Origin: a virus
Direction: 5' to 3' (one strand)
IMG/VR virus record: IMGVR_UViG_3300045988_113168
Length of the DNA stretch: 64,000 nt
Under the pieces are notes generated by a model. That model had not been told where the DNA came from. It ran no database searches and saw only the letters and a program-made list of their open reading frames with translations. Positions 1-64,000 of this stretch are shown in pieces (positions within the stretch are counted from its first letter, which is position 1; each line of letters starts with the position of its first letter). Both the position numbers and the translations under genes were made by a program.

Positions 1-180
1 ATTTTTTTTGCCTTCGATTCCGTCAGATCGTCCACTCTTCGAGTGTACGTTTTCTACAATGCTCGCTTGTAGTCTCGTTTCAATTTCCGGCGCAACACCC
101 TCAAGGATATCTTGAACGCTGCTAACCACACCGGCCAGTAAATCATCAAAGTTTGTATACGAAGAAGCAAGACTTCCCAT
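1..180 (-). CDS. hypothetical protein, N-terminal part only (gene runs off left edge)
   Basis: ATG at 180-178 just after GGTGGAG; frame open to position 1 (MGSLASSYTNFDDLLAGVV...). Confidence 0.5.
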   Translation of the reverse strand, partial: MGSLASSYTNFDDLLAGVVSSVQDILEGVAPEIETRLQASIVENVHSKSGRSDGIEGKKN

Positions 181-190
181 TCACTCCACC

Positions 191-1180
191 TCAAATCTCA
201 AATCGATCCTTTGCAGACTGAATCTTTGTGGTATCCTTTTTGATGTAATACTTGTTGGTCACATCCGTGCCAGCATGGTTGAGCAGGGAAGAGACATCTT
301 CCAGACTCATGCCCGCGTTCTTCAGCAGGGTAGCACCACTATGCCGGAAGTCATGCGGGTGCAGCGTGGGCTCATCAATCATCTCACCAATTTTCTTACA
401 CCAATCACCAGCGGTGCTTGAAGTAATCGGCATCCATGCACCATTGGTTTTCGTACCAACAAACACATAGCCGCCATCCTCAATATCATGCTCAGTGCGG
501 TATTCCTTCAGCTCTTTCAAAAGCTCAAAAACCTCCTTGCTGAACATCAGATCAACGATTTTACCTTCCTTTTCCAGAACGTCATGCACCATGCGATTTT
601 CATAATCGATAGATTTCCAGAGTGTATTCCGCACAGCATTGACACGAGCCATCGTGGATAGCGAGAACAGTGCGTACAGACGCAGTGTCATCGCATTATC
701 CTTCATGTGAACTGTGGTCGCAGATTCAACCAGGGCGTTCAGCTTCTCTCGCATCAACTTAACCTCATCCGGCGTAAGGTACGTCTGCTTCACAACAGCC
801 ACGTCCTTTGTCGGTCGGTCAATGAACTCCATCGGATTCTCTTTGATGATTTTTTTCTTACGAAGATACCGATATAGCGCAGAAATTGTACTCATGCGCC
901 GCTTCATACGAGCAGAGTTATTTCCATGCTTCTTACAGTAGAACAGAAATTCCTCAATATCCTCTTCTTCAAGTTCCGTCACAGGAGCGTTGCCCTGATT
1001 ATCCAAAACATAAATCATCCACTGCTTGAAATCCGATTCATAATTGTAAACAGTAGACGGGCTGAGGTCACGGATGCCCATATCAGTCTCATATCTATCC
1101 CAGTATTTCAAAGACACTGGGTTTACGTTTTTGAACTTCTCAGCATCCCATAACTTCAGCGGTTTACTTCTTGTAGCCAT
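191..1180 (-). CDS. int: tyrosine recombinase / phage integrase
   Basis: 329 aa; C-terminal HPHDFRHSGATLL ... LLNHAGTDVTNKYY (HxxR ... H ... Y catalytic signature); SD GGAGGG before ATG. Confidence 0.85.
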   Translation of the reverse strand: MATRSKPLKLWDAEKFKNVNPVSLKYWDRYETDMGIRDLSPSTVYNYESDFKQWMIYVLDNQGNAPVTELEEEDIEEFLFYCKKHGNNSARMKRRMSTISALYRYLRKKKIIKENPMEFIDRPTKDVAVVKQTYLTPDEVKLMREKLNALVESATTVHMKDNAMTLRLYALFSLSTMARVNAVRNTLWKSIDYENRMVHDVLEKEGKIVDLMFSKEVFELLKELKEYRTEHDIEDGGYVFVGTKTNGAWMPITSSTAGDWCKKIGEMIDEPTLHPHDFRHSGATLLKNAGMSLEDVSSLLNHAGTDVTNKYYIKKDTTKIQSAKDRFEI

Positions 1181-1214
1181 ATTAAAATTCCCTCCAACCC
1201 ACCTCTAAAAGTGT

Positions 1215-1724
1215 TTATTCCTTTTTATCTTTTGCCAGCACAGCAGAGATCTCCTGCTTATTGTCCAGCAGGGCAGAAGTCACTTCAGAAAACTTCTCGA
1301 CGTCAAAGTCATTCAAGTTGCCCTTCACATCATTCAAATAGTTCTCCATAAAGTCAACGAAATCAGAAATAGGGTCAGGCTTCTCAATAATCTCGTTGAG
1401 CTTGCCACAGAGACCAAGAACAAGCCATTCCTTATGAGAACGATCAATCTGCTCATGAACGGCCTTCTCCAGAGAATCATACTGATCCCAGAACGCAGAA
1501 GTATCACAACCGGCCTTGTTAATCTTGAAATTGAAAGACTCGTAAGCAATACGAGGCCACTCACTCTGCGGCTCGCTACGATAGTCATAATCTGCAAAAT
1601 ACTTCAGGATAGTCAACCGGAACACAACATCGAGCAGTGCAGGCTGATAATCACCATCGATAGTACATGTCTTGACTACCTCATCAAGAAACTCATTTCG
1701 CTCCTGAAAATTTAAAACCTTCAT
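1215..1724 (-). CDS. hypothetical protein
   Basis: 169-aa ORF, SD AAGGGAG, tightly packed with neighbours. Confidence 0.6.
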   Translation of the reverse strand: MKVLNFQERNEFLDEVVKTCTIDGDYQPALLDVVFRLTILKYFADYDYRSEPQSEWPRIAYESFNFKINKAGCDTSAFWDQYDSLEKAVHEQIDRSHKEWLVLGLCGKLNEIIEKPDPISDFVDFMENYLNDVKGNLNDFDVEKFSEVTSALLDNKQEISAVLAKDKKE

Positions 1725-1725
1725 T

Positions 1726-2199
1726 TTATCTCCCTTTCGTCTGTGCTTGCTTTAATTTCTTTCGCTCTTTCCGAGCTTTTTTTAGGTCGTCATAATCGAC
1801 CCAGCCTCCATCGATTTTGGAGTATGTGATCCAGCGGTAATCTACATCAGGATACTTGAACCAGAACATCTTGCGCTTCATCAAAGCAACACTATCAGCG
1901 AATCCCTTCGTATCAATCACTTGTTTGCTGCCATCTCGATATGTAATTTCATAGTCCGCCACATAGTCAATCTTCCGCACCGCTACGTCCTTGCCGTCCT
2001 TATCGACCCGGCGGAACGATTCTTGCAGAAGAAATGGGACCTGCTTACGACACTCTACAATTTCGCCGCTTGCCAGCCTTGGCAATACAATATCTCGATA
2101 AAACAACATTTCTGCCTTACTATCATAAACTACGCCATCATATGTTCTATCTGCTGGATTCTTACTGACATTAAACTTCGTTCTGTTCTTTTTCTCCAT
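1726..2199 (-). CDS. DUF1064-family protein (nuclease-like fold)
   Basis: 157 aa; pattern YDGVVYDSKAE..Y...L......I......Q..F.L ... IDYVADY ... VIDTKG typical of DUF1064 as I recall it. Confidence 0.55.
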   Translation of the reverse strand: MEKKNRTKFNVSKNPADRTYDGVVYDSKAEMLFYRDIVLPRLASGEIVECRKQVPFLLQESFRRVDKDGKDVAVRKIDYVADYEITYRDGSKQVIDTKGFADSVALMKRKMFWFKYPDVDYRWITYSKIDGGWVDYDDLKKARKERKKLKQAQTKGR

Positions 2200-2227
2200 A
2201 AAATCACCACGAAAAATAAAGGGGCGG

Positions 2228-2611
2228 TTATGCCCGCCCCTTACGATTTGATGTTTTCTTAACTACCGGCTTCACGGGCGTTTCATCTTTTACATCACCA
2301 GATGACTCATTCTCTGCCTTTGCAGGCTCATCTATGATTTCATGGAAAATGTCACGAACAGCCGGGATGAAATTTTCCACCTCGGACTCCGTAATATTCT
2401 TGTACTTGCGTGTCAAAAGAGTAGTCAAGTCTGCCTTTGCAGTCTCTTTTGAAATAATTCCCTGGCGATACTGGTTTACAGCAGTCCACACAAGAAAGTG
2501 TGGCTCAGTGTCACAAATCATTCGCCAAGGGTTAAGACGCGCATCCTGCTCGCAATGCGGGCATACCGGATATTCTTTTCCGCAAGTACGGCACCAATTC
2601 AGATTTGCCAT
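2228..2611 (-). CDS. hypothetical zinc-ribbon protein
   Basis: 127 aa; CRTCGKEYPVCPHCEQ motif at N-terminus. Confidence 0.6.
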   Translation of the reverse strand: MANLNWCRTCGKEYPVCPHCEQDARLNPWRMICDTEPHFLVWTAVNQYRQGIISKETAKADLTTLLTRKYKNITESEVENFIPAVRDIFHEIIDEPAKAENESSGDVKDETPVKPVVKKTSNRKGRA

Positions 2612-3411
2612 TAGGCAGCAGCAGTCTCAATACGGAACAGGCGCTTGTCTTCAGAGCAGTATTCCTGAGTAGCGCTAATCTTGACCGGATGAGCCAGCTC
2701 ATTAGTGAAAGTCATATCGATAGCATTGTCCATCTTGGCATTCGGGAAGATGATACGCATCAGCTTCTTATTTGCCTTGTCGCAAGGATTGTAGCAGAAT
2801 GCCTCAATCACGAACTCGCCCTCGGTAGAGAACTTATTGGCGCTATCATTGATAGCAATGCCCTCCTCGCTCTCGTACTGATACTTCACAACAAAGCGGT
2901 CGCCAGCCTTCAGGTTTGCACCAGTGGGCAGAGTAACCTCAGTGCCAGAAACAGAGAACTGAGATTCGGCGGTCTCACCCAGCTCAAAGGTCTTTAGTGC
3001 ATTACCCTGACCATCGACCAGATCAATGTACTTAAAGGGGGCATTTGCAACAGCAGCCTTGGGGGTATGAGTCAGAGTCAGCTTCTGGCCGTCGGCAGAA
3101 GTCAGATACTCAACAGTGGTAAAGACCTGTTTTGCTGTAGAAGAAGCAACCTCCTTCTTGGAGCCCATCTGCTCTGCCAGAGCACCCAGATGCATCAGAG
3201 CATTAGACCAATCCGCCTCGGCAGTCTTGCTCTTGTCGAATGCCATGATGTTAACGCCCTGTGCATCCTGAGCATAAACGGTCTCGCCACCCAGAGTCAG
3301 CTTGAAATCCTTAACCTGATTCATGGTCCACAGGCGCTTGCCGTTCAGGTCATACTCGTGAATGCGATGAACGCGGTCAATAACGACCTCATTAAAATTA
3401 AAATCGCTCAT
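2611..3411 (-). CDS. putative major tail / tube-like structural protein
   Basis: 266 aa, follows a strong terminator in the late operon; size and position only, no motif proof. Confidence 0.35.
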   Translation of the reverse strand: MSDFNFNEVVIDRVHRIHEYDLNGKRLWTMNQVKDFKLTLGGETVYAQDAQGVNIMAFDKSKTAEADWSNALMHLGALAEQMGSKKEVASSTAKQVFTTVEYLTSADGQKLTLTHTPKAAVANAPFKYIDLVDGQGNALKTFELGETAESQFSVSGTEVTLPTGANLKAGDRFVVKYQYESEEGIAINDSANKFSTEGEFVIEAFCYNPCDKANKKLMRIIFPNAKMDNAIDMTFTNELAHPVKISATQEYCSEDKRLFRIETAAA

Positions 3412-3439
3412 AATTTTCTTCCTTTCAATTTATTTGGAT

Positions 3440-3477
3440 AAAATAAAAAGAGCAAGGTAAATCAGTTAACCTTGCTC
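3440..3477 (-). terminator. rho-independent terminator
   Basis: minus-sense GAGCAAGG-loop-CCTTGCTC followed by TTTTTATTTT; stop codon of upstream gene sits in the loop. Confidence 0.7.
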
Positions 3478-4199
3478 GTCCAATCCAGTTGTGATTTTGA
3501 AATCTTTCCAAACTCCACGGTGCCAGCATAAACGCCATGCATCGTATTGTCGTAGTTCTTTATTTGCTGAATCTTTCTTACATGATTCATAAACACACTC
3601 ATAGGGTAGTCCATAGCCTTGAAGTAATCCGCTTTAAAGCCGGAGGAGCACGCCATTGAGAGAACAAGCTCCGCAAGTCGTGGCTCATAACGCTTTATTT
3701 TCTGATACTCCAAATTATCTCTGGCTTCCTCTATCATTGCAATCCTTGTCGGTTCGTCAGCGGCAAATTCGGAATGCTTTTCAATTCCATTCGCAGCACA
3801 TAGGTACTGAGAAATTGTTTCATACACTACATGGTCAATACGGGTATCCGTAAGTCTGTTGTGTAACACAATTTCACCACTTATGTTATCTTTTGCCATT
3901 ACAAACCCGGAAATATCCATATCGCCAAACAAAATAGACATATCTTGATTTTTGTTGCCTATAAAGAGCTGCCGAAACATTTCAAAGTCCGAAATTTTTT
4001 GCCAATCAACCCCAACAGAGTCAAGTTGTGCTTTATAGTCGCTTGATGTAGAGCAGAACAAATAAACCAACTGAAAATACTTTTGCTCACCATAATCGAT
4101 AATATCACCAACAGACGGCATGTGAATCGTAATTTTGTCGTTGATTTTAAAGTCTCTTCCACGCATCAAGCTCGGCTCGTACATTTCTCTAAGCTCCAT
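3462..4199 (-). CDS. hypothetical structural-module protein
   Basis: ORF; ATG at 4199 overlaps upstream stop (TAATG). Confidence 0.6.
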   Translation of the reverse strand: MELREMYEPSLMRGRDFKINDKITIHMPSVGDIIDYGEQKYFQLVYLFCSTSSDYKAQLDSVGVDWQKISDFEMFRQLFIGNKNQDMSILFGDMDISGFVMAKDNISGEIVLHNRLTDTRIDHVVYETISQYLCAANGIEKHSEFAADEPTRIAMIEEARDNLEYQKIKRYEPRLAELVLSMACSSGFKADYFKAMDYPMSVFMNHVRKIQQIKNYDNTMHGVYAGTVEFGKISKSQLDWTSKVN

Positions 4200-4678
4200 T
4201 AACCACACCCCACAAGATCATCCAGATCCTGCGTCTTAAACGTCATAATTCGCACACGATGGTGTAAATCCATGTTGTCCTCGATATTGGATGTGATTTT
4301 AAGTTGCTTAATTCCAAAAATTGTACTGCCGTGTAATTCTTTCTCCACTAAACCGCTCAGATAGTCAACTCGTGTTGCTCCACCATGACCTTTCATCTTC
4401 ATCAACGCCTGATTCACAATAACCCACACAGTAAGCGTAAAGTTCTCGTACCAGTCATTAACATTACTGCGGTCAGTCATGTTTACCTTAAAACAAATAT
4501 AGCTGTGTGCTGCCTCAATCGTGTCGGGAATATGGAAGTATGGGAAGATATATGTATAAATTGCCTCATCTGGCTCTTCAATATCATCATTACCCATCGC
4601 TTCAACAAGCCCATCCGTATTGACCAACTTTAAAGCTAATTTGTTTTTATAGTCCGTAATCAATTCACTCGTTGTCAC
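4199..4678 (-). CDS. hypothetical structural-module protein
   Basis: 159 aa, GTG start overlapping upstream TGA (GTGA), SD AAGGTGG. Confidence 0.6.
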   Translation of the reverse strand: MTTSELITDYKNKLALKLVNTDGLVEAMGNDDIEEPDEAIYTYIFPYFHIPDTIEAAHSYICFKVNMTDRSNVNDWYENFTLTVWVIVNQALMKMKGHGGATRVDYLSGLVEKELHGSTIFGIKQLKITSNIEDNMDLHHRVRIMTFKTQDLDDLVGCG

Positions 4679-5700
4679 AGCAAGCTCACCACCTTACATT
4701 CAATGGATGTATTTGCCGTACCATCTGCATTTGTCAGAGAAATTCTAACAGTTACGCCATCCATGATGCTATTATTCAAAATACGAATTTTGAAAACACC
4801 ATCCGTAGCAACCTGTGTTTCAACAAAACTCTTAAACTCATCAAGGCAAATAAAGCTCCACTTTGCAACTTCCGCAACTTCTTCGCCCGTAATGCTTGTG
4901 AATACCGGAATGAATTTCTTCCAAGAACCGCCAACACGAACTTCTGGCCTGCCTGCATACTTAATAGTAGCTGTAATCTGAGAGTCCGCACCTGGCTCAT
5001 TACTCTTGTTTGGCTCAAAGTAGTCACAAATCATCTTCTCAGCATTGTCCGTCTTGCTGTTATACTGATCTTGCCGAATATTCAACACAAGGAATCCCTG
5101 TGTCTTACCGTGCAGTTCATAGCGCTCTGTACTCTGATCAACAGAAGTCGTAACATATGTTTTCGGCTCTCCATTGATAATTTCCAACATAAAGCGCTTA
5201 TCAAGGTCAATCAGCGCAGTTTCATCATCGAAAGGCATCTGTACCTTATACTCACGCTGGCTCAGTGAAGTCACAACAAGCTCCTTATTATTTGCGTAAT
5301 AAGGCTTACTCAGTGTTGCCCAACGAGATACTATCTCACCAGTAATCGGATTTTGCCATTGAATCTGGCGGTTACACAGCTCCATTTTCCCACGAAGAAA
5401 AATCTCATCGTTCGGTTCAATCTCAGTCACCAGCCATTTACAGTTGTAGCAGTCAACAATATCACCAAGATTCAAAGAATCACCGGGGTAAGCCCAAATC
5501 TTCTTCTCCTTGGCTACGCTGTTACTACGGCTAACAACCAGCTTCTGAGGCAAACCATTCACCAGAGTATTATCCTCATAGTCAACACTATCCTTGAAGT
5601 GTGCAGCGAAGTCACGTTTCGCAAAAGCAATTTTGACATCCTTTTTATTAGACATCTTTGCGGCACCGCCAACAGCTCGTACCCTCGTATAAAAGTCCAT
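4675..5700 (-). CDS. hypothetical structural-module protein
   Basis: 341 aa, SD AAGGAGG 7 nt before ATG. Confidence 0.65.
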   Translation of the reverse strand: MDFYTRVRAVGGAAKMSNKKDVKIAFAKRDFAAHFKDSVDYEDNTLVNGLPQKLVVSRSNSVAKEKKIWAYPGDSLNLGDIVDCYNCKWLVTEIEPNDEIFLRGKMELCNRQIQWQNPITGEIVSRWATLSKPYYANNKELVVTSLSQREYKVQMPFDDETALIDLDKRFMLEIINGEPKTYVTTSVDQSTERYELHGKTQGFLVLNIRQDQYNSKTDNAEKMICDYFEPNKSNEPGADSQITATIKYAGRPEVRVGGSWKKFIPVFTSITGEEVAEVAKWSFICLDEFKSFVETQVATDGVFKIRILNNSIMDGVTVRISLTNADGTANTSIECKVVSLL

Positions 5701-5712
5701 CGGTACACCTCC

Positions 5713-6213
5713 TTACTCAGAGTAGGAAGCGTATGTATCATAGTCGATGGTCTTACGCTTGCGGGTCGAGCGGTCTTTTGCCATATAGTTGTCCAACATC
5801 GTCATATTCTCCTCATGGATGTCTTTCACAAGAGCACGAATGCTCGTGCGCTCGTTAGCAGGGGAGAATACCTGTAAACTTGTAGGAAGGTCCTGTGCGC
5901 TAAATGCTTTCAACTTCCCAAACTCACGCTTAAAATGTTGCTCCAACATCAAATGCGCTAACATATCAATCTCATCGAATGTGAGATCTGAATTAAACTC
6001 TTCTAGTTCTGAATCGTAATCATCGAAACTAAAATCCTCTTCCGGTTCAATGTTTCTGGTAATCACAGAAAGTGACTCCATCAAATAACTTTTTGCACGG
6101 TCATGTACAAGATCTCGCACTTCATTCTCGGTTAAGTCGAAATACTGAAAGAAATTACTATCAGTCTCAACTAACTCGTAGAACTTATCATATACATCCG
6201 AAAATGCGGTCAC
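5713..6213 (-). CDS. hypothetical structural-module protein
   Basis: 166 aa, GTG start after GGAGGG. Confidence 0.6.
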   Translation of the reverse strand: MTAFSDVYDKFYELVETDSNFFQYFDLTENEVRDLVHDRAKSYLMESLSVITRNIEPEEDFSFDDYDSELEEFNSDLTFDEIDMLAHLMLEQHFKREFGKLKAFSAQDLPTSLQVFSPANERTSIRALVKDIHEENMTMLDNYMAKDRSTRKRKTIDYDTYASYSE

Positions 6214-6228
6214 ATTATCCCTCCAATC

Positions 6229-6930
6229 TTACTCGGCGGGAACGACCTCCGCCTTTTCTCCATCAGCCTTCTTACGGCTACGCTTAGTAGTCTTCTCAAC
6301 AGGAGTGTCCTGTGCCACAGGCTGTGCGCCAGACATCATAGCCTGCATCTGCGCCAATGCCGCCTGCATCTGCTTCTGCATTTCAGCAAGCTGGTTCTTT
6401 GCGGCCTCAAGCTCTGCCTGAACATCAGTAGGGGCAGACTTGGCTGCAGGCACAACAGACAGTTCACTATTACGCTTGCCAGCACGAAGCTCCTTATAAC
6501 GCTCATCAATCAGGCGCTTGACCTTAGTGGACAGGTCTTCACCGGCATTCGTCATGCGATAAAAGCGACCACGAATACGCTCAAACTGAGCACCATCCTT
6601 AATGTCAATCATTCGCTGAAGATTCTCGACAGTGGGATTCAGAATCGCATCATCGATATCTTCAATGAATAAAACATCATCGCCCTTAATGCCAATAGCC
6701 TTAAAGATTTCATTCTGCTCTTCAGGGCGAAAACGCAGAACACCATTCTTGAACGCAGAACAAGTGCTGTTCATATACATGATCTCCTCCGGCGGAATAG
6801 GAATTACACAAGGCTCTTCCACACTACCGGGCTCGAAAGTATAACCCTTACCGTTCAGTGACGAAATGGTAACCACGTTATCGTCGCAGTTCAGAACGTC
6901 AATAAACTTCTTTTCCATCACGGAACTCAT
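6229..6930 (-). CDS. hypothetical protein with C-terminal coiled-coil / basic tail
   Basis: 233 aa, SD AAAGGAGA; first gene after the capsid-gene terminator. Confidence 0.6.
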   Translation of the reverse strand: MSSVMEKKFIDVLNCDDNVVTISSLNGKGYTFEPGSVEEPCVIPIPPEEIMYMNSTCSAFKNGVLRFRPEEQNEIFKAIGIKGDDVLFIEDIDDAILNPTVENLQRMIDIKDGAQFERIRGRFYRMTNAGEDLSTKVKRLIDERYKELRAGKRNSELSVVPAAKSAPTDVQAELEAAKNQLAEMQKQMQAALAQMQAMMSGAQPVAQDTPVEKTTKRSRKKADGEKAEVVPAE

Positions 6931-6945
6931 AATTTGTCTCCTTTT

Positions 6946-6975
6946 CTATAAAAGCGGAGACTTTGCGGTCTCCGC
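6946..6975 (-). terminator. rho-independent terminator after capsid gene
   Basis: minus-sense GCGGAGAC-cgcaaa-GTCTCCGC then TTTTAT, 22 nt after the exon-2 stop. Confidence 0.75.
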
Positions 6976-6997
6976 CCAGATTTGCCTTTGGTAAAAA

Positions 6998-7171
6998 TTA
7001 CTGCAGAACAATCTTAGCAACGCGCTCGATATGATCAATGCTATAACCGAAGGTAAAGTCCTTGACCATCAGATGAATCTTCTCGTTATTGTTGTCGTGA
7101 TCCTCGTAAGTATGAGTCTCACCCTTCATGTCAAGGCGACCGATCTTGCCCGCGATACCATAAATTCTCTT
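6998..7171 (-). CDS. major capsid protein, exon 2 (C-terminal 57 aa)
   Basis: open frame KRIYGIAGKIGRLDMKGETHTYEDHDNNNEKIHLMVKDFTFGYSIDHIERVAKIVLQ* with no start codon or SD; continues exon 1 (..GSLLIPD) in frame after intron removal. Confidence 0.7.
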   Translation of the reverse strand, partial: KRIYGIAGKIGRLDMKGETHTYEDHDNNNEKIHLMVKDFTFGYSIDHIERVAKIVLQ

Positions 7172-8758
7172 CTGTTATTTTTAAGAAAAATGTTTATCTA
7201 AAATTGATTCAATGTTATCAAAATCCGTGTAGGGAATCCTGATAAGCTTAATGCCGTTATTTTGGCAATATTCGGTTTTAATGTTGTCATTCCGTTTCTG
7301 TGTCTCAAATTTATACTTGACACGTTCAGCAGATTCGCCGTCTCCAAACTTTACTGGCTCAAAATGTTGTTCTCCATCGTATTCGATGCAAGTGTTTTTG
7401 TCCTTGACGTAAAAATCAAATGGTAATGGACGAATATTCCTACAATCATCAAACTTAAATTCACGAGTGTAGTTTATTCCGTTGTCATCAAAATACTTTG
7501 CAATACGTAAAGCGCCATGCGATAGGTTGCATTTTGGGCAACCTCTTCCTGCTAAAACAGAACCAACAAGAGTGTGCCACTCATAACCACATTTTTTGCA
7601 TCGAAAATTCGCATGAGATGACATATCTTTATAACCATTTATGTATTCAATACGATCATTCGTTTTTGCAATTCTTTCAATAATTTCTGCCTCTGAGACA
7701 CGAGCCTTTCCAGCACATTTTGGGCAACCAGAATTTCTGTTATTAAGTATCGTATCAGGAATTGCAGTCCAATGATAACCGCAAACATCACATGCAAAGT
7801 CCACTTTTACGGCAATGCGAACGTATTTTGAAAGAACGCGGATAGTAGGAAACCGCTCGTGCATTTCTTTCAAAAACTCATCTTCTGTGCGTCTATTTGC
7901 AGCACGCCGATAACACTCCATACACCCATGACCTTCAAGCAAAGTGTGTGGAATGCCGTCCCACTCGTATCCGTCAATTTTACACTTACAGCGAACACGA
8001 GAATCGTTTTTCTCATACTCCGAAAGTAATTCGATGTTTGGATTTACTTTAAAAAGTTCTTCTTTAAATTGAGTAGGAGACTTTCGGTTAGACTTCCCTC
8101 GCTTTGAAGATGCACAAATTTGACACCCATGCCCTTCAAAAAGAATTCTGGCTTGAACTTCTCTAATATCTCCACATACTGTGCATTTTCTAAGAATTGG
8201 TTTCCTTGAGCCTTTATACTCAGAAAGCAACACAATAGTCGGATTTAATTCAAACACTTTCTTTTTAAACTCTTCGTTGGTTATTTTCGAACCCATTCTA
8301 CACACCTCCTTTCTTGCAAAATAAAAGCCAGATACTCTACACAGCATCTGGTTGAATCAAAATATTAGATAAACACTATAATCGGACGCTACTCCGTTCT
8401 TGTTGCATATAGCAACCTCGTACTCTCATACGAGCAAAGACTATATCTTCACCCAGTAAAACTGGGGCACACCACTTCGGATGCCAGACACTTGCATCCT
8501 AACCGCTCCCACGCGGATAGTCGTTGAACCTTCTCCTTTTCGGAGCTTGGCTGCTGATTGCCCATTATTTTTAATGTTTAGGTTTTAACCATGCATCATC
8601 TACAATTTTCTTTCTACTTTCGCAACCATCCATCTAGGTATATTTCATCCTTCTGTTTTGGTAATTGTAGTTTTAGGGTTTTCCAGCAATTCAATGTGTA
8701 TTTGTTATCGTGACTTACATCACGACTGGACTATATTACGTAAATTTACATAAATTTA
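7172..8758 (-). mobile_element. group I intron (IA-like) carrying a homing endonuclease ORF, inserted in the capsid gene
   Basis: 5' splice after U (..CCGGAU|UAAAUU). P1 can form GGAUUA/UAGUCC with a U.G wobble at the splice site. Core strands AACGACUAUCC and GUGAAGAUAUAGUCUUUGCUCG resemble P7/J8-7 of T4 td and Tetrahymena introns. Intron ends in G (..AACAG|AAGAGA). Confidence 0.75.
7181..8296 (-). CDS. intron-encoded homing endonuclease (4 zinc-ribbon repeats + Vsr/PD-(D/E)XK-like nuclease core)
   Basis: 371 aa from ATG after GAAAGGAGG. Four repeats of C-x2-C ... G-x-GC-x-x-C. C-terminus LPFDFYV ... CIEYDGEQHF ... IKLIRIPY. Confidence 0.7.
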   Translation of the reverse strand: MGSKITNEEFKKKVFELNPTIVLLSEYKGSRKPILRKCTVCGDIREVQARILFEGHGCQICASSKRGKSNRKSPTQFKEELFKVNPNIELLSEYEKNDSRVRCKCKIDGYEWDGIPHTLLEGHGCMECYRRAANRRTEDEFLKEMHERFPTIRVLSKYVRIAVKVDFACDVCGYHWTAIPDTILNNRNSGCPKCAGKARVSEAEIIERIAKTNDRIEYINGYKDMSSHANFRCKKCGYEWHTLVGSVLAGRGCPKCNLSHGALRIAKYFDDNGINYTREFKFDDCRNIRPLPFDFYVKDKNTCIEYDGEQHFEPVKFGDGESAERVKYKFETQKRNDNIKTEYCQNNGIKLIRIPYTDFDNIESILDKHFS

Positions 8759-9580
8759 ATCCGGGATCAGCAGGGAACCATCACCCAGCTTCTTGGCAGA
8801 GCTAATACCAGTAATAGCAACACCATCGTAAGTCTTAACCAGACCATAACGGTTAAACTCGTCCTTAGCTGCGTCAGACAGATACTCAGCGTAGCCGGTC
8901 ATACGACGCATCTTGGCACAATACTTCATCAGGCTGACAGTGAAGGGATTACCACCATCTGCGTACTCATTCAGATACAGAGCCAGAGCGTCCATATCCT
9001 GCATAGTGGGCTCCTTACCCTGTGCATCGATCTTCTGCTCGCCACCAGTGATAGCGTCATCAACCATGCTAAAGATGTCATAGAACATCTGGTTCTTCAG
9101 AGCCTCAGTCATAAAGGTGGTCAGAGTTGCCACACTCTTCCAAGCATTGCGTCTTACATCCACAAAGCTAAGATCAGCCTCGATCTGCTTATTACGCCAG
9201 ACGGGCTTAATGGTCTCGTAGTGCAGGTAAGACTTCGGCACGTTGCCGCCCTTAGCTGCATCATAAGCCTTCAGAGTGTTCTTAACAGTACGACCTGCCT
9301 CGTAATCATCAAACTCACCAACATTACCACGCTCAAACATGGAGTCCAGCAGCTCATCAGGTGCGCCATACAGCTCATCAGTCACGGTGCGGTTAACAAA
9401 CTGAGCAATCTCCTTGTTGGGGTCACCCTTGTCAATCAGCTCCTCAACATGAGCGCCAACAACCTCAGCAATCTCCTTATCCTCGGCATCCATAGCGCGA
9501 TTGTACTGAGTCTTCTCAGCAACTTCATAAACACGACCAGGCTGCTTCATCAGCTCGGCCACTTCAATATTCAGTGCCAT
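8759..9580 (-). CDS. major capsid protein, exon 1 (274 aa)
   Basis: position after scaffold/decoration genes and before a strong terminator; the TAA directly after ..LLIPD is the first intron codon. Confidence 0.65.
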
Positions 9581-9604
9581 AATTCATTTCCTTTCTCTTC
9601 GCGC

Positions 9605-9637
9605 AAAATAAAAGAGCTACCGCCAAAGACGATAGCC
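9605..9637 (-). terminator. probable rho-independent terminator
   Basis: imperfect stem GGCTATCG/CGGTAGCT followed by CTTTTATTTT on minus strand. Confidence 0.45.
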
Positions 9638-9676
9638 TTAAATTTCACGTATCATATTCAAGATTTTTTCTCTCAA

Positions 9677-10153
9677 TCAAGCAACAGTCTTTGCCTCGGG
9701 CAGCACACTGATCATAATCAGCTTATGGCCATTGTCATCCATCACACCAGCAAACTCAAAACGAGAAGTACCAGTAGTAGCAACCTGCCACTTACCGTCG
9801 GTATTAACCTCCAGCAGCTTGCCGATATTAGTGTCCTGTGCATCAGCAGTCTTGTACTGGTCAGTACCATACAGTTCGCCAGCATACAGAGGAACGCGCT
9901 TCACCAGCACACCTGCCTCAATCTTGGTGACCATCTTATCATAGTCATCAAAATTAGTCTGGCTTGCATAGATGCCCTCGGGAATAAACTCATGGGCAAC
10001 CATCTCGATGCCCTCAGCGGTAGCTGCATCAGGGAACTTAACCTGACCAGCCTTGTGGTCAACCTGAACACCCATACCGGTGACCATAGCGACCTTTGCG
10101 GCATAGTTAGCGGGAATATTCTTCGCGCCGTTCACCATCAGTTCACGAATCAT
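9677..10153 (-). CDS. putative head decoration-like protein
   Basis: 158 aa from ATG after GAAAGGA; sits between scaffold and capsid genes (lambda D-like position); function by synteny only. Confidence 0.35.
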   Translation of the reverse strand: MIRELMVNGAKNIPANYAAKVAMVTGMGVQVDHKAGQVKFPDAATAEGIEMVAHEFIPEGIYASQTNFDDYDKMVTKIEAGVLVKRVPLYAGELYGTDQYKTADAQDTNIGKLLEVNTDGKWQVATTGTSRFEFAGVMDDNGHKLIMISVLPEAKTVA

Positions 10154-10180
10154 AATATTTTTCCTTTCTCTCAAATGTTA

Positions 10181-11755
10181 TTACTTACCCAAATATTCCC
10201 GCCATGCGTCACGCTTGTTAGCGTTAGTGGTGTTATACTTGGTTTCATTCAAATTCAGCTTGATACTCTCAGGCTTATGTACCTCAGAAGTCTCAATATT
10301 CTTTTCAGCAGGCTTTGCATTCTTAGCGGCTTCAACACAGCGAGAAGCAATCACACCATTGATGCCAGCCTCATCCAGATTCTCAATCATACTTGCAAAT
10401 TCGCCCTCACCGGTCAGTTCAGCCTCAGTAATCATCTTGCTGGAAATAGCATACTGGCGCAGATTTTCCTTTTTCTGTGCAAGCTCGGCCTCCGCCTTTT
10501 CTGCAGCTGCCTTCTCCGCCTGTTCCTTGTACGGAGTCAGCTCCGCAATCTCATCCTTAGCAGACTGCAACTCTGTATTCAGGCTTGCGACAGTCTTGTT
10601 CAGCTCATCAATCTTGGTGTTGACCTGAGAAACAGAAACAGTCAGAGTAATATTCTGCGGCTCACCCAGAGAAACTTCATCACCCTCAACAGTATAAGGG
10701 AACATAATGTAATCCAACTCGTTCATGTAGCCCCACTTCTTGCACCAGATAGTGTGATCTTCAGGGAACATATCGGTCATGTAGTAATCAGAGCTAATCT
10801 TTGACACTGCATCTTCAAGCTTCATATACAGGTCACGACCGGTCAAACTGGAAGTCTCAGTGGTAGACTCCGGCTCTGGCTCACCAGCAGGCTCGGTGCT
10901 GGTTTCAGGCTCAGTCGGGGGAGGGGTTTCACCGCCTTCCTCAGAAGTCTGAACATCAGGCTCTGCCGGAGTGGTGGGCTCGGTGGTAGACTCAGTAGTG
11001 GTCTGTTCTGCCTGCTCAGTCTCGGTTTGATTCTCAACCTGTGCGGCCTGAGTCTCCTTGTCCTTATTCAGTTCCAAATTTTTTGCCTCCTTTTCATTAG
11101 ATTCTATATTTGAAATCTCTTTTGTGTCCTCGATATAGGCATTTGCCAATTCAAGACCAAAATCGGTTTCAGCGACTTCAAGCAGTTTAGAGCACTTATA
11201 TGCCGGTTCAACATTTGCACCAAGCAGACAATGTGCAGTAAACACGCCATCGTCAATAATTTTTGCCATGCGGCCACCCACGATTCCCTTATGAGCTTTT
11301 AGCACATCAATTTCCCAACTGGTATTTAATGTGCCACTCTCAATACGGCGCAGAATCGTCGCACAAGCTTTTGGATATCGCTTCCAGATCTTACAAGAGG
11401 CAACAATAAAGTCGGTATCGTCAATTTTCTCGATACCGACCGATTGAAAGCTACCGAACGCATCAGTGTCAAATTCGGCAGTCTTGTATTCATTGCCGTC
11501 AGCGTCTTTTCTGGTGACGACTTTCATATTGTGACCAGAAAAATCCAGTTCACCCTTTGGAGCTACGACCAACTTACCAACAAGCGGGTTGCCAACCAGT
11601 GTACTCATCCAACTTTCAATGGTTTCACGGTTCAAAGCAACCTGATTTCCATTTACTGAGAAATCACAAATGATAAACTTGGCAAGATAGTGGTCTGGAT
11701 GCTCCGTAATCTCAGAGCAACAGATGTTTCTACTATAGAAATACTCCTTACTCAT
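10181..11755 (-). CDS. putative prohead scaffold / protease-like protein
   Basis: 524 aa between portal and capsid genes; central acidic Thr/Glu/Pro-rich linker and C-terminal coiled coil (AELTPYKEQAEKAAAEKAEAELAQKKE). Confidence 0.45.
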   Translation of the reverse strand: MSKEYFYSRNICCSEITEHPDHYLAKFIICDFSVNGNQVALNRETIESWMSTLVGNPLVGKLVVAPKGELDFSGHNMKVVTRKDADGNEYKTAEFDTDAFGSFQSVGIEKIDDTDFIVASCKIWKRYPKACATILRRIESGTLNTSWEIDVLKAHKGIVGGRMAKIIDDGVFTAHCLLGANVEPAYKCSKLLEVAETDFGLELANAYIEDTKEISNIESNEKEAKNLELNKDKETQAAQVENQTETEQAEQTTTESTTEPTTPAEPDVQTSEEGGETPPPTEPETSTEPAGEPEPESTTETSSLTGRDLYMKLEDAVSKISSDYYMTDMFPEDHTIWCKKWGYMNELDYIMFPYTVEGDEVSLGEPQNITLTVSVSQVNTKIDELNKTVASLNTELQSAKDEIAELTPYKEQAEKAAAEKAEAELAQKKENLRQYAISSKMITEAELTGEGEFASMIENLDEAGINGVIASRCVEAAKNAKPAEKNIETSEVHKPESIKLNLNETKYNTTNANKRDAWREYLGK

Positions 11756-11766
11756 CGTTCATCACC

Positions 11767-13392
11767 TCACTTACTATCTTCATTTCTTTGCTGGTCATAA
11801 ATCTGTTTTTCAGTTTCCTCGCCCTTTGGACGGCCTGTCTTTTTATCACTGTCACCACCGCCTGGATTCCCAGTCGATGTATAAGAGGTCTGGCGAGCCA
11901 CAAACACATCGTCATAACCTTCCTCAGTTTCAGCCTGACGCTTGCGTAGTTCGTCCTCAGCATGAAGTCCCATGTACTCGTAAGCAGTCTTGTAAGAACA
12001 GTTCAAAGTGGTAAACAGGAACTGAGCAATCGCCTTCTTCATCTCCATACCCATCATTTCAGTAGTAGAGACCTTCACATCAGGGCAGTACATCGGGTCT
12101 ACACCTGCATCTTCAAGGCGAATACGATACCATCGCTTTAATACATCTTCAATCTGTTCTGCAATCTTACCGATATTTTTCATCAGCTGGTCAAGAGACA
12201 CCTTTGCAGTTGAAACAGTCTGTTGACCATCAGTATTCAAGAAACTAATACCCAAAGCAGCCATTTCTCGATTGCGATACTGTTTGACAGTCTCGATATT
12301 TGTCATCTCAACTTTTGGTTCAACATACTTGATATCCTTAACATAGGGAGCGGTCGTCACAAGCACGGTATTTTGCTTCCATGCACGTAGCAAATTGTCG
12401 TGTGCCGTCACCTGTTCAGAGAAGCCCTTTTTATCGTTATTTGGGCCCATCAATGCAGGATCAAGCTGTTGCCAGATGATTTTCTTTGCCTTTGCCTTAG
12501 CATTTACACGGTCTGAAGTATCAAAAGTCTCAAGCATCAATGCAGGACGTAAGGCGCGGAATAGGGGAGAGACACCATATTTCTGCCCCATATTGCCAAT
12601 ACGAATCACACCACAATGGTCAACATCCAATTTTGCATAGGTGTCACCATTCTTAAACGCTTGATACACCTCATCTGGATAGTTGTTTTGAATCTCAGTC
12701 TCCTGATTTTCAAAGAATAGTGCCTTATTCTTCTTGTCCTTCAGCATGGATTTGCTCAAAGCGGACTTCAATTTAGACATATTGATAAGCACAACAGGCT
12801 GTCCATTTGACAAATAATCACTGATTTCAGCAATACCAAGAGGGTAGTAGTCTACAATATAATTCTCATCTTTCTGGCGCAGATATGTAATGTAAGTGCC
12901 CTCGGCGTAAGTCATCGGAATGGCAGTACGCAACAGGCTTCGCACATTGATTTGTGTATTGAAATCATCAATCACTTCACGGGCATAGTTTACCTGTTTA
13001 GTTTTATTACGCTGTTCAGGGAACTGTGCGAAACTGCATTTGAACTCCGTATTAACATTCGCCTCAATCGCATCATAAGTAATGCCAATTAGGTCATCTT
13101 TATTGATGTAATTACGGATGATTCCATTGACCGTCTGCACATTCGTCAGGCTCGACTGTAACCCTCGCGCGAGCTCATCAATTCGGTCAACCGTCAGTGT
13201 CTCAGAGGAGGCTGAAATTTTCAGGTATGTACTATATTGCTTATTTTCTGGATCATATGACGCAACTGCATTTCGAATGACGTTGTTCATCCTCTCTTCT
13301 GAAAGTTCACTCAAAGAGGTTATAACAACAGTACCATCATCTGTCTGTGAAGCAGTCACGACATCAAAATCTTCCTTTTTCTTTCTTGCCAC
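11767..13392 (-). CDS. portal protein
   Basis: 541 aa immediately downstream of the large terminase; GTG start after GGAGGTG; call rests on size and synteny. Confidence 0.65.
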   Translation of the reverse strand: MARKKKEDFDVVTASQTDDGTVVITSLSELSEERMNNVIRNAVASYDPENKQYSTYLKISASSETLTVDRIDELARGLQSSLTNVQTVNGIIRNYINKDDLIGITYDAIEANVNTEFKCSFAQFPEQRNKTKQVNYAREVIDDFNTQINVRSLLRTAIPMTYAEGTYITYLRQKDENYIVDYYPLGIAEISDYLSNGQPVVLINMSKLKSALSKSMLKDKKNKALFFENQETEIQNNYPDEVYQAFKNGDTYAKLDVDHCGVIRIGNMGQKYGVSPLFRALRPALMLETFDTSDRVNAKAKAKKIIWQQLDPALMGPNNDKKGFSEQVTAHDNLLRAWKQNTVLVTTAPYVKDIKYVEPKVEMTNIETVKQYRNREMAALGISFLNTDGQQTVSTAKVSLDQLMKNIGKIAEQIEDVLKRWYRIRLEDAGVDPMYCPDVKVSTTEMMGMEMKKAIAQFLFTTLNCSYKTAYEYMGLHAEDELRKRQAETEEGYDDVFVARQTSYTSTGNPGGGDSDKKTGRPKGEETEKQIYDQQRNEDSK

Positions 13393-13409
13393 ATTTTCAC
13401 CTCCTCTGC

Positions 13410-15260
13410 TTAGAAGTCAATATTAGAAATACAAATTGGCGGTGCAGTCATTACCTCCACCGCAGACTGGCGCACTTTATCCTTACGACGTAATTCATAT
13501 AGACGATGAGCAAGCAAGATCGCAACATAGAACCTATCATCGTGGATTTTGTTGGCAACATCGGGCGCTAAAGCATACGTTACAGTCGTGTTTTCAGAGT
13601 TTGTCGTTTTCTGAATACTTGTAATCTCGTTCTTCATCAAGTCGATGTTAACCCACGCAGTTTGTTCTTCTAAAGTAAGTTCATGCGTCTTCAAAATTTC
13701 TTGACCAGTTGATTTATCCACGCCGTCTACTACCTGAACGTAATCTCCGCCGTTATATTCAAGAGGGAAGTGAATGACGCCAAGATTCATCAACTCAATA
13801 AATTCCTCAACCATGGCAGTACGGAATTTACGAGGACTAATTAGACGTAGCTTATCAACAGCATCTGGGTAACGGGCATCATATCCTTCATATAATTCAT
13901 GATTTGCGTCGATAAAACCACGATGTTCCGCACCTGTTTTATCGGTCCAATTATTAAGCAAACCGTCCGCATATGTGGAAGTACCACCGCCGCCAGCGCC
14001 TTGGTCAATCATCAATCTATCAATGTACTCGTAATCAGGATTTTGACCATTGTAATGTAGAATCAACTCATGTAACTGCTCAAGCTGACGATTAGAATCG
14101 AGCTTGAATTTTTTCTCATTTGCAATATCAACCATGTTCACGCAGTTGATAATATCTCCACACATGCCATTTTCTGGATCGTTATAAATACGCATAACAC
14201 CAACAATAGAATTATCCATTGTGCGGGCAGGATCAAACGCAAGAATATACTGATAGTTCTTATCCCAATAAAGCTGTGGGATATACTTTCGCTCATTGCG
14301 ACGAACTGTGCCCCATTTGATAATCTGGTTTACGCCACCATCACGGCTTGGGCGATTATAATATTCACGCAACGCCTTCATTTTATTTGACTTTAGAGCG
14401 GCTTCCACTTTGTCTCTTGTCAACAAAGCCTTGTATGGTTTACCATTCATATAGACCTGAATTGCAACATCGCAAATCATGTCGCAAACAAAATAATCAC
14501 GGTCACCGGCGATCATACGTTTTGCAAAGTTTTTGTAATAACGATAGAATAGTTTATCCATTGTATCCTGACTCGAAGCATACACAAGTTGTGTAGGAAC
14601 CTTGCGAGGCTGAGTTTCAGGATTATAAGAATCATCCGTATCAGTCACGAAGTCAGTATTCTGAGTGGCAAAAGCTTCACAGACAACAATCAGTTCGTCA
14701 GAGCAAAACGCAGCCTCGTCAAAAAACACAAGAGTTGCACGACGGGATCGGTTGGAATCCGGGTTGGAGTTTAGCGTGTTAATGGAGCTACCGTTGTAAA
14801 ACTCAACAACATACCCGGCGGGATTATGACTAAAGCCACTCTTATTGGTTGCAGACTTTTTCGTTTCTTTCTCTGCAATATCTTGCAGACTACGGATAGA
14901 CGCAGCTGTTTTACCAACACGAGTGACAATTTCTTCGATTTTATTAAAAGTTTCCTTACTCTGATCACCAACGCTACTTACGATGTAAATAGCTTGGTTT
15001 TCATACAACATAGCCTTCAGTAGAATAAAAACAGAACCTACAAAAGACTTACCAAAATTTCGACTACACGCCCAAAGAACATGACTTGCATTCCAGCTTT
15101 GTTCCAGCATATATGCCTGAGCGTCAAATAGTTGGATACCCAATAAATCTCTGGCCGCAATAACAGGATTACGCCGATAGAACGCAATCGTTGCCGCATC
15201 ACACTCATAAATCTTACGTTTTACGGCTGTGATAATAGGCGCTCTTTGCTTCATTCTCAT
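13410..15260 (-). CDS. terL: terminase large subunit
   Basis: 616 aa; Walker A-like SRNFGKSF, Walker B LVFFDEAAF, C-terminal nuclease-size domain; followed by portal. Confidence 0.8.
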   Translation of the reverse strand: MRMKQRAPIITAVKRKIYECDAATIAFYRRNPVIAARDLLGIQLFDAQAYMLEQSWNASHVLWACSRNFGKSFVGSVFILLKAMLYENQAIYIVSSVGDQSKETFNKIEEIVTRVGKTAASIRSLQDIAEKETKKSATNKSGFSHNPAGYVVEFYNGSSINTLNSNPDSNRSRRATLVFFDEAAFCSDELIVVCEAFATQNTDFVTDTDDSYNPETQPRKVPTQLVYASSQDTMDKLFYRYYKNFAKRMIAGDRDYFVCDMICDVAIQVYMNGKPYKALLTRDKVEAALKSNKMKALREYYNRPSRDGGVNQIIKWGTVRRNERKYIPQLYWDKNYQYILAFDPARTMDNSIVGVMRIYNDPENGMCGDIINCVNMVDIANEKKFKLDSNRQLEQLHELILHYNGQNPDYEYIDRLMIDQGAGGGGTSTYADGLLNNWTDKTGAEHRGFIDANHELYEGYDARYPDAVDKLRLISPRKFRTAMVEEFIELMNLGVIHFPLEYNGGDYVQVVDGVDKSTGQEILKTHELTLEEQTAWVNIDLMKNEITSIQKTTNSENTTVTYALAPDVANKIHDDRFYVAILLAHRLYELRRKDKVRQSAVEVMTAPPICISNIDF

Positions 15261-16378
15261 ACGGCATCACCATCCGTATCTTTTACGCTTGCGTCAATAC
15301 CGGCATCTTCCAACAGCTCCTTGAGCCGCTGATTCTCGATAAGAGACAGCCTGTATTTTTCCTTAGCGTCATCACTTTCTTTCTGGAACTTATCAATCAG
15401 TTCTCTTTGCGTATCGAAAATTTCCTGCATGTCATTTTCGTCAAAGAAAGCATTTTCCTTAATTGCCTTAACACTCATATCTGCCGCCCATTGAGTGCCC
15501 GGAGACCGTAACTGGTCGTAGAAGTTTGCTTCTGCGCCTGCAATATTTTTCTCTCGCATATCCTTCATTAAGAAGGTGAGAGTATTGCGTCCGGCATCCT
15601 TATTGGAACGGTTCTTGACAGAAATCTCATTTTCCTTTGCAATCTTGTCGTTATTAGAAACTAGCTTAACCTTGATATCATTCAGGCTCTTGATAGTGTC
15701 TGCTGAATTCATCGGGTCAAGCTGGGCAAGTCTGAAATCAATCTTACGAATCTGGCCGTTGTTGATGACAACCTGAATAATCTGAGATAGCTTATAAGGA
15801 TCGTCCTCAATACCATCTTCAAAATATTTGATAAGGTCACTAAACAAATAACGTCGGTCGTTTTCAGAGTGTCCTTCAAACGGGTCGTATCCGACAACCG
15901 AAATAACATCATCACGAGCTTGAATTTCAGCCTTTGACCATTTTTGTTCTTTTTCATCTCGAACATCCAGAGCATTCTTATTCAATTCACCATTTGTAAG
16001 AACGGTTGCAAATGTCTGGAATTGATACTGCCGACACGAGAGAGCCCTGGCGTACATTCCTGGTTTGCAAGAGCCGGAATTCTGCACAATAGAATCATAA
16101 AGACTGTTATAGAATGGAAAATCCAACATATGACAGAGAATCATACATGCTGTACGTTCACTCTCATATCGTTTCGTGTACTCATCGAATAATTCATTAA
16201 CACATTCCTTACAAAGAGTAGAGAACCCACCTCGATTTTTAAATAATTGAGAAAAACTATTTTTATAAAAATGTCCAGTGGGAGCTTCGTATGAGTGCTC
16301 ACAACGAGTACATTCCCATTTTTCCTTGGTAGGTATAGATGCCTCGACGGAATCTAATACCTTTTTCTTTCTCGGCAT
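15257..16378 (-). CDS. putative terminase small subunit / DNA-packaging accessory protein
   Basis: 373 aa from ATG after GGAGGTG (longer track ORF has no SD); CTRCEH...CKEC zinc motif; overlaps terL start. Confidence 0.4.
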   Translation of the reverse strand: MPRKKKVLDSVEASIPTKEKWECTRCEHSYEAPTGHFYKNSFSQLFKNRGGFSTLCKECVNELFDEYTKRYESERTACMILCHMLDFPFYNSLYDSIVQNSGSCKPGMYARALSCRQYQFQTFATVLTNGELNKNALDVRDEKEQKWSKAEIQARDDVISVVGYDPFEGHSENDRRYLFSDLIKYFEDGIEDDPYKLSQIIQVVINNGQIRKIDFRLAQLDPMNSADTIKSLNDIKVKLVSNNDKIAKENEISVKNRSNKDAGRNTLTFLMKDMREKNIAGAEANFYDQLRSPGTQWAADMSVKAIKENAFFDENDMQEIFDTQRELIDKFQKESDDAKEKYRLSLIENQRLKELLEDAGIDASVKDTDGDAV

Positions 16379-16660
16379 CAATACACCTCCAATCAAAATC
16401 AAAAATAAAAGCCGTAGAACGTGCGCACATTCCACGGCAAACAAAAGACACCCTCTAATGTGCTTGCGTAGCAGAGGCCAAGGGTGTTTCATTCACAAAA
16501 GACCCACCATGATACGCATCGTTGAGAGGCTTAGTGGGCTCAGGCGGCTCCGCCATTGTACGCTTCCATGAGAAGCGCGGCGGAGTCTTCATCATCTATA
16601 TAGGTTTGCTACGTCAACGACGTATCGCGCCCTGCTACCGAAGTGGCATAATAATCAATC

Positions 16661-16703
16661 AAAAACCTGAGTTATGGAGGGAGTAGTAAAGCCACAACTC
16701 AGG
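16661..16703 (-). terminator. terminator after leftward tRNA cluster
   Basis: minus-sense CCTGAGTT-22 nt loop-AACTCAGG then TTTTT. Confidence 0.5.
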
Positions 16704-16723
16704 CTTGCGAAAGGGGAGAATGC

Positions 16724-16799
16724 TGGCACGCCCACTCCGATTCGGACAGAGAACAAATGGTTTTAGAGACCACTGCTTTACCAATTAAGCTACGGGCGC
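16724..16799 (-). tRNA. suppressor tRNA, anticodon CUA (reads UAG), tRNA-Trp-like body, CCA encoded
   Basis: GCGCCCG-UA-GCUU-AAUUGGUA-AAGC-A-GUGGU-CUCUAAA-ACCAU-UUGUU-CUCUG-UCCGAAU-CGGAG-UGGGCGU-G-CCA. The 7-nt loop has U33 and A37, so positions 34-36 = CUA. Confidence 0.75.
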
Positions 16800-16820
16800 A
16801 TAAATATATCAGCATACAGG

Positions 16821-16900
16821 TGGGTGCAGCGGTTGGATTTGAACCAACGAATACACGGCTTATGAGGCCGGTGCCGTAGACCTGACTGGGCAACGCTGCG
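16821..16900 (-). tRNA. tRNA-Met (CAU), possibly initiator-like
   Basis: cloverleaf with loop CUCAUAA, T-loop UUCAAAU, encoded CCA; C1 x A72 mismatch is reminiscent of bacterial initiator tRNA. Confidence 0.65.
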
Positions 16901-17008
16901 TCATATGGTGCCTAAGTGTCTCAAGAAATAGAAAGTCATGTGTACATCATGATTCTAAAACCCAGACTTCGGACTTGCTATATGTCGCGCTCATATAGCC
17001 ATTTTCTT

Positions 17009-17116
17009 CGAGCTTGACAGGATTCGAACCTGCGCTGTATCCACGAATAAGCAATCTCGCTTCGTGCAGATGTCTGCTACCATCCGCTACGTTCAACCTC
17101 TTCGCATTACAAGCTC
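17009..17116 (-). ncRNA. atypical 108-nt tRNA-like RNA
   Basis: perfect 7-bp acceptor GAGCUUG/CAAGCUC, Ser-like D-arm (GCG-AAGAGGUUGAA-CGU) and canonical T-arm GCAGG-UUCGAAU-CCUGU. Two hairpins replace a standard anticodon arm. Confidence 0.4.
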
Positions 17117-17183
17117 ACAATAAAACCTACCTTTTAGCCGGTGGTAGGGAACCGGTATAATATAGGCCCTCCGGGAGAAGGAC

Positions 17184-17275
17184 TGGCGCGGTCTCAGAGA
17201 TTCGAACTCTGGCATCGGATTTACCGACCTAACGGTGTTCAAGACCGTTCTCTTCAACCACTTGAGTAAGACCGC
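17184..17275 (-). tRNA. tRNA-Ser (UGA), class II, CCA encoded
   Basis: GCGGUCU acceptor, loop CUUGAAC, long variable arm, T-loop UUCGAAU. Confidence 0.75.
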
Positions 17276-17387
17276 ACAATAAAAACAAGCATCCATCAAG
17301 CCACCCGAGCTAGTTGAATTGTTCTCGTGTTGATAAAACGCTTGTTTTAAACTTTAATGGTCCGCACTTACGGTGGCGGAACACCAA

Positions 17388-17461
17388 TGCCAGAGGTCGG
17401 GTACGATCCGACAGTCTGCTGATTACAGGTCAGCTGCATTATCCATTTATGCTACCCTGGC
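17388..17461 (-). tRNA. tRNA-Thr (UGU) with unusual loops
   Basis: GCCAGGG acceptor, anticodon loop CCUGUAA (C33), T-loop AUCGUAC (A54/U58 swap). Confidence 0.6.
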
Positions 17462-17489
17462 AAATAACCCGTAGACACTAGCCTACGGG
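17461..17489 (-). terminator. hairpin + U-tract upstream of tRNA-Thr (terminator or processing site)
   Basis: minus-sense CCCGTAG-gctagtgt-CTACGGG then TTATTTG. Confidence 0.45.
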
Positions 17490-17584
17490 CATAGAAAAGG
17501 AGACAATAAATGATGTCCCAAGCAGACCTTGCGGTCGTACTTCTTTTTTAATTACCCATTTAAATTGGTAGGGTCTCACCGTTT

Positions 17585-18580
17585 TTAATTCAAACGCACA
17601 ATATGCGTTTTACTCTCAATCAGCTTTCCATCCTTGTCCTGATAGACAACAATAAAACCCTCTCGCTGCGGAGTGGTTAGTTTACCGTCTGCATACTCCA
17701 TTTTTGAAGTATCACAACAACAGCCCTGCTCGTATAGATTGTACTTTCCAACAGAATAAGAGCCGACACGATGTACATGACTCATAACCAGCGAATCAAA
17801 ATCAAGTCCAATATCCTGAAAATAGCGTAGTGCTTTTTCGCTTGTTTTCAAAATTCCAGATGAGAATGCCATAGGATGACACAGAACAGTGCTTCCTATC
17901 TGGCTGTACCAACTGTCGTTGTAAATGATTTCAATATCTTCTGCACCAAACACCTCAATCAAAGGGTCATAATGAACCTTTGTATGAAGTTCCTTGTTAT
18001 AATGGTTAAATCCATCAACAAGAATCAATTCAAGTGCTGTCTTTGGCATCAAGGCAAGTAAATCCTCATCAATGTTCTTGGCAAGATAATTCTGAAAACG
18101 AATATCATGATTGCCGTAATTAACAACAACCTTCTTGGGTTGAAGCATTTCAATCAAGTCAATCAGATACTGTCTTGCCAACAAAATTTCATCCATTGGA
18201 CTTTGCCGATACACACGCGAAAAACGCGACAGGGCAGCGGCATCTACGCAATCTCCGTTTACCTGAAGAATATCAATCTTACCAGCGTACTCACTAAAAG
18301 TATCAATTGGCTTCTGAAATGGAATATGTAGGTCTGAAATGGACAGAATACAAGTACCTACATCTCTATTGGACAAGGATTCCTGATACTGCATACCCGC
18401 ACGGAATGCCTTAAAACGCTTGCGATATGCGCACTCACCAAAATTCTTGCCCAATTCATCGTTAAGCACTTTTGCTGCGCCATCCCAAGTCAATTCTCTA
18501 GCCAGAACAGCATTCCCGATTCTTACAAAGAAGTCATCGCTCGTTTCTTCTGGCCGTTTGTTATAGCAACCCATTGGCAT
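17585..18580 (-). CDS. calcineurin-like metallophosphoesterase
   Basis: 331 aa; ISDLHIP, NGDCVD, YGNHD, SHVH motifs. Confidence 0.75.
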   Translation of the reverse strand: MPMGCYNKRPEETSDDFFVRIGNAVLARELTWDGAAKVLNDELGKNFGECAYRKRFKAFRAGMQYQESLSNRDVGTCILSISDLHIPFQKPIDTFSEYAGKIDILQVNGDCVDAAALSRFSRVYRQSPMDEILLARQYLIDLIEMLQPKKVVVNYGNHDIRFQNYLAKNIDEDLLALMPKTALELILVDGFNHYNKELHTKVHYDPLIEVFGAEDIEIIYNDSWYSQIGSTVLCHPMAFSSGILKTSEKALRYFQDIGLDFDSLVMSHVHRVGSYSVGKYNLYEQGCCCDTSKMEYADGKLTTPQREGFIVVYQDKDGKLIESKTHIVRLN

Positions 18581-18768
18581 CAGGCGGGGTCGCCAAGCAG
18601 CTCATCAGAAGTGGAAATATTGATAGTGACACCCTCAATACCATCCCACTTTGCCAGAGCTTCCTTCAGATTAAAGACGTTCTCACCGTCCTTGGTAATT
18701 TCGGTGATGGTGCCCTCAACAGTATCAATAATAGCGTTCTTAAAAACAACACTCTTCTTAGTAACCAT
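18580..18768 (-). CDS. hypothetical protein
   Basis: 62 aa, SD AAGGGAGA. Confidence 0.55.
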   Translation of the reverse strand: MVTKKSVVFKNAIIDTVEGTITEITKDGENVFNLKEALAKWDGIEGVTINISTSDELLGDPA

Positions 18769-18794
18769 AATTTTATTCTCCCTTATATTTTATT

Positions 18795-19508
18795 TCAAAA
18801 TTCCAGCATATCAGCCCACTGACTAATCCATCCTCGATGGTTCGTTGTCAGTTCGCAAATTGCAGTCCTATCATGTCCACGAAAATGTTCAAGATAAACT
18901 TCAAAGCCTGAGTTTTCAGGATGCTTGTATAGATCACACTGTCCTGCATGACCGATACAGATCACCTTACAGTTCGATTTTGCTCTCGTAAGAACCTTCT
19001 TTAGATCGGAATTGTACATATTCTGCGTTTCGTCGGTCAAAATTACCTTGTTATCGAAGTTTATTCCTCGCATATAGGTATGAGTTGCAGCTTGAATATA
19101 CGCACCATACTTCTCACTTTCAGGATTATCCTCACTCTGGATAACCCTATCAGGATTTACACCAATGGTTTTTAAAGCTTCATATAGAGGTTCCATATAC
19201 GGAGCACTTTTTTGCTCCTGAGTTCCCGGAAGATAGCCCTGCTTTTCCTCCTGAGTGGGAGATACAATATAGACAATACCATCATACAGACCGTATTGCA
19301 CAAGCAAATTCGCTACGCCTACAGCGATAGTGGTTTTGCCAGTACCAGCACGGGCATTGCAGAAAACAACATCAATATTTGGGTCCCAAATACTGTCACG
19401 ATACACCTTCTGCTTCTCATCGAGCTCCATTCCATAAAAACTTGAGTAAACATCCAAACTTTGCGGAATATCCTTCTTCTTACGCATTTCAGTCTTATCA
19501 GAAGCCAT
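18795..19508 (-). CDS. phoH: PhoH-like ATPase
   Basis: 237 aa; Walker A ARAGTGKTT, Walker B ILTDETQN. Confidence 0.75.
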   Translation of the reverse strand: MASDKTEMRKKKDIPQSLDVYSSFYGMELDEKQKVYRDSIWDPNIDVVFCNARAGTGKTTIAVGVANLLVQYGLYDGIVYIVSPTQEEKQGYLPGTQEQKSAPYMEPLYEALKTIGVNPDRVIQSEDNPESEKYGAYIQAATHTYMRGINFDNKVILTDETQNMYNSDLKKVLTRAKSNCKVICIGHAGQCDLYKHPENSGFEVYLEHFRGHDRTAICELTTNHRGWISQWADMLEF

Positions 19509-19522
19509 ATATTTACTCTCCC

Positions 19523-20146
19523 TTAATTGAACTCATCCACATCATCGCAAATCTTATCGACGATACCAAAATTGACCTGCTCATTAGCATCCAGATACCA
19601 ATCCTTGGCCTTATTCTTTGTCATAGTCTTCTTGTCAATGGCAGAATGAGCCATAATATACTCACGCATCTTCACAACCTGCTTCTCGTAGTAGTCCATA
19701 GCCATCTTAGACTGCTCAAAAGTACCCTGCGTACCTCCAGAGCCACTGTGAATCAGCGCAGTAGAATGAGGCAGAGCAAAGCGCTTCTGACCAGACAGCA
19801 ACATCACAAGAGCAGCGCTCATTGCAATACCTGCGTTAATCGTCCAAACAGGAGTCTTGCTCAGTGCAACAACATCAATGAAACTGAACATAGCGTCCAA
19901 CTCACCACCATAGCTGTAAATAAACAGTTTAATGGGCTTGCGCTGCTCAACAGGGGTATTCTTATCGATACGATTGTATTGCAGAATTTTACGTTCAATT
20001 TCAATCAGAGACTGGTCAATCTCAAAGTCGATAAAAAAGATACGCTCTTTCTCATCAACATAGAAATTCATCATCTCAGGAGAGGGGAGACCACCCTTGT
20101 TCATCAGTTCAGTGATCTCTTCGGGCAGCTGAATCTCAAAATCCAA
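19523..20146 (-). CDS. clpP: ClpP-like serine protease
   Basis: 207 aa, TTG start; GIAMSAALVMLLSG (Ser) and ALIHSGSGG (His) motifs. Confidence 0.7.
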   Translation of the reverse strand: MDFEIQLPEEITELMNKGGLPSPEMMNFYVDEKERIFFIDFEIDQSLIEIERKILQYNRIDKNTPVEQRKPIKLFIYSYGGELDAMFSFIDVVALSKTPVWTINAGIAMSAALVMLLSGQKRFALPHSTALIHSGSGGTQGTFEQSKMAMDYYEKQVVKMREYIMAHSAIDKKTMTKNKAKDWYLDANEQVNFGIVDKICDDVDEFN

Positions 20147-20172
20147 ATTACTATACCTCGTTCTTTCAAAGA

Positions 20173-20352
20173 TTAGTAACGTGCGTTACGCTGCATCTGC
20201 TTTAGCATCTCGACAGCGGCAATATTAAAAGGAAGCAGCTCAAGATATCGAGCGGACTCTTCCAGATACCGCTTGTGACGGGTCTTTGCAATACAAGCAT
20301 GAGGGAAGACCTTTCGCACAGCCTTCGCTTCTGACTTAGTGATTTCAATCAT
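20173..20352 (-). CDS. hypothetical protein
   Basis: 59 aa from internal ATG with SD; the longer track ORF lacks an SD. Confidence 0.5.
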   Translation of the reverse strand: MIEITKSEAKAVRKVFPHACIAKTRHKRYLEESARYLELLPFNIAAVEMLKQMQRNARY

Positions 20353-20499
20353 TAGGTAAAACACCCTTTCAAAATAAAATAGGTAGGAAGAAAACAAGCA
20401 TCCTCGCTCTCTCCCTACCATAACTTTCCGCACTGTGTTTTACTCTATATATGTAAAATTATAACGTATCTACGTTAAAATATTGCGCTTTTTCGCATT

Positions 20500-21249
20500 T
20501 CATAAATCAAACATTTTTCTATTTTGCACGGTTTTCTCAATATTTACGTTTTTAGCGCACTTACGACAGTATTTTTGTCTGCGTCCGGTGCGAGCAACCA
20601 TCTTTCCGCAACAATCACACTTGATGTACTCTTTCCCACAATACTGGCTCCACAGAATACCAGCATTCTCAAAATCGTCCACGAAAATCTCATGAGGAGA
20701 ATCCGGCTCCGCAATCAAAACATGGATGTTCAAGTTGTCAATCTTTTTCAAGCTGGCAAACCCAATAAAGCCAAGATTATGTAACTCACAAATCATCTCG
20801 TTCTGTTTTTTTTCATTCGCGGATACGTTTGCCATCCTGAAAATATCAGCCGTATCTTCCGTAATCCAGTAGTTGCATTTTTCATTAACTGCAATATGAT
20901 ATTTTGCCAGACACAGCATCGTAAACATCAAGCGTTGCATCTGCTTGCCCTCAAGTGCTTGAATCTTCTCTACCTCTGCTTTTGTAATGCACACACCATC
21001 AAGTTCCACCATAGGACGGCCTTTAGCAGAAGCGATTGCTTTATCAATCAGTTCTCTATCCAGAACCTTGTTGTACCCTTCAAAATGACGCAACATATAC
21101 TCGTTGAGCTTTTCTCTTACATCATCCTTTGAGTACCCTTTGTAAAAATAGTACTTCGCAACATAATGCAAAACATGCCCCGCCCTTTTCCAAGGTACAT
21201 CCTTTTCTAGCCACTCTTCAGCGTAAAGAACTTCATTCAATACAATCAT
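20500..21249 (-). CDS. hypothetical protein with C-terminal zinc ribbon
   Basis: 249 aa; second ATG is properly spaced from AAGGAGG; CDCCGK...CRKC. Confidence 0.6.
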   Translation of the reverse strand: MIVLNEVLYAEEWLEKDVPWKRAGHVLHYVAKYYFYKGYSKDDVREKLNEYMLRHFEGYNKVLDRELIDKAIASAKGRPMVELDGVCITKAEVEKIQALEGKQMQRLMFTMLCLAKYHIAVNEKCNYWITEDTADIFRMANVSANEKKQNEMICELHNLGFIGFASLKKIDNLNIHVLIAEPDSPHEIFVDDFENAGILWSQYCGKEYIKCDCCGKMVARTGRRQKYCRKCAKNVNIEKTVQNRKMFDL

Positions 21250-24016
21250 CCGCATCCTCCTTGCTATTCATGTTAATCAACACATCCTTGAAACGCTTGC
21301 CATCATATTCAATATCGCCATTCTCGTCCTGCACAAGAGAATGCACCATACCGTCATGGCGTTCCAATAAGCGTTTAATCAAAGTATCATGAAACAGTTC
21401 CCAGACGATTGCAATACTGGATGCATTCTTCTTACAAAGATCAAGCATAATATCGCAAAGCACATCGTCATTGGAACATTTATCGTGAAGATTACGGAAC
21501 ATGCTTTCCTGATATAGCGCAATTCGTTCCTTGCGGTCTGCGCTGGTTTCTTTATTATTGTTTCCGTTGCCAGAATGGATTGCGTTGCCACGAGCAAATC
21601 TCAAGTAATCCTTAAAAATAGAGCGAATACCATAGTATTGAGAATTAGTGTACTCAATGCCAGACTTGAGCGAGTCGTAATCAAACTTGCGCTTTATCTT
21701 GAGTTCTTCTTCAAAATCTTCCAGCTCGTCCTCAACAGTCCAGCATAGGCGGTTCATGGTACAAGAATTGATTCCGACCGGCATCCGATAGAGGTAATAC
21801 TGGATAACCATTTCATCCACATCGTCCTTGACGGTCTTTTGCATAATCTCATCCAGACCAGCAAACCCATCCCACTTGATGCGCTTGCGAGCTGCGGCCA
21901 CATACTGCTTGTAGTCTCGCATCTGAGAAGGATAAATATAACTCATAAAGTACGGCTTTCGATAAGCACAAATACGAGCCAAGAATTTTTTATCCTCGAT
22001 AGTATCTGGGTTATCACCCTCGCTTGGAACGCAAGCTTTGTTGTCATACCAATATTTTGGCATAGGTACGCAGGAAATTCCCTTTATGCGATCAATCGTG
22101 TCCTGTTGATATTTCTGGCCAGAAATAATACGATATGTAAGCTCTTTATATTCTCTACTTTCTGGCTCAAATTTACTCTGTACATCAAACATCGTTGTAA
22201 TACGATTAGTTACCTTGCCGATATCATCACCAAATCCATTGATATTAGAGTCAATGAAATCCTGCTCGGTTGGAATTTTCTTTTCACCTTTTTTCTGAGC
22301 ACAAAGAATTACAGTCTCATCCCTCCATCTATCAAGGAGGACTCTGTTATCTGTGCTAAAGATGAGATCGCCATCCCAGTCCATTCCGTCGAGTGCTGCA
22401 CATGTGTTATCAAACGCACTTACGATAGCTACAGTCTTCATGTAACGATACCAGTTCTTACATTCGTCACTCGAATTTAAATTTAAGCACCGAATATTCG
22501 CCATCTGACTCATAGGAGCTCTAAAACAAGCCACTCGCTTAACATCTCTATCATTCCAAAAACGGCTGTAAACCTCACCGGCCTTTAACAGTCCAGTGAC
22601 TTCCATTCCAAAGATGGATTGGCAAAGTGCGTATGGATCTCCGCTTGCTACTTGAAAATTCCCTCGTACCTTCACAACACCCGTCTTTGCCTGAGAGATT
22701 CGCTTTTTAATAAAGTACCGAATTCGATTCTGCACATACGGGTCGTTAATCATGTCCGGCTCAATCATGAGAGCCTTAATGTAATCATTCTCAAGAGAGT
22801 TGACATACCCTGCGTCATCTCGCATCCCGCTTCCACGCAAATACAGCAACGCATCACGCCAGTCGCCGCCCATGACACCTTTGATTTCATCCAGAGTCGG
22901 CTTGACCAGTTCTCTAATCTCGTCATTCGTAAGCTGATAGCTTTGAATGAATTGATAATTCAAATTGCGTTCTTCATCAAGTTCCAACTCGCAGGTTTTC
23001 GTTACAGAGAAGTGATAATGGTTTTCCTGACAATTTTCAAAGTAATCCTCACAATTATGGTAACTATCCCATAGCTTTAACATCGACCCTGTAAGAATCA
23101 CTTGAACACGATTAACATCCTTATAGTTCCCCCAAATGTCCTTCACCATATTCTTTTTCGCAATCTTCTTTGCGAACTCACGGAAAGGGAAGGGGAATAG
23201 CATACCTTTACAAAAAGCGTTCCGTACACAGAAACCAGATGCTGTGGATGGCAGCTTTAAATCTTCGCTCCACTGTTGAGCAAGGTCATAGCTAATGAGT
23301 CCAAAACCATCGCTAGCGCACAACTCACAATCATGTTCCATATCCTCTACCATCGTAGGCTCACCGGATGCTCCATCGTCCAGAACGATTACATGGTCTT
23401 TGAAATGAGTGAAACAATCGTCTACGACCAGCACACCGTCTGGATCAGTGACCGGAATGGATGCAGAGCAGGCGAGTGCCCGATATGCTTCCAGCTTTGC
23501 CGGAATAAACTCCATTCCCTTGTTACGGCCATTGTCGATTCGTTTGCGGATCTCATCAACAAGACGGTCGCTCACAAACACAATCGTACTATTCTTGACA
23601 CCACCGGTAGTTCCAACCAAACGACGATATGTAATCCCATTGATTTTGAACCCTTTAGGAGAACATGCCCGGCGGTAATCATTCTTCTTGTCTACCACCA
23701 GACACATATAATCCGGCTTGAACTGAACTGCATCCAACTCAGTATACAATCTCCGAATCTCCCGGCGGTTCTCTAAACAAGATTGTTCATTCCGTAACAT
23801 CTTGATTCTACGCTTGATGCTCCGTGCCTTAGACTCTGCATCCGTAACACCATTCAACTCGTCAATCCATCGTAGAACAGTGCTATCAGCTAACGAGATG
23901 ATCTCGTGGTTTCGTCTGGCTTCATCCAATGGTAGGGTTAAATCCCATTTCGCTTCAACTAGACGCTTCGTATGAATCTTAAAAACAAACTTCTGACAAG
24001 TTTGCTGTTTTGCCAT
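21233..24016 (-). CDS. putative single-subunit RNA polymerase (YonO / RdRP-like two-barrel family)
   Basis: 927 aa; ALDGMDWDGDLIFS contains the DxDGD metal-binding signature of two-barrel RNAPs and cellular RdRPs. It is preceded by VACFRAPMSQMANIR (the R.P element seen in RdRP alignments). Confidence 0.55.
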   Translation of the reverse strand: MAKQQTCQKFVFKIHTKRLVEAKWDLTLPLDEARRNHEIISLADSTVLRWIDELNGVTDAESKARSIKRRIKMLRNEQSCLENRREIRRLYTELDAVQFKPDYMCLVVDKKNDYRRACSPKGFKINGITYRRLVGTTGGVKNSTIVFVSDRLVDEIRKRIDNGRNKGMEFIPAKLEAYRALACSASIPVTDPDGVLVVDDCFTHFKDHVIVLDDGASGEPTMVEDMEHDCELCASDGFGLISYDLAQQWSEDLKLPSTASGFCVRNAFCKGMLFPFPFREFAKKIAKKNMVKDIWGNYKDVNRVQVILTGSMLKLWDSYHNCEDYFENCQENHYHFSVTKTCELELDEERNLNYQFIQSYQLTNDEIRELVKPTLDEIKGVMGGDWRDALLYLRGSGMRDDAGYVNSLENDYIKALMIEPDMINDPYVQNRIRYFIKKRISQAKTGVVKVRGNFQVASGDPYALCQSIFGMEVTGLLKAGEVYSRFWNDRDVKRVACFRAPMSQMANIRCLNLNSSDECKNWYRYMKTVAIVSAFDNTCAALDGMDWDGDLIFSTDNRVLLDRWRDETVILCAQKKGEKKIPTEQDFIDSNINGFGDDIGKVTNRITTMFDVQSKFEPESREYKELTYRIISGQKYQQDTIDRIKGISCVPMPKYWYDNKACVPSEGDNPDTIEDKKFLARICAYRKPYFMSYIYPSQMRDYKQYVAAARKRIKWDGFAGLDEIMQKTVKDDVDEMVIQYYLYRMPVGINSCTMNRLCWTVEDELEDFEEELKIKRKFDYDSLKSGIEYTNSQYYGIRSIFKDYLRFARGNAIHSGNGNNNKETSADRKERIALYQESMFRNLHDKCSNDDVLCDIMLDLCKKNASSIAIVWELFHDTLIKRLLERHDGMVHSLVQDENGDIEYDGKRFKDVLINMNSKEDADDCIE

Positions 24017-24046
24017 TCGGCAGTCACCTCCGTGTTCTTCTTAAAC

Positions 24047-24068
24047 GTATCCTGTGATGTATAGCTAA
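24047..24068 (-). repeat. 22-nt motif copy I (minus sense TTAGCTATACATCACAGGATAC)
   Basis: 30 nt upstream of the RNAP-like gene start, just after a small hairpin + T-run. Confidence 0.8.
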
Positions 24069-24091
24069 AATGAAAATATAAAAGCAGGCTT

Positions 24092-24268
24092 TTACAGATA
24101 GCAGCTCTCACCATCTTCCATAGCCTTGAGCCAAAGCCGTTCACGCTCCTGATAGAGCTCATCCAGATAATCTTCAGCAGACTCATACTCCCGGCGGGTC
24201 AGACTTGCGTAGTTCATATCACGCACAAGCTGCTTGATTTCTGCATTAACATCCTCGTAAGTACGCAT
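24092..24268 (-). CDS. hypothetical protein
   Basis: 58-aa ORF (below track cut-off), ATGA overlap with upstream gene. Confidence 0.5.
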   Translation of the reverse strand: MRTYEDVNAEIKQLVRDMNYASLTRREYESAEDYLDELYQERERLWLKAMEDGESCYL

Positions 24269-24585
24269 CACTTATCAACCTCCGGTTCGTTCATATAATA
24301 ATATTTCTTTAACCACTCAATCCAACTAACCCATTTTCGGTATATCCGCTCTGCTAGTTCTCCCTCGACACAACTCCACTCACCAGTTTTCTTATTGTAG
24401 ATTTTACACAAATATGTGGCAGGGCCTTCCTTGGTAAACACTGGAACACCTTTTCGATAGCATGTCATGTAATCTTTATCTATCTGAATGTTTTCGGCGG
24501 AGTATTCCTTACCAATCATATTTGAGAGTTCTATGTTCAATAAGCGATACGCACGTTTACAAAGTTCTTCATCACTTAAATACAT
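24268..24585 (-). CDS. hypothetical protein
   Basis: 105 aa from ATG after GAGGTA; the longer track ORF overlaps the upstream gene. Confidence 0.55.
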   Translation of the reverse strand: MYLSDEELCKRAYRLLNIELSNMIGKEYSAENIQIDKDYMTCYRKGVPVFTKEGPATYLCKIYNKKTGEWSCVEGELAERIYRKWVSWIEWLKKYYYMNEPEVDK

Positions 24586-24595
24586 TGCTTTTACC

Positions 24596-24928
24596 TCAAC
24601 AATCTTGAACCATAACCGTTGGTTCATCCATAATAGCACCGCAAGCACCGCAGAACCGTGAGCAGTCAATTCCAGTAGAATCATGGCAACTGGAACACTC
24701 ACAATACAGTGATTCTCCAAAGTCAGCCTCATGCTCGATCCAGTGCGCGTGAACCACAGGTCTGACCTCGCCAACCTTCAATTCGTCCTGTACCATTTGC
24801 TTTGTCACACTAAGAGCTACCCAAACCACAACATCGCCTGTGGATTTGCCATTTCCACGCGGCGGAGTCTTTGCGAGTGCAGTATCAATATTTTTAATCA
24901 AATTAGTTGCGTTGATATATTTGTCCAT
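24596..24928 (-). CDS. hypothetical Cys-rich protein
   Basis: 110 aa, SD GGAGG; CECSSCH...CSRFCGAC. Confidence 0.6.
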   Translation of the reverse strand: MDKYINATNLIKNIDTALAKTPPRGNGKSTGDVVVWVALSVTKQMVQDELKVGEVRPVVHAHWIEHEADFGESLYCECSSCHDSTGIDCSRFCGACGAIMDEPTVMVQDC

Positions 24929-25207
24929 TTACTTAACCTCCTCGGCCACTTTCCTAATTGTCGCACCAATCTGTTCAAGCTCTGCCAGCAAGACATCCAC
25001 ATCCTCAGCATCACTCTCGGAAATATTCAAGTCCTTAATCTTATGTAATGCCCACTCAAGATTCGGATAATAGCCGACCGTAACTTCCTTTGTGCCAGTG
25101 CCTACCTCACCAGTCTTTGGATTCTTGCCAGCTGGTCTTTGCTCAATAATAATGAGATTTCGCTCATCGCAGTTCTTTATAATGTACTTGCCAATCTGAA
25201 TACGCAT
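24929..25207 (-). CDS. hypothetical protein
   Basis: 92 aa ORF with SD. Confidence 0.55.
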   Translation of the reverse strand: MRIQIGKYIIKNCDERNLIIIEQRPAGKNPKTGEVGTGTKEVTVGYYPNLEWALHKIKDLNISESDAEDVDVLLAELEQIGATIRKVAEEVK

Positions 25208-25210
25208 CAG

Positions 25211-26056
25211 TTAGATCTCCTTTACCTTACGGCTTGCCTCGGAACGGGGAAGAATACCCTCTTTCTTCAAACGCTTGTAAATATATGCCTTACCACGTTC
25301 AGTCCAACGCATGTGCTTACTAGATTTCTTTTTGCAGGTTTCCTTATCAAAGTAAGGAGTGGTCTCGTATTCAACAAAGCCCTCTCCGTCAAACTTACTG
25401 TAAAGATACCAGTGAGTGATCATCTTATCGCCACGTTTTGACTTGCAAAAATACTGGAGGCCGAGATCGTGAAGTTTCGTATTCATACGTGCTGCAGTCC
25501 AGCCATATTCCTTTGCAATATCAGTAACCGTATATGTGCTAGTAGACTGCAAAACCGCATCACAGTAGTCGGAACGAGGAGTCAAATATTCGTTTGTTTC
25601 CTTTAGCTGCTTATTTTTGCTAGAAAGGGCGGCGATACGCTTATCTCGTTCCGCAATCTTATTCTGCGCAACAATCAATGCAGCAGACAGAAGTTCGTCA
25701 TCAGTCATTTGCTCTTGACCAACAATGTAACCACCAGTCTTACGGACAGAAGGAATAATTTCATTAGCCACAAGTGCTTGGAACTTTTCTGCCACATCGT
25801 TTTTAGCCTTCATTGCCAGTCGATAAAAAATATTTTCAGGGATATAGCTTGGAAGATTTCCATCGACACTCGTGTCGATACCAAGATCGTGCAAATATTT
25901 ACGAACTCTCGTCCACTTTACACAAACATTTCCACTTGCGGCAACTTCTGTAAAACCAAGACCACGGGCAACATCTTCCAGTCGAAGATATGCAGTACCA
26001 TCTTGCTCATAGCAGGATACACCATACAAACTCACGATTTCAAAATTCTGACTCAT
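25211..26056 (-). CDS. antirepressor (Bro-N + KilA-C-like)
   Basis: 281 aa; N-terminal LRLEDVARGLGF ... IPENIFYRLAMKAKNDVAEKFQ..V..EIIPSVRKTGGY. Confidence 0.7.
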   Translation of the reverse strand: MSQNFEIVSLYGVSCYEQDGTAYLRLEDVARGLGFTEVAASGNVCVKWTRVRKYLHDLGIDTSVDGNLPSYIPENIFYRLAMKAKNDVAEKFQALVANEIIPSVRKTGGYIVGQEQMTDDELLSAALIVAQNKIAERDKRIAALSSKNKQLKETNEYLTPRSDYCDAVLQSTSTYTVTDIAKEYGWTAARMNTKLHDLGLQYFCKSKRGDKMITHWYLYSKFDGEGFVEYETTPYFDKETCKKKSSKHMRWTERGKAYIYKRLKKEGILPRSEASRKVKEI

Positions 26057-26116
26057 CAAATCTACTCCCTTTAATATGTATTTTATATTTCAAATAAGAG
26101 CCAAACAGACTCTTAT

Positions 26117-26383
26117 TTAATTCTCATTCATACGGCTGACCTCAAATGCAGCCACATCATTCATGAAATCATTGATATGTAGGTACTTATCAGCTTTCCG
26201 TACAGTCTTTGGCTTGAACTCTCGGCACTTGCATCGTACCTCGTCACAAGTAGTGAAACACGGGATCTCATACTGGCATTTAACACAAACATGCTTCTTG
26301 TAGAACTCAGGCAAGCGTCCAGCCGCTTGATAGTTCTCATAGGTTATTTTTAAATCAATCCAGTAGGGGTTATCAAAATTCAT
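26117..26383 (-). CDS. hypothetical Cys-rich protein
   Basis: 88 aa; CVKCQYEIPCFTTCDEVRCKC. Confidence 0.5.
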   Translation of the reverse strand: MNFDNPYWIDLKITYENYQAAGRLPEFYKKHVCVKCQYEIPCFTTCDEVRCKCREFKPKTVRKADKYLHINDFMNDVAAFEVSRMNEN

Positions 26384-26388
26384 TATGT

Positions 26389-27465
26389 TCAGCCTTCTTT
26401 CTTATAGACATTCAAACCATAGTTGCTATTATATTTTGGAGATCCCGCCATCTTAATATGATCAATCGCATTTTTAGATAATTGAACCATTTCTTCAATT
26501 AGATAATCATATTTCTTTAAATCAATTCTTTTGCACTTCAAAATATCACAAAAATCACTATTGGCAAGCATGAAATCACCTTTTAATGTGAAGTGAGTCA
26601 GTAGCAAATTTGTGTACTCTACAATTTCTGGACGAATCTCTATACCATAAGCAGGAAGAATACTTCTACATCCAAAATATCGATAACAAACATCGCTAAG
26701 TTGCTCATAAAAATATTTCGCATTTCCACTGCTATAAATATCATCATGATTTTTACAGGCAGAGCCGTCTTCGTTTTTGTATTCTAATAATAGCTTGTTC
26801 TCAAAAGTATGATACATATCCTCATCATTTTTTGAAAGCTTTATAGTTTTATACCTTACATTACCATCTTCTTCTGTAACGACTTTTCCAGTAGCAATCA
26901 AAACATTTTTAATCTTAATGATTCCTTTTTTTTGAAGAAAGTATAAAGCAGTTTCAAGATATTCTTTTGCAACGGATTTTGCATGATGCTTAAATGTTGA
27001 TGTATCTTTATAATTGACGCCATTAAGAATATCACACATAAAACCATATGTCTTTAAGTTGCAGTCCATCATCATTCCTGGAAGAGTCCAAAATACATCA
27101 ATAACATCATTATTAGATTTCTTATTATCAACATAAATATCCATAAGTTGATATGCAATTACTCGTTGAAACACGTCATAACAAGGAAGTTCTATCGGAC
27201 TATGGCTATTATACAGTTCATTTGTTTTATCATAATTTCGAATATACACAACCTTCATACCCCACGGAGTTCCATGAATGGCTTGGAAATCGACATATTT
27301 ATTAAGATCTAAAAAGAAATTATATCTTGTTTCTTTTCCGTATAATCTACCACCAGGAGTCGTCAGGCCAAGATATACCGCAATATCACGATAGCCATCA
27401 AATGTCTGTCCAACACGAAGCCGATTTACCATTTCCTTTGTGATTTCATAACGTTTATTTTCCAT
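26389..27465 (-). CDS. hypothetical protein (paralog of 27475..28644)
   Basis: 358 aa; N-terminus MENKRYEITKEMVNRLRVGQTF matches MDKKKYEVTSEIAGKLNDGQIF of the neighbour. Confidence 0.65.
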   Translation of the reverse strand: MENKRYEITKEMVNRLRVGQTFDGYRDIAVYLGLTTPGGRLYGKETRYNFFLDLNKYVDFQAIHGTPWGMKVVYIRNYDKTNELYNSHSPIELPCYDVFQRVIAYQLMDIYVDNKKSNNDVIDVFWTLPGMMMDCNLKTYGFMCDILNGVNYKDTSTFKHHAKSVAKEYLETALYFLQKKGIIKIKNVLIATGKVVTEEDGNVRYKTIKLSKNDEDMYHTFENKLLLEYKNEDGSACKNHDDIYSSGNAKYFYEQLSDVCYRYFGCRSILPAYGIEIRPEIVEYTNLLLTHFTLKGDFMLANSDFCDILKCKRIDLKKYDYLIEEMVQLSKNAIDHIKMAGSPKYNSNYGLNVYKKEG

Positions 27466-27474
27466 AAAGTCTCC

Positions 27475-28644
27475 TTACCTTTTATAAGAACCATACCATT
27501 TAAATCCAGCACGAGGAATTCCAGAATTCGCAGGAACACGAATCATTCCATCTATAAAGAGCTGAAGAACCTCATCACTCAACTGTCTATGCACAAAGCG
27601 AAATGGCGGCTGAGAAGCATCATTATAATATTCTGGATTTTCTTCCAACATCGCTCTACCTCTTCTGACGGCAGAAAGCGTTGGGATATTCTCACACATG
27701 GCGTCGTTCATCTCGTGGAAACTTTGCTGTTGCAATTTATATTCCGTCCGTGCCGCAGATCGCTTCAACGAGTTCGGCTCAATCGTAATATGATACATTG
27801 GTCGTGCTAGGTCGTATGTAAAGATTTCCTTGAATCTATTATCTAACTCTTCATAGAACTTATGAAGTCGTCCGGTTAAAAATACGTCTTGCTCACTCTG
27901 GCATACTCGCCCAGACGATGTGTAAAACTCATGAAGCACATTCGTATACATCTTCATATAAATGGCTTTTTGGTCTTCAGAAGGAATGTGGTACTCTTCT
28001 GGGTTGTGATTTATAAACACGGCAGGGCAGTCCTCAAAAAATATTTCTTTGTTTTTTGCCATGGATTTAAGTGCAGACTCAATATACCCAACCATTGTAG
28101 ATTTCGTACAATGCTGAAACGTCTCAGCGTCTGCTGCTAAATTCTCTCTAAACTCATCCATTTGCTCACGAGCAATATTTTCTAATGGTGTACCAACTAT
28201 CTCAGCCCAAAAGGTATCCTCACCATGTAGGTCTTCTGGATATTGATAAAAATTCTTATTGGTCATTCCACACGCTCGTAGTATTGCGGCTGGCGTCCAA
28301 AAGAACTCCATCCAACCACTTCCATCACATTCTCTAAGTAGGTGATAAGCAATCTGGTTCTGCAAACGCAAGGAGAACTTTCCTTTATTTCTTGTCGGTA
28401 GAGGAGGAAGTACCTCATTGTCTGGACGAATCTTTACAATGATAAAGTGCTTTCCTTCCTTTTTAAACTCAACGAATCGATTTAGCTCTTCAAGGAAGTG
28501 TTTTTTGCTAGTTCCATCTAGTGGCTTTCCATTTTTGCCAAAGACATTAAGATAAGTAGATAGTTCTAAAAAATTAGAAAAAATTTGACCATCATTCAAT
28601 TTGCCTGCTATCTCCGATGTAACCTCGTATTTTTTCTTGTCCAT
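27475..28644 (-). CDS. hypothetical protein (paralog of 26389..27465), first gene of leftward block
   Basis: 389 aa, SD GGAGG. Confidence 0.65.
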   Translation of the reverse strand: MDKKKYEVTSEIAGKLNDGQIFSNFLELSTYLNVFGKNGKPLDGTSKKHFLEELNRFVEFKKEGKHFIIVKIRPDNEVLPPLPTRNKGKFSLRLQNQIAYHLLRECDGSGWMEFFWTPAAILRACGMTNKNFYQYPEDLHGEDTFWAEIVGTPLENIAREQMDEFRENLAADAETFQHCTKSTMVGYIESALKSMAKNKEIFFEDCPAVFINHNPEEYHIPSEDQKAIYMKMYTNVLHEFYTSSGRVCQSEQDVFLTGRLHKFYEELDNRFKEIFTYDLARPMYHITIEPNSLKRSAARTEYKLQQQSFHEMNDAMCENIPTLSAVRRGRAMLEENPEYYNDASQPPFRFVHRQLSDEVLQLFIDGMIRVPANSGIPRAGFKWYGSYKR

Positions 28645-28918
28645 ATAACCTCCTACTCAATTTAGTTGGATTGACGAGTCTGTATTATATATATGTATGA
28701 AGATACATAGTCGTCAGTCCAAGTACAACTATCACAAAATATCTTTTAATGGTTTACTCGACTTGAAGCTATGGCGCGTAAGCGACATAGATTCAATTTG
28801 AGTAAACCTACGAGCGTCCGCAGACGCGAGATCCCTCTCTACGCCCTGTCCGGGAGGACTACTATAAATATCCATCGCAAACATCCACCACAGTCATTCC
28901 ATTACTAACTTCTTTGCG

Positions 28919-28940
28919 GTATCCTGTATTGTATAGCTAT
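28919..28940 (-). repeat. 22-nt motif copy A (points leftward)
   Basis: GTATCCTGTATTGTATAGCTAT; forms an imperfect inverted pair with copy B 36 nt away. Confidence 0.8.
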
Positions 28941-28976
28941 CTATACTCATTATACCATGAGATTGCCAAAAATTCA

Positions 28977-28998
28977 ATAGCTACATAATACAGGATAC
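28977..28998 (+). repeat. 22-nt motif copy B (points rightward)
   Basis: ATAGCTACATAATACAGGATAC. Confidence 0.8.
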
Positions 28999-29240
28999 GA
29001 ATGTTTCTAGCTTCTATTATAATAAGGTATGTTTCTTGGAGTGTCATCTACTGTAGTCTTTCCAGACAGTGACCGTCAGCTTACTTAGCTCAAGTCGCTA
29101 TTACACATTATTCTCCATGAAGAACATCTAGGTACTCTTGTGTGTTCTGTGTAAGCTGCCAGAGGCTACAATCATGCTCCTTGGAAGTCTCTGAAGTTTC
29201 TGAGAGTGCTGCTTAGATGCCAGATCAGTCCATTTATGGC

Positions 29241-29720
29241 GATAGGGGAGTACAGATAGGTACAAATAGGTATTTTATACTCCGAAGAATGGTCATTTTC
29301 GGTACATTTATGATACACATCGGGAAAACCCGCATAAATCCTAGACTTTTAAGCCTTTATTGGGTCAAAAAGGAACAAAAACATGGATAAAAAGGTACAA
29401 ATAAAAAGAAAAACTAGCCAAAATATAACGCAAATACGTTAAATTCTAGCTAATTACCGAATAAGCTACCGATTGAAAAATAGCGATTTTAAGCCATTTT
29501 TAGCTATTTTTAATGGAAAAGTGAATGATTTGTGGGTATATGTAGGAGATGGTATAGGGGTATATTTTGGGATGTTTTTGTCAGGGAGAAGTGTACCCCG
29601 GATAGGAGAGTAAAAGTGTCAAGGAATTATTTATTAACAGACTAGGAAGGTTAAAAAGTAGTAGTGTTGGTTGCCAATAGGAGAAGTATTGATGGAATTA
29701 TTGGAATTATTGGGAATTAA
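29241..29720. repeat. iteron-like short repeats in A-rich non-coding DNA
   Basis: RATAGG(R) words at about 29242, 29256, 29267, 29553, 29601 and 29677; AGGTACAAATA twice (29258, 29393); tandem GGAATTATT x3 at 29694-29720. Confidence 0.5.
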
Positions 29721-30138
29721 AGATAAAATAATATGTAAAATATTGCGATAAATCGTTATTAAATTGTTATTTCTTGAGGATGAATAAGAAAGATGTACTG
29801 GGGTTTCGGCCTGCTGCCGGGAACGTCCAAAAAATGAAAAGTATGCCCCATAGGTGCGAGTGCTGGAAATGCTCAAAATACGGCACTCGACAGGGCAAGG
29901 ACAAGGCGGGATTTTTGTCTGTATTGCTATCTGATAAAGTATCAACAGGTGCAGATAATGGTTAAAGAATTTTAATTGCTTGATAACGAACAAAAATGTT
30001 CGATACAAAACAAAATGTTATGTTGATTTAAAATCAACTTTAAATTATATATTGTTTCTTTTCAATCAACCATCAATTTTCCCTTATAAGGTAATTATAA
30101 TATAAAGCAAAAATCCATTTGTTGCACACGCAACATTT

Positions 30139-30180
30139 ACGGTGAAACCGCTTGACTTTCTACGGTGAAACCGTTATACT
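30139..30180 (+). promoter_or_regulatory. sigma70-type promoter P1 with two palindromic operators
   Basis: TTGACT(30152)-17 nt-TATACT(30175); ACGGTGAAACCG(T) at 30139 and 30162 (CGGT-N3-ACCG palindrome). Confidence 0.65.
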
Positions 30181-30262
30181 ACAGTCAAGCTCAAGGGCAA
30201 CACCGAAAAGCGGAAAACATGATGGTTCTGAAACACCGGAAAATTTCAGTTTCCACTTTTTG

Positions 30263-30325
30263 ACGTTTCACCGTTTGAGCGGTTCAAAAATAGGGCTTGA
30301 CAAAACGGTTAAACCGTGATACAAT
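30263..30325 (+). promoter_or_regulatory. sigma70-type promoter P2 with operators
   Basis: TTGACA(30297)-17 nt-TACAAT(30320); ACGGTTAAACCGT in the spacer, ACGTTTCACCGT at 30263. Confidence 0.65.
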
Positions 30326-30733
30326 ACAGTCAAGCTCAAGGGCGAAAGCCCAAAAGCAAAACCCAAAACCCAATAGCACATTGACAAGTCAAGATTTCTG
30401 ATTTTAACTTGTTTGGTTTAACTCTTGTTTAATTACAAGAAAAATCATGCAACAAAAGTCAAGATTAGAAGTCTACCATATCGGCAAAACTTTCGGGTTT
30501 TGTTGGTACGGTGCGACAAGTCACAATTTGCACCTTGAAAAACACGTTAAAGTAGAACGTTGTGAAACGCCGAAATTCCGTCAAATTGGCAAACAAGATG
30601 TTTTAGACGCAAGTCTTTCACTGGTCCCTAGGTAGACTATACCTAAGAGGATCAGCAAGGATGGTCAACAGTATGCACCTTGTATCAAAAGCGTACTGTA
30701 CCAGAACACTAAACAGAAAAGAGGTGTATTCAA

Positions 30734-30919
30734 GTGTTCAAAGAAAAGCTCAAAGCCGTTCTTTTTGTAGCTCTTTTTACTATTGGTTTCATTCTCATTA
30801 CCGCTGGTATGCTGGTTAGCTTTTGCGGATTGGCATACATGGGATATGCGGTTGTCTTAACCGTCTACGGCGGTTGTTCACTTCTTGCAACAGCTCTTGT
30901 TGAGGACATTCTCAAGTAA
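30734..30919 (+). CDS. small membrane protein
   Basis: 61 aa, GTG start after AGAGGTG, two hydrophobic helices. Confidence 0.5.
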   Translation: MFKEKLKAVLFVALFTIGFILITAGMLVSFCGLAYMGYAVVLTVYGGCSLLATALVEDILK

Positions 30920-30984
30920 GTCTATCCGGCAAAAGCCGTCACATCAATACACAATAAGTATAACACAAGTAAAGGAGAAATACT

Positions 30985-31848
30985 ATGTCTAACCTGTCTA
31001 ACGTCTGTCTGTCCATTCGTAAATCTTGCCGTGCAAGCTCTGAGAAAAAAGGCTATGCAAGCAATGGCAAGATGCTCATTTCCTACACCGTCAAGAACGG
31101 TCTGAACACGCTCAAGGCATACCCTAAAAAAGTGCCTGAGTACCTTCTCATGGACGAAAAAGAGTACAACGCATATGGCAAGGCTGTCCAGTACGTCTAC
31201 AACACGGCTTGCAATCTTAACAAGAGCAAGAGCAAGGGAGAAAATGCGGCTATTGTTAAGGTCTACACCGATAACTTCTATGAGTGCCTGAATGAGCTTG
31301 CAATCATCGTCTTTGGCGATACGTTCAAGATGGCGGAAACGTCCGATCTGGGTGGAAAGATTTTGTCTATGGCGGAAGCATACCTTCCCAACATGGACGG
31401 CGATTATAACCCTAGCAACCTTCCTATCAACAAGTTCGTCAAGGCTCTTGAGCCTATGCTTGAAGCGGTAGCAGCTCAGACCGTCTACCTTGAGGACTAT
31501 CAGCGGGATTATAACCTTGCTGAGAAGCGTTGCAAGGCACGTTTGGCAAAGGCAAATTCTCAGTTCTCCAACGCTCAGAATGCCCTTGATGATGCTCAGA
31601 AAGAGCTTGATAAGTGCAAGGCTCAGTGTGAGAAAGACGCAAGCGATAACACTATTAAGGATGCCACCAAAGAGAAGCATAATAAGGCTATGCTGTCCGC
31701 TCAGACCGTCTACGACGAAAAGAAAGCCGTTGTTGATACCATCAAGAACACTATCAGCTCTTGGAATATCAAACTTGAGGAAGCACGCAAGACTTTTGAG
31801 GAAGCAGACAAGGCTTTTAAGGCAAGTTCTAATAAAGTTGCCGCTTGA
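30985..31848 (+). CDS. hypothetical protein with C-terminal coiled coil
   Basis: 287 aa, SD AAAGGAGA. Confidence 0.65.
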   Translation: MSNLSNVCLSIRKSCRASSEKKGYASNGKMLISYTVKNGLNTLKAYPKKVPEYLLMDEKEYNAYGKAVQYVYNTACNLNKSKSKGENAAIVKVYTDNFYECLNELAIIVFGDTFKMAETSDLGGKILSMAEAYLPNMDGDYNPSNLPINKFVKALEPMLEAVAAQTVYLEDYQRDYNLAEKRCKARLAKANSQFSNAQNALDDAQKELDKCKAQCEKDASDNTIKDATKEKHNKAMLSAQTVYDEKKAVVDTIKNTISSWNIKLEEARKTFEEADKAFKASSNKVAA

Positions 31849-31960
31849 GTTAGTTACCGCTGACAGACCGGATAAAAGTCTGTCCCTGTCGGGCGGTAGA
31901 AGTCCGTCCCCTGATGATGGCATGAGCCGAAACAGGATTCTAAGAAAGAGGTGAAATATC

Positions 31961-32632
31961 TTGAAATCCTATCAGAATACGATGGGAGAAGTGCGTCAGA
32001 ACACTTCTGGACACTCTATCATTTACAACGGCACAGAAGTCAAAGAGCTTGATCTTTACGGCACATTTGACGGCGTTGTGTTTGTCAGTCGTCCGTTTAT
32101 CGCAATGGAAACAGGCTTTATGCCTATGTACGTCAAAACATCTATGGGATGGACTTCTATCCATCCTTGCAAGATTGTTGACTTCCTCAAAGAAGCATAC
32201 AAGGCAAGAAGTGTTTCCCTTTATGACTGGAATGCCTATCAGCAGAGCAAGAAAGAAAAGCGTCTTGCAATGGAAAAGGTCAAACAACAGCAGAGTGAAA
32301 CGGCTTTTCTCAGAGCGTCACAAACTAATGCAGAGGGCTCTTTGCGCTATCATAAGAGCAAGAAACGGCTGGATGACCGTTATAATGAAGTCGGTAAACC
32401 GATCCAGAAGAAACGTTCTCAGCGTGTCGTGTTTGGTTCTAATGAATACGTTACTGTTTCCGGCTGGATTTATGGCAGAACGATTTCGATGAATAATCAT
32501 AGTTTTGTCATGAACGAAAAAGTTTCGTATTATATGGACGGCACTGGATGCTGTGCCCGTGATTTTGATAACAGAGATATGCGCCCTTTGAATGACGTAT
32601 TCCCTGTGAAATCTGGCAAGAAAGCAAGGTGA
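31961..32632 (+). CDS. hypothetical protein
   Basis: 223 aa, TTG start 7 nt after AGAGGTG. Confidence 0.55.
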   Translation: MKSYQNTMGEVRQNTSGHSIIYNGTEVKELDLYGTFDGVVFVSRPFIAMETGFMPMYVKTSMGWTSIHPCKIVDFLKEAYKARSVSLYDWNAYQQSKKEKRLAMEKVKQQQSETAFLRASQTNAEGSLRYHKSKKRLDDRYNEVGKPIQKKRSQRVVFGSNEYVTVSGWIYGRTISMNNHSFVMNEKVSYYMDGTGCCARDFDNRDMRPLNDVFPVKSGKKAR

Positions 32633-32700
32633 TAACTTTGAGTTTGACAGCAATTCGTCAGAATGATATAATTGTACCATTAAGAAAAGGCGGTGCAATT

Positions 32701-32916
32701 ATGGCAAATCGTGATTATAAAAAAGAGTACGCCAGAGAAAAGGATCAATCGAAGCATATCGGCCTGAAGGTTGAGCCCACTCTCTTTGAAGCGTTCACGG
32801 CGAAAACAGAGCTAAATGGAACGACGAAAAACGCCGTTTTGAAAGCCTGTGCGGAAGCATACACTTATGGCAATCTCATTATTGATGAGAATGGAAAGCC
32901 TAAGATCAAAGGTTGA
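32701..32916 (+). CDS. ribbon-helix-helix (CopG/Arc-like) DNA-binding protein
   Basis: 71 aa; beta strand HIGLKV, then two helices PTLFEAFTAKTELNG / TKNAVLKACAEAY. Confidence 0.5.
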   Translation: MANRDYKKEYAREKDQSKHIGLKVEPTLFEAFTAKTELNGTTKNAVLKACAEAYTYGNLIIDENGKPKIKG

Positions 32917-32996
32917 TTCAAGCGCAAAGTGAACACCGATTCGTCAAACACTTTATGAGCTCAAAAATCATAGGGTGTTTTCTTTTTGCTCTAAAT

Positions 32997-33030
32997 TGCA
33001 TATTTATGCAAATAATATGCAGAATATGCA
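32997..33030. promoter_or_regulatory. operator-like TGCA repeats
   Basis: perfect palindrome TGCATATTTATGCA (32997-33010) plus ATATGCA at 33015 and 33024. Confidence 0.5.
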
Positions 33031-33182
33031 AAACGAAAATTCAGTAAAACCTCACATTTATGCCGTGCGATTAGCGGTCATGGGGAAGATAGTATACCGC
33101 TACCAGCCCAACAGGGTGCGCAATAGCGTTATAAAAACGAATTGGTAAAGCCTGGTTTGTCCTGGCAGAAAGGATGTTTGTT

Positions 33183-33311
33183 ATGAAATCGCTTCTCATG
33201 TTCTTTGGTTACTCTGCTTATCAGGCAAGCTGTGTTGCTCCTGTGATGTGGATGTTCGTTGTTGGTGTCATCGCTATGGGCGTGGCAGAATGGAAAGGGT
33301 GGTTGAACTAA
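33183..33311 (+). CDS. small membrane peptide
   Basis: 42 aa, SD GAAAGGA, hydrophobic; 1-nt stop/start overlap (TAATG) with next gene. Confidence 0.45.
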   Translation: MKSLLMFFGYSAYQASCVAPVMWMFVVGVIAMGVAEWKGWLN

Positions 33312-33583
33312 TGAAACTCGATCCTGTTTATTCCGATATTGTTAATCGCTTTCAGTATGTGAAAACGACTAACGCAGACGCTTGGCAGAAATATGTTAAG
33401 AGCGTCATTGCAGAGCATGAGTACAATGATCTGTTAACCCGGATTGCGTGGGATTTGCTCAGGTATGTGTACACTTCTGGTACGATTTGTGAGTGGTACG
33501 ATAAGTACAACGTACATGATTCCCATATCACAACGGCAGTCAAGAAGGCTTATGTTGAAGTCTTTGGAGTACCGTCAGAATAA
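33311..33583 (+). CDS. hypothetical protein
   Basis: 90 aa from MKLDPVY. Confidence 0.55.
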   Translation: MKLDPVYSDIVNRFQYVKTTNADAWQKYVKSVIAEHEYNDLLTRIAWDLLRYVYTSGTICEWYDKYNVHDSHITTAVKKAYVEVFGVPSE

Positions 33584-33639
33584 AAGATATGTTTTAAGGA
33601 AAGTTTGTTATGACCGCAAAAGAATAAGGAGAATGCAAA

Positions 33640-33780
33640 ATGAAAAAAGGTCAGTATTTTATGAACGATGAAACCGGTGTTATCACCAACATTCACAGGG
33701 AAGCTGTTGAATGGTTTCGGCAGGGTTCGAATGTTTCCATCTGGATTAACGGTGTTTTTGTATGCCGTTGGGGTCACTAA
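33640..33780 (+). CDS. hypothetical protein
   Basis: 46 aa, SD AAGGAGA. Confidence 0.45.
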   Translation: MKKGQYFMNDETGVITNIHREAVEWFRQGSNVSIWINGVFVCRWGH

Positions 33781-33796
33781 GAAAGGAGAACATAAA

Positions 33797-34120
33797 ATGA
33801 GAGCAAGTGTTGAAGTGTACGAGAACAATGCAGGCGGTATCTTTGTTGCTGTCTTTGGTCAGAACGGCCTGGAAAATATCATTCCGGGGTTTTATCATGA
33901 AATGATTTCTACGGCAGAATTCATTGACCAGTGCCTGCATGGGTGCTATGAATCGGATGATTTCAATCCGGCAGAATTTTCCGGCATGGATATGGATTCT
34001 GTTTACAATGAAATCAGCAGTCAGGATGACTTGATTGCAGAGTTTTTCGACAACAAAGAAATCATCCTGTATCCGGCAGACATGGGTGTTGCCGGAATGA
34101 AACTGTTTGGCATGGCTTGA
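33797..34120 (+). CDS. hypothetical protein
   Basis: 107 aa, SD GAAAGGAGA. Confidence 0.6.
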   Translation: MRASVEVYENNAGGIFVAVFGQNGLENIIPGFYHEMISTAEFIDQCLHGCYESDDFNPAEFSGMDMDSVYNEISSQDDLIAEFFDNKEIILYPADMGVAGMKLFGMA

Positions 34121-34202
34121 CCGTATGTTCACAAAATGTTCGCAGAAATAAAACGTATCAACGCATTAAAATGTGACGTTAATAAAATCTACATTTTAGT
34201 GC

Positions 34203-34231
34203 TTGACAAAATTATCGGTATCCTGTATTAT
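34203..34231 (+). promoter_or_regulatory. consensus sigma70 promoter overlapping reversed motif copy C
   Basis: TTGACA-17 nt-TATTAT; the spacer and -10 are part of GTATCCTGTATTATGTAGCTAA (34218-34239). Confidence 0.65.
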
Positions 34232-34239
34232 GTAGCTAA
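34218..34239 (-). repeat. 22-nt motif copy C (reverse orientation)
   Basis: GTATCCTGTATTATGTAGCTAA; inverted partner of copy D 38 nt away. Confidence 0.8.
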
Positions 34240-34246
34240 GAAAGGC

Positions 34247-34271
34247 AGTCCGTTAGAGGACTTTTATTTTT
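34247..34271 (+). terminator. small terminator-like hairpin between motif copies C and D
   Basis: AGTCC-gttaga-GGACT followed by TTTTATTTTT. Confidence 0.5.
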
Positions 34272-34277
34272 ACCGTT

Positions 34278-34298
34278 CAGCTATATAACACAGGATAC
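34278..34298 (+). repeat. 22-nt motif copy D
   Basis: CAGCTATATAACACAGGATAC, 17 nt before the start of gene 34316. Confidence 0.8.
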
Positions 34299-34315
34299 GA
34301 AAGAGAGGCTATAAA

Positions 34316-34549
34316 ATGGAACGGAATTGGAAACTTGGTGACGATATGGTTGTGAGCGACAATCTTCTGGATGGTATTACGTTTGATGATTTGATACTGA
34401 CAGTGCATTGCAACTGTCCCAAAATTACAGAACAGGCTGTAAAAAAAGAGCTGAAAGAAATTCTTGCGATTCATATGCAGGATATGGAATTTTTACTCGA
34501 AAACAATATCGACAAGATAATTGAGATGGCAAGTAAAAACAGAGAATAA
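34316..34549 (+). CDS. hypothetical protein
   Basis: 77 aa with SD. Confidence 0.6.
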   Translation: MERNWKLGDDMVVSDNLLDGITFDDLILTVHCNCPKITEQAVKKELKEILAIHMQDMEFLLENNIDKIIEMASKNRE

Positions 34550-34561
34550 GGAGAACTGGTT

Positions 34562-35059
34562 ATGAAACGCAATGACTATAATTACGAGAGCTTTTACTAC
34601 ACAAGCGACAGCTGCCTAATTCTTATGAATGAGGTTCGTTATAAGAAAAATGATTTCGGGGAGATGATTCTTGTACCGGATGAAACAAAGGAAGAAGTGA
34701 TTTCACCTACGTTTTACACAAACTATATCACAGCAATTCCGTTCTTTAATGATGATTTCTTTGGCCCTCATGCTTCTTGTGAAGCTAAATGGGATAGAAC
34801 GCCGGCAGGAGCTGTGCCTACTGTGGTAACAACGATCAATGGTGCAGGTGATGAAAAGATTGTCGCCACATTTACATTCATCAGCAAAAGTAAGCTTTTG
34901 GATACTGCTGGATGGCGTGAAAAGGAAGTCATCAAAAATGCAAAATACTTCCATATTGAAAGAATTGACGGTGCAGATATGATTTACTTCTACACTGAAA
35001 GTGATGGCGATACGGCAGAAGGCATTTTTGATACTAAGAGATCTATTTGGAGGGGTTAA
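34562..35059 (+). CDS. hypothetical protein
   Basis: 165 aa, SD AAGGAGA. Confidence 0.65.
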   Translation: MKRNDYNYESFYYTSDSCLILMNEVRYKKNDFGEMILVPDETKEEVISPTFYTNYITAIPFFNDDFFGPHASCEAKWDRTPAGAVPTVVTTINGAGDEKIVATFTFISKSKLLDTAGWREKEVIKNAKYFHIERIDGADMIYFYTESDGDTAEGIFDTKRSIWRG

Positions 35060-35063
35060 AATA

Positions 35064-35219
35064 ATGACTGATATTCAGAAAAAGATGTGGGATGCTCTTT
35101 GCAAAATGTCTGGTGAAGATGTCGCAAGGCTGTTTGTGAATTGGTGTGGAGAGCAAATTCTGGACAATGACTTCTACAAAAATATGGTTGATGAGGGAGA
35201 GATTGAAGATGAAGAATGA
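35064..35219 (+). CDS. hypothetical protein
   Basis: 51 aa from MTDIQKK after GGAGGGG. Confidence 0.5.
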   Translation: MTDIQKKMWDALCKMSGEDVARLFVNWCGEQILDNDFYKNMVDEGEIEDEE

Positions 35220-35643
35220 TTTTTACTGGAACAAGAACTATATGACTATTGCAAAGAATATTACAGAAAGGCATCGCACAAAAATTATAATACATAAAAG
35301 CTGGCAGTGGTATCTTGCTGAGTTTGATTCGCTTGAACAGCTACATTTCTTTGAAAACGTAGTTGGGTTCAAAACTCATTTTATTGAAATGGAAAATGGA
35401 ATTGCAAGATTTTCATTAAGCCATGAGTTTAAAGAAGAAAAGTATTTCTGGAAATTGTCTGAGCTTCCGGCTGGTGTAAAGCCCATCAAAGCATTATGTA
35501 ATGGTAGTATTGTTACCTGCTATTTTTTGAATGATGGAAAAATCATTCATTGGTATCGTCCAAATCCTAATGCACGAAATGTTTATAAACCAATGACAAT
35601 ACAACAGCATATTAAGCACCGTGAGGTATTTGGTTCATATTGA
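35209..35643 (+). CDS. hypothetical protein
   Basis: 144 aa from MKNDFYW after GAGGGAGAG. Confidence 0.6.
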   Translation: MKNDFYWNKNYMTIAKNITERHRTKIIIHKSWQWYLAEFDSLEQLHFFENVVGFKTHFIEMENGIARFSLSHEFKEEKYFWKLSELPAGVKPIKALCNGSIVTCYFLNDGKIIHWYRPNPNARNVYKPMTIQQHIKHREVFGSY

Positions 35644-35664
35644 AACGAAATAGGAGGACGAAGA

Positions 35665-35904
35665 GTGATTATTGATTCTATTCTTGACCGTAAAAACGGC
35701 AGGCGATACAGCGCACATGACTTCTATCTTGAAGTCAGAAAGTATGAGAGTCTGGGTGTAGGCACTCACGGTGAAGATATTTCAATCGCTATAGATTATG
35801 GCGATAACAAAGATGTGCAGCGTGTTCTGTGTCAGTACATCCAGCGCAATGGATACCCAACAGATATTGAGGACTACATAAGAAGTCAAGTCTGGGTGGT
35901 ATAA
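35665..35904 (+). CDS. hypothetical protein
   Basis: 79 aa, GTG start after AGGAGGA. Confidence 0.55.
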   Translation: MIIDSILDRKNGRRYSAHDFYLEVRKYESLGVGTHGEDISIAIDYGDNKDVQRVLCQYIQRNGYPTDIEDYIRSQVWVV

Positions 35905-35993
35905 GTAGTGGATGCAGGTGATTAGCGGTACTAGGGCAGACATAACCGCTATCAGAATGCGAAAGCATAAAAATATTAAAAGGAGTGTTTGAC

Positions 35994-36284
35994 ATGAAGA
36001 AGTTTAATTCGACCTTAAATAAAGGGTTCAATATGACTTTTGCAAATGGTATTACTGCAAGCGTCCAGTGGGGAGCTGGGAATTATTGCGATAATTATTT
36101 TAGCAAAGACTTCTTTTTCTCAAAAGAAGCAAGTTCTAATACAGCAGAAGTGGCCGCATGGAATGAAAGCGGCGAATGGGTTACAAATAAGCTCTACGAC
36201 ACCTTGGATGATGTTGCTGGGTATCTTTCACCAAATGAAGTGTTACAGTTTTTGAATAACTGTGCGAATTACAAAACGGTTTAA
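35994..36284 (+). CDS. hypothetical protein
   Basis: 96 aa, SD AAGGAG 8 nt upstream. Confidence 0.6.
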   Translation: MKKFNSTLNKGFNMTFANGITASVQWGAGNYCDNYFSKDFFFSKEASSNTAEVAAWNESGEWVTNKLYDTLDDVAGYLSPNEVLQFLNNCANYKTV

Positions 36285-36314
36285 AATCATGCTTTTATAA
36301 AGGAGTAAAACATC

Positions 36315-36620
36315 ATGACTATTGAAGAAGCAGTAAAGGATTTCATTGCAAAAGCAAACCCTTCTAAGTGGGAAGGATATAACGATGAGTCTCCCGAATG
36401 GGGAGATATTGTCCCCAGAGACGTTAACCTAAATGATTTTGAATATGATGTTGAAAATCGAAAAATTATTTTATCTTTTGTTTTTGATGACTACGGTCGG
36501 TTAGTAACATACTGTCGGATTTTTAACAAGAAGAAAGATGAATTGATGAATGCAGGCTATATTGGCAGCATTTGTTTTGCCGACATTATGTCAAATACAA
36601 TTCGTGGAATATTTTATTAA
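36315..36620 (+). CDS. hypothetical protein (paralog of 43395..43712)
   Basis: 101 aa; MTIEEAVKDFIAKANPSKWEG matches MTAREIARDFISKMNPCRWNG. Confidence 0.6.
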   Translation: MTIEEAVKDFIAKANPSKWEGYNDESPEWGDIVPRDVNLNDFEYDVENRKIILSFVFDDYGRLVTYCRIFNKKKDELMNAGYIGSICFADIMSNTIRGIFY

Positions 36621-36636
36621 CGAAAGGAAAATAAAA

Positions 36637-36792
36637 ATGAAGTATACCGTGAGCCTTGAAACAAAAGAAGTTTACGAAGTTGAAATCGAAGCGTCGGATG
36701 CAAATGTAGCCGAAAGAATTGCAATGGATATGTGGGAGGACGGGACATTAAAGCGAATGGATGGACTTATTGATTTTATTTCTAGTAAATGA
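36637..36792 (+). CDS. hypothetical protein
   Basis: 51 aa from MKYTVSLE with SD. Confidence 0.5.
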   Translation: MKYTVSLETKEVYEVEIEASDANVAERIAMDMWEDGTLKRMDGLIDFISSK

Positions 36793-36812
36793 TAAAAGGA
36801 GAAAATAAAAAA

Positions 36813-36962
36813 ATGTATACAGTAGAAGATTTTTATAAAGCGTATTCATGTTTGTACAAAACAACTAAAGAAGAAGCTATTGAAGTATATAAAAATTGCA
36901 GCGAGGAATTTGCTTATGAAACGATTTGTCGTTATAGATACCCTGATAAATATCCTTTCTAA
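36813..36962 (+). CDS. hypothetical protein
   Basis: 49 aa ORF, SD AAAGGAGA. Confidence 0.45.
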   Translation: MYTVEDFYKAYSCLYKTTKEEAIEVYKNCSEEFAYETICRYRYPDKYPF

Positions 36963-36995
36963 GGGAATATTCCTTATCAAAATTGAGGTGATAAT

Positions 36996-37241
36996 ATGAT
37001 GCGTAATTGTTGGATTGTCACATACAAAGATTATCACGGAGAATATAGCTAGTGTGTTTTTTATAAAAAAGAGGATGCAGAAAAATGTATCAAAGAGGAT
37101 TTTGAAAACGCGTTGCATGACTTAAAAAAAGATGGGTGGTATGACCCGTACACGGTTGATGGAACGTATTGGAAGACAATATTTATTCCGAATACCGATA
37201 TTGATTATGAATGGAATCTTAAGATTTCAACCATTAGATGA
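36996..37241 (+). CDS. hypothetical protein with in-frame TAG (codon 19, 37050-37052)
   Basis: SD TTGAGGTGATAAT-ATG is identical in style to neighbouring genes. Coding-like sequence on both sides of the TAG (..YKDYHGEYS-x-CVFYKKEDAEKCIKEDFENAL..). It fills an otherwise empty 250-nt gap. Confidence 0.6.
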
Positions 37242-37281
37242 CGAATAAAACAGATATTTTACAATGATTGAGGTGATAAAT

Positions 37282-37515
37282 ATGACCGAAAAAGATAAGC
37301 GTATTTTAAAATATGCGATTGATAATCTGATTGCAAGAGAGAATAGTTTGTGCGATGGATTTTGTAAGAATAATCCTACACATAAAGCAGAGCGTGAACG
37401 TGATAGAGATTTGATTATCTTTGGTATTCGTGATGTTTTATGTGAAGTTGAGCGTCTTGAAGAACAGGAAAAAGAGATGCTTGAAAATTCTAAACATGAA
37501 GTGGTTCAGTTTTGA
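37282..37515 (+). CDS. hypothetical protein
   Basis: 77 aa after GAGGTGA. Confidence 0.6.
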   Translation: MTEKDKRILKYAIDNLIARENSLCDGFCKNNPTHKAERERDRDLIIFGIRDVLCEVERLEEQEKEMLENSKHEVVQF

Positions 37516-37529
37516 TTGGAGTGATAAAA

Positions 37530-37838
37530 ATGTATAGTAGTGAAACTGTAAAACAAGTTAATGATTGGATGATTAACAATATTTCCGACTGGATGGTTGA
37601 GAATGGAACGGAAAACACCACAGAGGGTAATTGGATTATTTACACTGATGAAATTGTGAAGAAGTTCAATGTGACAAAGAATTGGATTACTGCATTTCGT
37701 GATGAAATCATCGATGCTCTTTATGAACACGAAGCAGTTGCAGATGTAACTTATGGATGGTTTCCCGATGGCGATGTAGAATGTTTCGACATTGATTTTT
37801 ATACAAGTTTTTGCCTAAACCTGAGTAGTGAAGATTGA
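37530..37838 (+). CDS. hypothetical protein (paralog of 41690..42184)
   Basis: 102 aa; shared ..W(M/Y)V E(N/Y)GT.NT..G.W ... KKFN(V/I)T..WI ... EVADV ... (I/V)DFYT..C.N. Confidence 0.6.
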   Translation: MYSSETVKQVNDWMINNISDWMVENGTENTTEGNWIIYTDEIVKKFNVTKNWITAFRDEIIDALYEHEAVADVTYGWFPDGDVECFDIDFYTSFCLNLSSED

Positions 37839-37850
37839 GGTAATAAAAAA

Positions 37851-38192
37851 ATGAGTAGTTATAAACCGGAAGAAATCTGGACTGCATTTGATGTTTTATC
37901 AAGCAGAATTGCCGATTCTGATGAAATCGGACAGAAGCGTTTAAGACAAATCAAAATCACTCTTACAGAATACTTTGGAATGACTAGACATCTAAAGAAA
38001 ACTCCTTTATGGGATATTTTTGAGTATGAAAAGAAGCTGGAACAGCCGCTTGGCCTTCTGGTTTATGAAAATAATCATCTCAAAGAAGAAATCAATAAAC
38101 TTCATAAAAAGCTGGGTATTAAAGAAAAGTATAAAACAAATCCATACGATTATATGTTCCAAGATGAAGATGGATTTAGAGACAAGGAATGA
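37851..38192 (+). CDS. hypothetical protein
   Basis: 113 aa with SD. Confidence 0.6.
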   Translation: MSSYKPEEIWTAFDVLSSRIADSDEIGQKRLRQIKITLTEYFGMTRHLKKTPLWDIFEYEKKLEQPLGLLVYENNHLKEEINKLHKKLGIKEKYKTNPYDYMFQDEDGFRDKE

Positions 38193-38196
38193 AAAT

Positions 38197-38382
38197 ATGA
38201 CAAACACTGAAAAGAATATCGTTCTCGCAGCTCTTTCTTCTTATCGGCGTAAGCTGATGGATCAGAGTGTTTCATTCCTTAGAGCTGGCAATCACGAGGA
38301 TGCAAAGCAGTCAACGATAGAAGCGGCCAACGTGAATGCATTGGTGATTAAGTTTACAAGAGAAAAGGAGTTTGCAATATGA
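38197..38382 (+). CDS. hypothetical protein
   Basis: 61 aa from MTNTEKN. Confidence 0.5.
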   Translation: MTNTEKNIVLAALSSYRRKLMDQSVSFLRAGNHEDAKQSTIEAANVNALVIKFTREKEFAI

Positions 38383-38666
38383 GAAACCTGTCTAAGCAGA
38401 ACCGTAAGAAAATTTTTGATTTGATTCGTCGGGATTGTGATTTCGTTGGTTCTTACGATTTGGAACATTCTGAAGAAAGTGTTTTGACCTATCTTCCGAA
38501 GCGTGGAACACAGATCTACAAAGATGTTGAAGAAGTTCGTGTCGTAAAAAATCGCAAGACCGGAAACTGGGTTGAGTCCATTATTGATGTGCGTTGGCAG
38601 TACGGTATGACTTGCGCTGATGCAGAGATGATTGAACGTAAGTATCAGTGTAAGTCTAATAAGTAA
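38379..38666 (+). CDS. hypothetical protein
   Basis: 95 aa, ATGA overlap, SD AAGGAG. Confidence 0.6.
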   Translation: MRNLSKQNRKKIFDLIRRDCDFVGSYDLEHSEESVLTYLPKRGTQIYKDVEEVRVVKNRKTGNWVESIIDVRWQYGMTCADAEMIERKYQCKSNK

Positions 38667-38678
38667 GGAGTTTGCAGT

Positions 38679-38999
38679 ATGAATAACGAAAATAAGATTG
38701 TTGTGACTAGTTGGGATGGTAAGTCTTGGGAAATGACTCCTGAACAGATTGAGGCGGCTTACCGTTACAAAGAACGTCAGTATCGCATTGAGGATGCTAA
38801 GAATCAGCTTGAATTTTACGCGGATTGGATTAAAGAAAAATACGGCTATTCCTACGATGAAGTTATTGAACATGCAGAGGAGTTGGCTGAATGTTTTCAG
38901 GACAATTTTGATTGTGATATGTCGGAAAATAGCTTATGGTCTAGTTTTATCACGGAAATGTTTGACGGACTTAGCAGAAAGGAAAATAACGATGACTGA
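38679..38999 (+). CDS. hypothetical protein
   Basis: 106 aa, SD AAGGAG. Confidence 0.6.
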   Translation: MNNENKIVVTSWDGKSWEMTPEQIEAAYRYKERQYRIEDAKNQLEFYADWIKEKYGYSYDEVIEHAEELAECFQDNFDCDMSENSLWSSFITEMFDGLSRKENNDD

Positions 39000-39222
39000 C
39001 CCCTGTCGTTATTGTGTAGCGCCGGAGCGTTATCCTGGTTGTCACGACCATTGTGAGAAGCTGAAGGCTCATCGTGAAAGTGACGAGTATAAAAAGCTGT
39101 GTGAGTATAAAGATACATATTTCAAAAGTCACCTTTGCAAGAATACGGTAGCAATCTATCACGATATGCGTCGCAGAAAACACAAAGGAATGTCTTGCCT
39201 TGGATATAAAGGAATAGGTTAA
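38992..39222 (+). CDS. hypothetical Cys/His-rich protein
   Basis: 76 aa from MTDPCRYC; CRYC...CHDHC. Confidence 0.5.
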   Translation: MTDPCRYCVAPERYPGCHDHCEKLKAHRESDEYKKLCEYKDTYFKSHLCKNTVAIYHDMRRRKHKGMSCLGYKGIG

Positions 39223-39234
39223 GGAGGAAATAAA

Positions 39235-39477
39235 ATGTGGGATTTAATTGAAGATGAATACTCTGAAGAATATAAAATCGGAAGAGCAAAATTCAAGAAC
39301 AAACAAACAGGTCATTACTTTACAATCATGTATAGGATATTTAGCTTTGACATTTCTTTTTATTATCCAGAGTATTCTTTCTCTATCACTCTTACTACCG
39401 TAAGAGATAAAGAAGAAATGAAAGGAATTATTATTTTAAGACATTCTAAAGCTTTGGCTAAAACTTTGGAGGATTAA
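39235..39477 (+). CDS. hypothetical protein
   Basis: 80 aa, SD AAGGAGG; shares the MWDL N-terminus with the next gene. Confidence 0.6.
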   Translation: MWDLIEDEYSEEYKIGRAKFKNKQTGHYFTIMYRIFSFDISFYYPEYSFSITLTTVRDKEEMKGIIILRHSKALAKTLED

Positions 39478-39479
39478 CT

Positions 39480-39728
39480 ATGTGGGATTTAAGAGAAGTT
39501 CATGCACTGTACGATGGTGAATGTTGGGTCTGGAATGAATCTTTCCATCACAAGAATGTGTTCGTAGACGAGAATGAAGATCCGAAAGAAATCTTTTGGC
39601 AGGAATGTCAGATGTTCTTCCTTCAGGACTATCTAAGCAGGTGTGAAATCGTGGATGATGGCGATATCCTGGAACTTCAGTTGAAGGATTCCGGTGAGCC
39701 GGTTCTCGCTATGATTATTGAAGAGTAA
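39480..39728 (+). CDS. hypothetical protein
   Basis: 82 aa. Confidence 0.6.
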   Translation: MWDLREVHALYDGECWVWNESFHHKNVFVDENEDPKEIFWQECQMFFLQDYLSRCEIVDDGDILELQLKDSGEPVLAMIIEE

Positions 39729-39741
39729 AGGAGAATGAGTT

Positions 39742-39912
39742 ATGCAGCAATACGAAATTGTATTTTACCGCAATGATATTCTCGATGAGTTAATTCCGTT
39801 TAAGAAAATGCATAAGGAATTTAATTCATATCAGGAAGCAAGAGTGTGGGCGCAAAATGAATTGTATGACTTGCCTACGGCAGTCGCAATGAATGTGTTT
39901 ATGGACATTTGA
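39742..39912 (+). CDS. hypothetical protein
   Basis: 56 aa, SD AAAGGAGA. Confidence 0.5.
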   Translation: MQQYEIVFYRNDILDELIPFKKMHKEFNSYQEARVWAQNELYDLPTAVAMNVFMDI

Positions 39913-39921
39913 GGTGACAAT

Positions 39922-40167
39922 ATGGACGCCTTACATACGATTATAAAAGAACTGAGAGCAGGTAAGGTTTATGGTAAAACCTATGAGGGTCGAATCGAAC
40001 CGTATTTCTGGTTTGTTATGTATAAAGATGGCAACCTTATCCGTTGGAGACATTTTGGTGAAAGTTCAAACCGTTGCAATTTGAAAGACCTCAAATGGAT
40101 AATAAAGGTCATCTTCAAGACAACGCCAGAGAAGTTTATTGAAGAGTACGAATGTAAATACTGGTGA
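39922..40167 (+). CDS. hypothetical protein
   Basis: 81 aa, SD GAGGTGA. Confidence 0.6.
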   Translation: MDALHTIIKELRAGKVYGKTYEGRIEPYFWFVMYKDGNLIRWRHFGESSNRCNLKDLKWIIKVIFKTTPEKFIEEYECKYW

Positions 40168-40186
40168 TAAAAGGGAGATTTTAGAT

Positions 40187-40684
40187 ATGAGTAAGTATAT
40201 TTTGATTACCGTCAACGAACGTAAAATTTTTGAGCCTAGCTATTTTGAAGCTCTTGATGAAGCTCAAATAGAAATGAGAAAACGTGTTAACCAGATTGTA
40301 AATCAGTCTGGTGGAGAAAATTGCGTAGATTTTAAAATCTTCTCTGAAGAAGCTTATGTGACGGACGCTCATTTTGAGCGTGGTGATGGAAATTGGGATT
40401 TCGCTATCTGTGAAATGGCTGATGCGAAAAACGCTGAAAACATTAAAGACGCCAAATTTACTTCTGTGTGGGATGGTGGTTTTGAAATCACCACAACTTG
40501 CAAAGTGAATATGGAGTCGAAAGAGATTTTTGATATTGAAGTGTCGGAATCGAACTCGGATATGGTAGAACAACTTGATGGCGAATGCGTCACTATTGAT
40601 GGAATTGACTATCGCGCAGTTACCGCAGAATATGCCAATCTATATCCAGAAGAGATGGATGAGGAGACCTTCTGGTATGAATGA
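40187..40684 (+). CDS. hypothetical acidic protein
   Basis: 165 aa from MSKYILI after AAGGGAGA. Confidence 0.6.
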   Translation: MSKYILITVNERKIFEPSYFEALDEAQIEMRKRVNQIVNQSGGENCVDFKIFSEEAYVTDAHFERGDGNWDFAICEMADAKNAENIKDAKFTSVWDGGFEITTTCKVNMESKEIFDIEVSESNSDMVEQLDGECVTIDGIDYRAVTAEYANLYPEEMDEETFWYE

Positions 40685-40802
40685 GAGAGGCACGAGATGG
40701 AGTATATGAAGAGGATGTCTAATTTGAAAATTATAATATGAGAGAAAATTGGGATTTTAAGATTTTCGAAATCTCTAAATAAATTGAAAGGATGTTTTAG
40801 AT

Positions 40803-41669
40803 ATGACTAATTTATATTGCTATGACAATGAGATTATAAAATGGACTTACGACGACAATCTATATTGTTTGCATATTCAGCACGACGACATTGCAGATAA
40901 CAATCCTCGTTGGTGGGATGACCATGATTCTGTAATGGCCTGTTTTCATCCACGTTATCGTCTTGGCGACAAGATTGATGCGAGTACGGCAGAAGAGTTT
41001 TGGAACGATCTGGTTTACAAATATTGTTATGATGATGAAGTTCTTGATGCGCTTTTTAATATGAAGCTGGAAGATACCTGTGTCGTTGTTGATGAGAATT
41101 ACAGTGACGAAAAACGATATGCTATCTGTGGTATCGGAACTCTTTTTAATGAAAAGGTTTCTAATAATCCAATGTATGTTGGATTGAAGTATAACGAAAT
41201 TGCTACATATGTTGCTGGTGAGTTTTCGATTCGCGATTGTCAGATTCTTCTTGATAAGTATATTGCATGGCTTCCTCTTTGGTTGCATGATCATTCTGAT
41301 TTGTCTATGGATTGCGATACGCGATTCAGAGGTTCATGGGATGATAGTAATGTTGGTTGGATTGTGACAGCTATTACGGATGGTTCAGATAATACCAAAA
41401 ATGAAGCAGAACGAATCATGCGTGATGAGGTAAAGGAATACAGTGACTATCTTTCTGGTGAGAACTATGGCTATACGCTTTATCGAGAAGAACACGGAGA
41501 ATGGAAAGAGATTGACAGAGCATTCGGATTTATCGGTTCTGACGTGTTTGAAAACGGTATCACATACAGTGCAGGCTATGGTCTTGAAAAGGAATTAAGG
41601 GAAGATCGATGCCGTATTGGTGATGCAGAAAAGGTTGTGACGGTCACTTATAAATTTGATAAATGTTGA
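40803..41669 (+). CDS. hypothetical protein
   Basis: 288 aa, SD GAAAGGA. Confidence 0.65.
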   Translation: MTNLYCYDNEIIKWTYDDNLYCLHIQHDDIADNNPRWWDDHDSVMACFHPRYRLGDKIDASTAEEFWNDLVYKYCYDDEVLDALFNMKLEDTCVVVDENYSDEKRYAICGIGTLFNEKVSNNPMYVGLKYNEIATYVAGEFSIRDCQILLDKYIAWLPLWLHDHSDLSMDCDTRFRGSWDDSNVGWIVTAITDGSDNTKNEAERIMRDEVKEYSDYLSGENYGYTLYREEHGEWKEIDRAFGFIGSDVFENGITYSAGYGLEKELREDRCRIGDAEKVVTVTYKFDKC

Positions 41670-41689
41670 ATTTTAGGAGGAAAATAAAG

Positions 41690-42184
41690 ATGGATGACAA
41701 CATGATGGAACGTCAGATTGCTGATTATATGGTAGAGTATGGCACTAAGAATACAAATTATGGCACATGGGTATTTGAGGTTGATGAACTGGCGAAAAAG
41801 TTCAATATTACAGAGAAATGGATTCAGGAACATGAAGACGGTATTATGTCTGAGCTGTATCTCAGAGAAGAAGTGGCTGACGTTGAACGTGAATTAAGCG
41901 GCAATGATATGACTATCACACTTTTTGATGTGAATTTCTACACCGACTATTGCCCTAACTATATTGAAGACGAACAGGAAAAGGATGATGGCGTAAATCA
42001 ATATTGGTTTGCTGAAACTCGTTGGTGTATCGATGATATTATCGGTATTGCAAAAGACAATGGAATTGAAATGACTCCGCAGCAAGCAGAACAGTGGTGG
42101 AAAAAGAATGAAAATTGGTTCAGAAACGCTCTTGTTGAATATGGTAATGAGATTCTTTTTAATGCAAATTTTAACGAGGTGTAA
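41690..42184 (+). CDS. hypothetical protein (paralog of 37530..37838)
   Basis: 164 aa after AGGAGGA. Confidence 0.6.
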   Translation: MDDNMMERQIADYMVEYGTKNTNYGTWVFEVDELAKKFNITEKWIQEHEDGIMSELYLREEVADVERELSGNDMTITLFDVNFYTDYCPNYIEDEQEKDDGVNQYWFAETRWCIDDIIGIAKDNGIEMTPQQAEQWWKKNENWFRNALVEYGNEILFNANFNEV

Positions 42185-42187
42185 GGT

Positions 42188-42502
42188 ATGTTTGTGGTGG
42201 TTAGAGATTATTACGATGAGGATGTAATGGCTTTTCCTAAATTCGAAATTTGTAAGACGTTTATTGATGCTCGATTTGCAGTTGGTTACGCCGACAATCT
42301 ATATTCTGATTATAAAAATGAAAATCGAGATGAAGATGCGAGTTACGACTTGGATAAGATTGATTTATATCCTTCAAAAGATGATTGTGAAAACATTTGT
42401 GGTTTGCGAGTAAAACCGAACCCCAAATATATTGTTGGTGAATATGCTACGAATTGTTTTGGTGATGGATACCATAATTACTATTGTGTTGTTGAAGTAT
42501 AA
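42188..42502 (+). CDS. hypothetical protein
   Basis: 104 aa. Confidence 0.6.
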   Translation: MFVVVRDYYDEDVMAFPKFEICKTFIDARFAVGYADNLYSDYKNENRDEDASYDLDKIDLYPSKDDCENICGLRVKPNPKYIVGEYATNCFGDGYHNYYCVVEV

Positions 42503-42517
42503 AAGGAGAGTTTTATT

Positions 42518-42703
42518 ATGAAATACGACACTCAAGCGATGGCTGAGGTCCTTTGTAAAACAGCAGGCGTTGAATATAGCTCTGATTTGGAAAAATTGCT
42601 ATACCATTTAGATATTCAAGCACAAAATCCTTACAATGCAGATTTTCGGCGTACAGGTTTGGCTATCATTGTAAAAGTGTGTGAGGAGTTGGAAAAACGA
42701 TAA
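42518..42703 (+). CDS. hypothetical protein
   Basis: 61 aa, SD AAGGAGA. Confidence 0.55.
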   Translation: MKYDTQAMAEVLCKTAGVEYSSDLEKLLYHLDIQAQNPYNADFRRTGLAIIVKVCEELEKR

Positions 42704-42897
42704 TGTATTATCATCTTGAATACTCTGTCAGACACTTTATGTACGGCGATACATATAGAGGACATGAAATATATCCAACAAAAGAACTGCGTGATGCAGA
42801 GATTGACTGGATGAAAACGTGTTACAGCAGACTGACCGAGCTTGTCTATGCAACGTATGAAACCGAAACGCTTGGTGAAGATAAGATAATAATATAA
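42703..42897 (+). CDS. hypothetical protein
   Basis: 64 aa, 1-nt stop/start overlap (TAATG). Confidence 0.55.
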   Translation: MYYHLEYSVRHFMYGDTYRGHEIYPTKELRDAEIDWMKTCYSRLTELVYATYETETLGEDKIII

Positions 42898-42910
42898 AGG
42901 AGAAAGATAT

Positions 42911-43171
42911 ATGTATAATGTTGATGAACATGATTTCAAAGTCAAAATTCATGATGGCTGGCTGATTGCTACGGAATCGGCAGATAAAGAAAGCTATCCA
43001 GGAATGGGAATTTTTTACTCGAAAGACGGGGAAACATTTTCATGGAACGATTTGATTACAATTGTTGAACAGGATGCAGAAAATGATAAGATTCGGACTG
43101 ATCTATATAAGAAAGGCCGCGAAGATTGTTGCTATGTTTTTGATTACGAAGATGGAGAATTGATAGAGTGA
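42911..43171 (+). CDS. hypothetical protein
   Basis: 86 aa, SD AAGGAGA. Confidence 0.6.
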   Translation: MYNVDEHDFKVKIHDGWLIATESADKESYPGMGIFYSKDGETFSWNDLITIVEQDAENDKIRTDLYKKGREDCCYVFDYEDGELIE

Positions 43172-43389
43172 ACGTTATGATGAAAAGTTGCTTCAATAGA
43201 AATTTCTTCAAATTTAAAACAAGGTCTGGGTACATTATTATTTTGACTTCAACGGATAAAAATGGGCACATGACTGCATTTGCATTTAGCTCAGTCGATG
43301 GAAAAACTTTTCATCCGTGGGATTTGATTAAGGTTTTTGATAACGAGGACGAGCGTATGGCAGATTTCAATTATGACGACATGAGGTGA
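43168..43389 (+). CDS. hypothetical protein
   Basis: 73 aa; start uncertain (GTG 43168 or ATG 43177). Confidence 0.45.
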   Translation: MNVMMKSCFNRNFFKFKTRSGYIIILTSTDKNGHMTAFAFSSVDGKTFHPWDLIKVFDNEDERMADFNYDDMR

Positions 43390-43394
43390 GAGTT

Positions 43395-43712
43395 ATGACT
43401 GCACGTGAAATTGCAAGAGATTTTATTTCTAAGATGAATCCATGTAGATGGAATGGACGTGGATACAAACCGGATACATTTAATGATAAAGATCAGATTA
43501 AATATCATGTAGATGGTCACCCTGAAATTGATGTGGATGTTTATTATGAATATGATGCTGGCGATAATAGCTGGTGGCATTTTTGTGATGCACGTGATAA
43601 TGCTTCTGGCGATAAAATTCTTGGTGTATGTAATCCTAATGTTTGGTCTATTGATGCAATTGAAGAATCTGTTAAATATTTATTTAACAAAATGAATATT
43701 GAAATTAAATAA
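43395..43712 (+). CDS. hypothetical protein (paralog of 36315..36620)
   Basis: 105 aa after GAGGTGAGA. Confidence 0.6.
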   Translation: MTAREIARDFISKMNPCRWNGRGYKPDTFNDKDQIKYHVDGHPEIDVDVYYEYDAGDNSWWHFCDARDNASGDKILGVCNPNVWSIDAIEESVKYLFNKMNIEIK

Positions 43713-43728
43713 AATCGAGGTTTTAAAA

Positions 43729-43974
43729 ATGTGGACTTTTAATAGGATTTATTTTCGGGAAAGTTGTATTTTGCTTGTTGAGGAGGACGGAGAAAAGAGT
43801 GCGATCACAACAAGTGTATATGACTTAATAAGAATGTACAATAACGGTGAGAGTGAATGTCCTAGTGATAACGCAAAGGTTATTTATTGCTCGATTTTTA
43901 ATGTAAAAATGAAATGTAAAACGTTCAAAGATTTTATGGATATGCTTGAGAAAATTGTAGCTGATTGTTGTTGA
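43729..43974 (+). CDS. hypothetical protein
   Basis: 81 aa from MWTFNRI. Confidence 0.55.
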   Translation: MWTFNRIYFRESCILLVEEDGEKSAITTSVYDLIRMYNNGESECPSDNAKVIYCSIFNVKMKCKTFKDFMDMLEKIVADCC

Positions 43975-43984
43975 GGTTTTAGAT

Positions 43985-44242
43985 ATGAAAAGTTATTTAT
44001 TTGATATGAATAATGTATTTTGTATTACGACAGAAGCAAGCAAAAAGATTGTTGTTTTTGATGAAGATTTTACAAGCAAGGATGTAGTTCTTTATTATTT
44101 GTGTAAACGAATTGTTGACCTCGAAAATGCTGGTTATTTAGTTTGCGGGGTCACAGAATTAAATCCAGATGGTTCTCATCCGAAGGTTGCGTTTCGTAAT
44201 ACGAAAGAATATAAGAGAGCTAAAAAGGAGTATAAATTGTGA
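43985..44242 (+). CDS. hypothetical protein
   Basis: 85 aa. Confidence 0.6.
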   Translation: MKSYLFDMNNVFCITTEASKKIVVFDEDFTSKDVVLYYLCKRIVDLENAGYLVCGVTELNPDGSHPKVAFRNTKEYKRAKKEYKL

Positions 44243-44448
44243 TGAATGTCAATGAAATTCGTTACTTTGAACGCAAGATGACCGACAGTGCATTCGACGA
44301 TGCGGTGAAATACGATCCAGCGATTGCAGTTCGTGCAAAGCGAGCATGGGTTATGAAGATGCAAGGGCTGATTTCGTTCCGGGAGTACATTTCTTGTTTG
44401 CAAGATATCACAGGCAATGCACGACTGTTCTGGAAATACCAGTTTTGA
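44242..44448 (+). CDS. hypothetical protein
   Basis: 68 aa, SD AAGGAG. Confidence 0.55.
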   Translation: MNVNEIRYFERKMTDSAFDDAVKYDPAIAVRAKRAWVMKMQGLISFREYISCLQDITGNARLFWKYQF

Positions 44449-44478
44449 TAAAACAGTTCTTTTAGGAGGAAAAATAAT

Positions 44479-44724
44479 ATGAACGAGAAGCGATTTGCAA
44501 TCGATACACCAATTGGGAAGATCGTGGCAGAGGGTTTGATCGAACCATATCCTGAGATTGTGATTTACCTTAAAAGAAACGATGGAGAGGTAATCAGTCT
44601 GTCCAGTATCAATTATGACATTGGTGGTAATATTGAAAGTTATCTTTGGATGGATGTACTCAGTGATGAATATACAGACCATAAGACCTGGCCGTTTGAA
44701 GAGTTGACCGTAGATTTTTCTTAA
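44479..44724 (+). CDS. hypothetical protein
   Basis: 81 aa, SD AGGAGGA. Confidence 0.6.
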   Translation: MNEKRFAIDTPIGKIVAEGLIEPYPEIVIYLKRNDGEVISLSSINYDIGGNIESYLWMDVLSDEYTDHKTWPFEELTVDFS

Positions 44725-44747
44725 CAAATAAAAAGGAGTAAAACAAA

Positions 44748-46052
44748 ATGGCTACTAACAATTCTATGACCAAAATAACATCTAAGCCCTTTGGTGTACT
44801 GAATGTGGATGTTTATCAGAATGATAAGCACCAGTATTACATGACCCGTGAACAAATTGGTGCGGCGCTGGAGTACAGTGATCCTAGAATTGCTATTTAC
44901 AAAATTCATCAGCGCAATGCAGACCGCCTTGATCCATTGAGCTCCGTAACCAAACTGGTTACTCAGGTTGGAAATCATACAGAAGAACGCGAATTGTTCT
45001 GTTACAATCTGCGTGGCGTAATGGAAATCTGCCGCTTCTCTCGCCAGCCGAAGGCTGATGCGTTCATGGATTTCTGCTGGGACATTATGGAATCCTTGAT
45101 GCGTGGTGATTCTGTTCTGGCTACTCCTAAGATGGATGCTGTGTTGAGCAAGGAGTTTATTGACGTAAGACTTCACGCTTTGTTTGATAGCATGAAGAAT
45201 CTTCAGAGTGAACTTGATTCCACTCGTAAGGAGCTCAGTGAACAGATTGAGGAAGCTCGTGCTACTAGCAACGAAGCGCTGAATGTAATCAGCAGCGTAT
45301 CTCAGTGTGTCCATCAGATTAAGGACAAGCAAATGGATAACGCGATTCGTGCTAAAAACTATACTCCTCGCAATGGTTTTCAGGATGAAATGAGTGACTG
45401 GCGTAAAGATTTGTATAGCAAGATTGGTGTGATTGCAAACACCAAAGGCTACACGAACAAAGAGACGCTTCACAAAATCTATGAATATCTGAATCGTAAT
45501 TATGGTTTCGTTTTGGAAGATGCTCGTGCAAAGTATATTAAGAGAACGAATCGTAGCGGGAAAATCTCTACGATTGACATTATTGAAGAGGATTCTACTT
45601 GGAAATCTATTATGGGTGCTGTTGTTGAAGATATGTACGCGGCATCTATTGAGCGTCTGCATCAGAATCAGAATGAACTTCGTCCGGTTTTGAAAACTAT
45701 TGAAGCAGCTCCAGAAGTGAATGTAAACGACGATCCTGTGGTTGAAGTTGAAGTTAAAGAAGTTGTGGATGAGAAGCCTAAGAAACAGAGTGAAATGGCA
45801 ACTCGTCTGGTTCCGATTATTGAACCGTTGGCTCAAAAACTCGGTGATAAAACTATTCATTATCATAAAACCTATCGTATGGTTTACAACAAGATTGGAT
45901 TCACTAAGATGGAAAACATGATGAAGCAGTATAAGCGTATTCATGGTCGTGTTCCGAGTCCCAAGACAAAAGTATTCCTTGAGAATGACAAGGCTATGCG
46001 GATGTTCAAGAAAGCGGTTAAAGAGCTGATGAAAGAGCAGGAGAGTAAGTAA
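44748..46052 (+). CDS. antirepressor (Bro-N domain + C-terminal extension)
   Basis: 434 aa; FGVLNVDVYQNDKHQYYMTREQIGAALEY ... LFCYNLRGVMEICRFSRQPKADAFMDFCWDIMESL. Confidence 0.65.
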   Translation: MATNNSMTKITSKPFGVLNVDVYQNDKHQYYMTREQIGAALEYSDPRIAIYKIHQRNADRLDPLSSVTKLVTQVGNHTEERELFCYNLRGVMEICRFSRQPKADAFMDFCWDIMESLMRGDSVLATPKMDAVLSKEFIDVRLHALFDSMKNLQSELDSTRKELSEQIEEARATSNEALNVISSVSQCVHQIKDKQMDNAIRAKNYTPRNGFQDEMSDWRKDLYSKIGVIANTKGYTNKETLHKIYEYLNRNYGFVLEDARAKYIKRTNRSGKISTIDIIEEDSTWKSIMGAVVEDMYAASIERLHQNQNELRPVLKTIEAAPEVNVNDDPVVEVEVKEVVDEKPKKQSEMATRLVPIIEPLAQKLGDKTIHYHKTYRMVYNKIGFTKMENMMKQYKRIHGRVPSPKTKVFLENDKAMRMFKKAVKELMKEQESK

Positions 46053-46672
46053 TGTATGTAATCTCGAATGGTCACAACTATATTATGAAACGGAAGGGAG
46101 GTCGAATTTGCGCCACCTGTGATATCAATCTGGCATTACAGTTTGAATCTAAGGGACTGGCGATTTGTGAGATCAACAAGCTTCCCGCCGGATATAAGAA
46201 TGGACACTACGCGCCAAAGTCTATAGATAAGGCTACCATCGCTGGCAAGAGTCTGAATATAACGGCTCCGGCTGACAAGCAGAATACATACGCATTTCAG
46301 ATTGAAGATTCCGAATGGCTTGCGAAACTTAAAAAGGATTTGGTTATTACGGATAGGACTATGTGTAATCTGAATGAAACGTATTCAAAAGTGTATGGTG
46401 ACCTGACTGCCGCAGGCGACGAGATTGATGATTTGGAACACGCTATTGAGTTCAAGATTGTAAATGCAGCGCAAGGTTATCAGCTTATGGCAGAACTTAA
46501 AAGGGCTCGCCAGAAGCGTAGGGAAGCTAAGGATGCAAAGTTTTTGCTTGAAATCATTATGAATGAAAAAGATAAGGGCTGGGTAGATGGTAGGTTGGAA
46601 ACTGCTATTGAACAACTTGGCAATCGTAAGTTTACTCCGAAGATTCGTAACGATTTGTTTGAAAAGAATTGA
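46052..46672 (+). CDS. hypothetical protein
   Basis: 206 aa, 1-nt stop/start overlap (TAATG). Confidence 0.6.
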   Translation: MYVISNGHNYIMKRKGGRICATCDINLALQFESKGLAICEINKLPAGYKNGHYAPKSIDKATIAGKSLNITAPADKQNTYAFQIEDSEWLAKLKKDLVITDRTMCNLNETYSKVYGDLTAAGDEIDDLEHAIEFKIVNAAQGYQLMAELKRARQKRREAKDAKFLLEIIMNEKDKGWVDGRLETAIEQLGNRKFTPKIRNDLFEKN

Positions 46673-46681
46673 GGTACATAA

Positions 46682-46834
46682 ATGCCTACTATTAGAGGAA
46701 ATGGACACTGTAAGGTTTGTGGCTCTCCTGCCGCTGTAAATCATGAGTATTGCGATCATTGCCGTAGAATGGTAAGAATCGAAGCACGACAGGCTTACGA
46801 AAGAAAGAAAGAGACGAGAACAGAAACGAAATGA
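46682..46834 (+). CDS. zinc-ribbon protein (possible frameshift extension to 46923)
   Basis: 50 aa; CKVCGS...CDHC. The +1 frame stays open and encodes an HTH-like PVLTFSDVVKLANAEGLSYGKYCLKYGI with no start of its own. Confidence 0.5.
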   Translation: MPTIRGNGHCKVCGSPAAVNHEYCDHCRRMVRIEARQAYERKKETRTETK

Positions 46835-46935
46835 AAAGCCGGTATTGACATTCAGTGATGTTGTAAAACTTGCAAATGCTGAAGGATTGTCTTACGGAAA
46901 ATATTGCTTAAAGTATGGAATTTGAGGTGAATATA

Positions 46936-47754
46936 ATGAGTGCAGCTGTTGAAAGAAAAGAAGAACAGATATCTAAATTGATTTATTTTAATCCGAAGCC
47001 TTCTGTTCCGGCTAAAAAACGTGGTGCTACAAAAAGTAAGCAGAAGCGTAAGCGTAATATTTCTCCAATTAGAAGCTTGGATGATGTTCAAATGATTTCA
47101 GAATACTTCTGGGATAAAAAGCAATATCGCAATTGGTGTCTATTTAATGTCGGTATTGCAACTGGGTTGCGTGCTAGTGACTTGCTTAAATTGAAAGTTT
47201 CTGATATGTCTTACTGTCTTTATAATGGAAAAATTGAGGTGGTTGAAGACGCTGGAGTATGCATCGTTGAAGAAAAAACATCCAAGTATCGCGAAATTAT
47301 TCTTACTCCAGAAGCGAGGGACATTGTTGAAACATACATCAAGATTGTGAATCTTGGATATGATGATTGGATGTTTCCGTCTCGACAAGGGAGTTGGAAA
47401 AAGTCGTTGAGGACAAATGGTGGAGATGGGAAAACTGGTATTCCTCATATTGCAGAACCTAAAAAGGCCGGTGATCCTATTGATGTTGATTCTTTTGCTC
47501 GTATTCTTCGTAATGCTGGTAAGGATTTAGGTCTTAATTATAAGATTGCTTCTCACTCTTGCCGTAAGACGTTTGGTTATCGTGAAATGTGCCTTAACAA
47601 GGATGACAATCAGGCACTGTCTTGGATTCAGAGTCAGTTGAATCATAGTAGCCAGGATATTACATTACGGTACGTTGGTTTTGATGAGGATAAGACAAAA
47701 GAATATTATAAGAAGACTTTTTATGGTGTGAATACACACAGCTTGGAAGACTGA
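46936..47754 (+). CDS. tyrosine recombinase (second integrase-family gene)
   Basis: 272 aa; ATGLRASDLL, HSCRKTFGY, LNHSSQDITLRYVG. Confidence 0.8.
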   Translation: MSAAVERKEEQISKLIYFNPKPSVPAKKRGATKSKQKRKRNISPIRSLDDVQMISEYFWDKKQYRNWCLFNVGIATGLRASDLLKLKVSDMSYCLYNGKIEVVEDAGVCIVEEKTSKYREIILTPEARDIVETYIKIVNLGYDDWMFPSRQGSWKKSLRTNGGDGKTGIPHIAEPKKAGDPIDVDSFARILRNAGKDLGLNYKIASHSCRKTFGYREMCLNKDDNQALSWIQSQLNHSSQDITLRYVGFDEDKTKEYYKKTFYGVNTHSLED

Positions 47755-47759
47755 GGTGT

Positions 47760-48437
47760 ATGATGGCTGATACTTATATTAAAATCTGGGATACTTATGA
47801 GAGCTACTTTGAACCCCTTAGTGCTGCAGAGGTGGGGCGTCTGGTACTGGCGATGATGAAATATAAATCGTCTGGAACGGAGCCTGAACTCAACGGAAAT
47901 GAGCGGTATGTGTGGCCTGCCGTGAAGAGAGATTTGGATAAAGATGCCGAATACATCGAAGGTAAGAGAATTTCTGGTAAAGCTGGTGGCTCATCAAGCA
48001 AGCGTAAGCAAAACGAAGCAAACGCAAGCAAAACAAAGCTAGAAAAAGAAAAAGAGAAAGAAAAAGATAAGATATCGTCTTCGTCTTGTGATGAGACGAC
48101 AACGACGAAACCTATCGAGGATGTTTTCCGAGAGAATATCGGGAAGCTTGGTGCTACTGGTCGAAAGGCTTTAGCAGAATATGTTGAGCGCATGGGTGAC
48201 GAACTTGTGCTTGCTGTGATTGGTAAGTGTTCTGATCTCGGCGGTAGCACATGGGCTTATGTGCGAAAAGCTCTGGATGAAGCAGAATCTCTTGGTTGCA
48301 AGACTGCTGATGATTATCGCCGGGCTTGTCCGATAGGGAGTGGTCGTAATCTTAGAGTGAGTAAGGAGATGCCTAGTTGTGGTGATTGGCTGAAGAACGC
48401 GACGCATAGACGTCCGCTGATAAAGAAAGACGCTTAA
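47760..48437 (+). CDS. DnaD-like replication / replisome-organizer protein
   Basis: 225 aa; N-terminal helical domain, K/E-rich linker, C-terminal FRENIGKL....ALAEYVERMGDELVLAVIGKC......WAYVRKALDEAE resembling the DnaD C-domain. Confidence 0.5.
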   Translation: MMADTYIKIWDTYESYFEPLSAAEVGRLVLAMMKYKSSGTEPELNGNERYVWPAVKRDLDKDAEYIEGKRISGKAGGSSSKRKQNEANASKTKLEKEKEKEKDKISSSSCDETTTTKPIEDVFRENIGKLGATGRKALAEYVERMGDELVLAVIGKCSDLGGSTWAYVRKALDEAESLGCKTADDYRRACPIGSGRNLRVSKEMPSCGDWLKNATHRRPLIKKDA

Positions 48438-48460
48438 AAGTAATATTTTAGGAGGAGCTT

Positions 48461-48652
48461 ATGGGTAATTGGTACAAAGTATCAGGTCAATACGATGACG
48501 GTTGTAAGGTGTATAAGAAAGACTATATCGTCTTTGCAGAGTCCAGCTCTGATGCAGAACAAAAGATTTTTCACTTGAAATTGCCGTATGATTGTTCTTT
48601 TTTTCCTTGCACGGTAACTCAGTTGATTAAAAATATTATTTATGAATTTTAA
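48461..48652 (+). CDS. hypothetical protein
   Basis: 63 aa, SD AGGAGGAG. Confidence 0.55.
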   Translation: MGNWYKVSGQYDDGCKVYKKDYIVFAESSSDAEQKIFHLKLPYDCSFFPCTVTQLIKNIIYEF

Positions 48653-48680
48653 TAAAAGAGTGATTTTAGTGGAGGAGAGT

Positions 48681-48851
48681 ATGAGTGAAGCTGAATATAT
48701 TGAGAAAATCAGACGCTTAGAGATGACGGTTGAAGAACAAAATAAACTGATCAGAAAAGCTTATTGCGATTGGGTGGCGCTAGTAGCCTTTTTAACAGCA
48801 GTTATGTTGTCATATTATATTTTCTTTGGAGTTATTGTTTCTTTAAGTTGA
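48681..48851 (+). CDS. small tail-anchored membrane protein
   Basis: 56 aa after GGAGGAG; C-terminal TM helix. Confidence 0.5.
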   Translation: MSEAEYIEKIRRLEMTVEEQNKLIRKAYCDWVALVAFLTAVMLSYYIFFGVIVSLS

Positions 48852-48866
48852 TTGGAGGTTTGAATT

Positions 48867-49268
48867 ATGGGACTGTTACTTGGTTTGGGTCTGCTTGGCG
48901 CAGCGTTTGGTATTGACGCAGTAAAGCAAGCGCCGTTTGATAGAGCGTATCGCCGTCTCGAAAACGAATGGGGCACTTGTACATCAGAGGAGAATAAGCG
49001 GTGCGACGCTCTAAAGTATGCTGTACAGAACGGCTTGTGTTTCGAGGACGAGAAGAAGCCTGTTATCGAATGGAAGAAACTGAGAGATCTTCAGTGGAAG
49101 TATCAGTTGGCCGGTATTTCTTGGCCGAGAGAATCTGCAATTCGAGATGTGTGTCGTTTGGCGGCTCGTGACCGTGGATTTGAGTATAAAGGGTATCTGC
49201 GAAACACATTGACGTTTGGTTATATCACTGATCCGAAAAACATTTGCAAGCTTGGTATTGTAGATTGA
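48867..49268 (+). CDS. hypothetical protein with N-terminal TM/signal segment
   Basis: 133 aa; MGLLLGLGLLGAAFG. Confidence 0.6.
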   Translation: MGLLLGLGLLGAAFGIDAVKQAPFDRAYRRLENEWGTCTSEENKRCDALKYAVQNGLCFEDEKKPVIEWKKLRDLQWKYQLAGISWPRESAIRDVCRLAARDRGFEYKGYLRNTLTFGYITDPKNICKLGIVD

Positions 49269-49282
49269 GAGGAGATTTGAAA

Positions 49283-49588
49283 ATGAATAACACTCGTAGA
49301 AAAGCTATAAAACAGACCATTGACCGCTTTGATTCCATCCGTAAGAAGCTGGATGAGCTGGTGTCGGAGTTCGAAAGTGTAAAATCAGACGTTGAGGATA
49401 TTCAGTGGGAAGAAGAAGAGTATCGTGATAACATGCCGGAGAACCTACAGGGAAGTGAACGGTATGACAAAGCAGATGAAGCTTGCACAAACCTGTCTGA
49501 TGCAGTGGAAGCTTTGGATGATATGATTAGCGCTCTGGATTTCGATTTTGGTGATGTGACTACATCTTTGGAGGAAGCAATGGAATGA
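49283..49588 (+). CDS. hypothetical acidic protein
   Basis: 101 aa from MNNTRRK, SD GAGAGGAG. Confidence 0.55.
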   Translation: MNNTRRKAIKQTIDRFDSIRKKLDELVSEFESVKSDVEDIQWEEEEYRDNMPENLQGSERYDKADEACTNLSDAVEALDDMISALDFDFGDVTTSLEEAME

Positions 49589-49773
49589 TTAAGACCACAA
49601 ACCCATTAAAGAGAAATGCATGGGCTGTGTTCTTGTACAGAGGTAGGCAAGTTGGTTCATATCTACTGCGTAATAGCAATCTTGGCGACAAGGAGCGTAT
49701 GGTAGAATTGCTGGCACGAAAGTACATGACAGAGCCAGAAAATATTGTTGTCGATATTGAATTTAAAGATTGA
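49585..49773 (+). CDS. hypothetical protein
   Basis: 62 aa, ATGA overlap. Confidence 0.55.
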   Translation: MIKTTNPLKRNAWAVFLYRGRQVGSYLLRNSNLGDKERMVELLARKYMTEPENIVVDIEFKD

Positions 49774-49873
49774 GGTGATAGAGAATGACCGCGTTTGCAA
49801 TGTTTGCTTTTAATGTGGCATTGATAATAGCAGTGAATAATAGTCCGTTTGTATTTTAAGTGGAGGTGAGAAT

Positions 49874-50101
49874 ATGAAAGAACTGGAAGAAATTTACAAT
49901 CGATTATATGATGAATACATTGACGCTAGACGAGAGCATTTTGAGTCTGCTCTCGATATGAAAAAGAATGGTGACAGAATATATCTACATGGTAAAGTGC
50001 ATGGGTTAGAAATTGCTATTAACATCGTCGATGAAGTGCTCGAAAGGGTTAAGGAAGAATATATCAAGGAAGCTTTTGACGTAGACCCATATAAAACCTA
50101 A
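49874..50101 (+). CDS. hypothetical protein
   Basis: 75 aa, SD GGAGGTGA. Confidence 0.6.
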   Translation: MKELEEIYNRLYDEYIDARREHFESALDMKKNGDRIYLHGKVHGLEIAINIVDEVLERVKEEYIKEAFDVDPYKT

Positions 50102-50118
50102 ATTCTTTGAAAGGATAA

Positions 50119-50370
50119 ATGGGAATGGATAGTAAGAAAACAAAAGAACTGCGGGCTGGTGTTATGAAAGTTGTCAGCTGGTTGGATAATAATTGGCGTT
50201 GGATTCATACCAATGATTTTGGAAATGAAGAAAAGGCAATGGATTCCGTTGAGATTTACCATACAGTCTTGAATACTGTTGAGATGCTTGGTGGTGATTG
50301 GCAGCGTGACGAGAATGGAAAGCATCGGGTGTTTATCGCCGGAGTTGGTGGAAAGGCAGAGACGGAGTAA
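50119..50370 (+). CDS. hypothetical protein
   Basis: 83 aa; start 50119 or 50125. Confidence 0.55.
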   Translation: MGMDSKKTKELRAGVMKVVSWLDNNWRWIHTNDFGNEEKAMDSVEIYHTVLNTVEMLGGDWQRDENGKHRVFIAGVGGKAETE

Positions 50371-50727
50371 AATCCGGGTTCTTGTGGATACTTAACAAAA
50401 GGATGTGTAGACCGATGATATAACTATTGATGACGTAGGATTATTAGTAAAATTTTGGTAATTTTGATAATTGTGTTGAATAATATCTTTATGCGGTGTA
50501 TGCTTGAGACGACCTCAATACAAGATAATCAAGCCAAAAGAAATGTGAGGGTAGTATAATGTGGACTATGATAGTTTTTGCTTATGGTGGCTAATATCGT
50601 GCTTGTGTATAGTATGATGAAAGTAGCCTCTCTTGCTGATGCTCAGAGTGAGCGGAAGGTGATTAAGCTTGACGATGCTCAAAATGAGCGGTTAACAAGG
50701 GAACATGGCCGGAAGGAGTGATATAAA

Positions 50728-50937
50728 ATGGATAGTAAAATCATTGGATGGTTAAGCACAACCGATGGAAAATATAATGTTGACATTTGTATTTCTACGC
50801 CAGATAATAATATCACGCTGGGATATTTCAGTGATGCTCCAGATATGGAATTAAGTTCTGTGACATTAACAAAAGAAAATGCTCAATTATTGATTTCTTT
50901 TTTGAATGTTGCGATTGATACGACTGATAAAAGTTAA
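50728..50937 (+). CDS. hypothetical protein
   Basis: 69 aa, SD GAAGGAG. Confidence 0.6.
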   Translation: MDSKIIGWLSTTDGKYNVDICISTPDNNITLGYFSDAPDMELSSVTLTKENAQLLISFLNVAIDTTDKS

Positions 50938-50955
50938 GTTCTAGGAGAGTTTTAT

Positions 50956-51204
50956 ATGATTGCTACAGAGTTAATTAAGATTTTGGAAAAGCTACCAAGT
51001 GATGTTTTTATCGAAACGGATAGCGGCTGGGAATGTGATGCAACAGAGGTGAATGCTGCTTATTATAGCAGTCAAAAAAATGTTTTGGTTTTAACATGGA
51101 AACCGCAAGGAAACTATAAATATTACGAGGAATCTCCAAAATGGGAGTGCGTGTTCTGCAATGTAGACAGTCATTCCCCGGTAGTGCTGCATTCTGATTT
51201 TTGA
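50956..51204 (+). CDS. hypothetical protein
   Basis: 82 aa. Confidence 0.6.
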   Translation: MIATELIKILEKLPSDVFIETDSGWECDATEVNAAYYSSQKNVLVLTWKPQGNYKYYEESPKWECVFCNVDSHSPVVLHSDF

Positions 51205-51235
51205 TAAAAGCTGAGATTTAAGGAGGATTTTATTT

Positions 51236-51487
51236 ATGCTTTTTGAAAAGAATATGTTTGCTGACTGTTCTAAGGCTGAACTTGAGATGATGGTTAGAGC
51301 AATTGAAAAAGACGAAAGTTGCGGCCTACTTACTTTTGGATATGAAGCAATGGCCCGTCAAATTGAACGAATCCAAAGATACCTTAGTATTGATTACGAA
51401 AAGAAACGCTTCGATTCCGCTTCGGCATATAACATGGCGCAGAAAGAATTGTATGAAGAAATCTCTAAAAGATATTTTGAAAGCTAA
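51236..51487 (+). CDS. hypothetical protein
   Basis: 83 aa, SD AAGGAGG. Confidence 0.6.
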   Translation: MLFEKNMFADCSKAELEMMVRAIEKDESCGLLTFGYEAMARQIERIQRYLSIDYEKKRFDSASAYNMAQKELYEEISKRYFES

Positions 51488-51525
51488 TAGGAGCCTAAGA
51501 TTTCCTGAACTTTAAGGAGGTTACA

Positions 51526-51774
51526 ATGAATATAGTTGGACATTCCGTTTTAGAACGAGCAGAAAGAGAGCTCCGGGGCCAGTTTTCTGATACTGATGTT
51601 GAATTTTTCCGCAGGGGAGATGGCATAGACGAACCAATTCACTTGGTCGTTTCGTTGCCCGGAATCACAAAAGAACCAGATGAGACAATTTTGATTGGTG
51701 AAGCCTTAATTGTTGCCGGTAAGGCAGCAAAAGAATTTAAGTACAACGGATATTTTGTCGATTACAATGTTTGA
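51526..51774 (+). CDS. hypothetical protein
   Basis: 82 aa, SD AAGGAGG. Confidence 0.6.
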   Translation: MNIVGHSVLERAERELRGQFSDTDVEFFRRGDGIDEPIHLVVSLPGITKEPDETILIGEALIVAGKAAKEFKYNGYFVDYNV

Positions 51775-51803
51775 TAAAAACTAAGATTTAGAAGGAGATA
51801 ATA

Positions 51804-51956
51804 ATGGGCGTATTAGTAGACCGGGAAACGGCAAAGAAAGTCGAAAGAATCTTTGAACATCCAAACGAAATTTACTCTGTATATCTCAAATCGTCTGACG
51901 AAGCAGTCTGGCTCCAAGGAAAAGTTGAACTATACAAATATTTAAGAAGCTTGTAA
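51804..51956 (+). CDS. hypothetical protein
   Basis: 50 aa, SD GAAGGAGA. Confidence 0.45.
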   Translation: MGVLVDRETAKKVERIFEHPNEIYSVYLKSSDEAVWLQGKVELYKYLRSL

Positions 51957-51983
51957 AACCAAGTTCTACGGAGGAAATACATT

Positions 51984-52181
51984 ATGAAAAAGTTCGTTGC
52001 TCTTTTTGAAGGTTGGAATGATAAACACGACCATGAATGTATGTGCTATGTTATTGATGTGGATGATGACTTTGAAAGCATTTTGAGTGTTGAAGAACAG
52101 GCAGAGAAGATGGCTCGAAACGAGTATCCTCATCTGAAAAGTTTTGAGACGCTTTACATCAAAGAACTGCTTAACAGATAA
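51984..52181 (+). CDS. hypothetical protein
   Basis: 65 aa, SD GGAGGAA. Confidence 0.55.
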   Translation: MKKFVALFEGWNDKHDHECMCYVIDVDDDFESILSVEEQAEKMARNEYPHLKSFETLYIKELLNR

Positions 52182-52200
52182 AACTAATCTTTTATAGGAG

Positions 52201-52779
52201 ATGACTTCGGTGATACTAACATTAGGTATCGACAATTTTGATAAAGACAAATTTGAAATTCCTCATAATTCAGAAAAATCACAGTTCTTGAATAAGCCGG
52301 CAGGAGGTTTGTGGGGTTCAACTTTTACTCCAAATTATAATTATGTAAGTGATTGGGCGATGTTTGTTTTTGAAAACGATTTTGCCACTTCTATATACCG
52401 CAATGGAATCGCATACGAGCTAAATTCTAACGCCAGAGTTTTAGACGTTGATACTCGTTATGATTTCGTCAAACTGTTGAAGAACTTTGGGTGCCTTTGG
52501 CTTCCTGGATGTGCTTTAATTTGCATTCAAAACAAACGATTTATAGATTGGGACAAGATTGTTAAGCTTTATGACGCAGTTCATTTTAGTCGAGAAGCGA
52601 TTATATCTTGTCGTTTTATAATGAATGAGGAACGATTGGATAATGGCAAAGTGTTTACTGTGTCCAATTTGTACTCGTATGATTGCGAGAGTTGGGTAGT
52701 GTGTAACCCCGATGTGATTGATATGAAATCGATTCGCAAGATCGAATTAGATAGTGAAGGACGATTGGTGAAAAGCTAA
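52201..52779 (+). CDS. hypothetical protein
   Basis: 192 aa; start uncertain (ATG 52201 abuts the SD, GTG 52210 is better spaced). Confidence 0.6.
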   Translation: MTSVILTLGIDNFDKDKFEIPHNSEKSQFLNKPAGGLWGSTFTPNYNYVSDWAMFVFENDFATSIYRNGIAYELNSNARVLDVDTRYDFVKLLKNFGCLWLPGCALICIQNKRFIDWDKIVKLYDAVHFSREAIISCRFIMNEERLDNGKVFTVSNLYSYDCESWVVCNPDVIDMKSIRKIELDSEGRLVKS

Positions 52780-52798
52780 GTAAAAGGAGATGGCTACA

Positions 52799-53107
52799 AT
52801 GAAGCGAAGAGTAAATGGAGATAAGTTCAAACGTGCAAAACAGTACATTGACAATAATCTGGGGCCAACTGAATTTTTGGCTTTGTGTTATGACTTGTAT
52901 GATTTTGAGCATGGAGTAAATAATAAGCCGAGTGGTCCATTTAATAAGACTCTGGATGTTCTTGGAATGTGGGATGAAACAGACTCTGTGGCCGCAGCAA
53001 TCATGGACTCTGCACACAAGATGTTTGGAAAAATGGTGTTTATGCTGCTGGAAGACAATGTGACGGAATATCTGGACTATGATGTGGATTGTTTGCACAG
53101 TGATTGA
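52799..53107 (+). CDS. hypothetical protein
   Basis: 102 aa from the second ATG, 9 nt after AAGGAGA. Confidence 0.55.
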   Translation: MKRRVNGDKFKRAKQYIDNNLGPTEFLALCYDLYDFEHGVNNKPSGPFNKTLDVLGMWDETDSVAAAIMDSAHKMFGKMVFMLLEDNVTEYLDYDVDCLHSD

Positions 53108-53134
53108 TAAAACCAATATTTTAGGAGTAATATT

Positions 53135-53314
53135 ATGAAAACTTTTGATGTTTTAAAAGCTGGACAGACTATTGTGGCCGAAGACGGGGACACAATGAAA
53201 GTTATTGATTATGATTTTTATGGAACGGGGCAGAAGATCATGTGCTTCATGTCGGATCATTGTGTATATCCATCAACTGAGTTTAATGCAGGCGATTGGG
53301 AGATTGAAAGTTGA
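53135..53314 (+). CDS. hypothetical protein
   Basis: 59 aa, SD AGGAG. Confidence 0.5.
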   Translation: MKTFDVLKAGQTIVAEDGDTMKVIDYDFYGTGQKIMCFMSDHCVYPSTEFNAGDWEIES

Positions 53315-53329
53315 GAGGAGGTTTTATTT

Positions 53330-53956
53330 ATCACTAATAAATTGTTAATAAATCGTGAGCAAAGCGTTGCTATTGTATGTATAATGTGCTTGCTGGCAGG
53401 GAATCTAGTAGCGAAAACGTTACCAAATGTTGGAGCTGAAAGCACGTATACATATTATAATGGTCAATTTACTTCAAATGTTGCACAAGCAACAAAAGAG
53501 GATGAGAATGACGAGCCTGTGATCTTCGTAAAGGAAATCGTTGAGACGCGAGTTGTGAATTTCAGCCAGGGTAAACATGAACTCACAGATGACGAGCGTG
53601 CTCTTGCTGAACAGATTGTTGCTTGTGAAGCAGGTGCTGACAGCCTGGAAGGCCAGATGGCCGTAGCTCAATGCCTTTATAATTCTGCCGTGCTTGATGG
53701 CTTAACCATCCAACAGGTCTTCAAGAAGTATGGGTACAGTACCTTATATAATAGGAAGGTGACGGCAGAGAACGAACTGGCCGTGTCTATGGTGTTTGAT
53801 TATGGCGCTAAAATTTCAGACAAGCCAATCCAATGGTTTGTGACCCCGGCAGCTGCTCCTAGCAGTTGGCACGAGCAAGGGGCAACGTTCGCGGGTAAAT
53901 TTGGCGCACATAGGTTCTATTATAACGCAAAGTTGGTTGTGGATGATGCCGAGTAA
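53330..53956 (+). CDS. SleB/CwlJ-like cell-wall hydrolase with N-terminal signal anchor
   Basis: LAEQIVACEAGADSLEGQMAVAQCLYNSA matches the Hydrolase_2 motif as I recall it. The SD GAGAGGAGG is 8 nt before an in-frame ATC (53330); the first canonical start (TTG 53342) has no SD. Confidence 0.6.
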   Translation: MTNKLLINREQSVAIVCIMCLLAGNLVAKTLPNVGAESTYTYYNGQFTSNVAQATKEDENDEPVIFVKEIVETRVVNFSQGKHELTDDERALAEQIVACEAGADSLEGQMAVAQCLYNSAVLDGLTIQQVFKKYGYSTLYNRKVTAENELAVSMVFDYGAKISDKPIQWFVTPAAAPSSWHEQGATFAGKFGAHRFYYNAKLVVDDAE

Positions 53957-54010
53957 ATGGTATCATCTAAAATTTTGATAAAACAGCACAACAAAAAGAT
54001 GTGAAATATA

Positions 54011-54038
54011 TTGACTAAAACAAAAGGCTGTGTATAAT
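54011..54038 (+). promoter_or_regulatory. sigma70 promoter with extended -10
   Basis: TTGACT-16 nt-(TG)TATAAT. Confidence 0.6.
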
Positions 54039-54080
54039 ATATCTTGAAAGTTGTTTGCGTAAGTGGAAGGCGGTATTGTG

Positions 54081-54407
54081 ATGAGTGAGAGAAAGGTTCT
54101 GAAGATTATACGGGTTGATGATTTTTTAAAGTACATAAGAAAAAAGCGAGTGTGGGTTTGCTTTGTTTGCAATGGTGTGGATGTTCATATGGTTTGTAAC
54201 AAAATGGCCGACATTAGCGCAGAGACGCATGGTGTTGTCAAAGGTGTTGGCTTTTTCGGGAACGAGAATCATGTTGAACTGCAGCAAGAATGTCACGAAG
54301 TAAGAATGGTGGAGCTTAGACCTACCAGCAAAGAAAAAGCCTATGAGATGATCTTCAGCAGTACCAATGTGATTGTGTCAGAGAATCCTGAGTTGTACGG
54401 GCACTAA
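54081..54407 (+). CDS. hypothetical protein
   Basis: 108 aa from MSERKVL. Confidence 0.55.
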   Translation: MSERKVLKIIRVDDFLKYIRKKRVWVCFVCNGVDVHMVCNKMADISAETHGVVKGVGFFGNENHVELQQECHEVRMVELRPTSKEKAYEMIFSSTNVIVSENPELYGH

Positions 54408-54425
54408 AAATATTTAAAAAACCTC

Positions 54426-54454
54426 TTGACTTCTGCAAAGGTATCCTGTATAAT
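54426..54454 (+). promoter_or_regulatory. consensus sigma70 promoter overlapping reversed motif copy E
   Basis: TTGACT-17 nt-TATAAT; drives the MazF-like gene. Confidence 0.7.
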
Positions 54455-54462
54455 ATAGCTAT
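54441..54462 (-). repeat. 22-nt motif copy E (reverse orientation)
   Basis: GTATCCTGTATAATATAGCTAT; inverted partner is copy F, 1.47 kb away. Confidence 0.8.
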
Positions 54463-54497
54463 GGAACGGAGCTACACTATTATAGAGGAGAAAGACT

Positions 54498-54917
54498 ATG
54501 GACAACAATATTGACCCGAAGGTCGGAGAGGTTTGGTTGGTTGATCTATCTAATGCGACGGGCCATCAGCAGCGCGGTATTCGACCGTTTGTTGTGACAA
54601 GCAACAACAAGCGCAACTTCTTCAGTCCCACAATCAAAGGGAATCCGTTGTCTTCCAGAATATACAAGCGTTCTCCGGTTCATGTCCTGCTCTCAAAGGA
54701 AGATTGCGATTTTCTGGAAGTTGACAGTATCGTTCTCTGCGAAGAGACTGATACGCTTAACAAAGGGCAGTTCATCAAAAAGCTTGGTGTCTTGTCTGAG
54801 CGTCATATGAATATGATCGCAATGGCCAGATGCAAGGATGAACCGTTTTTGCTCGCAGCATTCCTAAGCGGCGTACAACATACTATGGAATTTCAGAATT
54901 TTGCCGCATTTGCTTGA
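54498..54917 (+). CDS. mazF: MazF/EndoA (PemK)-family endoribonuclease toxin
   Basis: 139 aa; GEVWLVDLSNATGHQQRGIRPFVV.SNN..N.FSPT ... DSIVLCEETDTLNKGQFIKKLG.LSERHM aligns with B. subtilis EndoA as I recall it. Confidence 0.75.
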   Translation: MDNNIDPKVGEVWLVDLSNATGHQQRGIRPFVVTSNNKRNFFSPTIKGNPLSSRIYKRSPVHVLLSKEDCDFLEVDSIVLCEETDTLNKGQFIKKLGVLSERHMNMIAMARCKDEPFLLAAFLSGVQHTMEFQNFAAFA

Positions 54918-54970
54918 TTTTTTATAAGGGTTAATGGTACACTACATATAATAAGAAGGAGTGTGCCATT

Positions 54971-55897
54971 ATGCTTACTGAAGAAAAGATCAACGCTTTT
55001 GCTGAAAAGTATTCTGATAGAAGCGGCGAGTTTGTTATATCGACACTTAACCATGTTATGGACTACGAAGCGGAGTGCGGGTATGAGCTATTCGACTTCA
55101 TAAAAGATGACTTTGTAAAGATGTTTGCCAAATACAATTGGGTAAACTCAAGTCGTTCGTTTAAAAATGTGAAGTCGATAATCACTGGCTACATCAAGAG
55201 CGAAAATCGTACAAGCGTGTATGATTTGGCTGAATTTTCAGAGAGTGATGTGAGCTCAGACAATATGTACGAGGACAAGTATTTTGCATCGGTTGATGAG
55301 TTTGTTGACTTCTTAAACAAGTATGAAGAAGCGTATCAGGTTCGTATGAATGTGATTGCTGTTTTGTACTGGATTGGGCTCACCTCTGAGGAAGTTTCTA
55401 ATCTAACAATTAACGATGTGGATTTTGAATCTCGTACTGTTCTTGACAAGACTGATGTTGATGGAAGGCTGATGGATATCATTAAACAGTGTTATGAGAT
55501 GAAACAATATGATGCGCCCAATATGGGAGGATACAGAACATTTTATGTCATAAACGGTGATTACATCCTTCGCAAAACAGAGGATAGAACTGGTGCAGAC
55601 AGTGATTCAAGAATGTCTACAAACACAATTCATAGTTATTTCACGCGCTTGAATGATATTCTCGAAAGAAGATATCATTCAAAGGCTTTAGACCGAAGAC
55701 ATCTGACCAGAAACGGCGAGTATGTCAAGGTTTATAACTACTGTAAAACTCATCCAGAATTTAATCTTGCAGAACTTAGTTTCGGAAATGGTAAAGATCC
55801 TCTTGCGGACATTATCGGAAGAAAGTGCAGCAAGGTTGCCTACATTAGTTTCCGGCAAGGATACAAGGGCTGGATCGAATACTTCCACAAAAATTAA
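54971..55897 (+). CDS. tyrosine-recombinase-like protein with degenerate active site
   Basis: 308 aa; box I-like VLYWIGLTSEEVSNLTINDVDF (Thr where the catalytic Arg is expected) and RRHLTRNG (HxxR-like). Confidence 0.4.
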   Translation: MLTEEKINAFAEKYSDRSGEFVISTLNHVMDYEAECGYELFDFIKDDFVKMFAKYNWVNSSRSFKNVKSIITGYIKSENRTSVYDLAEFSESDVSSDNMYEDKYFASVDEFVDFLNKYEEAYQVRMNVIAVLYWIGLTSEEVSNLTINDVDFESRTVLDKTDVDGRLMDIIKQCYEMKQYDAPNMGGYRTFYVINGDYILRKTEDRTGADSDSRMSTNTIHSYFTRLNDILERRYHSKALDRRHLTRNGEYVKVYNYCKTHPEFNLAELSFGNGKDPLADIIGRKCSKVAYISFRQGYKGWIEYFHKN

Positions 55898-55901
55898 AAA
55901 C

Positions 55902-55927
55902 AGGGGGCTTCGGCCCCTTGATTTTAA
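55902..55927 (+). terminator. rho-independent terminator
   Basis: GGGGC-UUCG-GCCCC followed by TTGATTTT. Confidence 0.7.
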
Positions 55928-55932
55928 CACGG

Positions 55933-55953
55933 TAACTATATAACACAGGATAC
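55933..55953 (+). repeat. 22-nt motif copy F
   Basis: TAACTATATAACACAGGATAC, upstream of the RNA-repair gene. Confidence 0.8.
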
Positions 55954-56031
55954 TCAACTAAAATAGACATTTTATGAAGAATTGGAAATGAATAAATAAC
56001 GATAATACGTTAACCAAAAGGAGAGAAAACG

Positions 56032-58242
56032 ATGAGAACTTTGCTTCTTTTCCGTGGAGCACCAGGATGCGGGAAGTCCACCTATATTAAAGAGCATGAT
56101 CTGGAAAAGTATACGCTTAGTGCCGATACGATTCGCCTTATGTGTCAGGGTGGTCAGGAAACCCCGGCTGGCACAATGGAAATCTCTCCCCAGAACGATG
56201 ATGTTGTCTGGGATATGCTCTTTAAACTGTTGGAGGTTCGGATGTCTCACGGTGAATTTACCGTGATTGATGCAACGAACTCTAAAACTGTCGAAATCAA
56301 TCGCTATAAGAATCTTGCCAAGCAGTACAGGTACAGAATGTACATCATCGACATGACTGATTTGCCCATTAGTGAGTGTAAACGGCGTAATTCGCTTCGC
56401 ACTCTTCTGAAGAGAGTCCCGGATGCTGCCATTGATAAGATGTATGCACGATTCGCAACGCAGAAGATTCCGTCTGGTGTGACTGTACTCTCGTCAGATG
56501 TAAATATCCTTGAGAAATTGAACTATGTTCCGCAGGACTTTAACAACTGGAGCAAAATTCATATCATCGGTGATGTGCATGGGTGTTACAGTTGCTTGAA
56601 AGAGTATCTTGGCGACCTGAAGGATGATGAACTGTACATTTTTGTTGGCGATTATCTGGATCGTGGAATTGAAAATGTAGAGATGTTCAAGTTCCTTTGT
56701 GATGTTGTAGACAATAATCGGAAGAATGTGATCCTTTTGGAAGGAAATCACGAGCGTTGGCTGAACAAGTGGGGGCATGATGAACCGGTTCAGAGTGAAG
56801 AATTTGCAAACTACACTCGTCCGCAGCTCTTTAAAGCCGGTATTGACAAGAACACTGCTCGTAAGATCTATTCCAGAGTCGGCCAATGTGCCTACTTTGA
56901 GTATGATGGGAAACGGTATTTTGTGAGCCACGGTGGTTTGAGTTATCTGCCTTATTTTCTTCCTTTTGTATCTGCTGATCAGATGATTAAAGGCGTAGGT
57001 CGCTATCCTGATATGCTAACCGTGGCTGAGTCTTGGGAAAAATCGATGCCGGATAGCTGCATTCAGATCTTCGGTCATCGAAATGTGCAGGATGTTCCCA
57101 TTGATATGGGGCATCGGTGCTACAACCTCGAAGGAAAAATCGAGTTTGGTGGATATCTCCGTTGCGTGGAACTTGAACACGGTCAGTCAATCAAATGTGT
57201 AGAAACCAAGAACGATGTGTTCCGAAAAGAGGAGCCAAAGACTGAAACTGCCGTTGAAATGAAAACTGAGTTCGATAACGCAGAACTTGTTAGTAAGATG
57301 CGCAAAAGCAAATATGTGTTTGAGAAGCGATTCGGAGATATTTCTTCTTTCAACTTCTCTCGTGAAGCATTTTACAAGAAGCACTGGGATGAGGTTTCTA
57401 CCAAAGCAAGGGGATTGTTCATTAACACAAAGACGAATAAGATTGTAGCTCGAAGCTATGATAAGTTCTTTGCGGTTGATGAGCGGAATGAAACGAGAAT
57501 TGGAAACCTACAGAACACTTTGAAGTTCCCGGTGACTGCATATCTAAAAGAGAATGGATTTCTCGGTATCATTTCGTATGATGCAGAACAGGATGGTCTG
57601 TTCATTGCAAGTAAATCTACTCCTGAAGGGCCTTTTGCAGATATGTTCCGAAAGATTTTCATGGATACGACTTCTGATGAAGACCGTAAGAATCTAAAGG
57701 AAGTTGCAAAAGAGAATGGTTCCATCATTTTTGAGGTAATTGATCCTGTAAATGATGCTCATATCATCGAATACAAGACACCACATATTGTTTTGCTGGA
57801 TATTATTGCGAATGATATGAACTTCAGTGTGATGGATTACGATGATCTGAAGCGTGTTGCTGAAAAGTGTCATTTGCAGATTAAGGAGAAGGTTAAGATC
57901 TTTGAGAGCTGGAGTGAATTCTATCCTTGGTATGAAGAAGTCATGAATGAGAATTATCTGTACCATGGCATCGAGCATATTGAAGGTTTTGTTTTGAGAG
58001 ATAACAACAATTTTATGTTTAAGCTGAAGCTTCCTTATTATAAGCACTGGAAGTTCTTGCGTGGTGTTATGCAGAGCGTACAGAAGCGTGGCTATTACGA
58101 AAACACTGCCAAGCTGTTTACTGCTGAAGATAATTTATTCTATGGTTGGATGCGTGAACAACGAGAGAAAGAAAAAGAGTCTTTCTGCAAGAAGGGTATT
58201 ATTCAGTTACGGAATGAATTCTATGAGAATCGGCACGAATAA
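56032..58242 (+). CDS. trifunctional RNA-repair enzyme: polynucleotide kinase + metallophosphatase + ligase-like adenylyltransferase (Pnkp-like)
   Basis: 736 aa; P-loop GAPGCGKST, phosphoesterase motifs GDVHGC / GDYLDRG / GNHE, and a C-terminal KENG (KxNG nucleotidyltransferase motif I). Same domain order as Clostridium thermocellum Pnkp. Confidence 0.7.
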   Translation: MRTLLLFRGAPGCGKSTYIKEHDLEKYTLSADTIRLMCQGGQETPAGTMEISPQNDDVVWDMLFKLLEVRMSHGEFTVIDATNSKTVEINRYKNLAKQYRYRMYIIDMTDLPISECKRRNSLRTLLKRVPDAAIDKMYARFATQKIPSGVTVLSSDVNILEKLNYVPQDFNNWSKIHIIGDVHGCYSCLKEYLGDLKDDELYIFVGDYLDRGIENVEMFKFLCDVVDNNRKNVILLEGNHERWLNKWGHDEPVQSEEFANYTRPQLFKAGIDKNTARKIYSRVGQCAYFEYDGKRYFVSHGGLSYLPYFLPFVSADQMIKGVGRYPDMLTVAESWEKSMPDSCIQIFGHRNVQDVPIDMGHRCYNLEGKIEFGGYLRCVELEHGQSIKCVETKNDVFRKEEPKTETAVEMKTEFDNAELVSKMRKSKYVFEKRFGDISSFNFSREAFYKKHWDEVSTKARGLFINTKTNKIVARSYDKFFAVDERNETRIGNLQNTLKFPVTAYLKENGFLGIISYDAEQDGLFIASKSTPEGPFADMFRKIFMDTTSDEDRKNLKEVAKENGSIIFEVIDPVNDAHIIEYKTPHIVLLDIIANDMNFSVMDYDDLKRVAEKCHLQIKEKVKIFESWSEFYPWYEEVMNENYLYHGIEHIEGFVLRDNNNFMFKLKLPYYKHWKFLRGVMQSVQKRGYYENTAKLFTAEDNLFYGWMREQREKEKESFCKKGIIQLRNEFYENRHE

Positions 58243-58308
58243 CTAAGATATTTTCTTCCTCCGAAAATGCCCTGCGCGGGGCTGACAGCCGGGAAAGACC
58301 GGCAATAT

Positions 58309-58387
58309 GGCCCTATGGCGGAACGAGGCATACGCAACAAGCTCAAACCTTGTAAAATTCTCAGTTCAAATCTGAGTAGGGCTACCA
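58309..58387 (+). tRNA. tRNA with anticodon CAA but class I (short variable arm) architecture, CCA encoded
   Basis: GGCCCUA acceptor, loop CUCAAAC, T-arm CUCAG-UUCAAAU-CUGAG, A73. Confidence 0.5.
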
Positions 58388-58466
58388 ACCCATTTGCAGA
58401 TGGGTAAGTGCTAGAATATTGGCAAATCGGAAAGACGGTTGACTGCTGGACAGACAGCTTTGATAT

Positions 58467-58551
58467 GTCACTATGGCGAAATTGGCGAGACGCATCGGAC
58501 TTAAGTTCCGACGGTAGCGATACCATCTGGGTTCGACTCCCAGTAGTGACA
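58467..58551 (+). tRNA. tRNA-Leu (UAA), class II
   Basis: GUCACUA/UAGUGAC acceptor, loop CUUAAGU, long variable arm, T-loop UUCGACU. Confidence 0.75.
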
Positions 58552-58558
58552 CTGATAT

Positions 58559-58634
58559 CCGGGTGTAGCTCAGTTGGAAGAGCGCGTGCTTTGGGAGCAT
58601 GAGGCCGCAGGATCGTGACCTGTCACTCGGACCA
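58559..58634 (+). tRNA. tRNA-Pro (UGG), CCA encoded
   Basis: loop UUUGGGA; T-loop AUCGUGA (A54/U58). Confidence 0.7.
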
Positions 58635-58666
58635 GCCCGAAAGGGCATGTAGAATTTTTCATTCAC

Positions 58667-58722
58667 ATTATTCCCAGCTCTCTGGAAACAGAGCAGTGTG
58701 GCGTAGCAAGCTGGGTAGATTA
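58667..58722 (+). repeat. 56-nt structured tRNA leader element, copy 1
   Basis: ATTATTCCCAGCTC..; 7-bp stem CCCAGCT/AGCTGGG enclosing CTCTG-GAAA-CAGAG; abuts tRNA-Gln. Confidence 0.7.
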
Positions 58723-58794
58723 CGAGGATTAGCCAAGCGGATAAGGCAGTGGAATTTGACTCCACGACCGCAGGTTCGATTCCTGTATCCTCGA
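58723..58794 (+). tRNA. tRNA-Gln (UUG)
   Basis: CGAGGAU/AUCCUCG acceptor, loop AUUUGAC, T-loop UUCGAUU. Confidence 0.7.
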
Positions 58795-58801
58795 TTTATA
58801 T

Positions 58802-58886
58802 GCGGGTATGGTGTAACTGGCAGCCACGCGGATTTTAGGTGTCCGTGCCGAAAGGCGTGAGGGATCGTGCCCCTCTACCCGTACCA
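58802..58886 (+). tRNA. tRNA-Leu (UAG), class II, CCA encoded
   Basis: loop UUUAGGU, variable arm UGCCGAAAGGCGU, T-loop AUCGUGC. Confidence 0.7.
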
Positions 58887-58933
58887 CGGTCATAGAATGG
58901 TTGCGTACCGTTTGTTGATCTCCTTTGACCACT

Positions 58934-58989
58934 ATTATTCCCAGCTCGCTCGTAAGAGTGCAGTAGTGCTTTGTAAGCTGAGTGATTGT
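58934..58989 (+). repeat. 56-nt structured tRNA leader element, copy 2
   Basis: ATTATTCCCAGCTCGCTCGTAAGAGTGCAGTAGTG..TAAGCTGAGTGATTGT; same architecture (GNRA hairpin CTC-GTAA-GAG). Confidence 0.7.
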
Positions 58990-59061
58990 GCAGTTATGGT
59001 GTAGTTGGTAAGCACGCTTGCTGATGAAGTAAGAGGATGAGTTCAAAACTCATTGACTGCA
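58990..59061 (+). ncRNA. tRNA-like gene with aberrant anticodon loop
   Basis: good acceptor, D and T arms (AUGAG-UUCAAAA-CUCAU), but the loop is UGAUGAA (G33) and the variable region is 3 nt; anticodon not assignable by eye. Confidence 0.4.
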
Positions 59062-59065
59062 AAAT

Positions 59066-59258
59066 ATGAAATCAGTTGTTCTAGCTCGTTCGTGGATTGG
59101 CCGTACATTGGCGACCGGAAAGACGTCATACCGGTAAAGGACGTCAAGCCAGACAAGAAGAGAAATAAGGTGTAAGCCGACTAGCTATCGGATAAATACT
59201 CTTCGGTTCGCCAGAAAACTAGAATGTAAAACGAATGGTTGGCTGTTTCTGATTTCAT
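59066..59258 (+). ncRNA. unclassified ~193-nt structured RNA inside the tRNA array
   Basis: closed by a 10-bp stem ATGAAATCAG/CTGATTTCAT, then TTCTAG/CTAGAA. Internal GGCGACCGGA/TCTTCGG(T)TCGCC, GACGTC/GACGTC and CCGA/TCGG helices. No ORF. Confidence 0.45.
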
Positions 59259-59264
59259 TTATAT

Positions 59265-59340
59265 GCGACTGTAGTTCAATTGGCAGAGCGTCAGATTTCC
59301 AATCTGAATGTTGCGGGATCGTGCCCCGTCAGTCGCTCCA
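59265..59340 (+). tRNA. tRNA-Gly (UCC), CCA encoded
   Basis: GCGACUG/CAGUCGC acceptor, loop UUUCCAA, T-loop AUCGUGC. Confidence 0.7.
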
Positions 59341-59471
59341 CACGCAGCCCCTTACGCTGCACCGGTTGCTCAGAGCCGAAAGAAACCTATATGTTACGAC
59401 ATGGTTGCCAAGAGTGATCATATTGGAACGCGACGTAGCTTGGATAGTGAGAATTAAATTCTGAGGTATAC

Positions 59472-59540
59472 TGCTGGATAGCTTAATGGTAAAAGCGCTC
59501 GGAAACGCCGAGAGATAAGGTTCGATTCCTTCACTGGCAT
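59472..59540 (+). ncRNA. 69-nt tRNA-like RNA with 5-nt anticodon-position loop
   Basis: D-arm GCUU-AAUGGUAA-AAGC and T-loop UUCGAUU are present, but the anticodon arm is CUCGG-AAACG-CCGAG. Confidence 0.35.
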
Positions 59541-59567
59541 CACGCCGATGAAAGTCGGCGTTTGCAT

Positions 59568-59644
59568 GGGATAGTAGCTCAGTTGGTCAGAGCTGGCGGC
59601 TCATAACCGCTTGGTCGCGAGTTCAAATCTTGCCTGTCCCACCA
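59568..59644 (+). tRNA. tRNA-Met (CAU) (elongator or Ile2-type), CCA encoded
   Basis: GGGAUAG acceptor, loop CUCAUAA, T-loop UUCAAAU. Confidence 0.7.
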
Positions 59645-59705
59645 GCCCGATAGGGCATACATAAAATCTGCTAGAACTTTTGTTTTATAAGCGAATGAAT
59701 AATAT

Positions 59706-59730
59706 GACGTTAATACGTCTATTATTTTTC
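59706..59730 (+). terminator. terminator after tRNA array
   Basis: GACGT-taat-ACGTC then TATTATTTTT. Confidence 0.55.
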
Positions 59731-59746
59731 GCTCATTTTTAAAGTT

Positions 59747-59768
59747 TTAGCTATATAATACAGGATAC
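59747..59768 (+). repeat. 22-nt motif copy G
   Basis: TTAGCTATATAATACAGGATAC, 17 nt before the methyltransferase-like gene. Confidence 0.8.
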
Positions 59769-59785
59769 AAAAAGGAGGAGTTGTA

Positions 59786-60478
59786 ATCTTACGAGTTCTA
59801 ATTGCCTGTGAAGAATCACAGGAAGTTTGTAAAGCATTTCGATTGCTTGGTCATGAAGCGTATTCTTGCGATATTCAACCTCCGTCCGGTGGTTGCCCAG
59901 AGTGGCATATTTTGGGTGACGCACTGGCAGCTCTACAGGGTGGGCAGATAGTCACAATGGATGGCACACAACACTATGTTGAGCAGTGGGATCTATTGAT
60001 TGCACATCCTCCGTGTACATATTTATCAAACGCTGGCGCACGATGGTTATGGGCTGGACACAAATTGAATCAAGAACGGTATCAACGAGGATTGGAAGCT
60101 AAGGAGTTTTTTATGGCGTTTTATAACGCACCGATCAAACACATTTGTGTTGAGAATCCAATTCCGAGTGCTGTTTATGAAATGCCAAAACCATCGCAGA
60201 TGATTCAGCCATATGAATTTTATGGTAAGGACCATCCATGGACAAAGAAGACCTGTTTATGGCTGAAAGGTCTTCCTAATCTGGCTCCGGTTGAAGCGGT
60301 TGAACCGAAGGGTCCGTATTGTCCGTGTGGAACTTCCGCTAATAAAGGTAATGTAAGAAATCGTGGCGCAGCTAAACGTGGTGAGGATGCAAAGAATAGG
60401 GCTAAGACCTTCCATGGGATTGCTCGTGCTTTTGCAGAACAGTTCTCAGAGTACATTGAAAATGAAGGAGATGAGTAA
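59786..60478 (+). CDS. C5-cytosine-methyltransferase-like protein (PPC / ENP motifs, atypical N-terminus)
   Basis: LLIAHPPCTYLS (motif IV-like) and ICVENPIPS (motif VI-like). The conserved-looking N-terminus LRVLIACEESQEVCKAF lies upstream of the first canonical start. AAAGGAGGAG is 7 nt before an in-frame ATC at 59786. Confidence 0.55.
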   Translation: MLRVLIACEESQEVCKAFRLLGHEAYSCDIQPPSGGCPEWHILGDALAALQGGQIVTMDGTQHYVEQWDLLIAHPPCTYLSNAGARWLWAGHKLNQERYQRGLEAKEFFMAFYNAPIKHICVENPIPSAVYEMPKPSQMIQPYEFYGKDHPWTKKTCLWLKGLPNLAPVEAVEPKGPYCPCGTSANKGNVRNRGAAKRGEDAKNRAKTFHGIARAFAEQFSEYIENEGDE

Positions 60479-61592
60479 AAATTTGGTCTCAAACATCAAG
60501 ACTTTTAATCCATTAAATGTGTCCAGTAAGTTCGCCATATGCGGACTTCCCATCAGAATAGACTCATACAAGACCTGCTCTTTTGGTTGTAAATACTGTT
60601 TTGCAGAAAACCGAAAGATAATGGAGTACGACAAACACATACAGATCGGAAACGTAAGACAAGTAAAACAAAAGTTACATAGGATTTTTGATGAACGAAC
60701 TGTTGATGCCACAAAACTTCTTGATGTTTTGATTGCAGATGGAATTACGTGGCATTGCGGAGGAATGAGTGACCCATTCCAGCCATGCGAGCAAAAGTAT
60801 CATATTACAAAGCAAATTGTCGATATAGCGAATGAATATAATGTGAGTATTTTATTCTCGACAAAAAGCAATTGTTTGTATGGTGCCGATGTTAAACCTG
60901 ACCTACATACATTTCAATTGAGCGTTAGCAATGTTGATGACAGGCGAGATATCGAGCCAAATGTACCAAGTATCGCTGAGAGATATAGATTCTTTTGTGA
61001 TTTAAAGAATGCTGGATTTAGAGTTGGTATCCGAATCCAACCTTTCATCCCTAATGTTTCTACATTAAAAATTGTAGAGATGTTCAAGGACGCAGACCAG
61101 TTTACAATCGAAGGCGTGAAAATCGTACCACAGAATAAAGAGTGTAAGGAATTTATTTTGGAGCACTTGGGCTTAAATCGATGCGATTTTACCCAAATGG
61201 GGTTACTGAATCTAAAACCAGAGGTTCGGCTGCAGCTCTATAAGCCGTTTATTGATTATTTCAAGCAGAATGATATTCCTTATTCGATTGCAGACAATGA
61301 CTTGCGCTGGATTGGAAATAACAAATGTTGCTGTGGAGATAGGCTAGTAAAGAAAAGCACGAATTTTAATACCACTCGTATGATTATGGATTATGGTATC
61401 GACTACAGCAAAGAACAGCTTGACGAAGAACTTGGATGTTCTGGGTGTGGAGATTGTAAATGCAATAATCTTTTTACGTCTAATAGACAAGAAGGCTGTA
61501 TTACCGTCAGTGACTTCTATGGTAAAAGGTTTGAGCGAAAGTCTAGTCCGTTCTCACCGAAGTTTCAGTACATTTCTGAAACAATCTCATAA
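60471..61592 (+). CDS. radical SAM enzyme (SplB / DNA-photolyase-like COG1533 type)
   Basis: 373 aa from MSKNLVS; CSFGCKYC = CxxxCxxC cluster near the N-terminus; overlaps the stop of the upstream gene. Confidence 0.65.
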   Translation: MSKNLVSNIKTFNPLNVSSKFAICGLPIRIDSYKTCSFGCKYCFAENRKIMEYDKHIQIGNVRQVKQKLHRIFDERTVDATKLLDVLIADGITWHCGGMSDPFQPCEQKYHITKQIVDIANEYNVSILFSTKSNCLYGADVKPDLHTFQLSVSNVDDRRDIEPNVPSIAERYRFFCDLKNAGFRVGIRIQPFIPNVSTLKIVEMFKDADQFTIEGVKIVPQNKECKEFILEHLGLNRCDFTQMGLLNLKPEVRLQLYKPFIDYFKQNDIPYSIADNDLRWIGNNKCCCGDRLVKKSTNFNTTRMIMDYGIDYSKEQLDEELGCSGCGDCKCNNLFTSNRQEGCITVSDFYGKRFERKSSPFSPKFQYISETIS

Positions 61593-61620
61593 AAGGCTAA
61601 TTCAAATAAGAGGTGACACG

Positions 61621-61827
61621 ATGAACAGCAAAATTTCTATCAATGCAACCATCGACCCCGGTTCTTTGAGTATTCCGGCAAGTCCTATCTTCCAACAGGA
61701 AAAGAATACATATTTTTGTCCGTTTTGTGTGACGAAGCTGTAGAAGTTCGAGCGTGAATGTTCTGATTGTCATCGCAAGATGGATTGGAGTAGGTTCACT
61801 GAAAAGAAGGAGGAGGTGTTCACTTGA
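61621..61827 (+). CDS. zinc-ribbon protein with in-frame TAG (codon 41, 61741-61743)
   Basis: reading through the TAG completes a CPFC-x10-CSDC zinc ribbon. The extended frame ends in a TGA that overlaps the TTG start of the next gene (TTGA) behind AAGGAGGAGG. Confidence 0.65.
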
Positions 61828-62102
61828 ATATAGATTTCTTCCGACGGCGCAAGACTCAGCTTGAAGATACGCTTCTTTTGAAAAATCAGGCCGTCGATAT
61901 GCTTGATTATCTAAAGACGCACTGCATCAACAATGACCAGTATTGTGTAATTCGGGATTATATTGAAGAAGCTGCGAAGATTCTGGAGAGCGATCTCGAA
62001 TATGCAAATAACAAACTGCAGTCTGCATTTAGACCTAAGCATGGTCGGAACAACAGATTGACTCGTGCTCAATCTAAGATGTTCCGTGATAGGGAATATT
62101 AA
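61824..62102 (+). CDS. hypothetical protein
   Basis: 92 aa, TTG start after GAAGGAGGAGG. Confidence 0.55.
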   Translation: MNIDFFRRRKTQLEDTLLLKNQAVDMLDYLKTHCINNDQYCVIRDYIEEAAKILESDLEYANNKLQSAFRPKHGRNNRLTRAQSKMFRDREY

Positions 62103-62118
62103 AATGGGGTGATGCCGT

Positions 62119-62331
62119 ATGAACACATGTAAGAAAATATGTAACTGGTGTGGTCGTGAAATCAAGCCGATAGGCAGCGAGCAGGGAATCAGTTTTGAAC
62201 ATCAATACTCTTACGGTAGCCAACTTGATGGTTCGCTTTTGAGTTTTGATCTGTGTCCTGAATGTTCAGAACGGCTCCCGGTAGTGCTCGGCGCGATGTT
62301 TTTACATAATCCCTTAAAGGACGATTTCTAA
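62119..62331 (+). CDS. hypothetical zinc-ribbon protein
   Basis: 70 aa; CNWCGRE ... CPEC. Confidence 0.55.
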   Translation: MNTCKKICNWCGREIKPIGSEQGISFEHQYSYGSQLDGSLLSFDLCPECSERLPVVLGAMFLHNPLKDDF

Positions 62332-62476
62332 CGGTAAAAGCCGTATGAAATATAAGCCATCAATAAGCCAGACGGAGGATAATACATAGAATGAATAGTG
62401 CATGAATTGATTTAAGACAGCATAAAGAAACATAAGTGATTGTTAATGAAACAAAATTACATAAAGGAGACTTGAT

Positions 62477-63580
62477 ATGGCAGATAGAATTTTTAATCTT
62501 CCTCAGACCCGTGGCTCTTTTGAGATGGCTGGTAAGGTCACCGGCACTCAGCGTAGCAACTTCTATAATGAGAAGGAGACAAAGAGTGGTGCTATGCGCC
62601 GTGTCTTGAGCTTTGGCGTTCAGACCTCTAACGAGAACACTTTCTATATTGATCTGGCTGGTATGCCTCGTGACAAGGTTTACTTCTTCCGACGTGCCGA
62701 TAAGGACAAGGGCATTGAGAAGGACAAGAAGGAAGTCGCTTGGAAGGATCGCATGACCTATGTTGCACCGGAAGGCTATGACATGATTGGCGTTAAGGTC
62801 GGTGTTACCAAGAAGACGAATGAGTCCGGCAAGGTTGTCAACGATAACAAGACTCTGACTGACTTCGATGCAGCTAAAGAGATTTCTGAGAACCTGCATG
62901 ACGGCGATAATGTGTATGTCCGTGGTAACATTGAGTACAGCACTTACAATGGTAAGCACCAGATTCGTTTTGTTCCTACTCAGGTGTCGCTGAGTTCTAA
63001 GGAAATCGACTTCGATGCAGAGGGTTTTGAGGAACTGGCTCTGTTCACTCAGACCATTGTGTACACTGGTTGCCGCAAGAGCGATGAGGGTGATGAAGTA
63101 GTTGTCGATGCGAAGATCGTAAACTATAACACCATCGAGGATGCAGAGTTCTTCATTGATTATAAGGCAAACGCTCAGAATAAGGTCCTGGCTGATTCTA
63201 TTCGTAAGCGTCTGAAGCCTTATACTAGCTTCGAGTGTTTTGGTCCCATCGTTAATCAGCAGAAGGTTGAGGAAGTTGAGACCGAGAATATCTGGGGTGG
63301 TCCCAACAAGATGAAGCGCCAGAGCACTCCGGCGGTTCGCAAGCTGTATATCGAGGGTGTTAATCCTGATTCCTTTGATCCGAATCCCGGCGAGAAGGAT
63401 GCAGAGCCTACTTACACCGAGGACAATATCTCTGAGGCACGTGCAAAGATTGCCGCTAATGCTCAGGCCAAGAAGGATTTTGACGGCAAGGCTGCTGAGA
63501 ACGACACTTCTTGGTGGGGTGGTTCTAACAAGTCTACTGTAACTCCTGTAGACGAGGAAGAGGATGACTGGGGAGTGTAA
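62477..63580 (+). CDS. putative ssDNA-binding protein
   Basis: 367 aa, SD AAAGGAGA; acidic C-terminal tip EEEDDWGV; next to a recombination ATPase. Confidence 0.45.
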   Translation: MADRIFNLPQTRGSFEMAGKVTGTQRSNFYNEKETKSGAMRRVLSFGVQTSNENTFYIDLAGMPRDKVYFFRRADKDKGIEKDKKEVAWKDRMTYVAPEGYDMIGVKVGVTKKTNESGKVVNDNKTLTDFDAAKEISENLHDGDNVYVRGNIEYSTYNGKHQIRFVPTQVSLSSKEIDFDAEGFEELALFTQTIVYTGCRKSDEGDEVVVDAKIVNYNTIEDAEFFIDYKANAQNKVLADSIRKRLKPYTSFECFGPIVNQQKVEEVETENIWGGPNKMKRQSTPAVRKLYIEGVNPDSFDPNPGEKDAEPTYTEDNISEARAKIAANAQAKKDFDGKAAENDTSWWGGSNKSTVTPVDEEEDDWGV

Positions 63581-63589
63581 TTTTTAGTC

Positions 63590-63611
63590 TTAGCTAAGTA
63601 ACACAGGATAC
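63590..63611 (+). repeat. 22-nt motif copy H
   Basis: TTAGCTAAGTAACACAGGATAC. Confidence 0.8.
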
Positions 63612-63647
63612 TAATAAAAGAAAAGATTTGGAGAGGAATTTACATAT

Positions 63648-64000
63648 ATGGCTATGATTCGTAAGGCATCTGCTGTTCGTAAGAAGCTTCATATGCTGAT
63701 TTATGGCGAACAGGGAACTGGTAAGTCTCGTACTGCTATGCAGCTGTGCTATTTGAAAAATGCAGACGGTAAGCCGTTCCGTGTTCTGTATTTGGATACC
63801 GAGAATGGTTCTATTGATAATTACACCGAGGAGCTGGAAGCCAATGGTGTGAATCCTGATAATCTGCTGATTGTTTACACACAGTCTCTAGCAGAGGTTC
63901 AGGATTATATCAAGATGGTTACCAACGATGAGGATATTGAGGATGAGAATGGAGATGTTTATCTGGATGCAGATGGCAAGCCGTTCCGTGCAGACGCTCT
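63648..64000 (+). CDS. AAA-family (Sak4/AAA_24-like) recombination ATPase, N-terminal part
   Basis: LHMLIYGEQGTGKSRTA Walker A then VLYLDTENG; runs off the right edge. Confidence 0.6.
   Translation, partial: MAMIRKASAVRKKLHMLIYGEQGTGKSRTAMQLCYLKNADGKPFRVLYLDTENGSIDNYTEELEANGVNPDNLLIVYTQSLAEVQDYIKMVTNDEDIEDENGDVYLDADGKPFRADA

What the first reader, a model, noticed from the sequence alone, without database searches (positions are those of the whole stretch)
21233..24016. 927-aa protein with DxDGD motif: candidate YonO/RdRP-like single-subunit RNA polymerase
ALDGMDWDGDLIFS matches the universally conserved DxDGD Mg-binding loop of two-barrel RNA polymerases. The same loop is found in the eukaryotic RNAi RdRP / SPbeta YonO lineage. 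An R-x-P element (FRAPMSQ) lies about 60 residues upstream, as in RdRP alignments I recall. No other polymerase-like gene is visible in the window. A non-canonical phage RNAP would imply phage-specific promoters.
Basis: partly seen in the sequence, partly recalled or inferred. Interest (0 to 1): 0.8.

Follow-up and report, generated by a model that had tools for sequence, protein, structure and literature searches.

The report
YonO-type phage RNA polymerase gene
This gene encodes a single-chain RNA polymerase of the already-known YonO type (a distant cousin of cellular RNA polymerases) in a large phage of gut bacteria, and in this branch it is always paired with a small zinc-ribbon protein that may be the enzyme's unidentified helper.

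Summary
ORF 21233-24016 (-) encodes a 927-aa protein that passes Pfam RdRP (PF05183: 52 bits against a cutoff of 24). It aligns with SPbeta YonO (BLASTP 1e-24; profile-profile E 4e-41 over 661 columns). It keeps all eight residues invariant in two-barrel RNA polymerases: D236, R265, K270, R499, P501, D546, D548, D550. A confident AlphaFold model matches QDE-1 and RDR2 (Foldseek E about 1e-15, probability 1.0). The genome is a roughly 130-kb SPbeta-like temperate phage of gut Clostridia, and a YonK homologue, terminase and other late genes lie downstream. The gene is therefore a new member of a known, very large family (more than 4,000 homologues) and is most likely the phage's late-gene DNA-dependent RNA polymerase.

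One result goes beyond the finding. In this clade YonO's C-terminal zinc ribbon is missing from the polymerase. It sits instead on a 249-aa protein whose gene overlaps the polymerase stop codon (159 of 159 loci with room downstream carry a partner homologue on the same strand; adjacent or overlapping in 158). This protein is a candidate accessory or initiation subunit.

A 21-nt motif repeated nine times, including directly upstream of the polymerase gene, is more likely an early promoter/operator than the polymerase's own promoter. The late promoter was not identified.

The parts
21233..24016 (-). YonO-like single-chain two-barrel RNA polymerase gene, 927 aa
   Evidence: ORF. Pfam PF05183 52.2 bits against cutoff 23.8. 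BLASTP to YonO 1e-24. hhalign to the YonO clade E 3.9e-41. AF2 model plus Foldseek to QDE-1/RDR2.
23204..23311 (-). First (beta-like) barrel motif: D236-G ... R265 ... K270-G271 (fourth catalytic Asp plus the two basic residues)
   Evidence: Aligns with YonO TDGCG...VRLPWVKG and RDR2 SDGIG...IRYGGYKG. Invariant in A1 and A4. Spacing of 29 and 5 residues as in QDE-1 D709/R738/K743.
22514..22522 (-). R499-A-P501, the R-x-P element of the second (beta'-like) barrel
   Evidence: Aligns with YonO LRSP. Invariant. Corresponds to QDE-1 R962/P964.
22367..22381 (-). D546-W-D548-G-D550 catalytic Mg-binding aspartate triad
   Evidence: Aligns with YonO DNDGD and RDR2 DLDGD. Invariant. The YonO 3D>3N mutant is inactive (PMC5467207).
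24025..24031 (-). Ribosome-binding site GGAGGTG of the polymerase gene
   Evidence: Read from the sequence.
24047..24067 (-). Copy of the 21-nt repeated motif TAGCTA-N6-ACAGGATAC, ending 30 nt upstream of the polymerase ATG; candidate early promoter/operator controlling the polymerase-partner unit
   Evidence: 9 copies in the window against 0 expected. The same position is kept in 72 of 80 close relatives. Profile. The SPBRE/MrpR precedent at the yonP-yonO promoter is in PMC10516654.
20500..21255 (-). Partner ORF. The probable start is the second ATG at 21249 (249 aa), preceded by AAGGAGG inside the polymerase gene; it overlaps the polymerase 3' end by 17 nt. N-terminal helical / winged-helix-like part plus a C-terminal zinc ribbon
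   Evidence: start context. Homologous to c-st CST177 (3e-22), to the PMBT24 downstream ORF (2e-13) and to BUCT082. Present downstream on the same strand in 80/80 and 79/79 loci, adjacent or overlapping in 80 and 78. AF2 pLDDT 89.
20557..20619 (-). Zinc ribbon of the partner (C213, C216, C230, C233; CxxCGK-x7-RRQKYCxxC), equivalent to the C-terminal ribbon fused to YonO
   Evidence: The four Cys are invariant. The partner HMM hits YonO 790-835 and D-1873 840-882. hhalign A2 against A3: probability 94.9, E 4.7e-8. 101 of 104 YonO-clade proteins carry the ribbon against 0 of 103 window-clade polymerases.
20372..20419 (-). Terminator-like hairpin (17 pairs) plus T-run closing the polymerase-partner unit
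   Evidence: Nearly invariant in close relatives. Not general in distant relatives: 8 of 74 against 7 of 370 control windows.
18580..18768 (-). YonK-family gene. In SPbeta the YonO-dependent late transcript starts upstream of yonK
   Evidence: PF09642 E 2.3e-9, 37.8 bits against cutoff 25. PMC5467207.
13410..20146 (-). Downstream co-oriented module, the presumed target of the polymerase: ClpP-like protease (19523-20146), PhoH (18795-19508), YonK, metallophosphoesterase (17585-18580), tRNA cluster, 411-aa ORF, large terminase (13410-15260). Further structural genes continue towards position 1
   Evidence: The same gene order is seen in PMBT24, BUCT082, L089 and L090.

Best explanation
The ORF encodes a catalytically competent YonO-type RNA polymerase: one chain that carries both double-psi beta-barrels of the two-barrel RNAP superfamily. 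It belongs to a roughly 130-kb SPbeta-like temperate phage or prophage of gut Clostridia; the nearest named relative is from Faecalibacterium.

Shown by analysis: family membership, all eight catalytic and invariant residues, the fold, SPbeta-like synteny, and the obligatory linkage to a zinc-ribbon partner gene.

[quoted passage not shown] The polymerase and the 249-aa partner are translated from one short transcription unit. That unit is headed by a repeated 21-nt promoter/operator-like motif and closed, in this lineage, by a terminator-like hairpin.

Inferred from the gene fusion/fission pattern: the partner binds the polymerase and supplies in trans the zinc ribbon that YonO carries at its own C-terminus. 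Its extra N-terminal domain, possibly a winged helix, is a candidate DNA-binding or initiation module.

The late promoter itself was not identified.
For: Family and active site:
- Pfam PF05183 scores above its cutoff.
- BLASTP to YonO gives 1e-24, with DWDGD aligned to DNDGD, FRAP to LRSP and VRNAFCKG to VRLPWVKG.
- hhalign to the YonO clade gives probability 100, E 3.9e-41, 661 columns.
- D236, R265, K270, R499, P501, D546, D548 and D550 are invariant in 30 close and 23 diverse family members. They match the eight invariant two-barrel residues defined in PMC2919709.
- The family profile hits RDR2 and QDE-1 by sequence, and the printed RDR2 alignments line up the motifs.

Fold: AF2 pLDDT 85.2, pTM 0.78. 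The 21 best PDB matches are all RDR2 or QDE-1 (E 6e-16 to 1.5e-11), followed by the phage two-barrel RNAP P74-26 gp62.

Function by homology: YonO is a processive DNA-dependent RNAP, essential for SPbeta, that transcribes the late operon from a start site upstream of yonK (PMC5467207).

Context:
- YonK homologue, ClpP, PhoH, metallophosphoesterase and terminase lie downstream on the same strand.
- Relatives carry YonK, YonJ, YonG, YonV and HU genes around the polymerase.
- Integrase-like and Ant-like genes are present in the window.

Partner:
- A homologue lies downstream on the same strand in 80/80 close and 79/79 diverse loci, adjacent or overlapping in 80 and 78.
- Its RBS lies inside the polymerase gene.
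- The ribbon is fused in 101 of 104 YonO-clade proteins and absent from 0 of 103 window-clade polymerases.
- Partner HMM and hhalign matches fall at the YonO C-terminus.
Against: - No biochemical or expression data exist for this protein. Template specificity (DNA or RNA) cannot be read from sequence, and the closest solved structures are RNA-dependent enzymes.
- Identity to YonO is only 25%.
- The late promoter was not found. The only strong repeated motif is absent from the late region and sits upstream of the polymerase and of early-looking units.
- There is almost no promoter space between the terminator-like hairpins and the following late genes, so how late transcription starts and passes these hairpins is unexplained.
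- The fused-ribbon similarity is short (about 45-75 residues: 20-30 bits, hhalign probability 95%).
- The partner's fold search gave no significant hit (best E 0.05), so a DNA-binding role is only a hint.
- No HU-like gene lies next to the polymerase in this window, unlike in most relatives.
Confidence: 0.78

Rival explanations
1. The protein is a true RNA-dependent RNA polymerase, as the Pfam name and the annotations of PMBT24 and TR-TP1 say. It would copy phage or host RNA (for example to make dsRNA or antisense RNA for regulation or counter-defence) rather than transcribe DNA.
For: The Pfam family is named RdRP. All top structural matches are RNA-dependent enzymes, RDR2 and QDE-1. Relatives are annotated 'RNA-dependent RNA polymerase'.
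Against: YonO, the only characterised bacterial or phage member, strongly prefers DNA templates (PMC5467207). The phage has a dsDNA genome with SPbeta-like synteny and a late module downstream. The annotations are transfers of the Pfam name, not tests. PDB entries 7y7r-7y7t show QDE-1 in complex with DNA templates.
Confidence: 0.08
2. The 21-nt motif TAGCTA-TAYAAT-ACAGGATAC is the promoter read by this polymerase (plus partner). The enzyme would then drive its own gene in a positive-feedback loop, together with many middle genes on both strands. Late genes would be reached by read-through of the hairpin at 20382-20419.
For: There are nine copies against zero expected, each oriented towards the downstream gene, often directly after terminator hairpins and with no consistent -35. 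Conservation extends 9 nt past the -10-like hexamer, as in T7-type promoters. Four of nine window copies have C at the position that would be the critical -7 T of a sigma-A promoter. One copy lies 30 nt upstream of the polymerase ATG and is kept in 72 of 80 relatives. YonO is little affected by pause signals.
Against: In SPbeta a repeated element with the same distribution (about ten early promoters, including that of yonP just upstream of yonO) is the operator of the master repressor MrpR, a tyrosine-recombinase-fold protein (PMC10516654). The window encodes three such proteins. The motif contains a good -10-like TAYAAT, and some copies have plausible -35 boxes. The motif is absent from the late region. 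YonO in SPbeta uses one late promoter only. A polymerase cannot start its own first expression.
Confidence: 0.2
3. The polymerase works alone, as single-chain YonO does. The downstream 249-aa protein would be an independent late-gene regulator or DNA-binding protein whose zinc ribbon resembles the YonO C-terminus by domain shuffling, without forming a complex.
For: YonO elongates without any partner in vitro. The shared segment is short. TR-TP1's downstream ORF has only the N-terminal half of the partner and no ribbon. 0305phi8-36 gp99 shows neither a ribbon nor a partner.
Against: A partner homologue is present downstream in all 159 loci examined that have room, adjacent or overlapping in 158, across 40-95% polymerase identity, with an internal RBS. 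The distribution of fused ribbon and separate partner is strictly complementary. Gene fusion of this kind is a classical indicator of physical interaction (established principle; inference here).
Confidence: 0.3
4. The gene is an inactive relic or serves a non-catalytic role.
For: None specific. Some relatives have interrupted genes (c-st, CB457P1) or a variant motif (BUCT082 DFDYD).
Against: The ORF is intact and all eight catalytic residues are invariant across thousands of homologues. The interruptions in relatives look like group I introns rather than decay.
Confidence: 0.02

Closest known systems
YonO of Bacillus subtilis prophage SPbeta (single-chain DNA-dependent RNA polymerase; Forrest et al. 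2017, PMC5467207)
   Same: Same family and same domain order along nearly the whole chain (window 121 to about 912 against YonO 132 to about 798; hhalign E 3.9e-41). Same eight active-site residues. Same kind of genome: large SPbeta-like temperate phage with a YonK homologue and late genes downstream. Likely the same job, late-gene transcription.
   Different: Only 25% identity. The N-terminal 120 residues are unrelated. The C-terminal zinc ribbon is not in the polymerase chain but on a separate, translationally coupled 249-aa protein with an extra domain of about 175 aa that YonO lacks. No HU-like gene and no DUF3800-VIII RNA motif next to it. The host is a gut clostridial lineage, not Bacillus.
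Clostridium phage c-st CST179/178/177, Enterocloster phages PMBT24 and CB457P1-type, Bacillus phage BUCT082 (uncharacterised homologues)
   Same: Same clade (28-38% identity over the full length) with the same polymerase-plus-partner arrangement. The c-st annotators had already noted N-terminal and 'C-ter only' YonO similarity.
   Different: The c-st and CB457P1 genes are interrupted at the DxD|GD codons by intron-like insertions; the window gene is uninterrupted. BUCT082 has DFDYD.
Eukaryotic cellular RdRPs QDE-1 (2j7n, 7y7p-t) and RDR2 (7w82, 7eu0, 7rqs)
   Same: Best structural matches: about 900 aligned columns, probability 1.0, TM 0.4-0.5. Same Pfam family. Same catalytic motifs.
   Different: 12-15% identity. 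Those enzymes copy RNA for gene silencing in eukaryotes, whereas this one sits in a dsDNA phage with a YonO-type context.
Other phage two-barrel single-chain RNAPs: Thermus phage P74-26/P23-45 gp62 (8f5m); crAss-like phage gp66
   Same: Same superfamily and the same logic of a minimal phage-encoded two-barrel RNAP. gp62 is a weak structural match (E 4e-5).
   Different: Much more distant. gp66 was not recovered at all in the PDB search. Different genome types and expression timing.
T7-type single-subunit RNA polymerases (Pol A family)
   Same: Functional analogy only: a phage-encoded, single-chain, processive RNAP for late genes.
   Different: Unrelated fold and family; no sequence or structural match.

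Membership tests
Pfam PF05183 (RdRP; cellular RdRPs plus YonO-like proteins) | Whole-protein score at or above the curated gathering score | tested here: met
   52.2 bits against 23.8, E 5.7e-14, residues 117-612 on profile positions 60-507 of 582.
Two-barrel RNA polymerase superfamily | The eight invariant residues (QDE-1 D709, R738, K743, R962, P964, D1007, D1009, D1011; PMC2919709) | tested here: met
   D236, R265, K270, R499, P501, D546, D548 and D550, with matching spacing (29, 5, 2, 45-47). Invariant in A1 and A4. Direct alignment to RDR2 motifs.
Two-barrel RNA polymerase superfamily | Fold with two double-psi beta-barrels forming the active site | tested here: met
   The AF2 model (pLDDT 85.2) matches QDE-1 and RDR2 full-length with probability 1.0. 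The barrels were not inspected individually because coordinates are not viewable; strands flank R265/K270, R499 and D546-550 in the DSSP string.
YonO-like phage RNAP | Significant full-length homology to YonO itself | tested here: met
   BLASTP 1e-24 over residues 121-611. hhalign probability 100, E 3.9e-41, 661 columns to the end of the catalytic chain.
YonO-like phage RNAP | Both barrels in a single polypeptide of about 100 kDa, without alpha/omega-like subunits | tested here: met
   927 aa with both motif sets in one ORF. No other RNAP subunit gene was found in the window.
YonO-like phage RNAP | C-terminal zinc ribbon within the polymerase chain (present in 101 of 104 YonO-clade proteins) | tested here: not met
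   0 of 103 window-clade polymerases have it. The ribbon is on the adjacent partner protein. This is a clade-level architectural difference, not a defining catalytic feature.
YonO-like phage RNAP | Encoded in an SPbeta-like phage, upstream of and co-oriented with yonK and the late operon | tested here: met
   YonK homologue at 18580-18768, terminase and other late genes downstream. YonK, YonJ, YonG, YonV and HU genes in relatives.
YonO-like phage RNAP | DNA-dependent, processive RNA synthesis abolished by mutating the Asp triad | not testable with these tools
   Known only for YonO (PMC5467207).
YonO-like phage RNAP | Required for transcription of phage late genes from a dedicated promoter | not testable with these tools
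   No expression data. No late promoter could be identified by sequence.
   No such Pfam, PHROGs, PDB or Foldseek match. The only phmmer PDB hits were chance PDZ matches at E >= 0.04.

The most novel reading that the evidence does not exclude
In this very large clade the YonO-type enzyme is not single-subunit but a minimal two-subunit RNA polymerase. The 249-aa partner would dock on the catalytic chain through the zinc ribbon that is fused in YonO, and would use its extra winged-helix-like domain to recognise the late promoter. It would then be a sigma/TFB-like initiation factor for the simplest known two-barrel RNAP. That would answer the question left open in 2017 of how YonO-type enzymes find promoters, and would point to YonO's own C-terminal ribbon as part of its initiation apparatus.
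Probability: 0.3. Interest if true: 0.65.

Novelty: new member of a known kind. Interest (0 to 1): 0.4.

Why it matters
YonO-type enzymes are the smallest known relatives of cellular RNA polymerases and are used as a model for the ancestral enzyme. This window shows that the family is not a Bacillus curiosity. It is very common in SPbeta-like phages and prophages of gut Clostridia: more than 4,000 homologues, hundreds of IMG/VR contigs of about 130 kb, and many genera. The practical gain is an annotation correction, because these genes are mostly unnamed or labelled 'RNA-dependent RNA polymerase'. The conceptual gain is the strictly linked partner protein that carries the zinc ribbon fused in YonO. 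It gives a concrete, testable candidate for the unknown initiation or promoter-recognition factor of this polymerase class.

Tried and rejected
- **phmmer against PDB:** the single sequence gave only chance PDZ and Rtt109 hits (E >= 0.04). The narrow family profile A1 gave nothing. Only the broad profile A4 reached RDR2 and QDE-1.
- **Megablast:** window 15-35 kb against the phage records found no match.
- **Fused partner-polymerase proteins:** the top 150 of 1,199 hits in the 1.84-billion-protein representative library were all standalone proteins of about 250 aa. The fusion signal appeared only when the YonO clade was sampled directly.
- **Partner fold:** no significant PDB match (best E 0.05). 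The winged-helix flavour of the top list is only a hint.
- **Late promoter:**
  - The sigma-70-type scan is at background level: 44 found against 39 expected.
  - Footprinting of the intergenic region after the partner gene was uninformative because the 80 IMG/VR relatives are too similar.
  - The 21-nt motif is absent from the late region and from distant relatives.
  - The SPbeta start site (B. subtilis coordinate 2225998) could not be mapped because that genome is not in the available collections.
- **ncRNA counterpart:** SPbeta and BUCT082 have the Rfam DUF3800-VIII motif upstream of yonK, and c-st has RAGATH-18. The window has none, even at E <= 1.
- **Terminator as a conserved module feature:** rejected. 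It is enriched but present in only 8 of 74 diverse loci.
- **TAG-to-sense recoding** (prompted by the CUA tRNA): no genes are rescued by reading TAG as sense.


Full report
**Observation**

The ORF is present exactly as described: 21233..24016 on the minus strand, ATG start, 927 aa, with a GGAGGTG ribosome-binding site 8 nt upstream. ALDGMDWDGDLIFS occupies residues 541-554 and FRAPMSQ residues 498-504. R499 lies 47 residues before D546, not about 60. The bare D.DGD pattern is only mildly unusual: two occurrences in six frames against 0.16 expected. The case therefore rests on family-level evidence.

**What it is**

- Pfam-A gives a single hit, PF05183 'RdRP', at 52.2 bits against a gathering score of 23.8 (E 5.7e-14, residues 117-612).
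- tblastn against phage records finds full-length relatives at 38% identity in Clostridium phage c-st and in Enterocloster phages (PMBT24 is annotated 'RNA-dependent RNA polymerase'), 28% in Bacillus phage BUCT082, and 25% over residues 121-611 in SPbeta yonO and its relatives.
- BLASTP against YonO gives 1e-24 and aligns DWDGD with DNDGD, FRAP with LRSP and VRNAFCKG with VRLPWVKG.
- A profile-profile comparison of the window clade with the YonO clade gives probability 100%, E 3.9e-41 over 661 columns. It runs from window residue 121 to about 912 and from YonO 132 to about 798.

The literature defines eight residues invariant in all two-barrel RNA polymerases: QDE-1 D709, R738, K743, R962, P964, D1007, D1009 and D1011 (PMC2919709). 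The window protein has D236, R265, K270, R499, P501, D546, D548 and D550 with matching spacing. All eight are invariant in 30 close homologues and in a 23-member alignment spanning the whole phage family. That broad profile reaches RDR2 and QDE-1 by sequence alone (E about 4e-5 to 1e-4), and the printed RDR2 alignments line up the DG, R...KG, DxDGD and D..K motifs.

**Structure**

An AlphaFold2 model built on 30 homologues is confident (mean pLDDT 85.2, pTM 0.78). Foldseek against the PDB returns 21 consecutive hits to RDR2 and QDE-1 (E 6e-16 to 1.5e-11, probability 1.0, about 900 aligned columns, TM 0.4-0.5). These are followed by the two-barrel RNAP gp62 of Thermus phage P74-26 (E 4e-5). Multi-subunit RNAP beta' chains appear only at E > 1. 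Against predicted viral structures, the best matches are proteins named RNA-dependent RNA polymerase from uncultured siphoviruses and podoviruses.

**Genome context**

- More than 4,000 homologues exist in the large protein collection. The closest named one (86% identity) is from Faecalibacterium prausnitzii.
- IMG/VR holds hundreds of relatives at 82-95% identity, many on contigs of about 125-140 kb.
- GTDB genomes hold relatives at 40-49% identity in Oscillospiraceae, Lachnospiraceae, Ruminococcus, Paenibacillus, Priestia, Lacrimispora and others.
- In the window, the genes downstream on the same strand are a ClpP-like protease, PhoH, a YonK-family protein (PF09642, E 2e-9), a metallophosphoesterase, four tRNAs, the large terminase and further structural genes.
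- Relatives show YonK, YonJ, YonG, YonV and HU genes around the polymerase.
- The window also encodes integrase-like and Ant-like proteins.

This is an SPbeta-like temperate phage. No other polymerase, sigma factor or HU gene was found among the remaining ORFs.

**Likely function**

YonO is experimentally a processive, strictly DNA-dependent RNA polymerase whose Asp triad is essential. It is induced with the prophage, is required for plaque formation, and transcribes the 37-gene late operon from a start site upstream of yonK. Its promoter, and any need for accessory factors, are unknown (PMC5467207). By homology and synteny, the window protein is most likely the late-gene RNA polymerase of its phage. 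This step is inferred, not shown.

**The partner protein**

The ORF that overlaps the polymerase stop codon (20500-21255) most probably starts at the second ATG, 21249. That start is preceded by AAGGAGG inside the polymerase gene and gives 249 aa. The ORF has no Pfam family and belongs to the unannotated phrog_30716.

Homology and linkage:
- It is homologous to the ORFs immediately downstream of the polymerase in c-st (CST177, 3e-22), PMBT24 (2e-13) and BUCT082.
- The c-st annotators had labelled CST177 'YonO homolog, C-ter only'.
- A partner homologue lies on the same strand downstream of the polymerase in 80 of 80 close IMG/VR loci, always overlapping the polymerase stop codon.
- The same holds in 79 of 79 diverse GTDB loci with room downstream; in 78 of them it is adjacent or overlapping.
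- The family has about 1,200 clusters at 50% identity.

Relation to YonO's C-terminus:
- Four cysteines (C213, C216, C230, C233) are invariant.
- A profile of the family matches only the extreme C-termini of YonO (residues 790-835) and of the D-1873 polymerase (840-882).
- hhalign of partner against the YonO clade gives probability 94.9%, E 4.7e-8 for partner 176-250 against YonO 762-836.
- The distribution is strictly complementary. 101 of 104 full-length YonO-clade proteins end in a CxxC...CxxC ribbon, and those polymerase genes are followed directly by an HU gene in the two loci examined. None of the 103 window-clade polymerases has the ribbon.

The partner's N-terminal part of about 175 residues has no YonO counterpart. 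Its AF2 model is confident (pLDDT 89), but Foldseek finds nothing significant. The top of the list is dominated by winged-helix DNA-binding domains at E 0.05-0.4.

I infer that the partner associates with the polymerase and supplies the ribbon in trans. A role in DNA binding or initiation is a hypothesis.

**Transcription signals**

A 21-nt motif, TAGCTA-TAYAAT-ACAGGATAC, occurs nine times in the window against zero expected. Each copy points towards the downstream gene. Two pairs are divergent (28.9 and 34.2 kb), several copies sit right after terminator hairpins, and there is no consistent -35. One copy ends 30 nt upstream of the polymerase ATG, and that position is kept in 72 of 80 close relatives. 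The motif is absent from the late region and from distant relatives.

In SPbeta a repeated element (SPBRE) with the same kind of distribution, including the promoter of yonP just upstream of yonO, is the operator of the master repressor MrpR, a protein with a tyrosine-recombinase fold (PMC10516654). The window encodes three recombinase-like proteins. I therefore favour an early promoter/operator that puts the polymerase under lysogeny control. The alternative, that the motif is the polymerase's own promoter, remains at about 20%.

A 17-pair hairpin with a T-run (20419-20382) closes the polymerase-partner unit. It is conserved in the lineage but not across the family. The late promoter was not identified. 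It also remains unexplained how late transcription starts in, or passes, the short gaps that follow the two terminator-like hairpins at 20.4 and 16.4 kb.

**Verdict**

The polymerase is a new member of a known kind. The added value lies in the clade-wide split architecture with a dedicated zinc-ribbon partner and in the candidate regulatory motif upstream of the gene.

Noticed in passing
window 24047-24067(-), 28919-28939(-), 28978-28998(+), 34218-34238(-), 34278-34298(+), 54441-54461(-), 55933-55953(+), 59748-59768(+), 63591-63611(+): 21-nt motif A-TAGCTA-TAYAAT-ACAGGATAC: nine copies against zero expected. It heads transcription units, including two divergent pairs and the polymerase gene. 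It is possibly the analogue of the SPbeta SPBRE operator of the MrpR repressor.
   Followed up: partly
window 16724-16799 (-), within the tRNA cluster 16724-17462; second tRNA cluster at 58309-59644 (+): The phage carries a tRNA with anticodon CUA (amber-suppressor type; ARAGORN labels it 'Pyl') among about 12-13 tRNAs. TAG is almost never used as a stop codon (1 of 67 long ORFs, against about 12% expected from out-of-frame triplets). No gene appears to need TAG read as sense.
   Followed up: partly
window 8417-8759 (-) and 7181-8347 (-): Group I intron (Rfam RF00028, 75 bits) followed by an HNH homing-endonuclease ORF (phrog_559, E 1e-88). Together they split a structural-region gene whose upstream part is ORF 8756-9580. 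Similar introns lie near the terminase genes of relatives L089-L091.
   Followed up: partly
L003 (phage c-st) 6671-6989; L004 (phage CB457P1) 1744-2276 and 2581-3053: In relatives the polymerase gene is interrupted exactly between the codons for D548 and G549 of the DxD|GD catalytic motif (insertions of 317 and 531 nt). In CB457P1 it is interrupted again at the conserved QQ..D..KG block. Two of the three insertions match the group I intron model below its cutoff (46.8 bits, E 3e-10; 25.4 bits, E 2.5e-4). This explains why PHROGs splits the family at residue 548 (phrog_25339 and phrog_35857) and why c-st annotates two genes.
   Followed up: partly
L001 (SPbeta) 7009-7074; L005 (BUCT082) 8632-8697; L003 (c-st) 10965-11025: The Rfam orphan motif DUF3800-VIII RNA lies about 260 nt upstream of yonK in SPbeta and BUCT082. 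It plausibly is the 'unannotated non-coding RNA' downstream of the YonO start site mentioned by Forrest et al. c-st has a RAGATH-18 RNA just upstream of its HU gene. These motifs may be leaders of YonO-dependent late transcripts.
   Followed up: no
window 56032-58242 (+): A 736-aa fusion of a P-loop kinase (AAA_33), a metallophosphoesterase and a T4 Rnl1-type RNA ligase sits directly upstream of the second tRNA cluster and is headed by a copy of the 21-nt motif. It looks like a tRNA-repair (PNK/ligase) module against anticodon nucleases.
   Followed up: no
window 191-1180 (-), 46915-47754 (+), 54971-55897 (+): Three tyrosine-recombinase/integrase-like proteins occur in one 64-kb stretch, and relatives L090 and L091 also have two near the polymerase. 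One or more may be DNA-binding repressors of the MrpR type rather than integrases.
   Followed up: no
L005 (Bacillus phage BUCT082) polymerase 3260-6034: This Spbetavirus carries the window-type polymerase (924 aa, with a separate partner) instead of YonO proper. Its catalytic loop reads DFDYD, with Tyr replacing the otherwise conserved Gly.
   Followed up: no
window, one of the 70 ORFs in alignment A5 (not located): A PemK/MazF-like toxin (PF02452, E 4e-19) is encoded somewhere among the small ORFs.
   Followed up: no
proteins P0397 and P0413 (YonO clade); P0008 (window clade): JGI names two YonO homologues 'ribosomal protein L37E', evidently because of the C-terminal zinc ribbon. P0008 is a 1358-aa relative covering 84% of the query at 88% identity, which suggests an insertion or fusion.
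   Followed up: no

Follow-up and report, generated by a model that had tools for sequence, protein, structure and literature searches.

The 64,000-nt window analysed here, which is half of a viral genome, comes from a distant SPbeta-like phage and holds nine copies of a motif of 21 to 22 nt that controls transcription as a DNA element where transcription units begin. In our preferred reading, to which we give about an even chance, these copies are operator boxes for a putative master repressor, a 308-aa protein resembling SroF and MrpR. The copies and the features around them are listed below.

20500-21255, minus strand: gene of a 251-aa protein; its first codons overlap the 3' end of the polymerase gene
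21233-24016, minus strand: gene of a YonO-family single-chain RNA polymerase, 927 aa, the rival candidate for recognising the motif
24047-24068, minus strand: copy I, 30 nt 5' of the polymerase ATG
28919-28940, minus strand: copy A, spanning about +2 to +23 of P(A)
28949-28977, minus strand: P(A), a sigma-A-type promoter (TTGAAT, 17 nt, TGgTATAAT)
28977-28998, plus strand: copy B, divergent partner of A
34203-34231, plus strand: P(C), a sigma-A-type promoter (TTGACA, 17 nt, TATTAT)
34218-34239, minus strand: copy C (class 1), reversed inside P(C)
34247-34272, plus strand: hairpin with T-tract, between C and D
34277-34298, plus strand: copy D (class 2), after the hairpin and 17 nt 5' of the ATG at 34316
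54426-54454, plus strand: P(E), a sigma-A-type promoter (TTGACT, 17 nt, TATAAT)
54441-54462, minus strand: copy E (class 1), reversed inside P(E), overlapping the promoter of the operon of the 308-aa repressor-like protein
54498-54917, plus strand: PemK/MazF-like toxin gene (PF02452, E = 3.8e-19), first gene of the P(E) operon
54971-55897, plus strand: gene of the SroF/MrpR-like integrase-fold protein, 308 aa, the candidate motif binder
55902-55918, plus strand: intrinsic terminator, GGGGCTTCGGCCCC plus TTGATTTT, its end 6 nt 5' of copy F
55932-55953, plus strand: copy F (class 2), 78 nt 5' of a kinase-phosphatase-RNA ligase gene and tRNA array
59747-59768, plus strand: copy G (class 2), after the tRNA array and a hairpin; a Shine-Dalgarno sequence begins 4 nt on
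63590-63611, plus strand: copy H (class 2), 9 nt past the upstream stop and 36 nt 5' of the next ATG

All nine copies that a preliminary description had reported in the 64-kb window were recovered on the same strands with at most two mismatches to the consensus, and only the 5' ends of D and F are offset by 1 base from the earlier coordinates. Chance predicts no such match, with none in 100 dinucleotide-preserving shuffles, and the core ACAGGATAC is present exactly nine times in the window (0.3 expected), each time within a motif copy. A family PWM trained on 444 motif instances scores all nine copies at 30.6 or more and the rest of the window at no more than 8 bits, so the window holds no weak copies. 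The late arm (1-24000) is devoid of the motif in both the consensus and the PWM scans. The motif itself is a contiguous, asymmetric and sharp-edged stretch of 21 nt, TAGCTA followed by YAYAAY and ACAGGATAC, with an AT-rich centre that reads TATAAT in the consensus, conservation that reaches the 3' edge, and no internal pairing potential apart from the TAGCTA palindrome.

This anatomy is established, as is its conservation across the family. The preliminary description had proposed a motif search in related phages, and the positions are conserved in more than 200 related viral contigs of 120 to 140 kb; 63 of the 64 unique sequences of the family keep copy I in place. Seven of the nine point in the sense direction, and the two that face the wrong way, C and E, each overlap a near-consensus sigma-A promoter of the opposite strand. 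Read in reverse complement, copy C makes up the spacer and -10 box of P(C). All 49 unique family sequences of P(C) have TTGACA as the -35 box, all 43 of P(E) have TTGACT, and a third reversed-in-promoter class, found in relatives and not in the window, has TTGACA or TTGACT in the same register in all six unique sequences. C, E and this third class are classical operator-in-promoter arrangements. P(E) serves the MazF-like toxin gene and the repressor-like gene.

Copies A and B, already placed at a divergent control region, form a divergent pair distant from every ORF start. P(A) lies within the 36 nt that separate them and reads into A, its -35 box abutting B, and this bracket leaves no space for a further operator. 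Beyond copy A come a 274-nt leader and a 389-aa gene, while copy B faces about 2 kb of apparently non-coding DNA. No minus-strand terminator was found on the way from P(A) to the polymerase gene. A constant 36 to 37 nt separates the copies of the inverted pairs A/B and C/D, and also those of a third pair in relatives. The preliminary description had included neither the 308-aa repressor-like gene, nor the overlap of P(C) and P(E) with copies C and E, nor P(A).

These constant pairs bear on whether the motif could act in RNA, as a 5' leader, processing site or translation signal. A leader or processing signal had been thought as possible as any other role, and seven of the nine copies are indeed sense and near ribosome-binding sites. 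This reading is now extremely improbable because of the inverted pairs with their constant spacing and the three site classes reversed inside host-type promoters; class-1 copies are antisense to the local transcripts and mostly upstream of the transcript start, and there is no internal pairing beyond the palindrome.

Site classes without a host-type promoter are I, D, F, G and H in the window plus four others that occur in relatives. The class-2 layout is a terminator, 0 to 17 nt, the motif, 13 to 36 nt and a start codon, with the Shine-Dalgarno sequence of promoter-less sites beginning 3 to 10 nt past the motif. Within the window, F, G and D have a terminator-like hairpin on their 5' side, copy I comes about 40 nt after the upstream stop codon, and a start codon follows 17 to 78 nt beyond I, D, F and H. 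The earlier observations that copies stand close before a ribosome-binding site or start, often after a terminator, and that sense copies have no -35 box are thus borne out. The class-2 hexamer is TATAAC in the majority. A C occupies position 13 in 26% of all motif instances and in the greater part of class-2 sites, which places a C at -7 in the sense reading or a G at -11 in the reverse reading. The central hexamer of copy H, AGTAAC, cannot serve as a -10 box. With TATAAC or AGTAAC hexamers and no -35 box, class-2 sites are not sigma-A promoters in either orientation.

Could the motif instead be the core of a host-polymerase promoter, with TATAAY as the -10 and an alternative or phage sigma factor or an activator reading the flanks? 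The consensus centre TATAAT suits this, a sigma factor is annotated in the related phage PMBT24, and copy I in most family members has TACAAT with a weak TTTATA 17 nt upstream. However, the frequent C at -7, the G at position 9 (-11) of H-type sites and the lack of both a -35 box and a TG extension make it quite unlikely. Moreover, no sigma-like gene was recognised among the approximately 46 ORFs of this half-genome window that were scanned (Pfam; ten also by PHROGs), and the PMBT24 sigma factor has no tBLASTN match in 3.4 Mb of family loci, which cover half of the genome.

In relatives, the cassettes downstream of class-2 sites vary from phage to phage while terminator and motif are retained, and mosaic junctions coincide exactly with the motif. 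A recombination or cassette-exchange site for one of the two tyrosine-recombinase-fold proteins, one of which is a Phage_integrase-family protein encoded at 46915-47754, would account for cassettes that differ right 3' of the motif. We consider this very unlikely, since homologous recombination at any conserved regulatory sequence yields the same mosaic, the motif lacks the layout of an inverted repeat around a short spacer, the cassettes are not consistently flanked by copies on both sides, and the 308-aa protein lacks the catalytic Arg.

More serious is the possibility that the motif is the promoter of the phage-encoded polymerase, alone or with the co-translated 251-aa protein. The 927-aa protein belongs to the Pfam RdRP/YonO family with 25% identity to SPbeta YonO, which confirms that a copy precedes a polymerase gene. 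The 251-aa protein combines winged-helix-like domains with a zinc ribbon (CxxC...CxxC), and its gene adjoins the polymerase gene in every relative examined. In relatives, the YonK, YonJ, YonG, YonD and YonV Pfam families surround the YonO-like polymerase, which marks the window as part of a distant SPbeta-like phage. Under this explanation, host RNA polymerase would fire the sigma-A promoters first and read-through from P(A), along which no terminator intervenes, would supply the phage polymerase. Initiation inside ACAGGATAC would follow at A, I, B, D, F, G and H, and the reversed C and E would let early promoters, including that of the repressor operon, be occupied, counter-transcribed and shut off. 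A repressor could recognise the same sequence as well.

This promoter explanation survives because most sites follow a terminator, lie 13 to 36 nt 5' of a start codon and are not sigma-A promoters, even though they stand where a promoter is needed. The retention of terminator and motif before differing cassettes fits, as does the Shine-Dalgarno sequence 4 nt past G-type sites, which would put any start point inside the motif. Like T7-, T3- and SP6-type promoters, the motif is contiguous, asymmetric, about 22 bp long and without a -35 box; it heads transcription units, often directly after terminators, is conserved up to the presumed start and accompanies a phage-encoded polymerase. The window enzyme is a two-barrel YonO/RdRP-family protein unrelated to T7 RNA polymerase, however, and unlike T7-type promoters, the motif has no copies in the late region and faces against the genes in three site classes. 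No promoter has been defined for any YonO-type enzyme (PMC5467207). With the YonO-dependent late promoter of SPbeta (PYONO) the window shares a homologous polymerase, and copy I heads the polymerase gene and late genes, but the one YonO start site of SPbeta, of undefined promoter sequence, is late and lies 3' of yonO and yonN rather than at many early-arm sites (PMC5467207). The primer-extension amplicon of SPbeta (L206 3205-3447) gave no convincing motif match. The gap beyond the polymerase and 251-aa genes, the syntenic counterpart of the YonO promoter region in SPbeta, contains conserved elements of its own that are unrelated to the motif, and the 24-kb late arm beyond copy I has zero copies. 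Relatives whose polymerases are 38-67% identical lack the motif, and no replacement multi-copy motif was found in the complete PMBT24 genome. All promoter-like features of the distribution recur, furthermore, for the experimentally validated SroF box of phi3T. We rank the polymerase promoter second, as a live if less probable alternative.

The operator reading begins with the protein encoded at 54971-55897, which is a member of the SroF/MrpR family and predicted to be catalytically dead. Its Pfam MrpR_N_CB score is 18.3 bits (18-21 bits in this protein and P0123), rising to 27.7 bits (E = 4.4e-6) in the 78%-identical homologue P0186. Its best Foldseek match is 9rd5, Phi3T SroF bound to DNA (E = 4.5e-4), followed by 9rgl, 8bpz (YopR) and 8a0a (MrpR), all of which outrank true recombinases. 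In alignment, the box-I catalytic Arg is replaced by Thr (GLTSEE versus GLRISE of Tn1549 Int). Two results weigh against the operator reading: the predicted structure is poor in its C-terminal domain (mean pLDDT 63, TM about 0.28), and a sequence profile of the protein did not recover MrpR from the PDB. The presence of this repressor-like protein and its fold family are established. Some of its homologues sit on contigs of 375-784 kb, as would suit an integrated prophage in need of a repressor.

In SPbeta and phi3T, SroF/MrpR binds as a monomer to an asymmetric box of 24-26 bp, of which it reads 24 of 26 bp, that is AT-rich in its centre and present in many copies across the phage (bioRxiv 10.1101/2025.11.27.690993; PMC10516654). 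Scanning phi3T, we obtained 35 hits to the box core, each in the orientation of the local genes; they are spread over the early arm, and none lies in the 53-kb late arm. Many are 8-70 nt 5' of start codons and several directly follow terminator hairpins, one being 24 nt 5' of the yonO start and another ahead of the sro operon. The parallel is likewise established: the window motif is long, asymmetric, AT-centred and multi-copy, is restricted to the early arm and divergent control region, often lies just 5' of ribosome-binding sites after terminators, and has one copy directly 5' of the polymerase gene and another at the repressor operon. The phages also share a lineage, with SPbeta-like late genes, a YonO-type polymerase and a repressor (here a candidate) of integrase fold without catalytic residues. 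The differences are as clear. The motif is shorter (21-22 bp) and has no sequence similarity to the SPBRE/phi3T box (TAGCTA-YAYAAY-ACAGGATAC versus AGAATAAAAATAAAAT...), it forms divergent pairs 36-37 nt apart, most copies lack a neighbouring host-type promoter, and the repressor-like gene comes after a MazF-like toxin gene, unlike the sroA-E context. The host, unlike that of the Bacillus phages, is a gut clostridial bacterium (two homologues carry a Faecalibacterium or Oscillospiraceae name).

An asymmetric repressor box of 24-26 bp, with a homologue of its reader encoded in the window, takes the force out of the argument from length and asymmetry for a T7-type promoter. Control at operon starts, as first proposed, stands; the preference for such a promoter is neither shown nor refuted and now comes behind the repressor box, and a regulator-binding site, formerly one of several equal options, is ranked first. 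Further observations count against the operator reading. Most site classes offer no host-type promoter to repress; there the model requires a hypothetical roadblock function, and lytic expression would have to depend on read-through of terminators. No motif copy accompanies the strong host-type consensus promoters at 30297, 32644 and 54011, and the copies embedded in promoters run opposite to the rest, while the phi3T boxes are all co-oriented.

By analogy with SroF, we infer that one 308-aa monomer would clamp each asymmetric 21-22 bp box. At C and E, where strong host-type promoters have their spacer and -10 within the box, bound repressor would bring shut-off, and at E the toxin-repressor operon would be auto-regulated. 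A and B would flank the host-type promoter from which transcription would run through an antirepressor-like gene and on to the polymerase gene. Where the box lies just past a terminator or stop codon and directly 5' of the next ribosome-binding site (I, D, F, G and H), the bound clamp may act as a roadblock that in a lysogen blocks or terminates read-through out of upstream operons. The polymerase, tRNA-repair and replication modules would thus be kept silent until an antirepressor removes the repressor.

The 22-nt motif TTAGCTATATAAYACAGGATAC is found nine times in the window, each time with 0 to 2 mismatches, at the positions and on the strands first proposed for it:

24047-24068 (-), copy I
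28919-28940 (-), copy A
28977-28998 (+), copy B
34218-34239 (-), copy C
34278-34298 (+), copy D
54441-54462 (-), copy E
55933-55953 (+), copy F
59747-59768 (+), copy G
63590-63611 (+), copy H

No match to the motif was obtained in 100 shuffles, and the 9-mer ACAGGATAC, expected 0.3 times, has nine occurrences in the window, all within the motif. With a weight matrix built from family instances, the nine sites score 30.6 to 39 bits, and weaker copies are lacking, as the rest of the 64 kb stays at or below 8 bits. The copies are confined to 24047-63611, with copy I before the gene of the 927-aa polymerase and copy E at the operon of a repressor-like 308-aa protein; the window scan gave none in the structural-gene arm (1-24000) and none in 34300-54400. 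Relatives of this polymerase are encoded on at least 218 IMG/VR contigs, most of them 120-140 kb long. In the best 80 of these, the polymerases are 83-95% identical and the motif lies in the same places. The motif is real, strongly non-random, and conserved. A logo of 281 unique family instances having the exact core has information only at positions 2-22, with both edges sharp, and depicts an asymmetric, non-palindromic element with an AT-rich center. T2-A-G-C-T-A7 is almost invariant, positions 8-13 (Y-A-Y-A-A-Y) are moderately conserved and are followed by ACAGGATAC, and 71% of instances have T at position 13, against 26% with C. The core varies among orthologous sites by sporadic single changes only.

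Clustering 444 unique family instances on the sequence downstream of the motif gives two kinds of site. Class 1 consists of copies C and E and a third class outside the window, where a host-type promoter has the reverse complement of the motif as its spacer and -10 box. A TTGACA or TTGACT lies exactly 9 nt past GGATAC in every unique sequence (49/49, 43/43, and 6/6), and all instances have T at position 13 and A at position 9. These three types are oriented against the genes and overlap host-type promoters, two of which are in the window:

34203-34231, P(C), TTGACA-17-TATTAT, class 1 promoter overlapping copy C
54426-54454, P(E), TTGACT-17-TATAAT, class 1 promoter overlapping copy E

Copy D is 40 nt downstream of P(C). 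Copies A and B are a divergent pair whose intervening 36 nt hold a sigma-A promoter, TTGAAT-17-TGgTATAAT, reading into A; a spacing of 36-37 nt is also seen in C/D and in a third pair in relatives. Class 2 includes I, the D-, F-, G-, and H-types, and three further classes, and is arranged as a terminator or stop codon, 0-17 nt, the motif, 13-36 nt, and a start codon, with the exception of the window's F variant (78 nt from motif to start codon). The gene cassettes downstream vary among phages, while terminator and motif are retained. Mosaic junctions fall at the motif, which is the one hint of a recombination site, but such junctions are expected at any conserved regulatory sequence.

The motif was compared with a sigma-A promoter, defined as a -35 of TTGACA and a -10 of TATAAT with A at -11 and T at -7, 16-18 nt apart. 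In sense orientation it has no -35 box and carries C at position 13 in four of the nine window copies; only C and E, read in reverse, agree with the definition. Host-type promoters are overlapped or abutted by A, B, C, E, and one further family class, and not by I, F, G, or H. Class 2 sites have no -35 box and mostly C at position 13 (TATAAC is the majority hexamer, and H has AGTAAC), and hence cannot be sigma-A promoters in either orientation. Recognition by the host polymerase with another sigma factor or an activator is also disfavored, as C would occupy -7, no sigma-like gene was found among ~46 ORFs of the window, about half of the genome (searched with Pfam, ten also with PHROGs), and tBLASTN of the sigma factor of the related phage PMBT24 against the family loci returned nothing. 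A signal acting in RNA is likewise disfavored by the inverted pairs and by the class 1 copies, which are reversed and largely untranscribed. A second operator common to motif-free strong sigma-A promoters was sought, and the candidate TTTTGATAAAACA was set aside as modestly enriched (19 matches versus 6.3 expected). Two tandem near-consensus promoters, 145 nt apart, were observed at 30138-30354 (+), inside the apparently non-coding stretch 28645-30900 into which copy B is directed:

30152 (+), sigma-A promoter, TTGACT-17-TATACT
30297 (+), sigma-A promoter, TTGACA-17-TACAAT

Both are followed by an identical ACAGTCAAGCTCAAGGGC. Small RNAs may be made from them, or this stretch may serve as an origin or in regulation. 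Downstream of copy G, the ORF at 59768-59850 (+) (ILRVLIACEESQEV...) has a strong GGAGGAG Shine-Dalgarno but lacks an ATG, GTG, or TTG where one would be expected; the ATC codon located 5 nt past the Shine-Dalgarno suggests a non-canonical start.

Genes of the window run leftward to ~28.6 kb and rightward from ~31 kb. The 927-aa ORF (21233-24016 (-)) matches the Pfam RdRP family PF05183 (E = 5.7e-14), and its phage relatives are YonO-type polymerases: those of Clostridium phage c-st and Enterocloster phages at 38% identity, and of SPbeta and phi3T at ~25%. In metagenomic relatives with polymerases 49-67% identical, members of the YonK, YonJ, YonG, YonD, and YonV families adjoin the polymerase gene, which makes the window a distant SPbeta-like phage. 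Faecalibacterium or Oscillospiraceae names are attached to two homologues. A megablast search with 8.5 kb around the polymerase gene found no match among GenBank phages, and a motif scan of reference genomes gave, among the matches listed, single chance matches only.

A regulator-binding site had been put forward from the start as an alternative to a promoter, and it has now gained a candidate binder in a SroF/MrpR-like gene that had been overlooked. This gene, ORF 54971-55897 (308 aa), comes second in the P(E) operon, after a PemK/MazF-like toxin gene (54498-54917 (+)). The Pfam MrpR_N_CB domain scores weakly in this protein (18.3 bits) and reaches 27.7 bits in its 78%-identical homologue P0186, against a curated cut-off of 27; most database homologues have a precomputed PF22823 match. 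With an AlphaFold model that is confident in the N-terminal domain only (mean pLDDT 63), the best Foldseek matches in the PDB are 9rd5 (Phi3T SroF bound to DNA), 9rgl (the SroF-Sar complex), YopR, and MrpR (best E 4.5e-4), with Tn1549 Int, Cre, and Xer ranking below. MrpR was reached by this fold search alone, and not by a sequence profile of the 308-aa family run against the PDB. At the sole catalytic residue compared, the box-I Arg is replaced (IGLTSEEV, versus TGLRISEL in Tn1549 Int). The protein is 75-99% identical among recovered homologues, some of which are on contigs of 375-784 kb, a size that points to integrated prophages. Two Bro-N domain proteins are also encoded, at 25211-26059 (-) and 44748-46052 (+). 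The former also carries a KilAC/ANT antirepressor domain; its gene belongs to the operon of P(A) (the sigma-A type promoter beside copy A), where it is located between copy A and the polymerase gene, and the protein is a candidate for an antirepressor acting on the SroF-like protein.

The system to which this protein can be compared has been characterized in Bacillus phages. In SPbeta, MrpR (also YopR or SroF) binds a 15-bp element, SPBRE, at about ten early promoters, including those of yonP, just upstream of yonO, and of yopM, in the repressor operon (PMC10516654). The first gene of that operon is yopM, which works via the host MazE-MazF pair (PMC10516654); in the window it is the PemK/MazF-like toxin gene. 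SroF of phi3T is a monomer that encircles a 26-bp asymmetric box with central A-tracts and reads 24 of the 26 bp, and SroF is not interchangeable between phages (bioRxiv 10.1101/2025.11.27.690993). Scanning the whole phi3T genome (KY030782.1, loci L387/L388) for the sense-oriented core of the crystallized box with up to 2 mismatches gave 35 matches, every one co-oriented with the local genes and none in the 53-kb late arm (none below 53.8 kb). Many lie 8-70 nt before start codons and several directly after terminator hairpins; yonO has one 24 nt ahead of its TTG start, and another precedes the sro operon. About one-third of these SroF-box-like sequences are 8-24 nt before start codons, some of them at 8-14 nt, where no promoter fits between box and gene, a class for which no discussion was found in the literature on SroF/MrpR boxes. 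In Goe11, another SPbeta-like phage, a repeated element lies in or beside the -10 box of the yonP promoter. The distribution of phi3T boxes is the same pattern that had been described for the window motif.

By analogy with this system, the chances that the motif is a repressor operator box can be put at about even, and it is best filed as a box of the SroF/MrpR type, found here in an SPbeta-like phage of gut Clostridia and in two geometries not reported before. An operator would directly explain the class 1 sites and the bracketing of a promoter by A and B. It would also account for a copy being present at the repressor operon and another ahead of the polymerase gene, for the confinement to the early arm, and for the size and asymmetry of the element. 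The last two features had suggested a T7-type promoter, yet they fit this repressor equally well, the SroF box being itself long and asymmetric. Support for an operator comes, by analogy, from a homologous system that is experimentally characterized. Its weak point is class 2. Here, a bound repressor could act as a roadblock or enhance termination. The geometry makes such a role plausible, since in four of five terminator types 0-6 nt separate the end of the T-tract from the motif; lytic expression of these units would then need read-through.

Alternatively, the motif could provide the first consensus for promoters of a YonO-family (two-barrel, single-chain) polymerase, TAGCTA-TATAAY-ACAGGATAC with the start inside the last block, a proposal we regard as less probable than a repressor box, though a serious possibility. 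It may be read jointly with the co-translated 251-aa winged-helix and zinc-ribbon protein encoded next to the polymerase. Reversed copies over host-type early promoters, including that of the repressor operon, would provide a built-in early-to-late switch that silences them, and the integrase-fold repressor may have evolved to recognize the same sequence. The phage does encode a dedicated RNA polymerase, and class 2 is explained naturally, as a conserved contiguous motif heads units that have no host promoter. A coherent program can also be drawn in which read-through from P(A) makes the polymerase, as no minus-strand terminator intervenes. However, such a promoter is without precedent, the YonO of SPbeta having a single late start site and an undefined promoter (PMC5467207). 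The late arm is left without internal copies, the class 1 copies are opposed to their genes, and no co-varying motif was found in diverged relatives. For instance, the motif is absent where the relative's polymerase is 67%, 59%, 49%, or 38% identical (including loci L199-L203), and no multi-copy replacement was found in PMBT24 or in 22-kb loci of relatives. Repeats in the complete PMBT24 genome are Shine-Dalgarno-like or sigma-A-like, apart from a 19-mer beside terminators. A divergent pair in L199, TATATAATACATTATAAG, was considered as an analogous motif and rejected, as a scan of the viral collection gave just scattered single matches. In relatives with a diverged polymerase, the repressor too would be expected to diverge. 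The SPbeta start site is given as a genome coordinate (PMC5467207); the primer-extension primers bracket 3205-3447 of locus L206, where no convincing similarity to the motif was seen. Repressor box and polymerase promoter are not exclusive, and the minor alternatives (another host promoter, an RNA signal, a recombination site) share what probability these two leave.

The polymerase neighborhood has further features of its own. The start of the 251-aa ORF (20500-21255 (-)) lies 23 nt ahead of the polymerase stop codon, and the ORF adjoins the polymerase gene in all relatives examined (L199-L203, PMBT24). Its AlphaFold model is confident (pLDDT 89), with winged-helix-like domains and a C-terminal CxxC-N13-CxxC zinc ribbon; fold matches, to Fur, Rep, and ORC winged helices, are weak (E >= 0.05). 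The protein could be a DNA-binding partner or an initiation factor for the YonO-type polymerase. The gap between its gene and the first late gene (20350-20500 (-)) contains a family-conserved palindrome, AACGTAnnTACGTT, overlapping a TATAAT, and a strong hairpin terminator (GGTAGGGAGA...TCTTCCTACC plus TATTTTATTTT) with the Shine-Dalgarno of the next gene directly after it. It is syntenic with the SPbeta region holding the YonO start site and, taken with the terminator, this suggests that the late genes require terminator read-through. Elsewhere, ORFs 7181-8347 and 8756-9580 are separated by a group I intron (8417-8759 (-), Rfam RF00028, 75 bits), which probably splits a structural gene. One of the 12 phage tRNAs (16724-16799 (-)) has the anticodon CTA, which would read TAG stops. 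Stops in plausible genes are TAA (64), TGA (49), and TAG (6), all six of the last in short doubtful ORFs, and recoding of TAG was dismissed, with no clear in-frame TAG in long genes. A 736-aa fusion of polynucleotide kinase (AAA_33), metallophosphatase, and T4-type RNA ligase 1 (56032-58242 (+)) has an eight-tRNA array directly downstream (58309-59644 (+)); together they look like a tRNA-repair module against host anticodon nucleases.

Should the motif be a polymerase promoter, it would answer what a YonO-type polymerase recognizes, a question open since 2017, and provide an orthogonal polymerase-promoter pair for Firmicutes. If it is a repressor box, SroF/MrpR lysogeny control, a recently described mode in which a monomeric integrase-fold clamp binds a long, asymmetric, multi-copy box, would no longer be limited to the Bacillus SPbeta phages but would take in an abundant family of phages, 120-140 kb in size, that infect human-gut Clostridia. 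Two unreported geometries would be added: boxes reversed within host-type promoters, and boxes directly after terminators, the latter suggesting repressor-dependent termination or roadblocking.

What the first reader, a model, noticed from the sequence alone, without database searches (positions are those of the whole stretch)
36996..37241. Gene with in-frame TAG #1
An ATG with the same SD context as its neighbours (TTGAGGTGATAAT-ATG) opens a frame that hits TAG at 37050-37052 after 18 codons. The frame then continues for 62 more codons of ordinary-looking protein sequence to a TGA. Without read-through, about 190 nt of this densely packed operon would be non-coding.
Basis: seen in the sequence. 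Interest (0 to 1): 0.7.

Follow-up and report, generated by a model that had tools for sequence, protein, structure and literature searches.

The report
Phage gene with translated amber codon
A small gene of an uncultured gut phage carries an in-frame TAG that the phage most likely reads as an amino acid with its own amber-suppressor tRNA, and in its relatives TAG stands for tryptophan, not the glutamine reported for other recoded phages.

Summary
ATG 36996 opens 18 codons, then TAG at 37050-52, then 62 codons to TGA at 37239-41.

Both halves show coding signal. Seven close orthologues are uninterrupted 80-81 aa proteins with AAG (Lys) at the TAG position. A confident AlphaFold model shows one small alpha/beta domain spanning the TAG.

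The window is part of a roughly 130-kb SPbeta-like phage of gut Clostridia.
- It encodes a tRNA with anticodon CUA (16724-16799, minus strand).
- None of its 100 confident genes ends in TAG.
- A second gene is split by TAG (61621-61827, between two CxxC zinc motifs).

In 140 related loci, in-frame TAG sits in essential genes, including the large terminase, almost always where relatives have TGG (Trp). It co-occurs with CUA tRNAs, which are paralogues of the family's tRNA-Trp(CCA).

So read-through is supported, and the inserted residue is most likely Trp, not Gln as in code 15. The focal TAG is a young, lineage-private Lys-to-TAG change in an accessory gene of unknown function. A partly suppressed nonsense mutation cannot be excluded.

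Stop-codon recoding in gut phages is known. A sparse, polymorphic TAG-to-Trp version is a new variant.

The parts
36985..36990 (+). Shine-Dalgarno GAGGTG, 5 nt upstream of the ATG
   Evidence: Read in the sequence. The same TTGAGGTGATAA context precedes the next gene at 37282.
36996..37049 (+). Codons 1-18 of the gene (MMRNCWIVTYKDYHGEYS); strand beta-1 of the domain
   Evidence: Coding score is positive only in this frame. The sequence is conserved in orthologues. The AF2 model places beta-1 at residues 3-11.
37050..37052 (+). In-frame TAG, codon 19; AAG (Lys) in all close orthologues; a variable polar position in the wider family
   Evidence: The TAG is shared by L005 and L006.
37053..37238 (+). 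Codons 20-81: the rest of the same alpha/beta domain
   Evidence: AF2 gives pLDDT 95 with beta-2 17-22, helix 25-45, beta 52-55, 59-63 and 70-80. Small phage proteins match the fold over its full length, best TM 0.80.
37239..37241 (+). TGA terminator of the full-length gene
   Evidence: Orthologues stop at the same place.
16724..16799 (-). tRNA with anticodon CUA (amber suppressor): canonical cloverleaf, G73, encoded CCA, a paralogue of the family's tRNA-Trp(CCA)
   Evidence: ARAGORN. Rfam tRNA model, 56 bits. It is 78% identical to the family tRNA-Trp(CCA), 55% to the window's tRNA-Gln and 53% to the family's tRNA-Lys. The identical tRNA occurs in L012 and L029, which have TAG at conserved Trp codons.
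61621..61827 (+). Second gene with an in-frame TAG (codon 41, 61741-61743), lying between CPFC and CSDC of a zinc ribbon. Its TGA overlaps the next gene's start.
   Evidence: Sixty orthologues have GAA or GAG (Glu) there. Weak zinc-ribbon Pfam hits.

Best explanation
The gene is an intact 81-codon gene, and its TAG is decoded as an amino acid by the phage's own amber-suppressor tRNA(CUA) (16724-16799, minus strand). That tRNA is charged by a host aminoacyl-tRNA synthetase, most likely TrpRS.

Shown:
- The gene family is a single ~80-aa domain that spans the TAG.
- The phage carries a CUA tRNA and never uses TAG to end a gene in this window.
- Related phages with CUA tRNAs of the same lineage (L012 and L029 carry the identical one) have TAG inside essential genes at conserved Trp positions.

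Inferred:
- The tRNA is expressed and aminoacylated, and competes successfully with release factor 1 at this codon. Part of the ribosomes may still stop, giving an 18-aa peptide.
- The residue inserted is Trp, so the product would carry K19W.
- The AAG-to-TAG change was tolerated because, in this phage, it acts as a missense change at a variable, polar position, not as a nonsense mutation.
For: (1) Orthologues are full length with AAG at codon 19. dN/dS is 0.1-0.4 on both sides of the TAG.

(2) One fold spans the TAG. AF2 on a 25-sequence alignment gives pLDDT 95 and pTM 0.81, with beta-1 (3-11) before the TAG and beta-2 (17-22) containing it. The fold matches ~80-aa phage proteins over its whole length.

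(3) Position 19 is variable in the wider family (K, S, T, D, Q, A, E...).

(4) There is a tRNA(CUA) in the window.

(5) Terminators of 100 confident genes: 54 TAA, 46 TGA, 0 TAG. Yet TAG makes up 10.3% of off-frame stop triplets (P about 2e-5).

(6) A second TAG-split gene in the window needs read-through to keep its second CxxC.

(7) Family stop usage: in 80 TerL loci, 989 TAA, 712 TGA, 1 probable TAG stop, and 107 genes with an internal TAG. In 60 further loci, 522, 146, 4 and 44. Outgroup prophages in Clostridia genomes end 13-20% of long ORFs in TAG and have no CUA tRNA in the fetched loci.

(8) TAG replaces TGG at 10 recurrent sites. Two of them are TerL W54 and W61, next to the Walker A motif and conserved in the outgroup. 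TGG is only 7.4% of TAG's one-step neighbour codons (P about 1e-8).

(9) In-frame TAG goes with a CUA tRNA in the TerL cassette. The raw table is 47/2 against 5/22 (Fisher P = 2.5e-12). Correcting by hand the three loci my regex missed (L048, L054, L074) gives 49/3 against 3/21.

(10) All five CUA tRNA types share the acceptor stem GCGCCYR/YGGGCGU and G73 with the family's tRNA-Trp(CCA), which occupies the same cassette slot in other members.

(11) The TAG persisted across strains that differ by 0.2-0.6%.
Against: - The focal TAG stands where orthologues have Lys, not Trp. K19 and Y20 are invariant in the seven close orthologues, and the window lineage changed both (K19 to TAG, Y20C).
- Both other TAG-bearing assemblies have a 1-nt homopolymer deletion inside this gene, which would fit decay. 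But the gene holds 3 of the 5-6 runs of 6 nt or longer in the compared spans, and at least L006 is low coverage (3.3x).
- The tRNA sits in the structural-gene block on the other strand. Its timing relative to this gene is unknown.
- In E. coli, a tRNA-Trp with anticodon CUA is charged by GlnRS, not TrpRS (PMC2965240). Ancestry alone therefore does not fix the amino acid.
- A few family TAGs align with CAG.
- There is no expression or peptide evidence.
Confidence: 0.75

Rival explanations
1. Plain nonsense mutation. A recent AAG-to-TAG change killed a dispensable accessory gene. Translation stops at codon 18, and the downstream 189 nt are a young pseudogene remnant that has not yet diverged.
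For: The TAG is private to one lineage and replaces an invariant Lys, with an adjacent Y20C change. L005 and L006 each carry a frameshifting 1-nt deletion in this gene and no other indel in 2.8 and 1.6 kb. The window's other TAG also replaces a strictly conserved residue, Glu in 60 of 60 orthologues. The gene is absent from most family members: only 3 IMG/VR contigs have it.
Against: The phage carries a CUA tRNA. The identical tRNA is needed by relatives L012 and L029, which have TAG at conserved Trp codons in genes of the TerL-flanking block, so a TAG here cannot be a clean stop. My gene map shows no unexplained ORF-free gap that would point to a TAA- or TGA-disrupted gene, although such mutations should arise about as often or more; I did not test this formally (the screen could not discriminate). 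The indels fall in homopolymers, of which this gene holds half of those in the compared spans. The TAG survived 0.2-0.6% strain divergence with no substitution in the gene.
Confidence: 0.17
2. Read-through happens, but the residue inserted is glutamine, as in genetic code 15 of other recoded gut phages. A host GlnRS would mischarge the U35-containing tRNA.
For: The E. coli amber suppressor derived from tRNA-Trp is charged by GlnRS (PMC2965240). Phage TAG recoding has so far been assigned to Gln. Three to four family TAG sites align with CAG. The protein collection's gene caller wrote Q at this codon (P0005).
Against: Ten recurrent sites, about 100 genome-sites, align with TGG, against 3-4 mostly singleton CAG sites, although CAG codons outnumber TGG 366 to 247. 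The Trp residues replaced are conserved next to the TerL Walker A motif, also in the outgroup. The CUA tRNAs are 55% identical to the phage's tRNA-Gln and 78% to its family's tRNA-Trp.
Confidence: 0.12
3. The downstream part is expressed on its own by re-initiation at TTG 37113 (42 aa), or the locus makes two separate peptides.
For: There is an in-frame TTG at 37113, with AGAGGA about 14 nt upstream.
Against: All homologues are single ~80-aa proteins. The model is one domain whose beta-1, beta-2 and most of the helix would be missing from a 42-aa product.
Confidence: 0.03
4. Assembly or sequencing error, or pyrrolysine insertion.
For: ARAGORN labels the CUA tRNA 'Pyl'.
Against: The same TAG is present in three assemblies. 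ARAGORN gives that label to any CUA anticodon. This tRNA is a canonical cloverleaf that scores 56 bits on the general tRNA model and resembles tRNA-Trp. No pyl genes or methylamine methyltransferases were found among 63 window proteins.
Confidence: 0.01

Closest known systems
TAG-recoded gut phages using genetic code 15 (crAss-like, Lak and others; Borges et al. preprint 10.1101/2021.08.26.457843; proteomic validation PMC9523058)
   Same: An uncultured gut phage of a host presumed to use the standard code. It has in-frame TAG in genes with full-length homologues, a phage-encoded tRNA(CUA), no phage-encoded aminoacyl-tRNA synthetase in the part seen, and related members with and without recoding.
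   Different: TAG aligns with Trp, not Gln. Borges et al. state they saw only TAG-to-Gln and TGA-to-Trp. Recoding is very sparse: 2 TAGs in about 100 genes here and 1-3 per 22 kb in relatives. Coding density rises only from 0.860 to 0.866, far below the 5-10% gain used to detect recoded phages. TAG terminators are almost absent even in family members without a CUA tRNA.
phAss-1 / proposed Phassvirus, a 136-kb gut phage with 41 TAG-containing ORFs and three tRNA-Sup-CTA genes (PMC10607447)
   Same: Similar genome size, human gut origin, TAG in TerL, and suppressor tRNA genes without a cognate synthetase.
   Different: There TAG is read as Gln, both by alignment and by tRNAscan isotype, and 28% of ORFs are affected. 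I found no sequence similarity to this window in the GenBank phage collection, but I did not check that the phAss-1 relatives' records are in that collection.
Genetic code 32 of Balanophora/Thonningia plastids (TAG = Trp)
   Same: The same reassignment, TAG to Trp, with TAG absent from gene ends (PMC10268348).
   Different: That code sits in a tiny, extremely AT-rich organelle genome where the change is genome-wide and fixed. Here it is in a virus, carried on a mobile tRNA cassette, sparse and polymorphic.
tRNA-Sup(CUA) next to theta ribozymes in gut phages (PMC10879173)
   Same: That paper's isotype predictor gave a Trp isotype to 19.4% of 180 phage tRNA-Sup(CUA), noted as 'rarely reported code 32'. 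This is an earlier hint at the same thing.
   Different: I found no ribozyme next to this tRNA in Rfam, but I do not know whether Rfam holds a theta-ribozyme model. The tRNA encodes its own CCA. That paper gives no codon-level evidence for Trp and concludes code 15.
E. coli amber suppressor derived from tRNA-Trp (anticodon CCA to CUA)
   Same: A tRNA-Trp body with a single anticodon change that reads UAG.
   Different: In E. coli it loses TrpRS recognition and is charged by GlnRS (PMC2965240). The alignments here argue that Trp identity is kept. Whether the host even has a GlnRS was not determined.
SPbeta-like temperate phages of Firmicutes
   Same: A genome of about 125-137 kb, a YonO-like RdRP-family polymerase (PF05183), integrases, a long block of small genes, and a distant TerL match (26-29% identity).
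   Different: No stop-codon recoding is known to me for cultured SPbeta-like phages (from my own knowledge, not checked here).

Membership tests
Stop-codon-recoded phage (TAG read as sense) | In-frame TAG in genes whose homologues are uninterrupted | tested here: met
   Focal gene. Zinc-ribbon gene. TerL and other genes in relatives.
Stop-codon-recoded phage (TAG read as sense) | TAG avoided as a terminator | tested here: met
   0 of 100 genes in the window. 5 probable TAG stops among about 2,370 family gene calls. 13-20% of long ORFs end in TAG in outgroup loci.
Stop-codon-recoded phage (TAG read as sense) | Phage-encoded suppressor tRNA with anticodon CUA | tested here: met
   16724-16799, minus strand. 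Five sequence types in the family.
Stop-codon-recoded phage (TAG read as sense) | Coding density rises by more than 5-10% under the alternative code (the detection criterion of Borges et al.) | tested here: not met
   0.8595 against 0.8658. The recoding is too sparse for that criterion.
Genetic code 15 (TAG = Gln) | TAG aligns with Gln in homologues | tested here: not met
   10 recurrent sites align with TGG, 3-4 mostly singleton sites with CAG, and the focal site with AAG.
Genetic code 15 (TAG = Gln) | The suppressor tRNA resembles tRNA-Gln | tested here: not met
   55% identity to the window's tRNA-Gln(UUG), against 78% to the family's tRNA-Trp(CCA).
Code-32-like reassignment (TAG = Trp) | TAG aligns with conserved Trp in homologues | tested here: met
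   Met at family level. Not met at the focal codon itself, which is Lys in orthologues.
Code-32-like reassignment (TAG = Trp) | A tRNA-Trp-type tRNA with anticodon CUA | tested here: met
   Shared acceptor stem, G73, D arm and anticodon stem-loop with the family's tRNA-Trp(CCA), and the same cassette slot.
Code-32-like reassignment (TAG = Trp) | Trp shown in the protein at TAG positions | not testable with these tools
   Needs mass spectrometry or an aminoacylation assay.
Pyrrolysine decoding | tRNA-Pyl architecture and pylS/pylBCD genes | tested here: not met
   Canonical cloverleaf, 56 bits on RF00005. No such Pfam families among 63 window proteins. The rest of the phage genome and the host were not seen.
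Pseudogene by nonsense mutation | Further disabling mutations or relaxed constraint | tested here: inconclusive
   None in the window copy. One homopolymer deletion each in L005 and L006, not significant given where the runs lie. dN/dS against orthologues is 0.22-0.31, but most of that divergence predates the TAG.

The most novel reading that the evidence does not exclude
This window belongs to a family of about 130-kb SPbeta-like phages of gut Clostridia that is caught partway through a TAG-to-tryptophan code change. TAG has been almost eliminated as a terminator across the family. A swappable tRNA cassette upstream of the terminase carries either tRNA-Trp(CCA) or one of at least five diverged tRNA(CUA) paralogues. 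TAG has begun to replace TGG at conserved Trp codons in essential genes, and new X-to-TAG changes such as the focal Lys-to-TAG appear as young variants. This would be the first codon-level case of TAG = Trp in a virus or in any bacterial system. It would also be a natural series of intermediates for testing how a stop codon is captured.
Probability: 0.55. Interest if true: 0.78.

Novelty: new variant of a known kind. Interest (0 to 1): 0.6.

Why it matters
For annotation: the phage needs TAG treated as sense. Otherwise this gene, the zinc-ribbon gene and, in relatives, the terminase are called as fragments. Translating TAG as Gln (table 15), as current pipelines do and as the protein collection did here, would probably put the wrong residue at conserved Trp positions. 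Recoding this sparse is invisible to detectors based on coding density.

For biology: reported phage recoding has been TAG to Gln and TGA to Trp. This was explained by GlnRS and TrpRS tolerating the changed anticodon. A Trp-charged CUA tRNA in Clostridia phages would show that a second synthetase-anticodon combination is usable.

The family also has sister genomes carrying CCA or CUA tRNAs, and TGG or TAG at the same codon. That is a ready-made system for testing codon capture against ambiguous-intermediate models. It is also a possible source of Trp-type amber suppressors.

Tried and rejected
- DNA and protein searches of the GenBank phage collection with the locus found nothing. TerL finds only 22-29% identity matches to Bacillus and Clostridium phages.
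- Pfam and PHROGs give no family for the 81-aa protein. The PDB fold search has no significant hit. BFVD hits are all uncharacterised small phage proteins, so I propose no function.
- The first AF2 run, with 3 sequences, was unusable (pLDDT 51). It was replaced by the 25-sequence run.
- Other candidate in-frame TAGs near N termini (54426-54917, 52144-52779, 6229-7038, 29142-29390, 43946-44242, 51771-51956) were dropped. For two I read the sequence: 54426 is a promoter (TTGACT-17 nt-TATAAT) followed by SD and ATG at 54498, and 52144 overlaps the previous gene's end, with SD and GTG at 52210. For the others my gene model chose a start after the TAG, and they were not examined further.
- I looked for a theta or HDV-like ribozyme next to the CUA tRNA. 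Rfam finds none.
- I looked for release-factor or tRNA-synthetase genes. There are none among 63 window proteins. Only half of the genome is in the window.
- I suspected that relatives with TAG but no ARAGORN-called CUA tRNA lacked a suppressor. A pattern scan showed a fifth CUA tRNA type that ARAGORN misses and Rfam confirms. The second tRNA cluster never holds a CUA tRNA.
- I treated the L005 and L006 indels as a possible sign of decay. The test was not significant once homopolymer positions were counted.
- A screen for TAA- or TGA-interrupted genes as a control could not separate them from adjacent same-frame genes.
- Promoter and terminator scans around the gene and the tRNA cassette showed nothing above chance that bears on the question.

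Full report
**1. The observation**

The sequence is as described. The SD GAGGTG (36985-90) precedes ATG 36996. Eighteen codons follow, then TAG at 37050-52, then 62 codons to TGA at 37239-41.

A codon-usage log-odds score trained on the window's long ORFs is positive only in this frame, on both sides of the TAG. The values match those of neighbouring genes.

The first in-frame start after the TAG is a TTG 20 codons later. The surrounding block is tightly packed, with gaps mostly under 40 nt.

**2. Homologues**

A search of 5.8 billion proteins found five relatives. Three of them (72-78% identity) are full-length 80-81 aa proteins with Lys at position 19.

DNA from their contigs shows AAG at that codon in L001, L002, L004, L007 and L008, and in three IMG/VR contigs.

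Two near-identical assemblies from other samples carry the same TAG: L005 (99.8% identity) and L006 (99.4%). So the TAG is real and has persisted across slightly diverged strains.

The collection's gene caller had translated the L005 copy with Q at the TAG (P0005), meaning it had chosen table 15.

Each of L005 and L006 also has one homopolymer deletion inside the gene. The gene contains half of the long homopolymers in the compared spans, so this is not significant. It remains an open caveat.

dN/dS among orthologues is 0.1-0.4 in both the N-terminal 18 codons and the C-terminal 62.

A profile search of 1.8 billion representatives found 50 relatives, mostly ~80 aa and matched end to end. In their alignment, position 19 is variable and polar.

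AlphaFold2 on 25 of these gave a confident single domain (pLDDT 95): beta 3-11, beta 17-22, helix 25-45, beta 52-55, 59-63 and 70-80. The two halves around the TAG therefore belong to one fold.

The fold matches only uncharacterised small phage proteins. Pfam and PHROGs find nothing. The function is unknown.

**3. What the window is**

The window contains a large terminase, virion proteins, a YonO-like RdRP-family polymerase, two integrases, a Pnkp/RNA-ligase protein, a MazF toxin, anti-repressors and 12-13 tRNAs.

The TerL has 230 relatives in IMG/VR on contigs of 125-137 kb. It matches cultured phages, SPbeta-like and other Firmicutes phages, only distantly.

Relatives with 59-71% TerL identity lie inside Clostridia genomes, for example a 1.36-Mb contig of Anaerovorax sp. 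IOR16.

The window is therefore part of a temperate, SPbeta-like phage of gut Clostridia.

**4. The means of read-through**

ARAGORN finds a tRNA with anticodon CUA at 16724-16799 on the minus strand. It is a canonical cloverleaf (56 bits on the Rfam tRNA model) with G73 and an encoded CCA.

With my own gene model, 100 confident genes end in TAA (54) or TGA (46), and none ends in TAG. Yet TAG makes up 10.3% of off-frame stop triplets inside genes (P about 2e-5).

Only two good genes contain an in-frame TAG. One is the focal gene. The other is 61621-61827, where the TAG lies between CPFC and CSDC of a zinc ribbon and the gene's TGA overlaps the next start. Sixty orthologues have GAA or GAG at that codon.

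Other apparent N-terminal TAG extensions were dropped. Two were shown to be spurious by reading the sequence. For the rest, the gene model chose a start after the TAG.

**5. The family shows what TAG means**

In 80 TerL-centred loci and 60 loci around the zinc-ribbon gene, gene calls gave 1,511 TAA, 858 TGA and 5 probable TAG terminators. 151 genes had an internal TAG.

Outgroup loci in bacterial genomes end 13-20% of long ORFs in TAG and hold no CUA tRNA.

In-frame TAGs lie in TerL (codons 54, 61, 548) and in several other conserved genes around it.

At the ten sites shared by several genomes, other members have TGG. Together these sites account for about 100 genome-sites.

TerL W54 and W61 sit just before the Walker A motif (CSRNFGKS) and are conserved in the Clostridia outgroup.

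TGG is only 7.4% of the codons one step from TAG (P about 1e-8). Against CAG alone the excess is still significant (P = 0.02).

Sites aligned with CAG, TAT, AAG or GAR are nearly all singletons. If TAG means Trp, this is the expected pattern: synonymous TGG-to-TAG changes persist and spread, and non-synonymous X-to-TAG changes are young and rare.

**6. The tRNAs**

The cassette upstream of TerL is variable. One slot holds tRNA-Trp(CCA), tRNA-Lys, tRNA-Tyr or a tRNA(CUA), and a second CUA type follows tRNA-Met, as in the window.

Five CUA types exist. ARAGORN misses one of them, which was recovered by a pattern scan and confirmed with Rfam.

They differ by 25-35% from one another. All keep the acceptor stem and G73 of the family's tRNA-Trp(CCA).

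The window's copy is 78% identical to that tRNA-Trp, 55% to the window's tRNA-Gln and 53% to the family's tRNA-Lys.

In-frame TAG at sense-aligned sites goes with a CUA tRNA in the same locus. The raw table is 47/2 against 5/22 (P = 2.5e-12). It becomes 49/3 against 3/21 after correcting three loci my regex missed. The test is not phylogenetically corrected.

The tRNA identical to the window's occurs in L012 and L029, which have TAG at conserved Trp codons.

**7. Interpretation**

In this phage TAG is effectively a sense codon, so the AAG-to-TAG change behaves as a missense change, probably K19W. It falls at a variable position of an accessory protein.

What is shown:
- one domain spans the TAG;
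- orthologues carry a sense codon there;
- the phage has a CUA tRNA;
- TAG is not used as a terminator;
- in relatives TAG stands at Trp codons of essential genes.

What is inferred:
- the tRNA is expressed and charged;
- how efficiently it competes with RF1;
- that Trp is the residue inserted.

E. coli precedent cautions that a tRNA-Trp with anticodon CUA is charged by GlnRS (PMC2965240). Trp therefore rests on the alignments, not on tRNA ancestry.

The main rival is a partly suppressed or unsuppressed nonsense mutation in a dispensable gene. Several points keep it alive:
- the TAG is private to one lineage;
- it replaces a Lys invariant among close orthologues;
- Y20C lies next to it;
- the two sister assemblies have frameshifts.

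**8. Comparison with what is known**

Stop-codon recoding with suppressor tRNAs in gut phages is established. Borges et al. state that they saw only TAG to Gln and TGA to Trp. phAss-1 is TAG to Gln. Annotation tools offer tables 15 and 4.

TAG = Trp is known from Balanophora plastids as code 32.

One paper noted that 19% of 180 phage tRNA-Sup(CUA) get a Trp isotype, but concluded code 15.

Full-text searches for TAG or UAG read as tryptophan in phages found nothing else.

The window fails the usual detection criterion, because coding density rises only from 0.860 to 0.866.

I therefore file this as a new variant of a known kind: sparse, polymorphic, Trp-type amber recoding.

Noticed in passing
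window 61621-61827 (+), TAG at 61741-61743: A second gene with an in-frame TAG: a 68-codon zinc-ribbon protein whose two CxxC pairs lie on either side of the TAG. All 60 IMG/VR orthologues have GAA or GAG (Glu) there, including two that are 99% identical, so this TAG is private to the window.
   Followed up: yes
window 8417-8759 (-) and 7181-8296 (-): A group I intron (RF00028, 75 bits) followed by an HNH homing-endonuclease ORF (phrog_559, E = 1e-87). It appears to interrupt the structural-module gene that starts at 9580 on the minus strand. The short ORF 6998-7129 may be the downstream exon.
   Followed up: partly
window 21233-24016 (-): A 927-aa protein that hits PF05183 (the eukaryotic-type RdRP family, E = 6e-14). 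From memory, this is the family of the SPbeta YonO single-subunit RNA polymerase. It suggests late genes are transcribed by a phage polymerase.
   Followed up: partly
window 56032-58242 (+) and 58309-59644 (+): A 736-aa polynucleotide kinase-phosphatase/RNA ligase fusion (phrog_8238, PF09511) sits directly upstream of an 8-9 tRNA cluster. It looks like a tRNA-repair module next to the phage's own tRNAs. This cluster never contains a CUA tRNA in 60 relatives.
   Followed up: partly
window 58989-59062 (+) and 59472-59540 (+); loci L121, L140, L152, L153: Odd tRNAs. ARAGORN calls a tRNA-His with anticodon AUG. Rfam alone finds a tRNA-like element with a non-standard anticodon loop. In some relatives the last slot of this cluster reads UAU or AUA instead of CAU.
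   Followed up: no
loci L009-L088, about 1.5-2.7 kb upstream of TerL (window 16700-17470): The tRNA cassette upstream of the terminase is a hot spot of replacement. The same slot holds tRNA-Trp(CCA), Lys(UUU), Tyr(GUA) or a CUA suppressor in genomes whose TerL is 95-100% identical. One of the five suppressor types is missed by ARAGORN.
   Followed up: yes
family loci without any CUA tRNA (e.g. L009, L011, L014, L033, L040, L068, L073, L083-85): Members that carry tRNA-Trp(CCA), or no Trp-type tRNA at all, still have almost no TAG terminators in 22 kb. TAG avoidance therefore extends beyond the genomes that currently hold a suppressor. L019 and L020 have a TAG at a Trp codon but no CUA tRNA in the fetched locus.
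   Followed up: partly
window 54428-54917 (+): A MazF/PemK-type toxin gene (PF02452, E = 4e-19) lies behind a near-consensus sigma-70 promoter (TTGACT, 17 nt, TATAAT). I did not identify an antitoxin; the upstream neighbour 54081-54407 was not examined.
   Followed up: no
window 29266-30733: A 1.47-kb stretch without a convincing ORF lies between the minus-strand and plus-strand gene blocks, at the switch in GC skew. It may be a regulatory or origin region.
   Followed up: no
L005 (A7 to A6 at window 37124) and L006 (T6 to T5 at window 37057): Each of the two other TAG-bearing assemblies has a single 1-nt homopolymer deletion, and both fall inside the focal gene. In L006 the deletion puts the downstream part in frame with a GTG that overlaps the TAG. 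That explains why a 62-aa product (P0003) was called there.
   Followed up: partly
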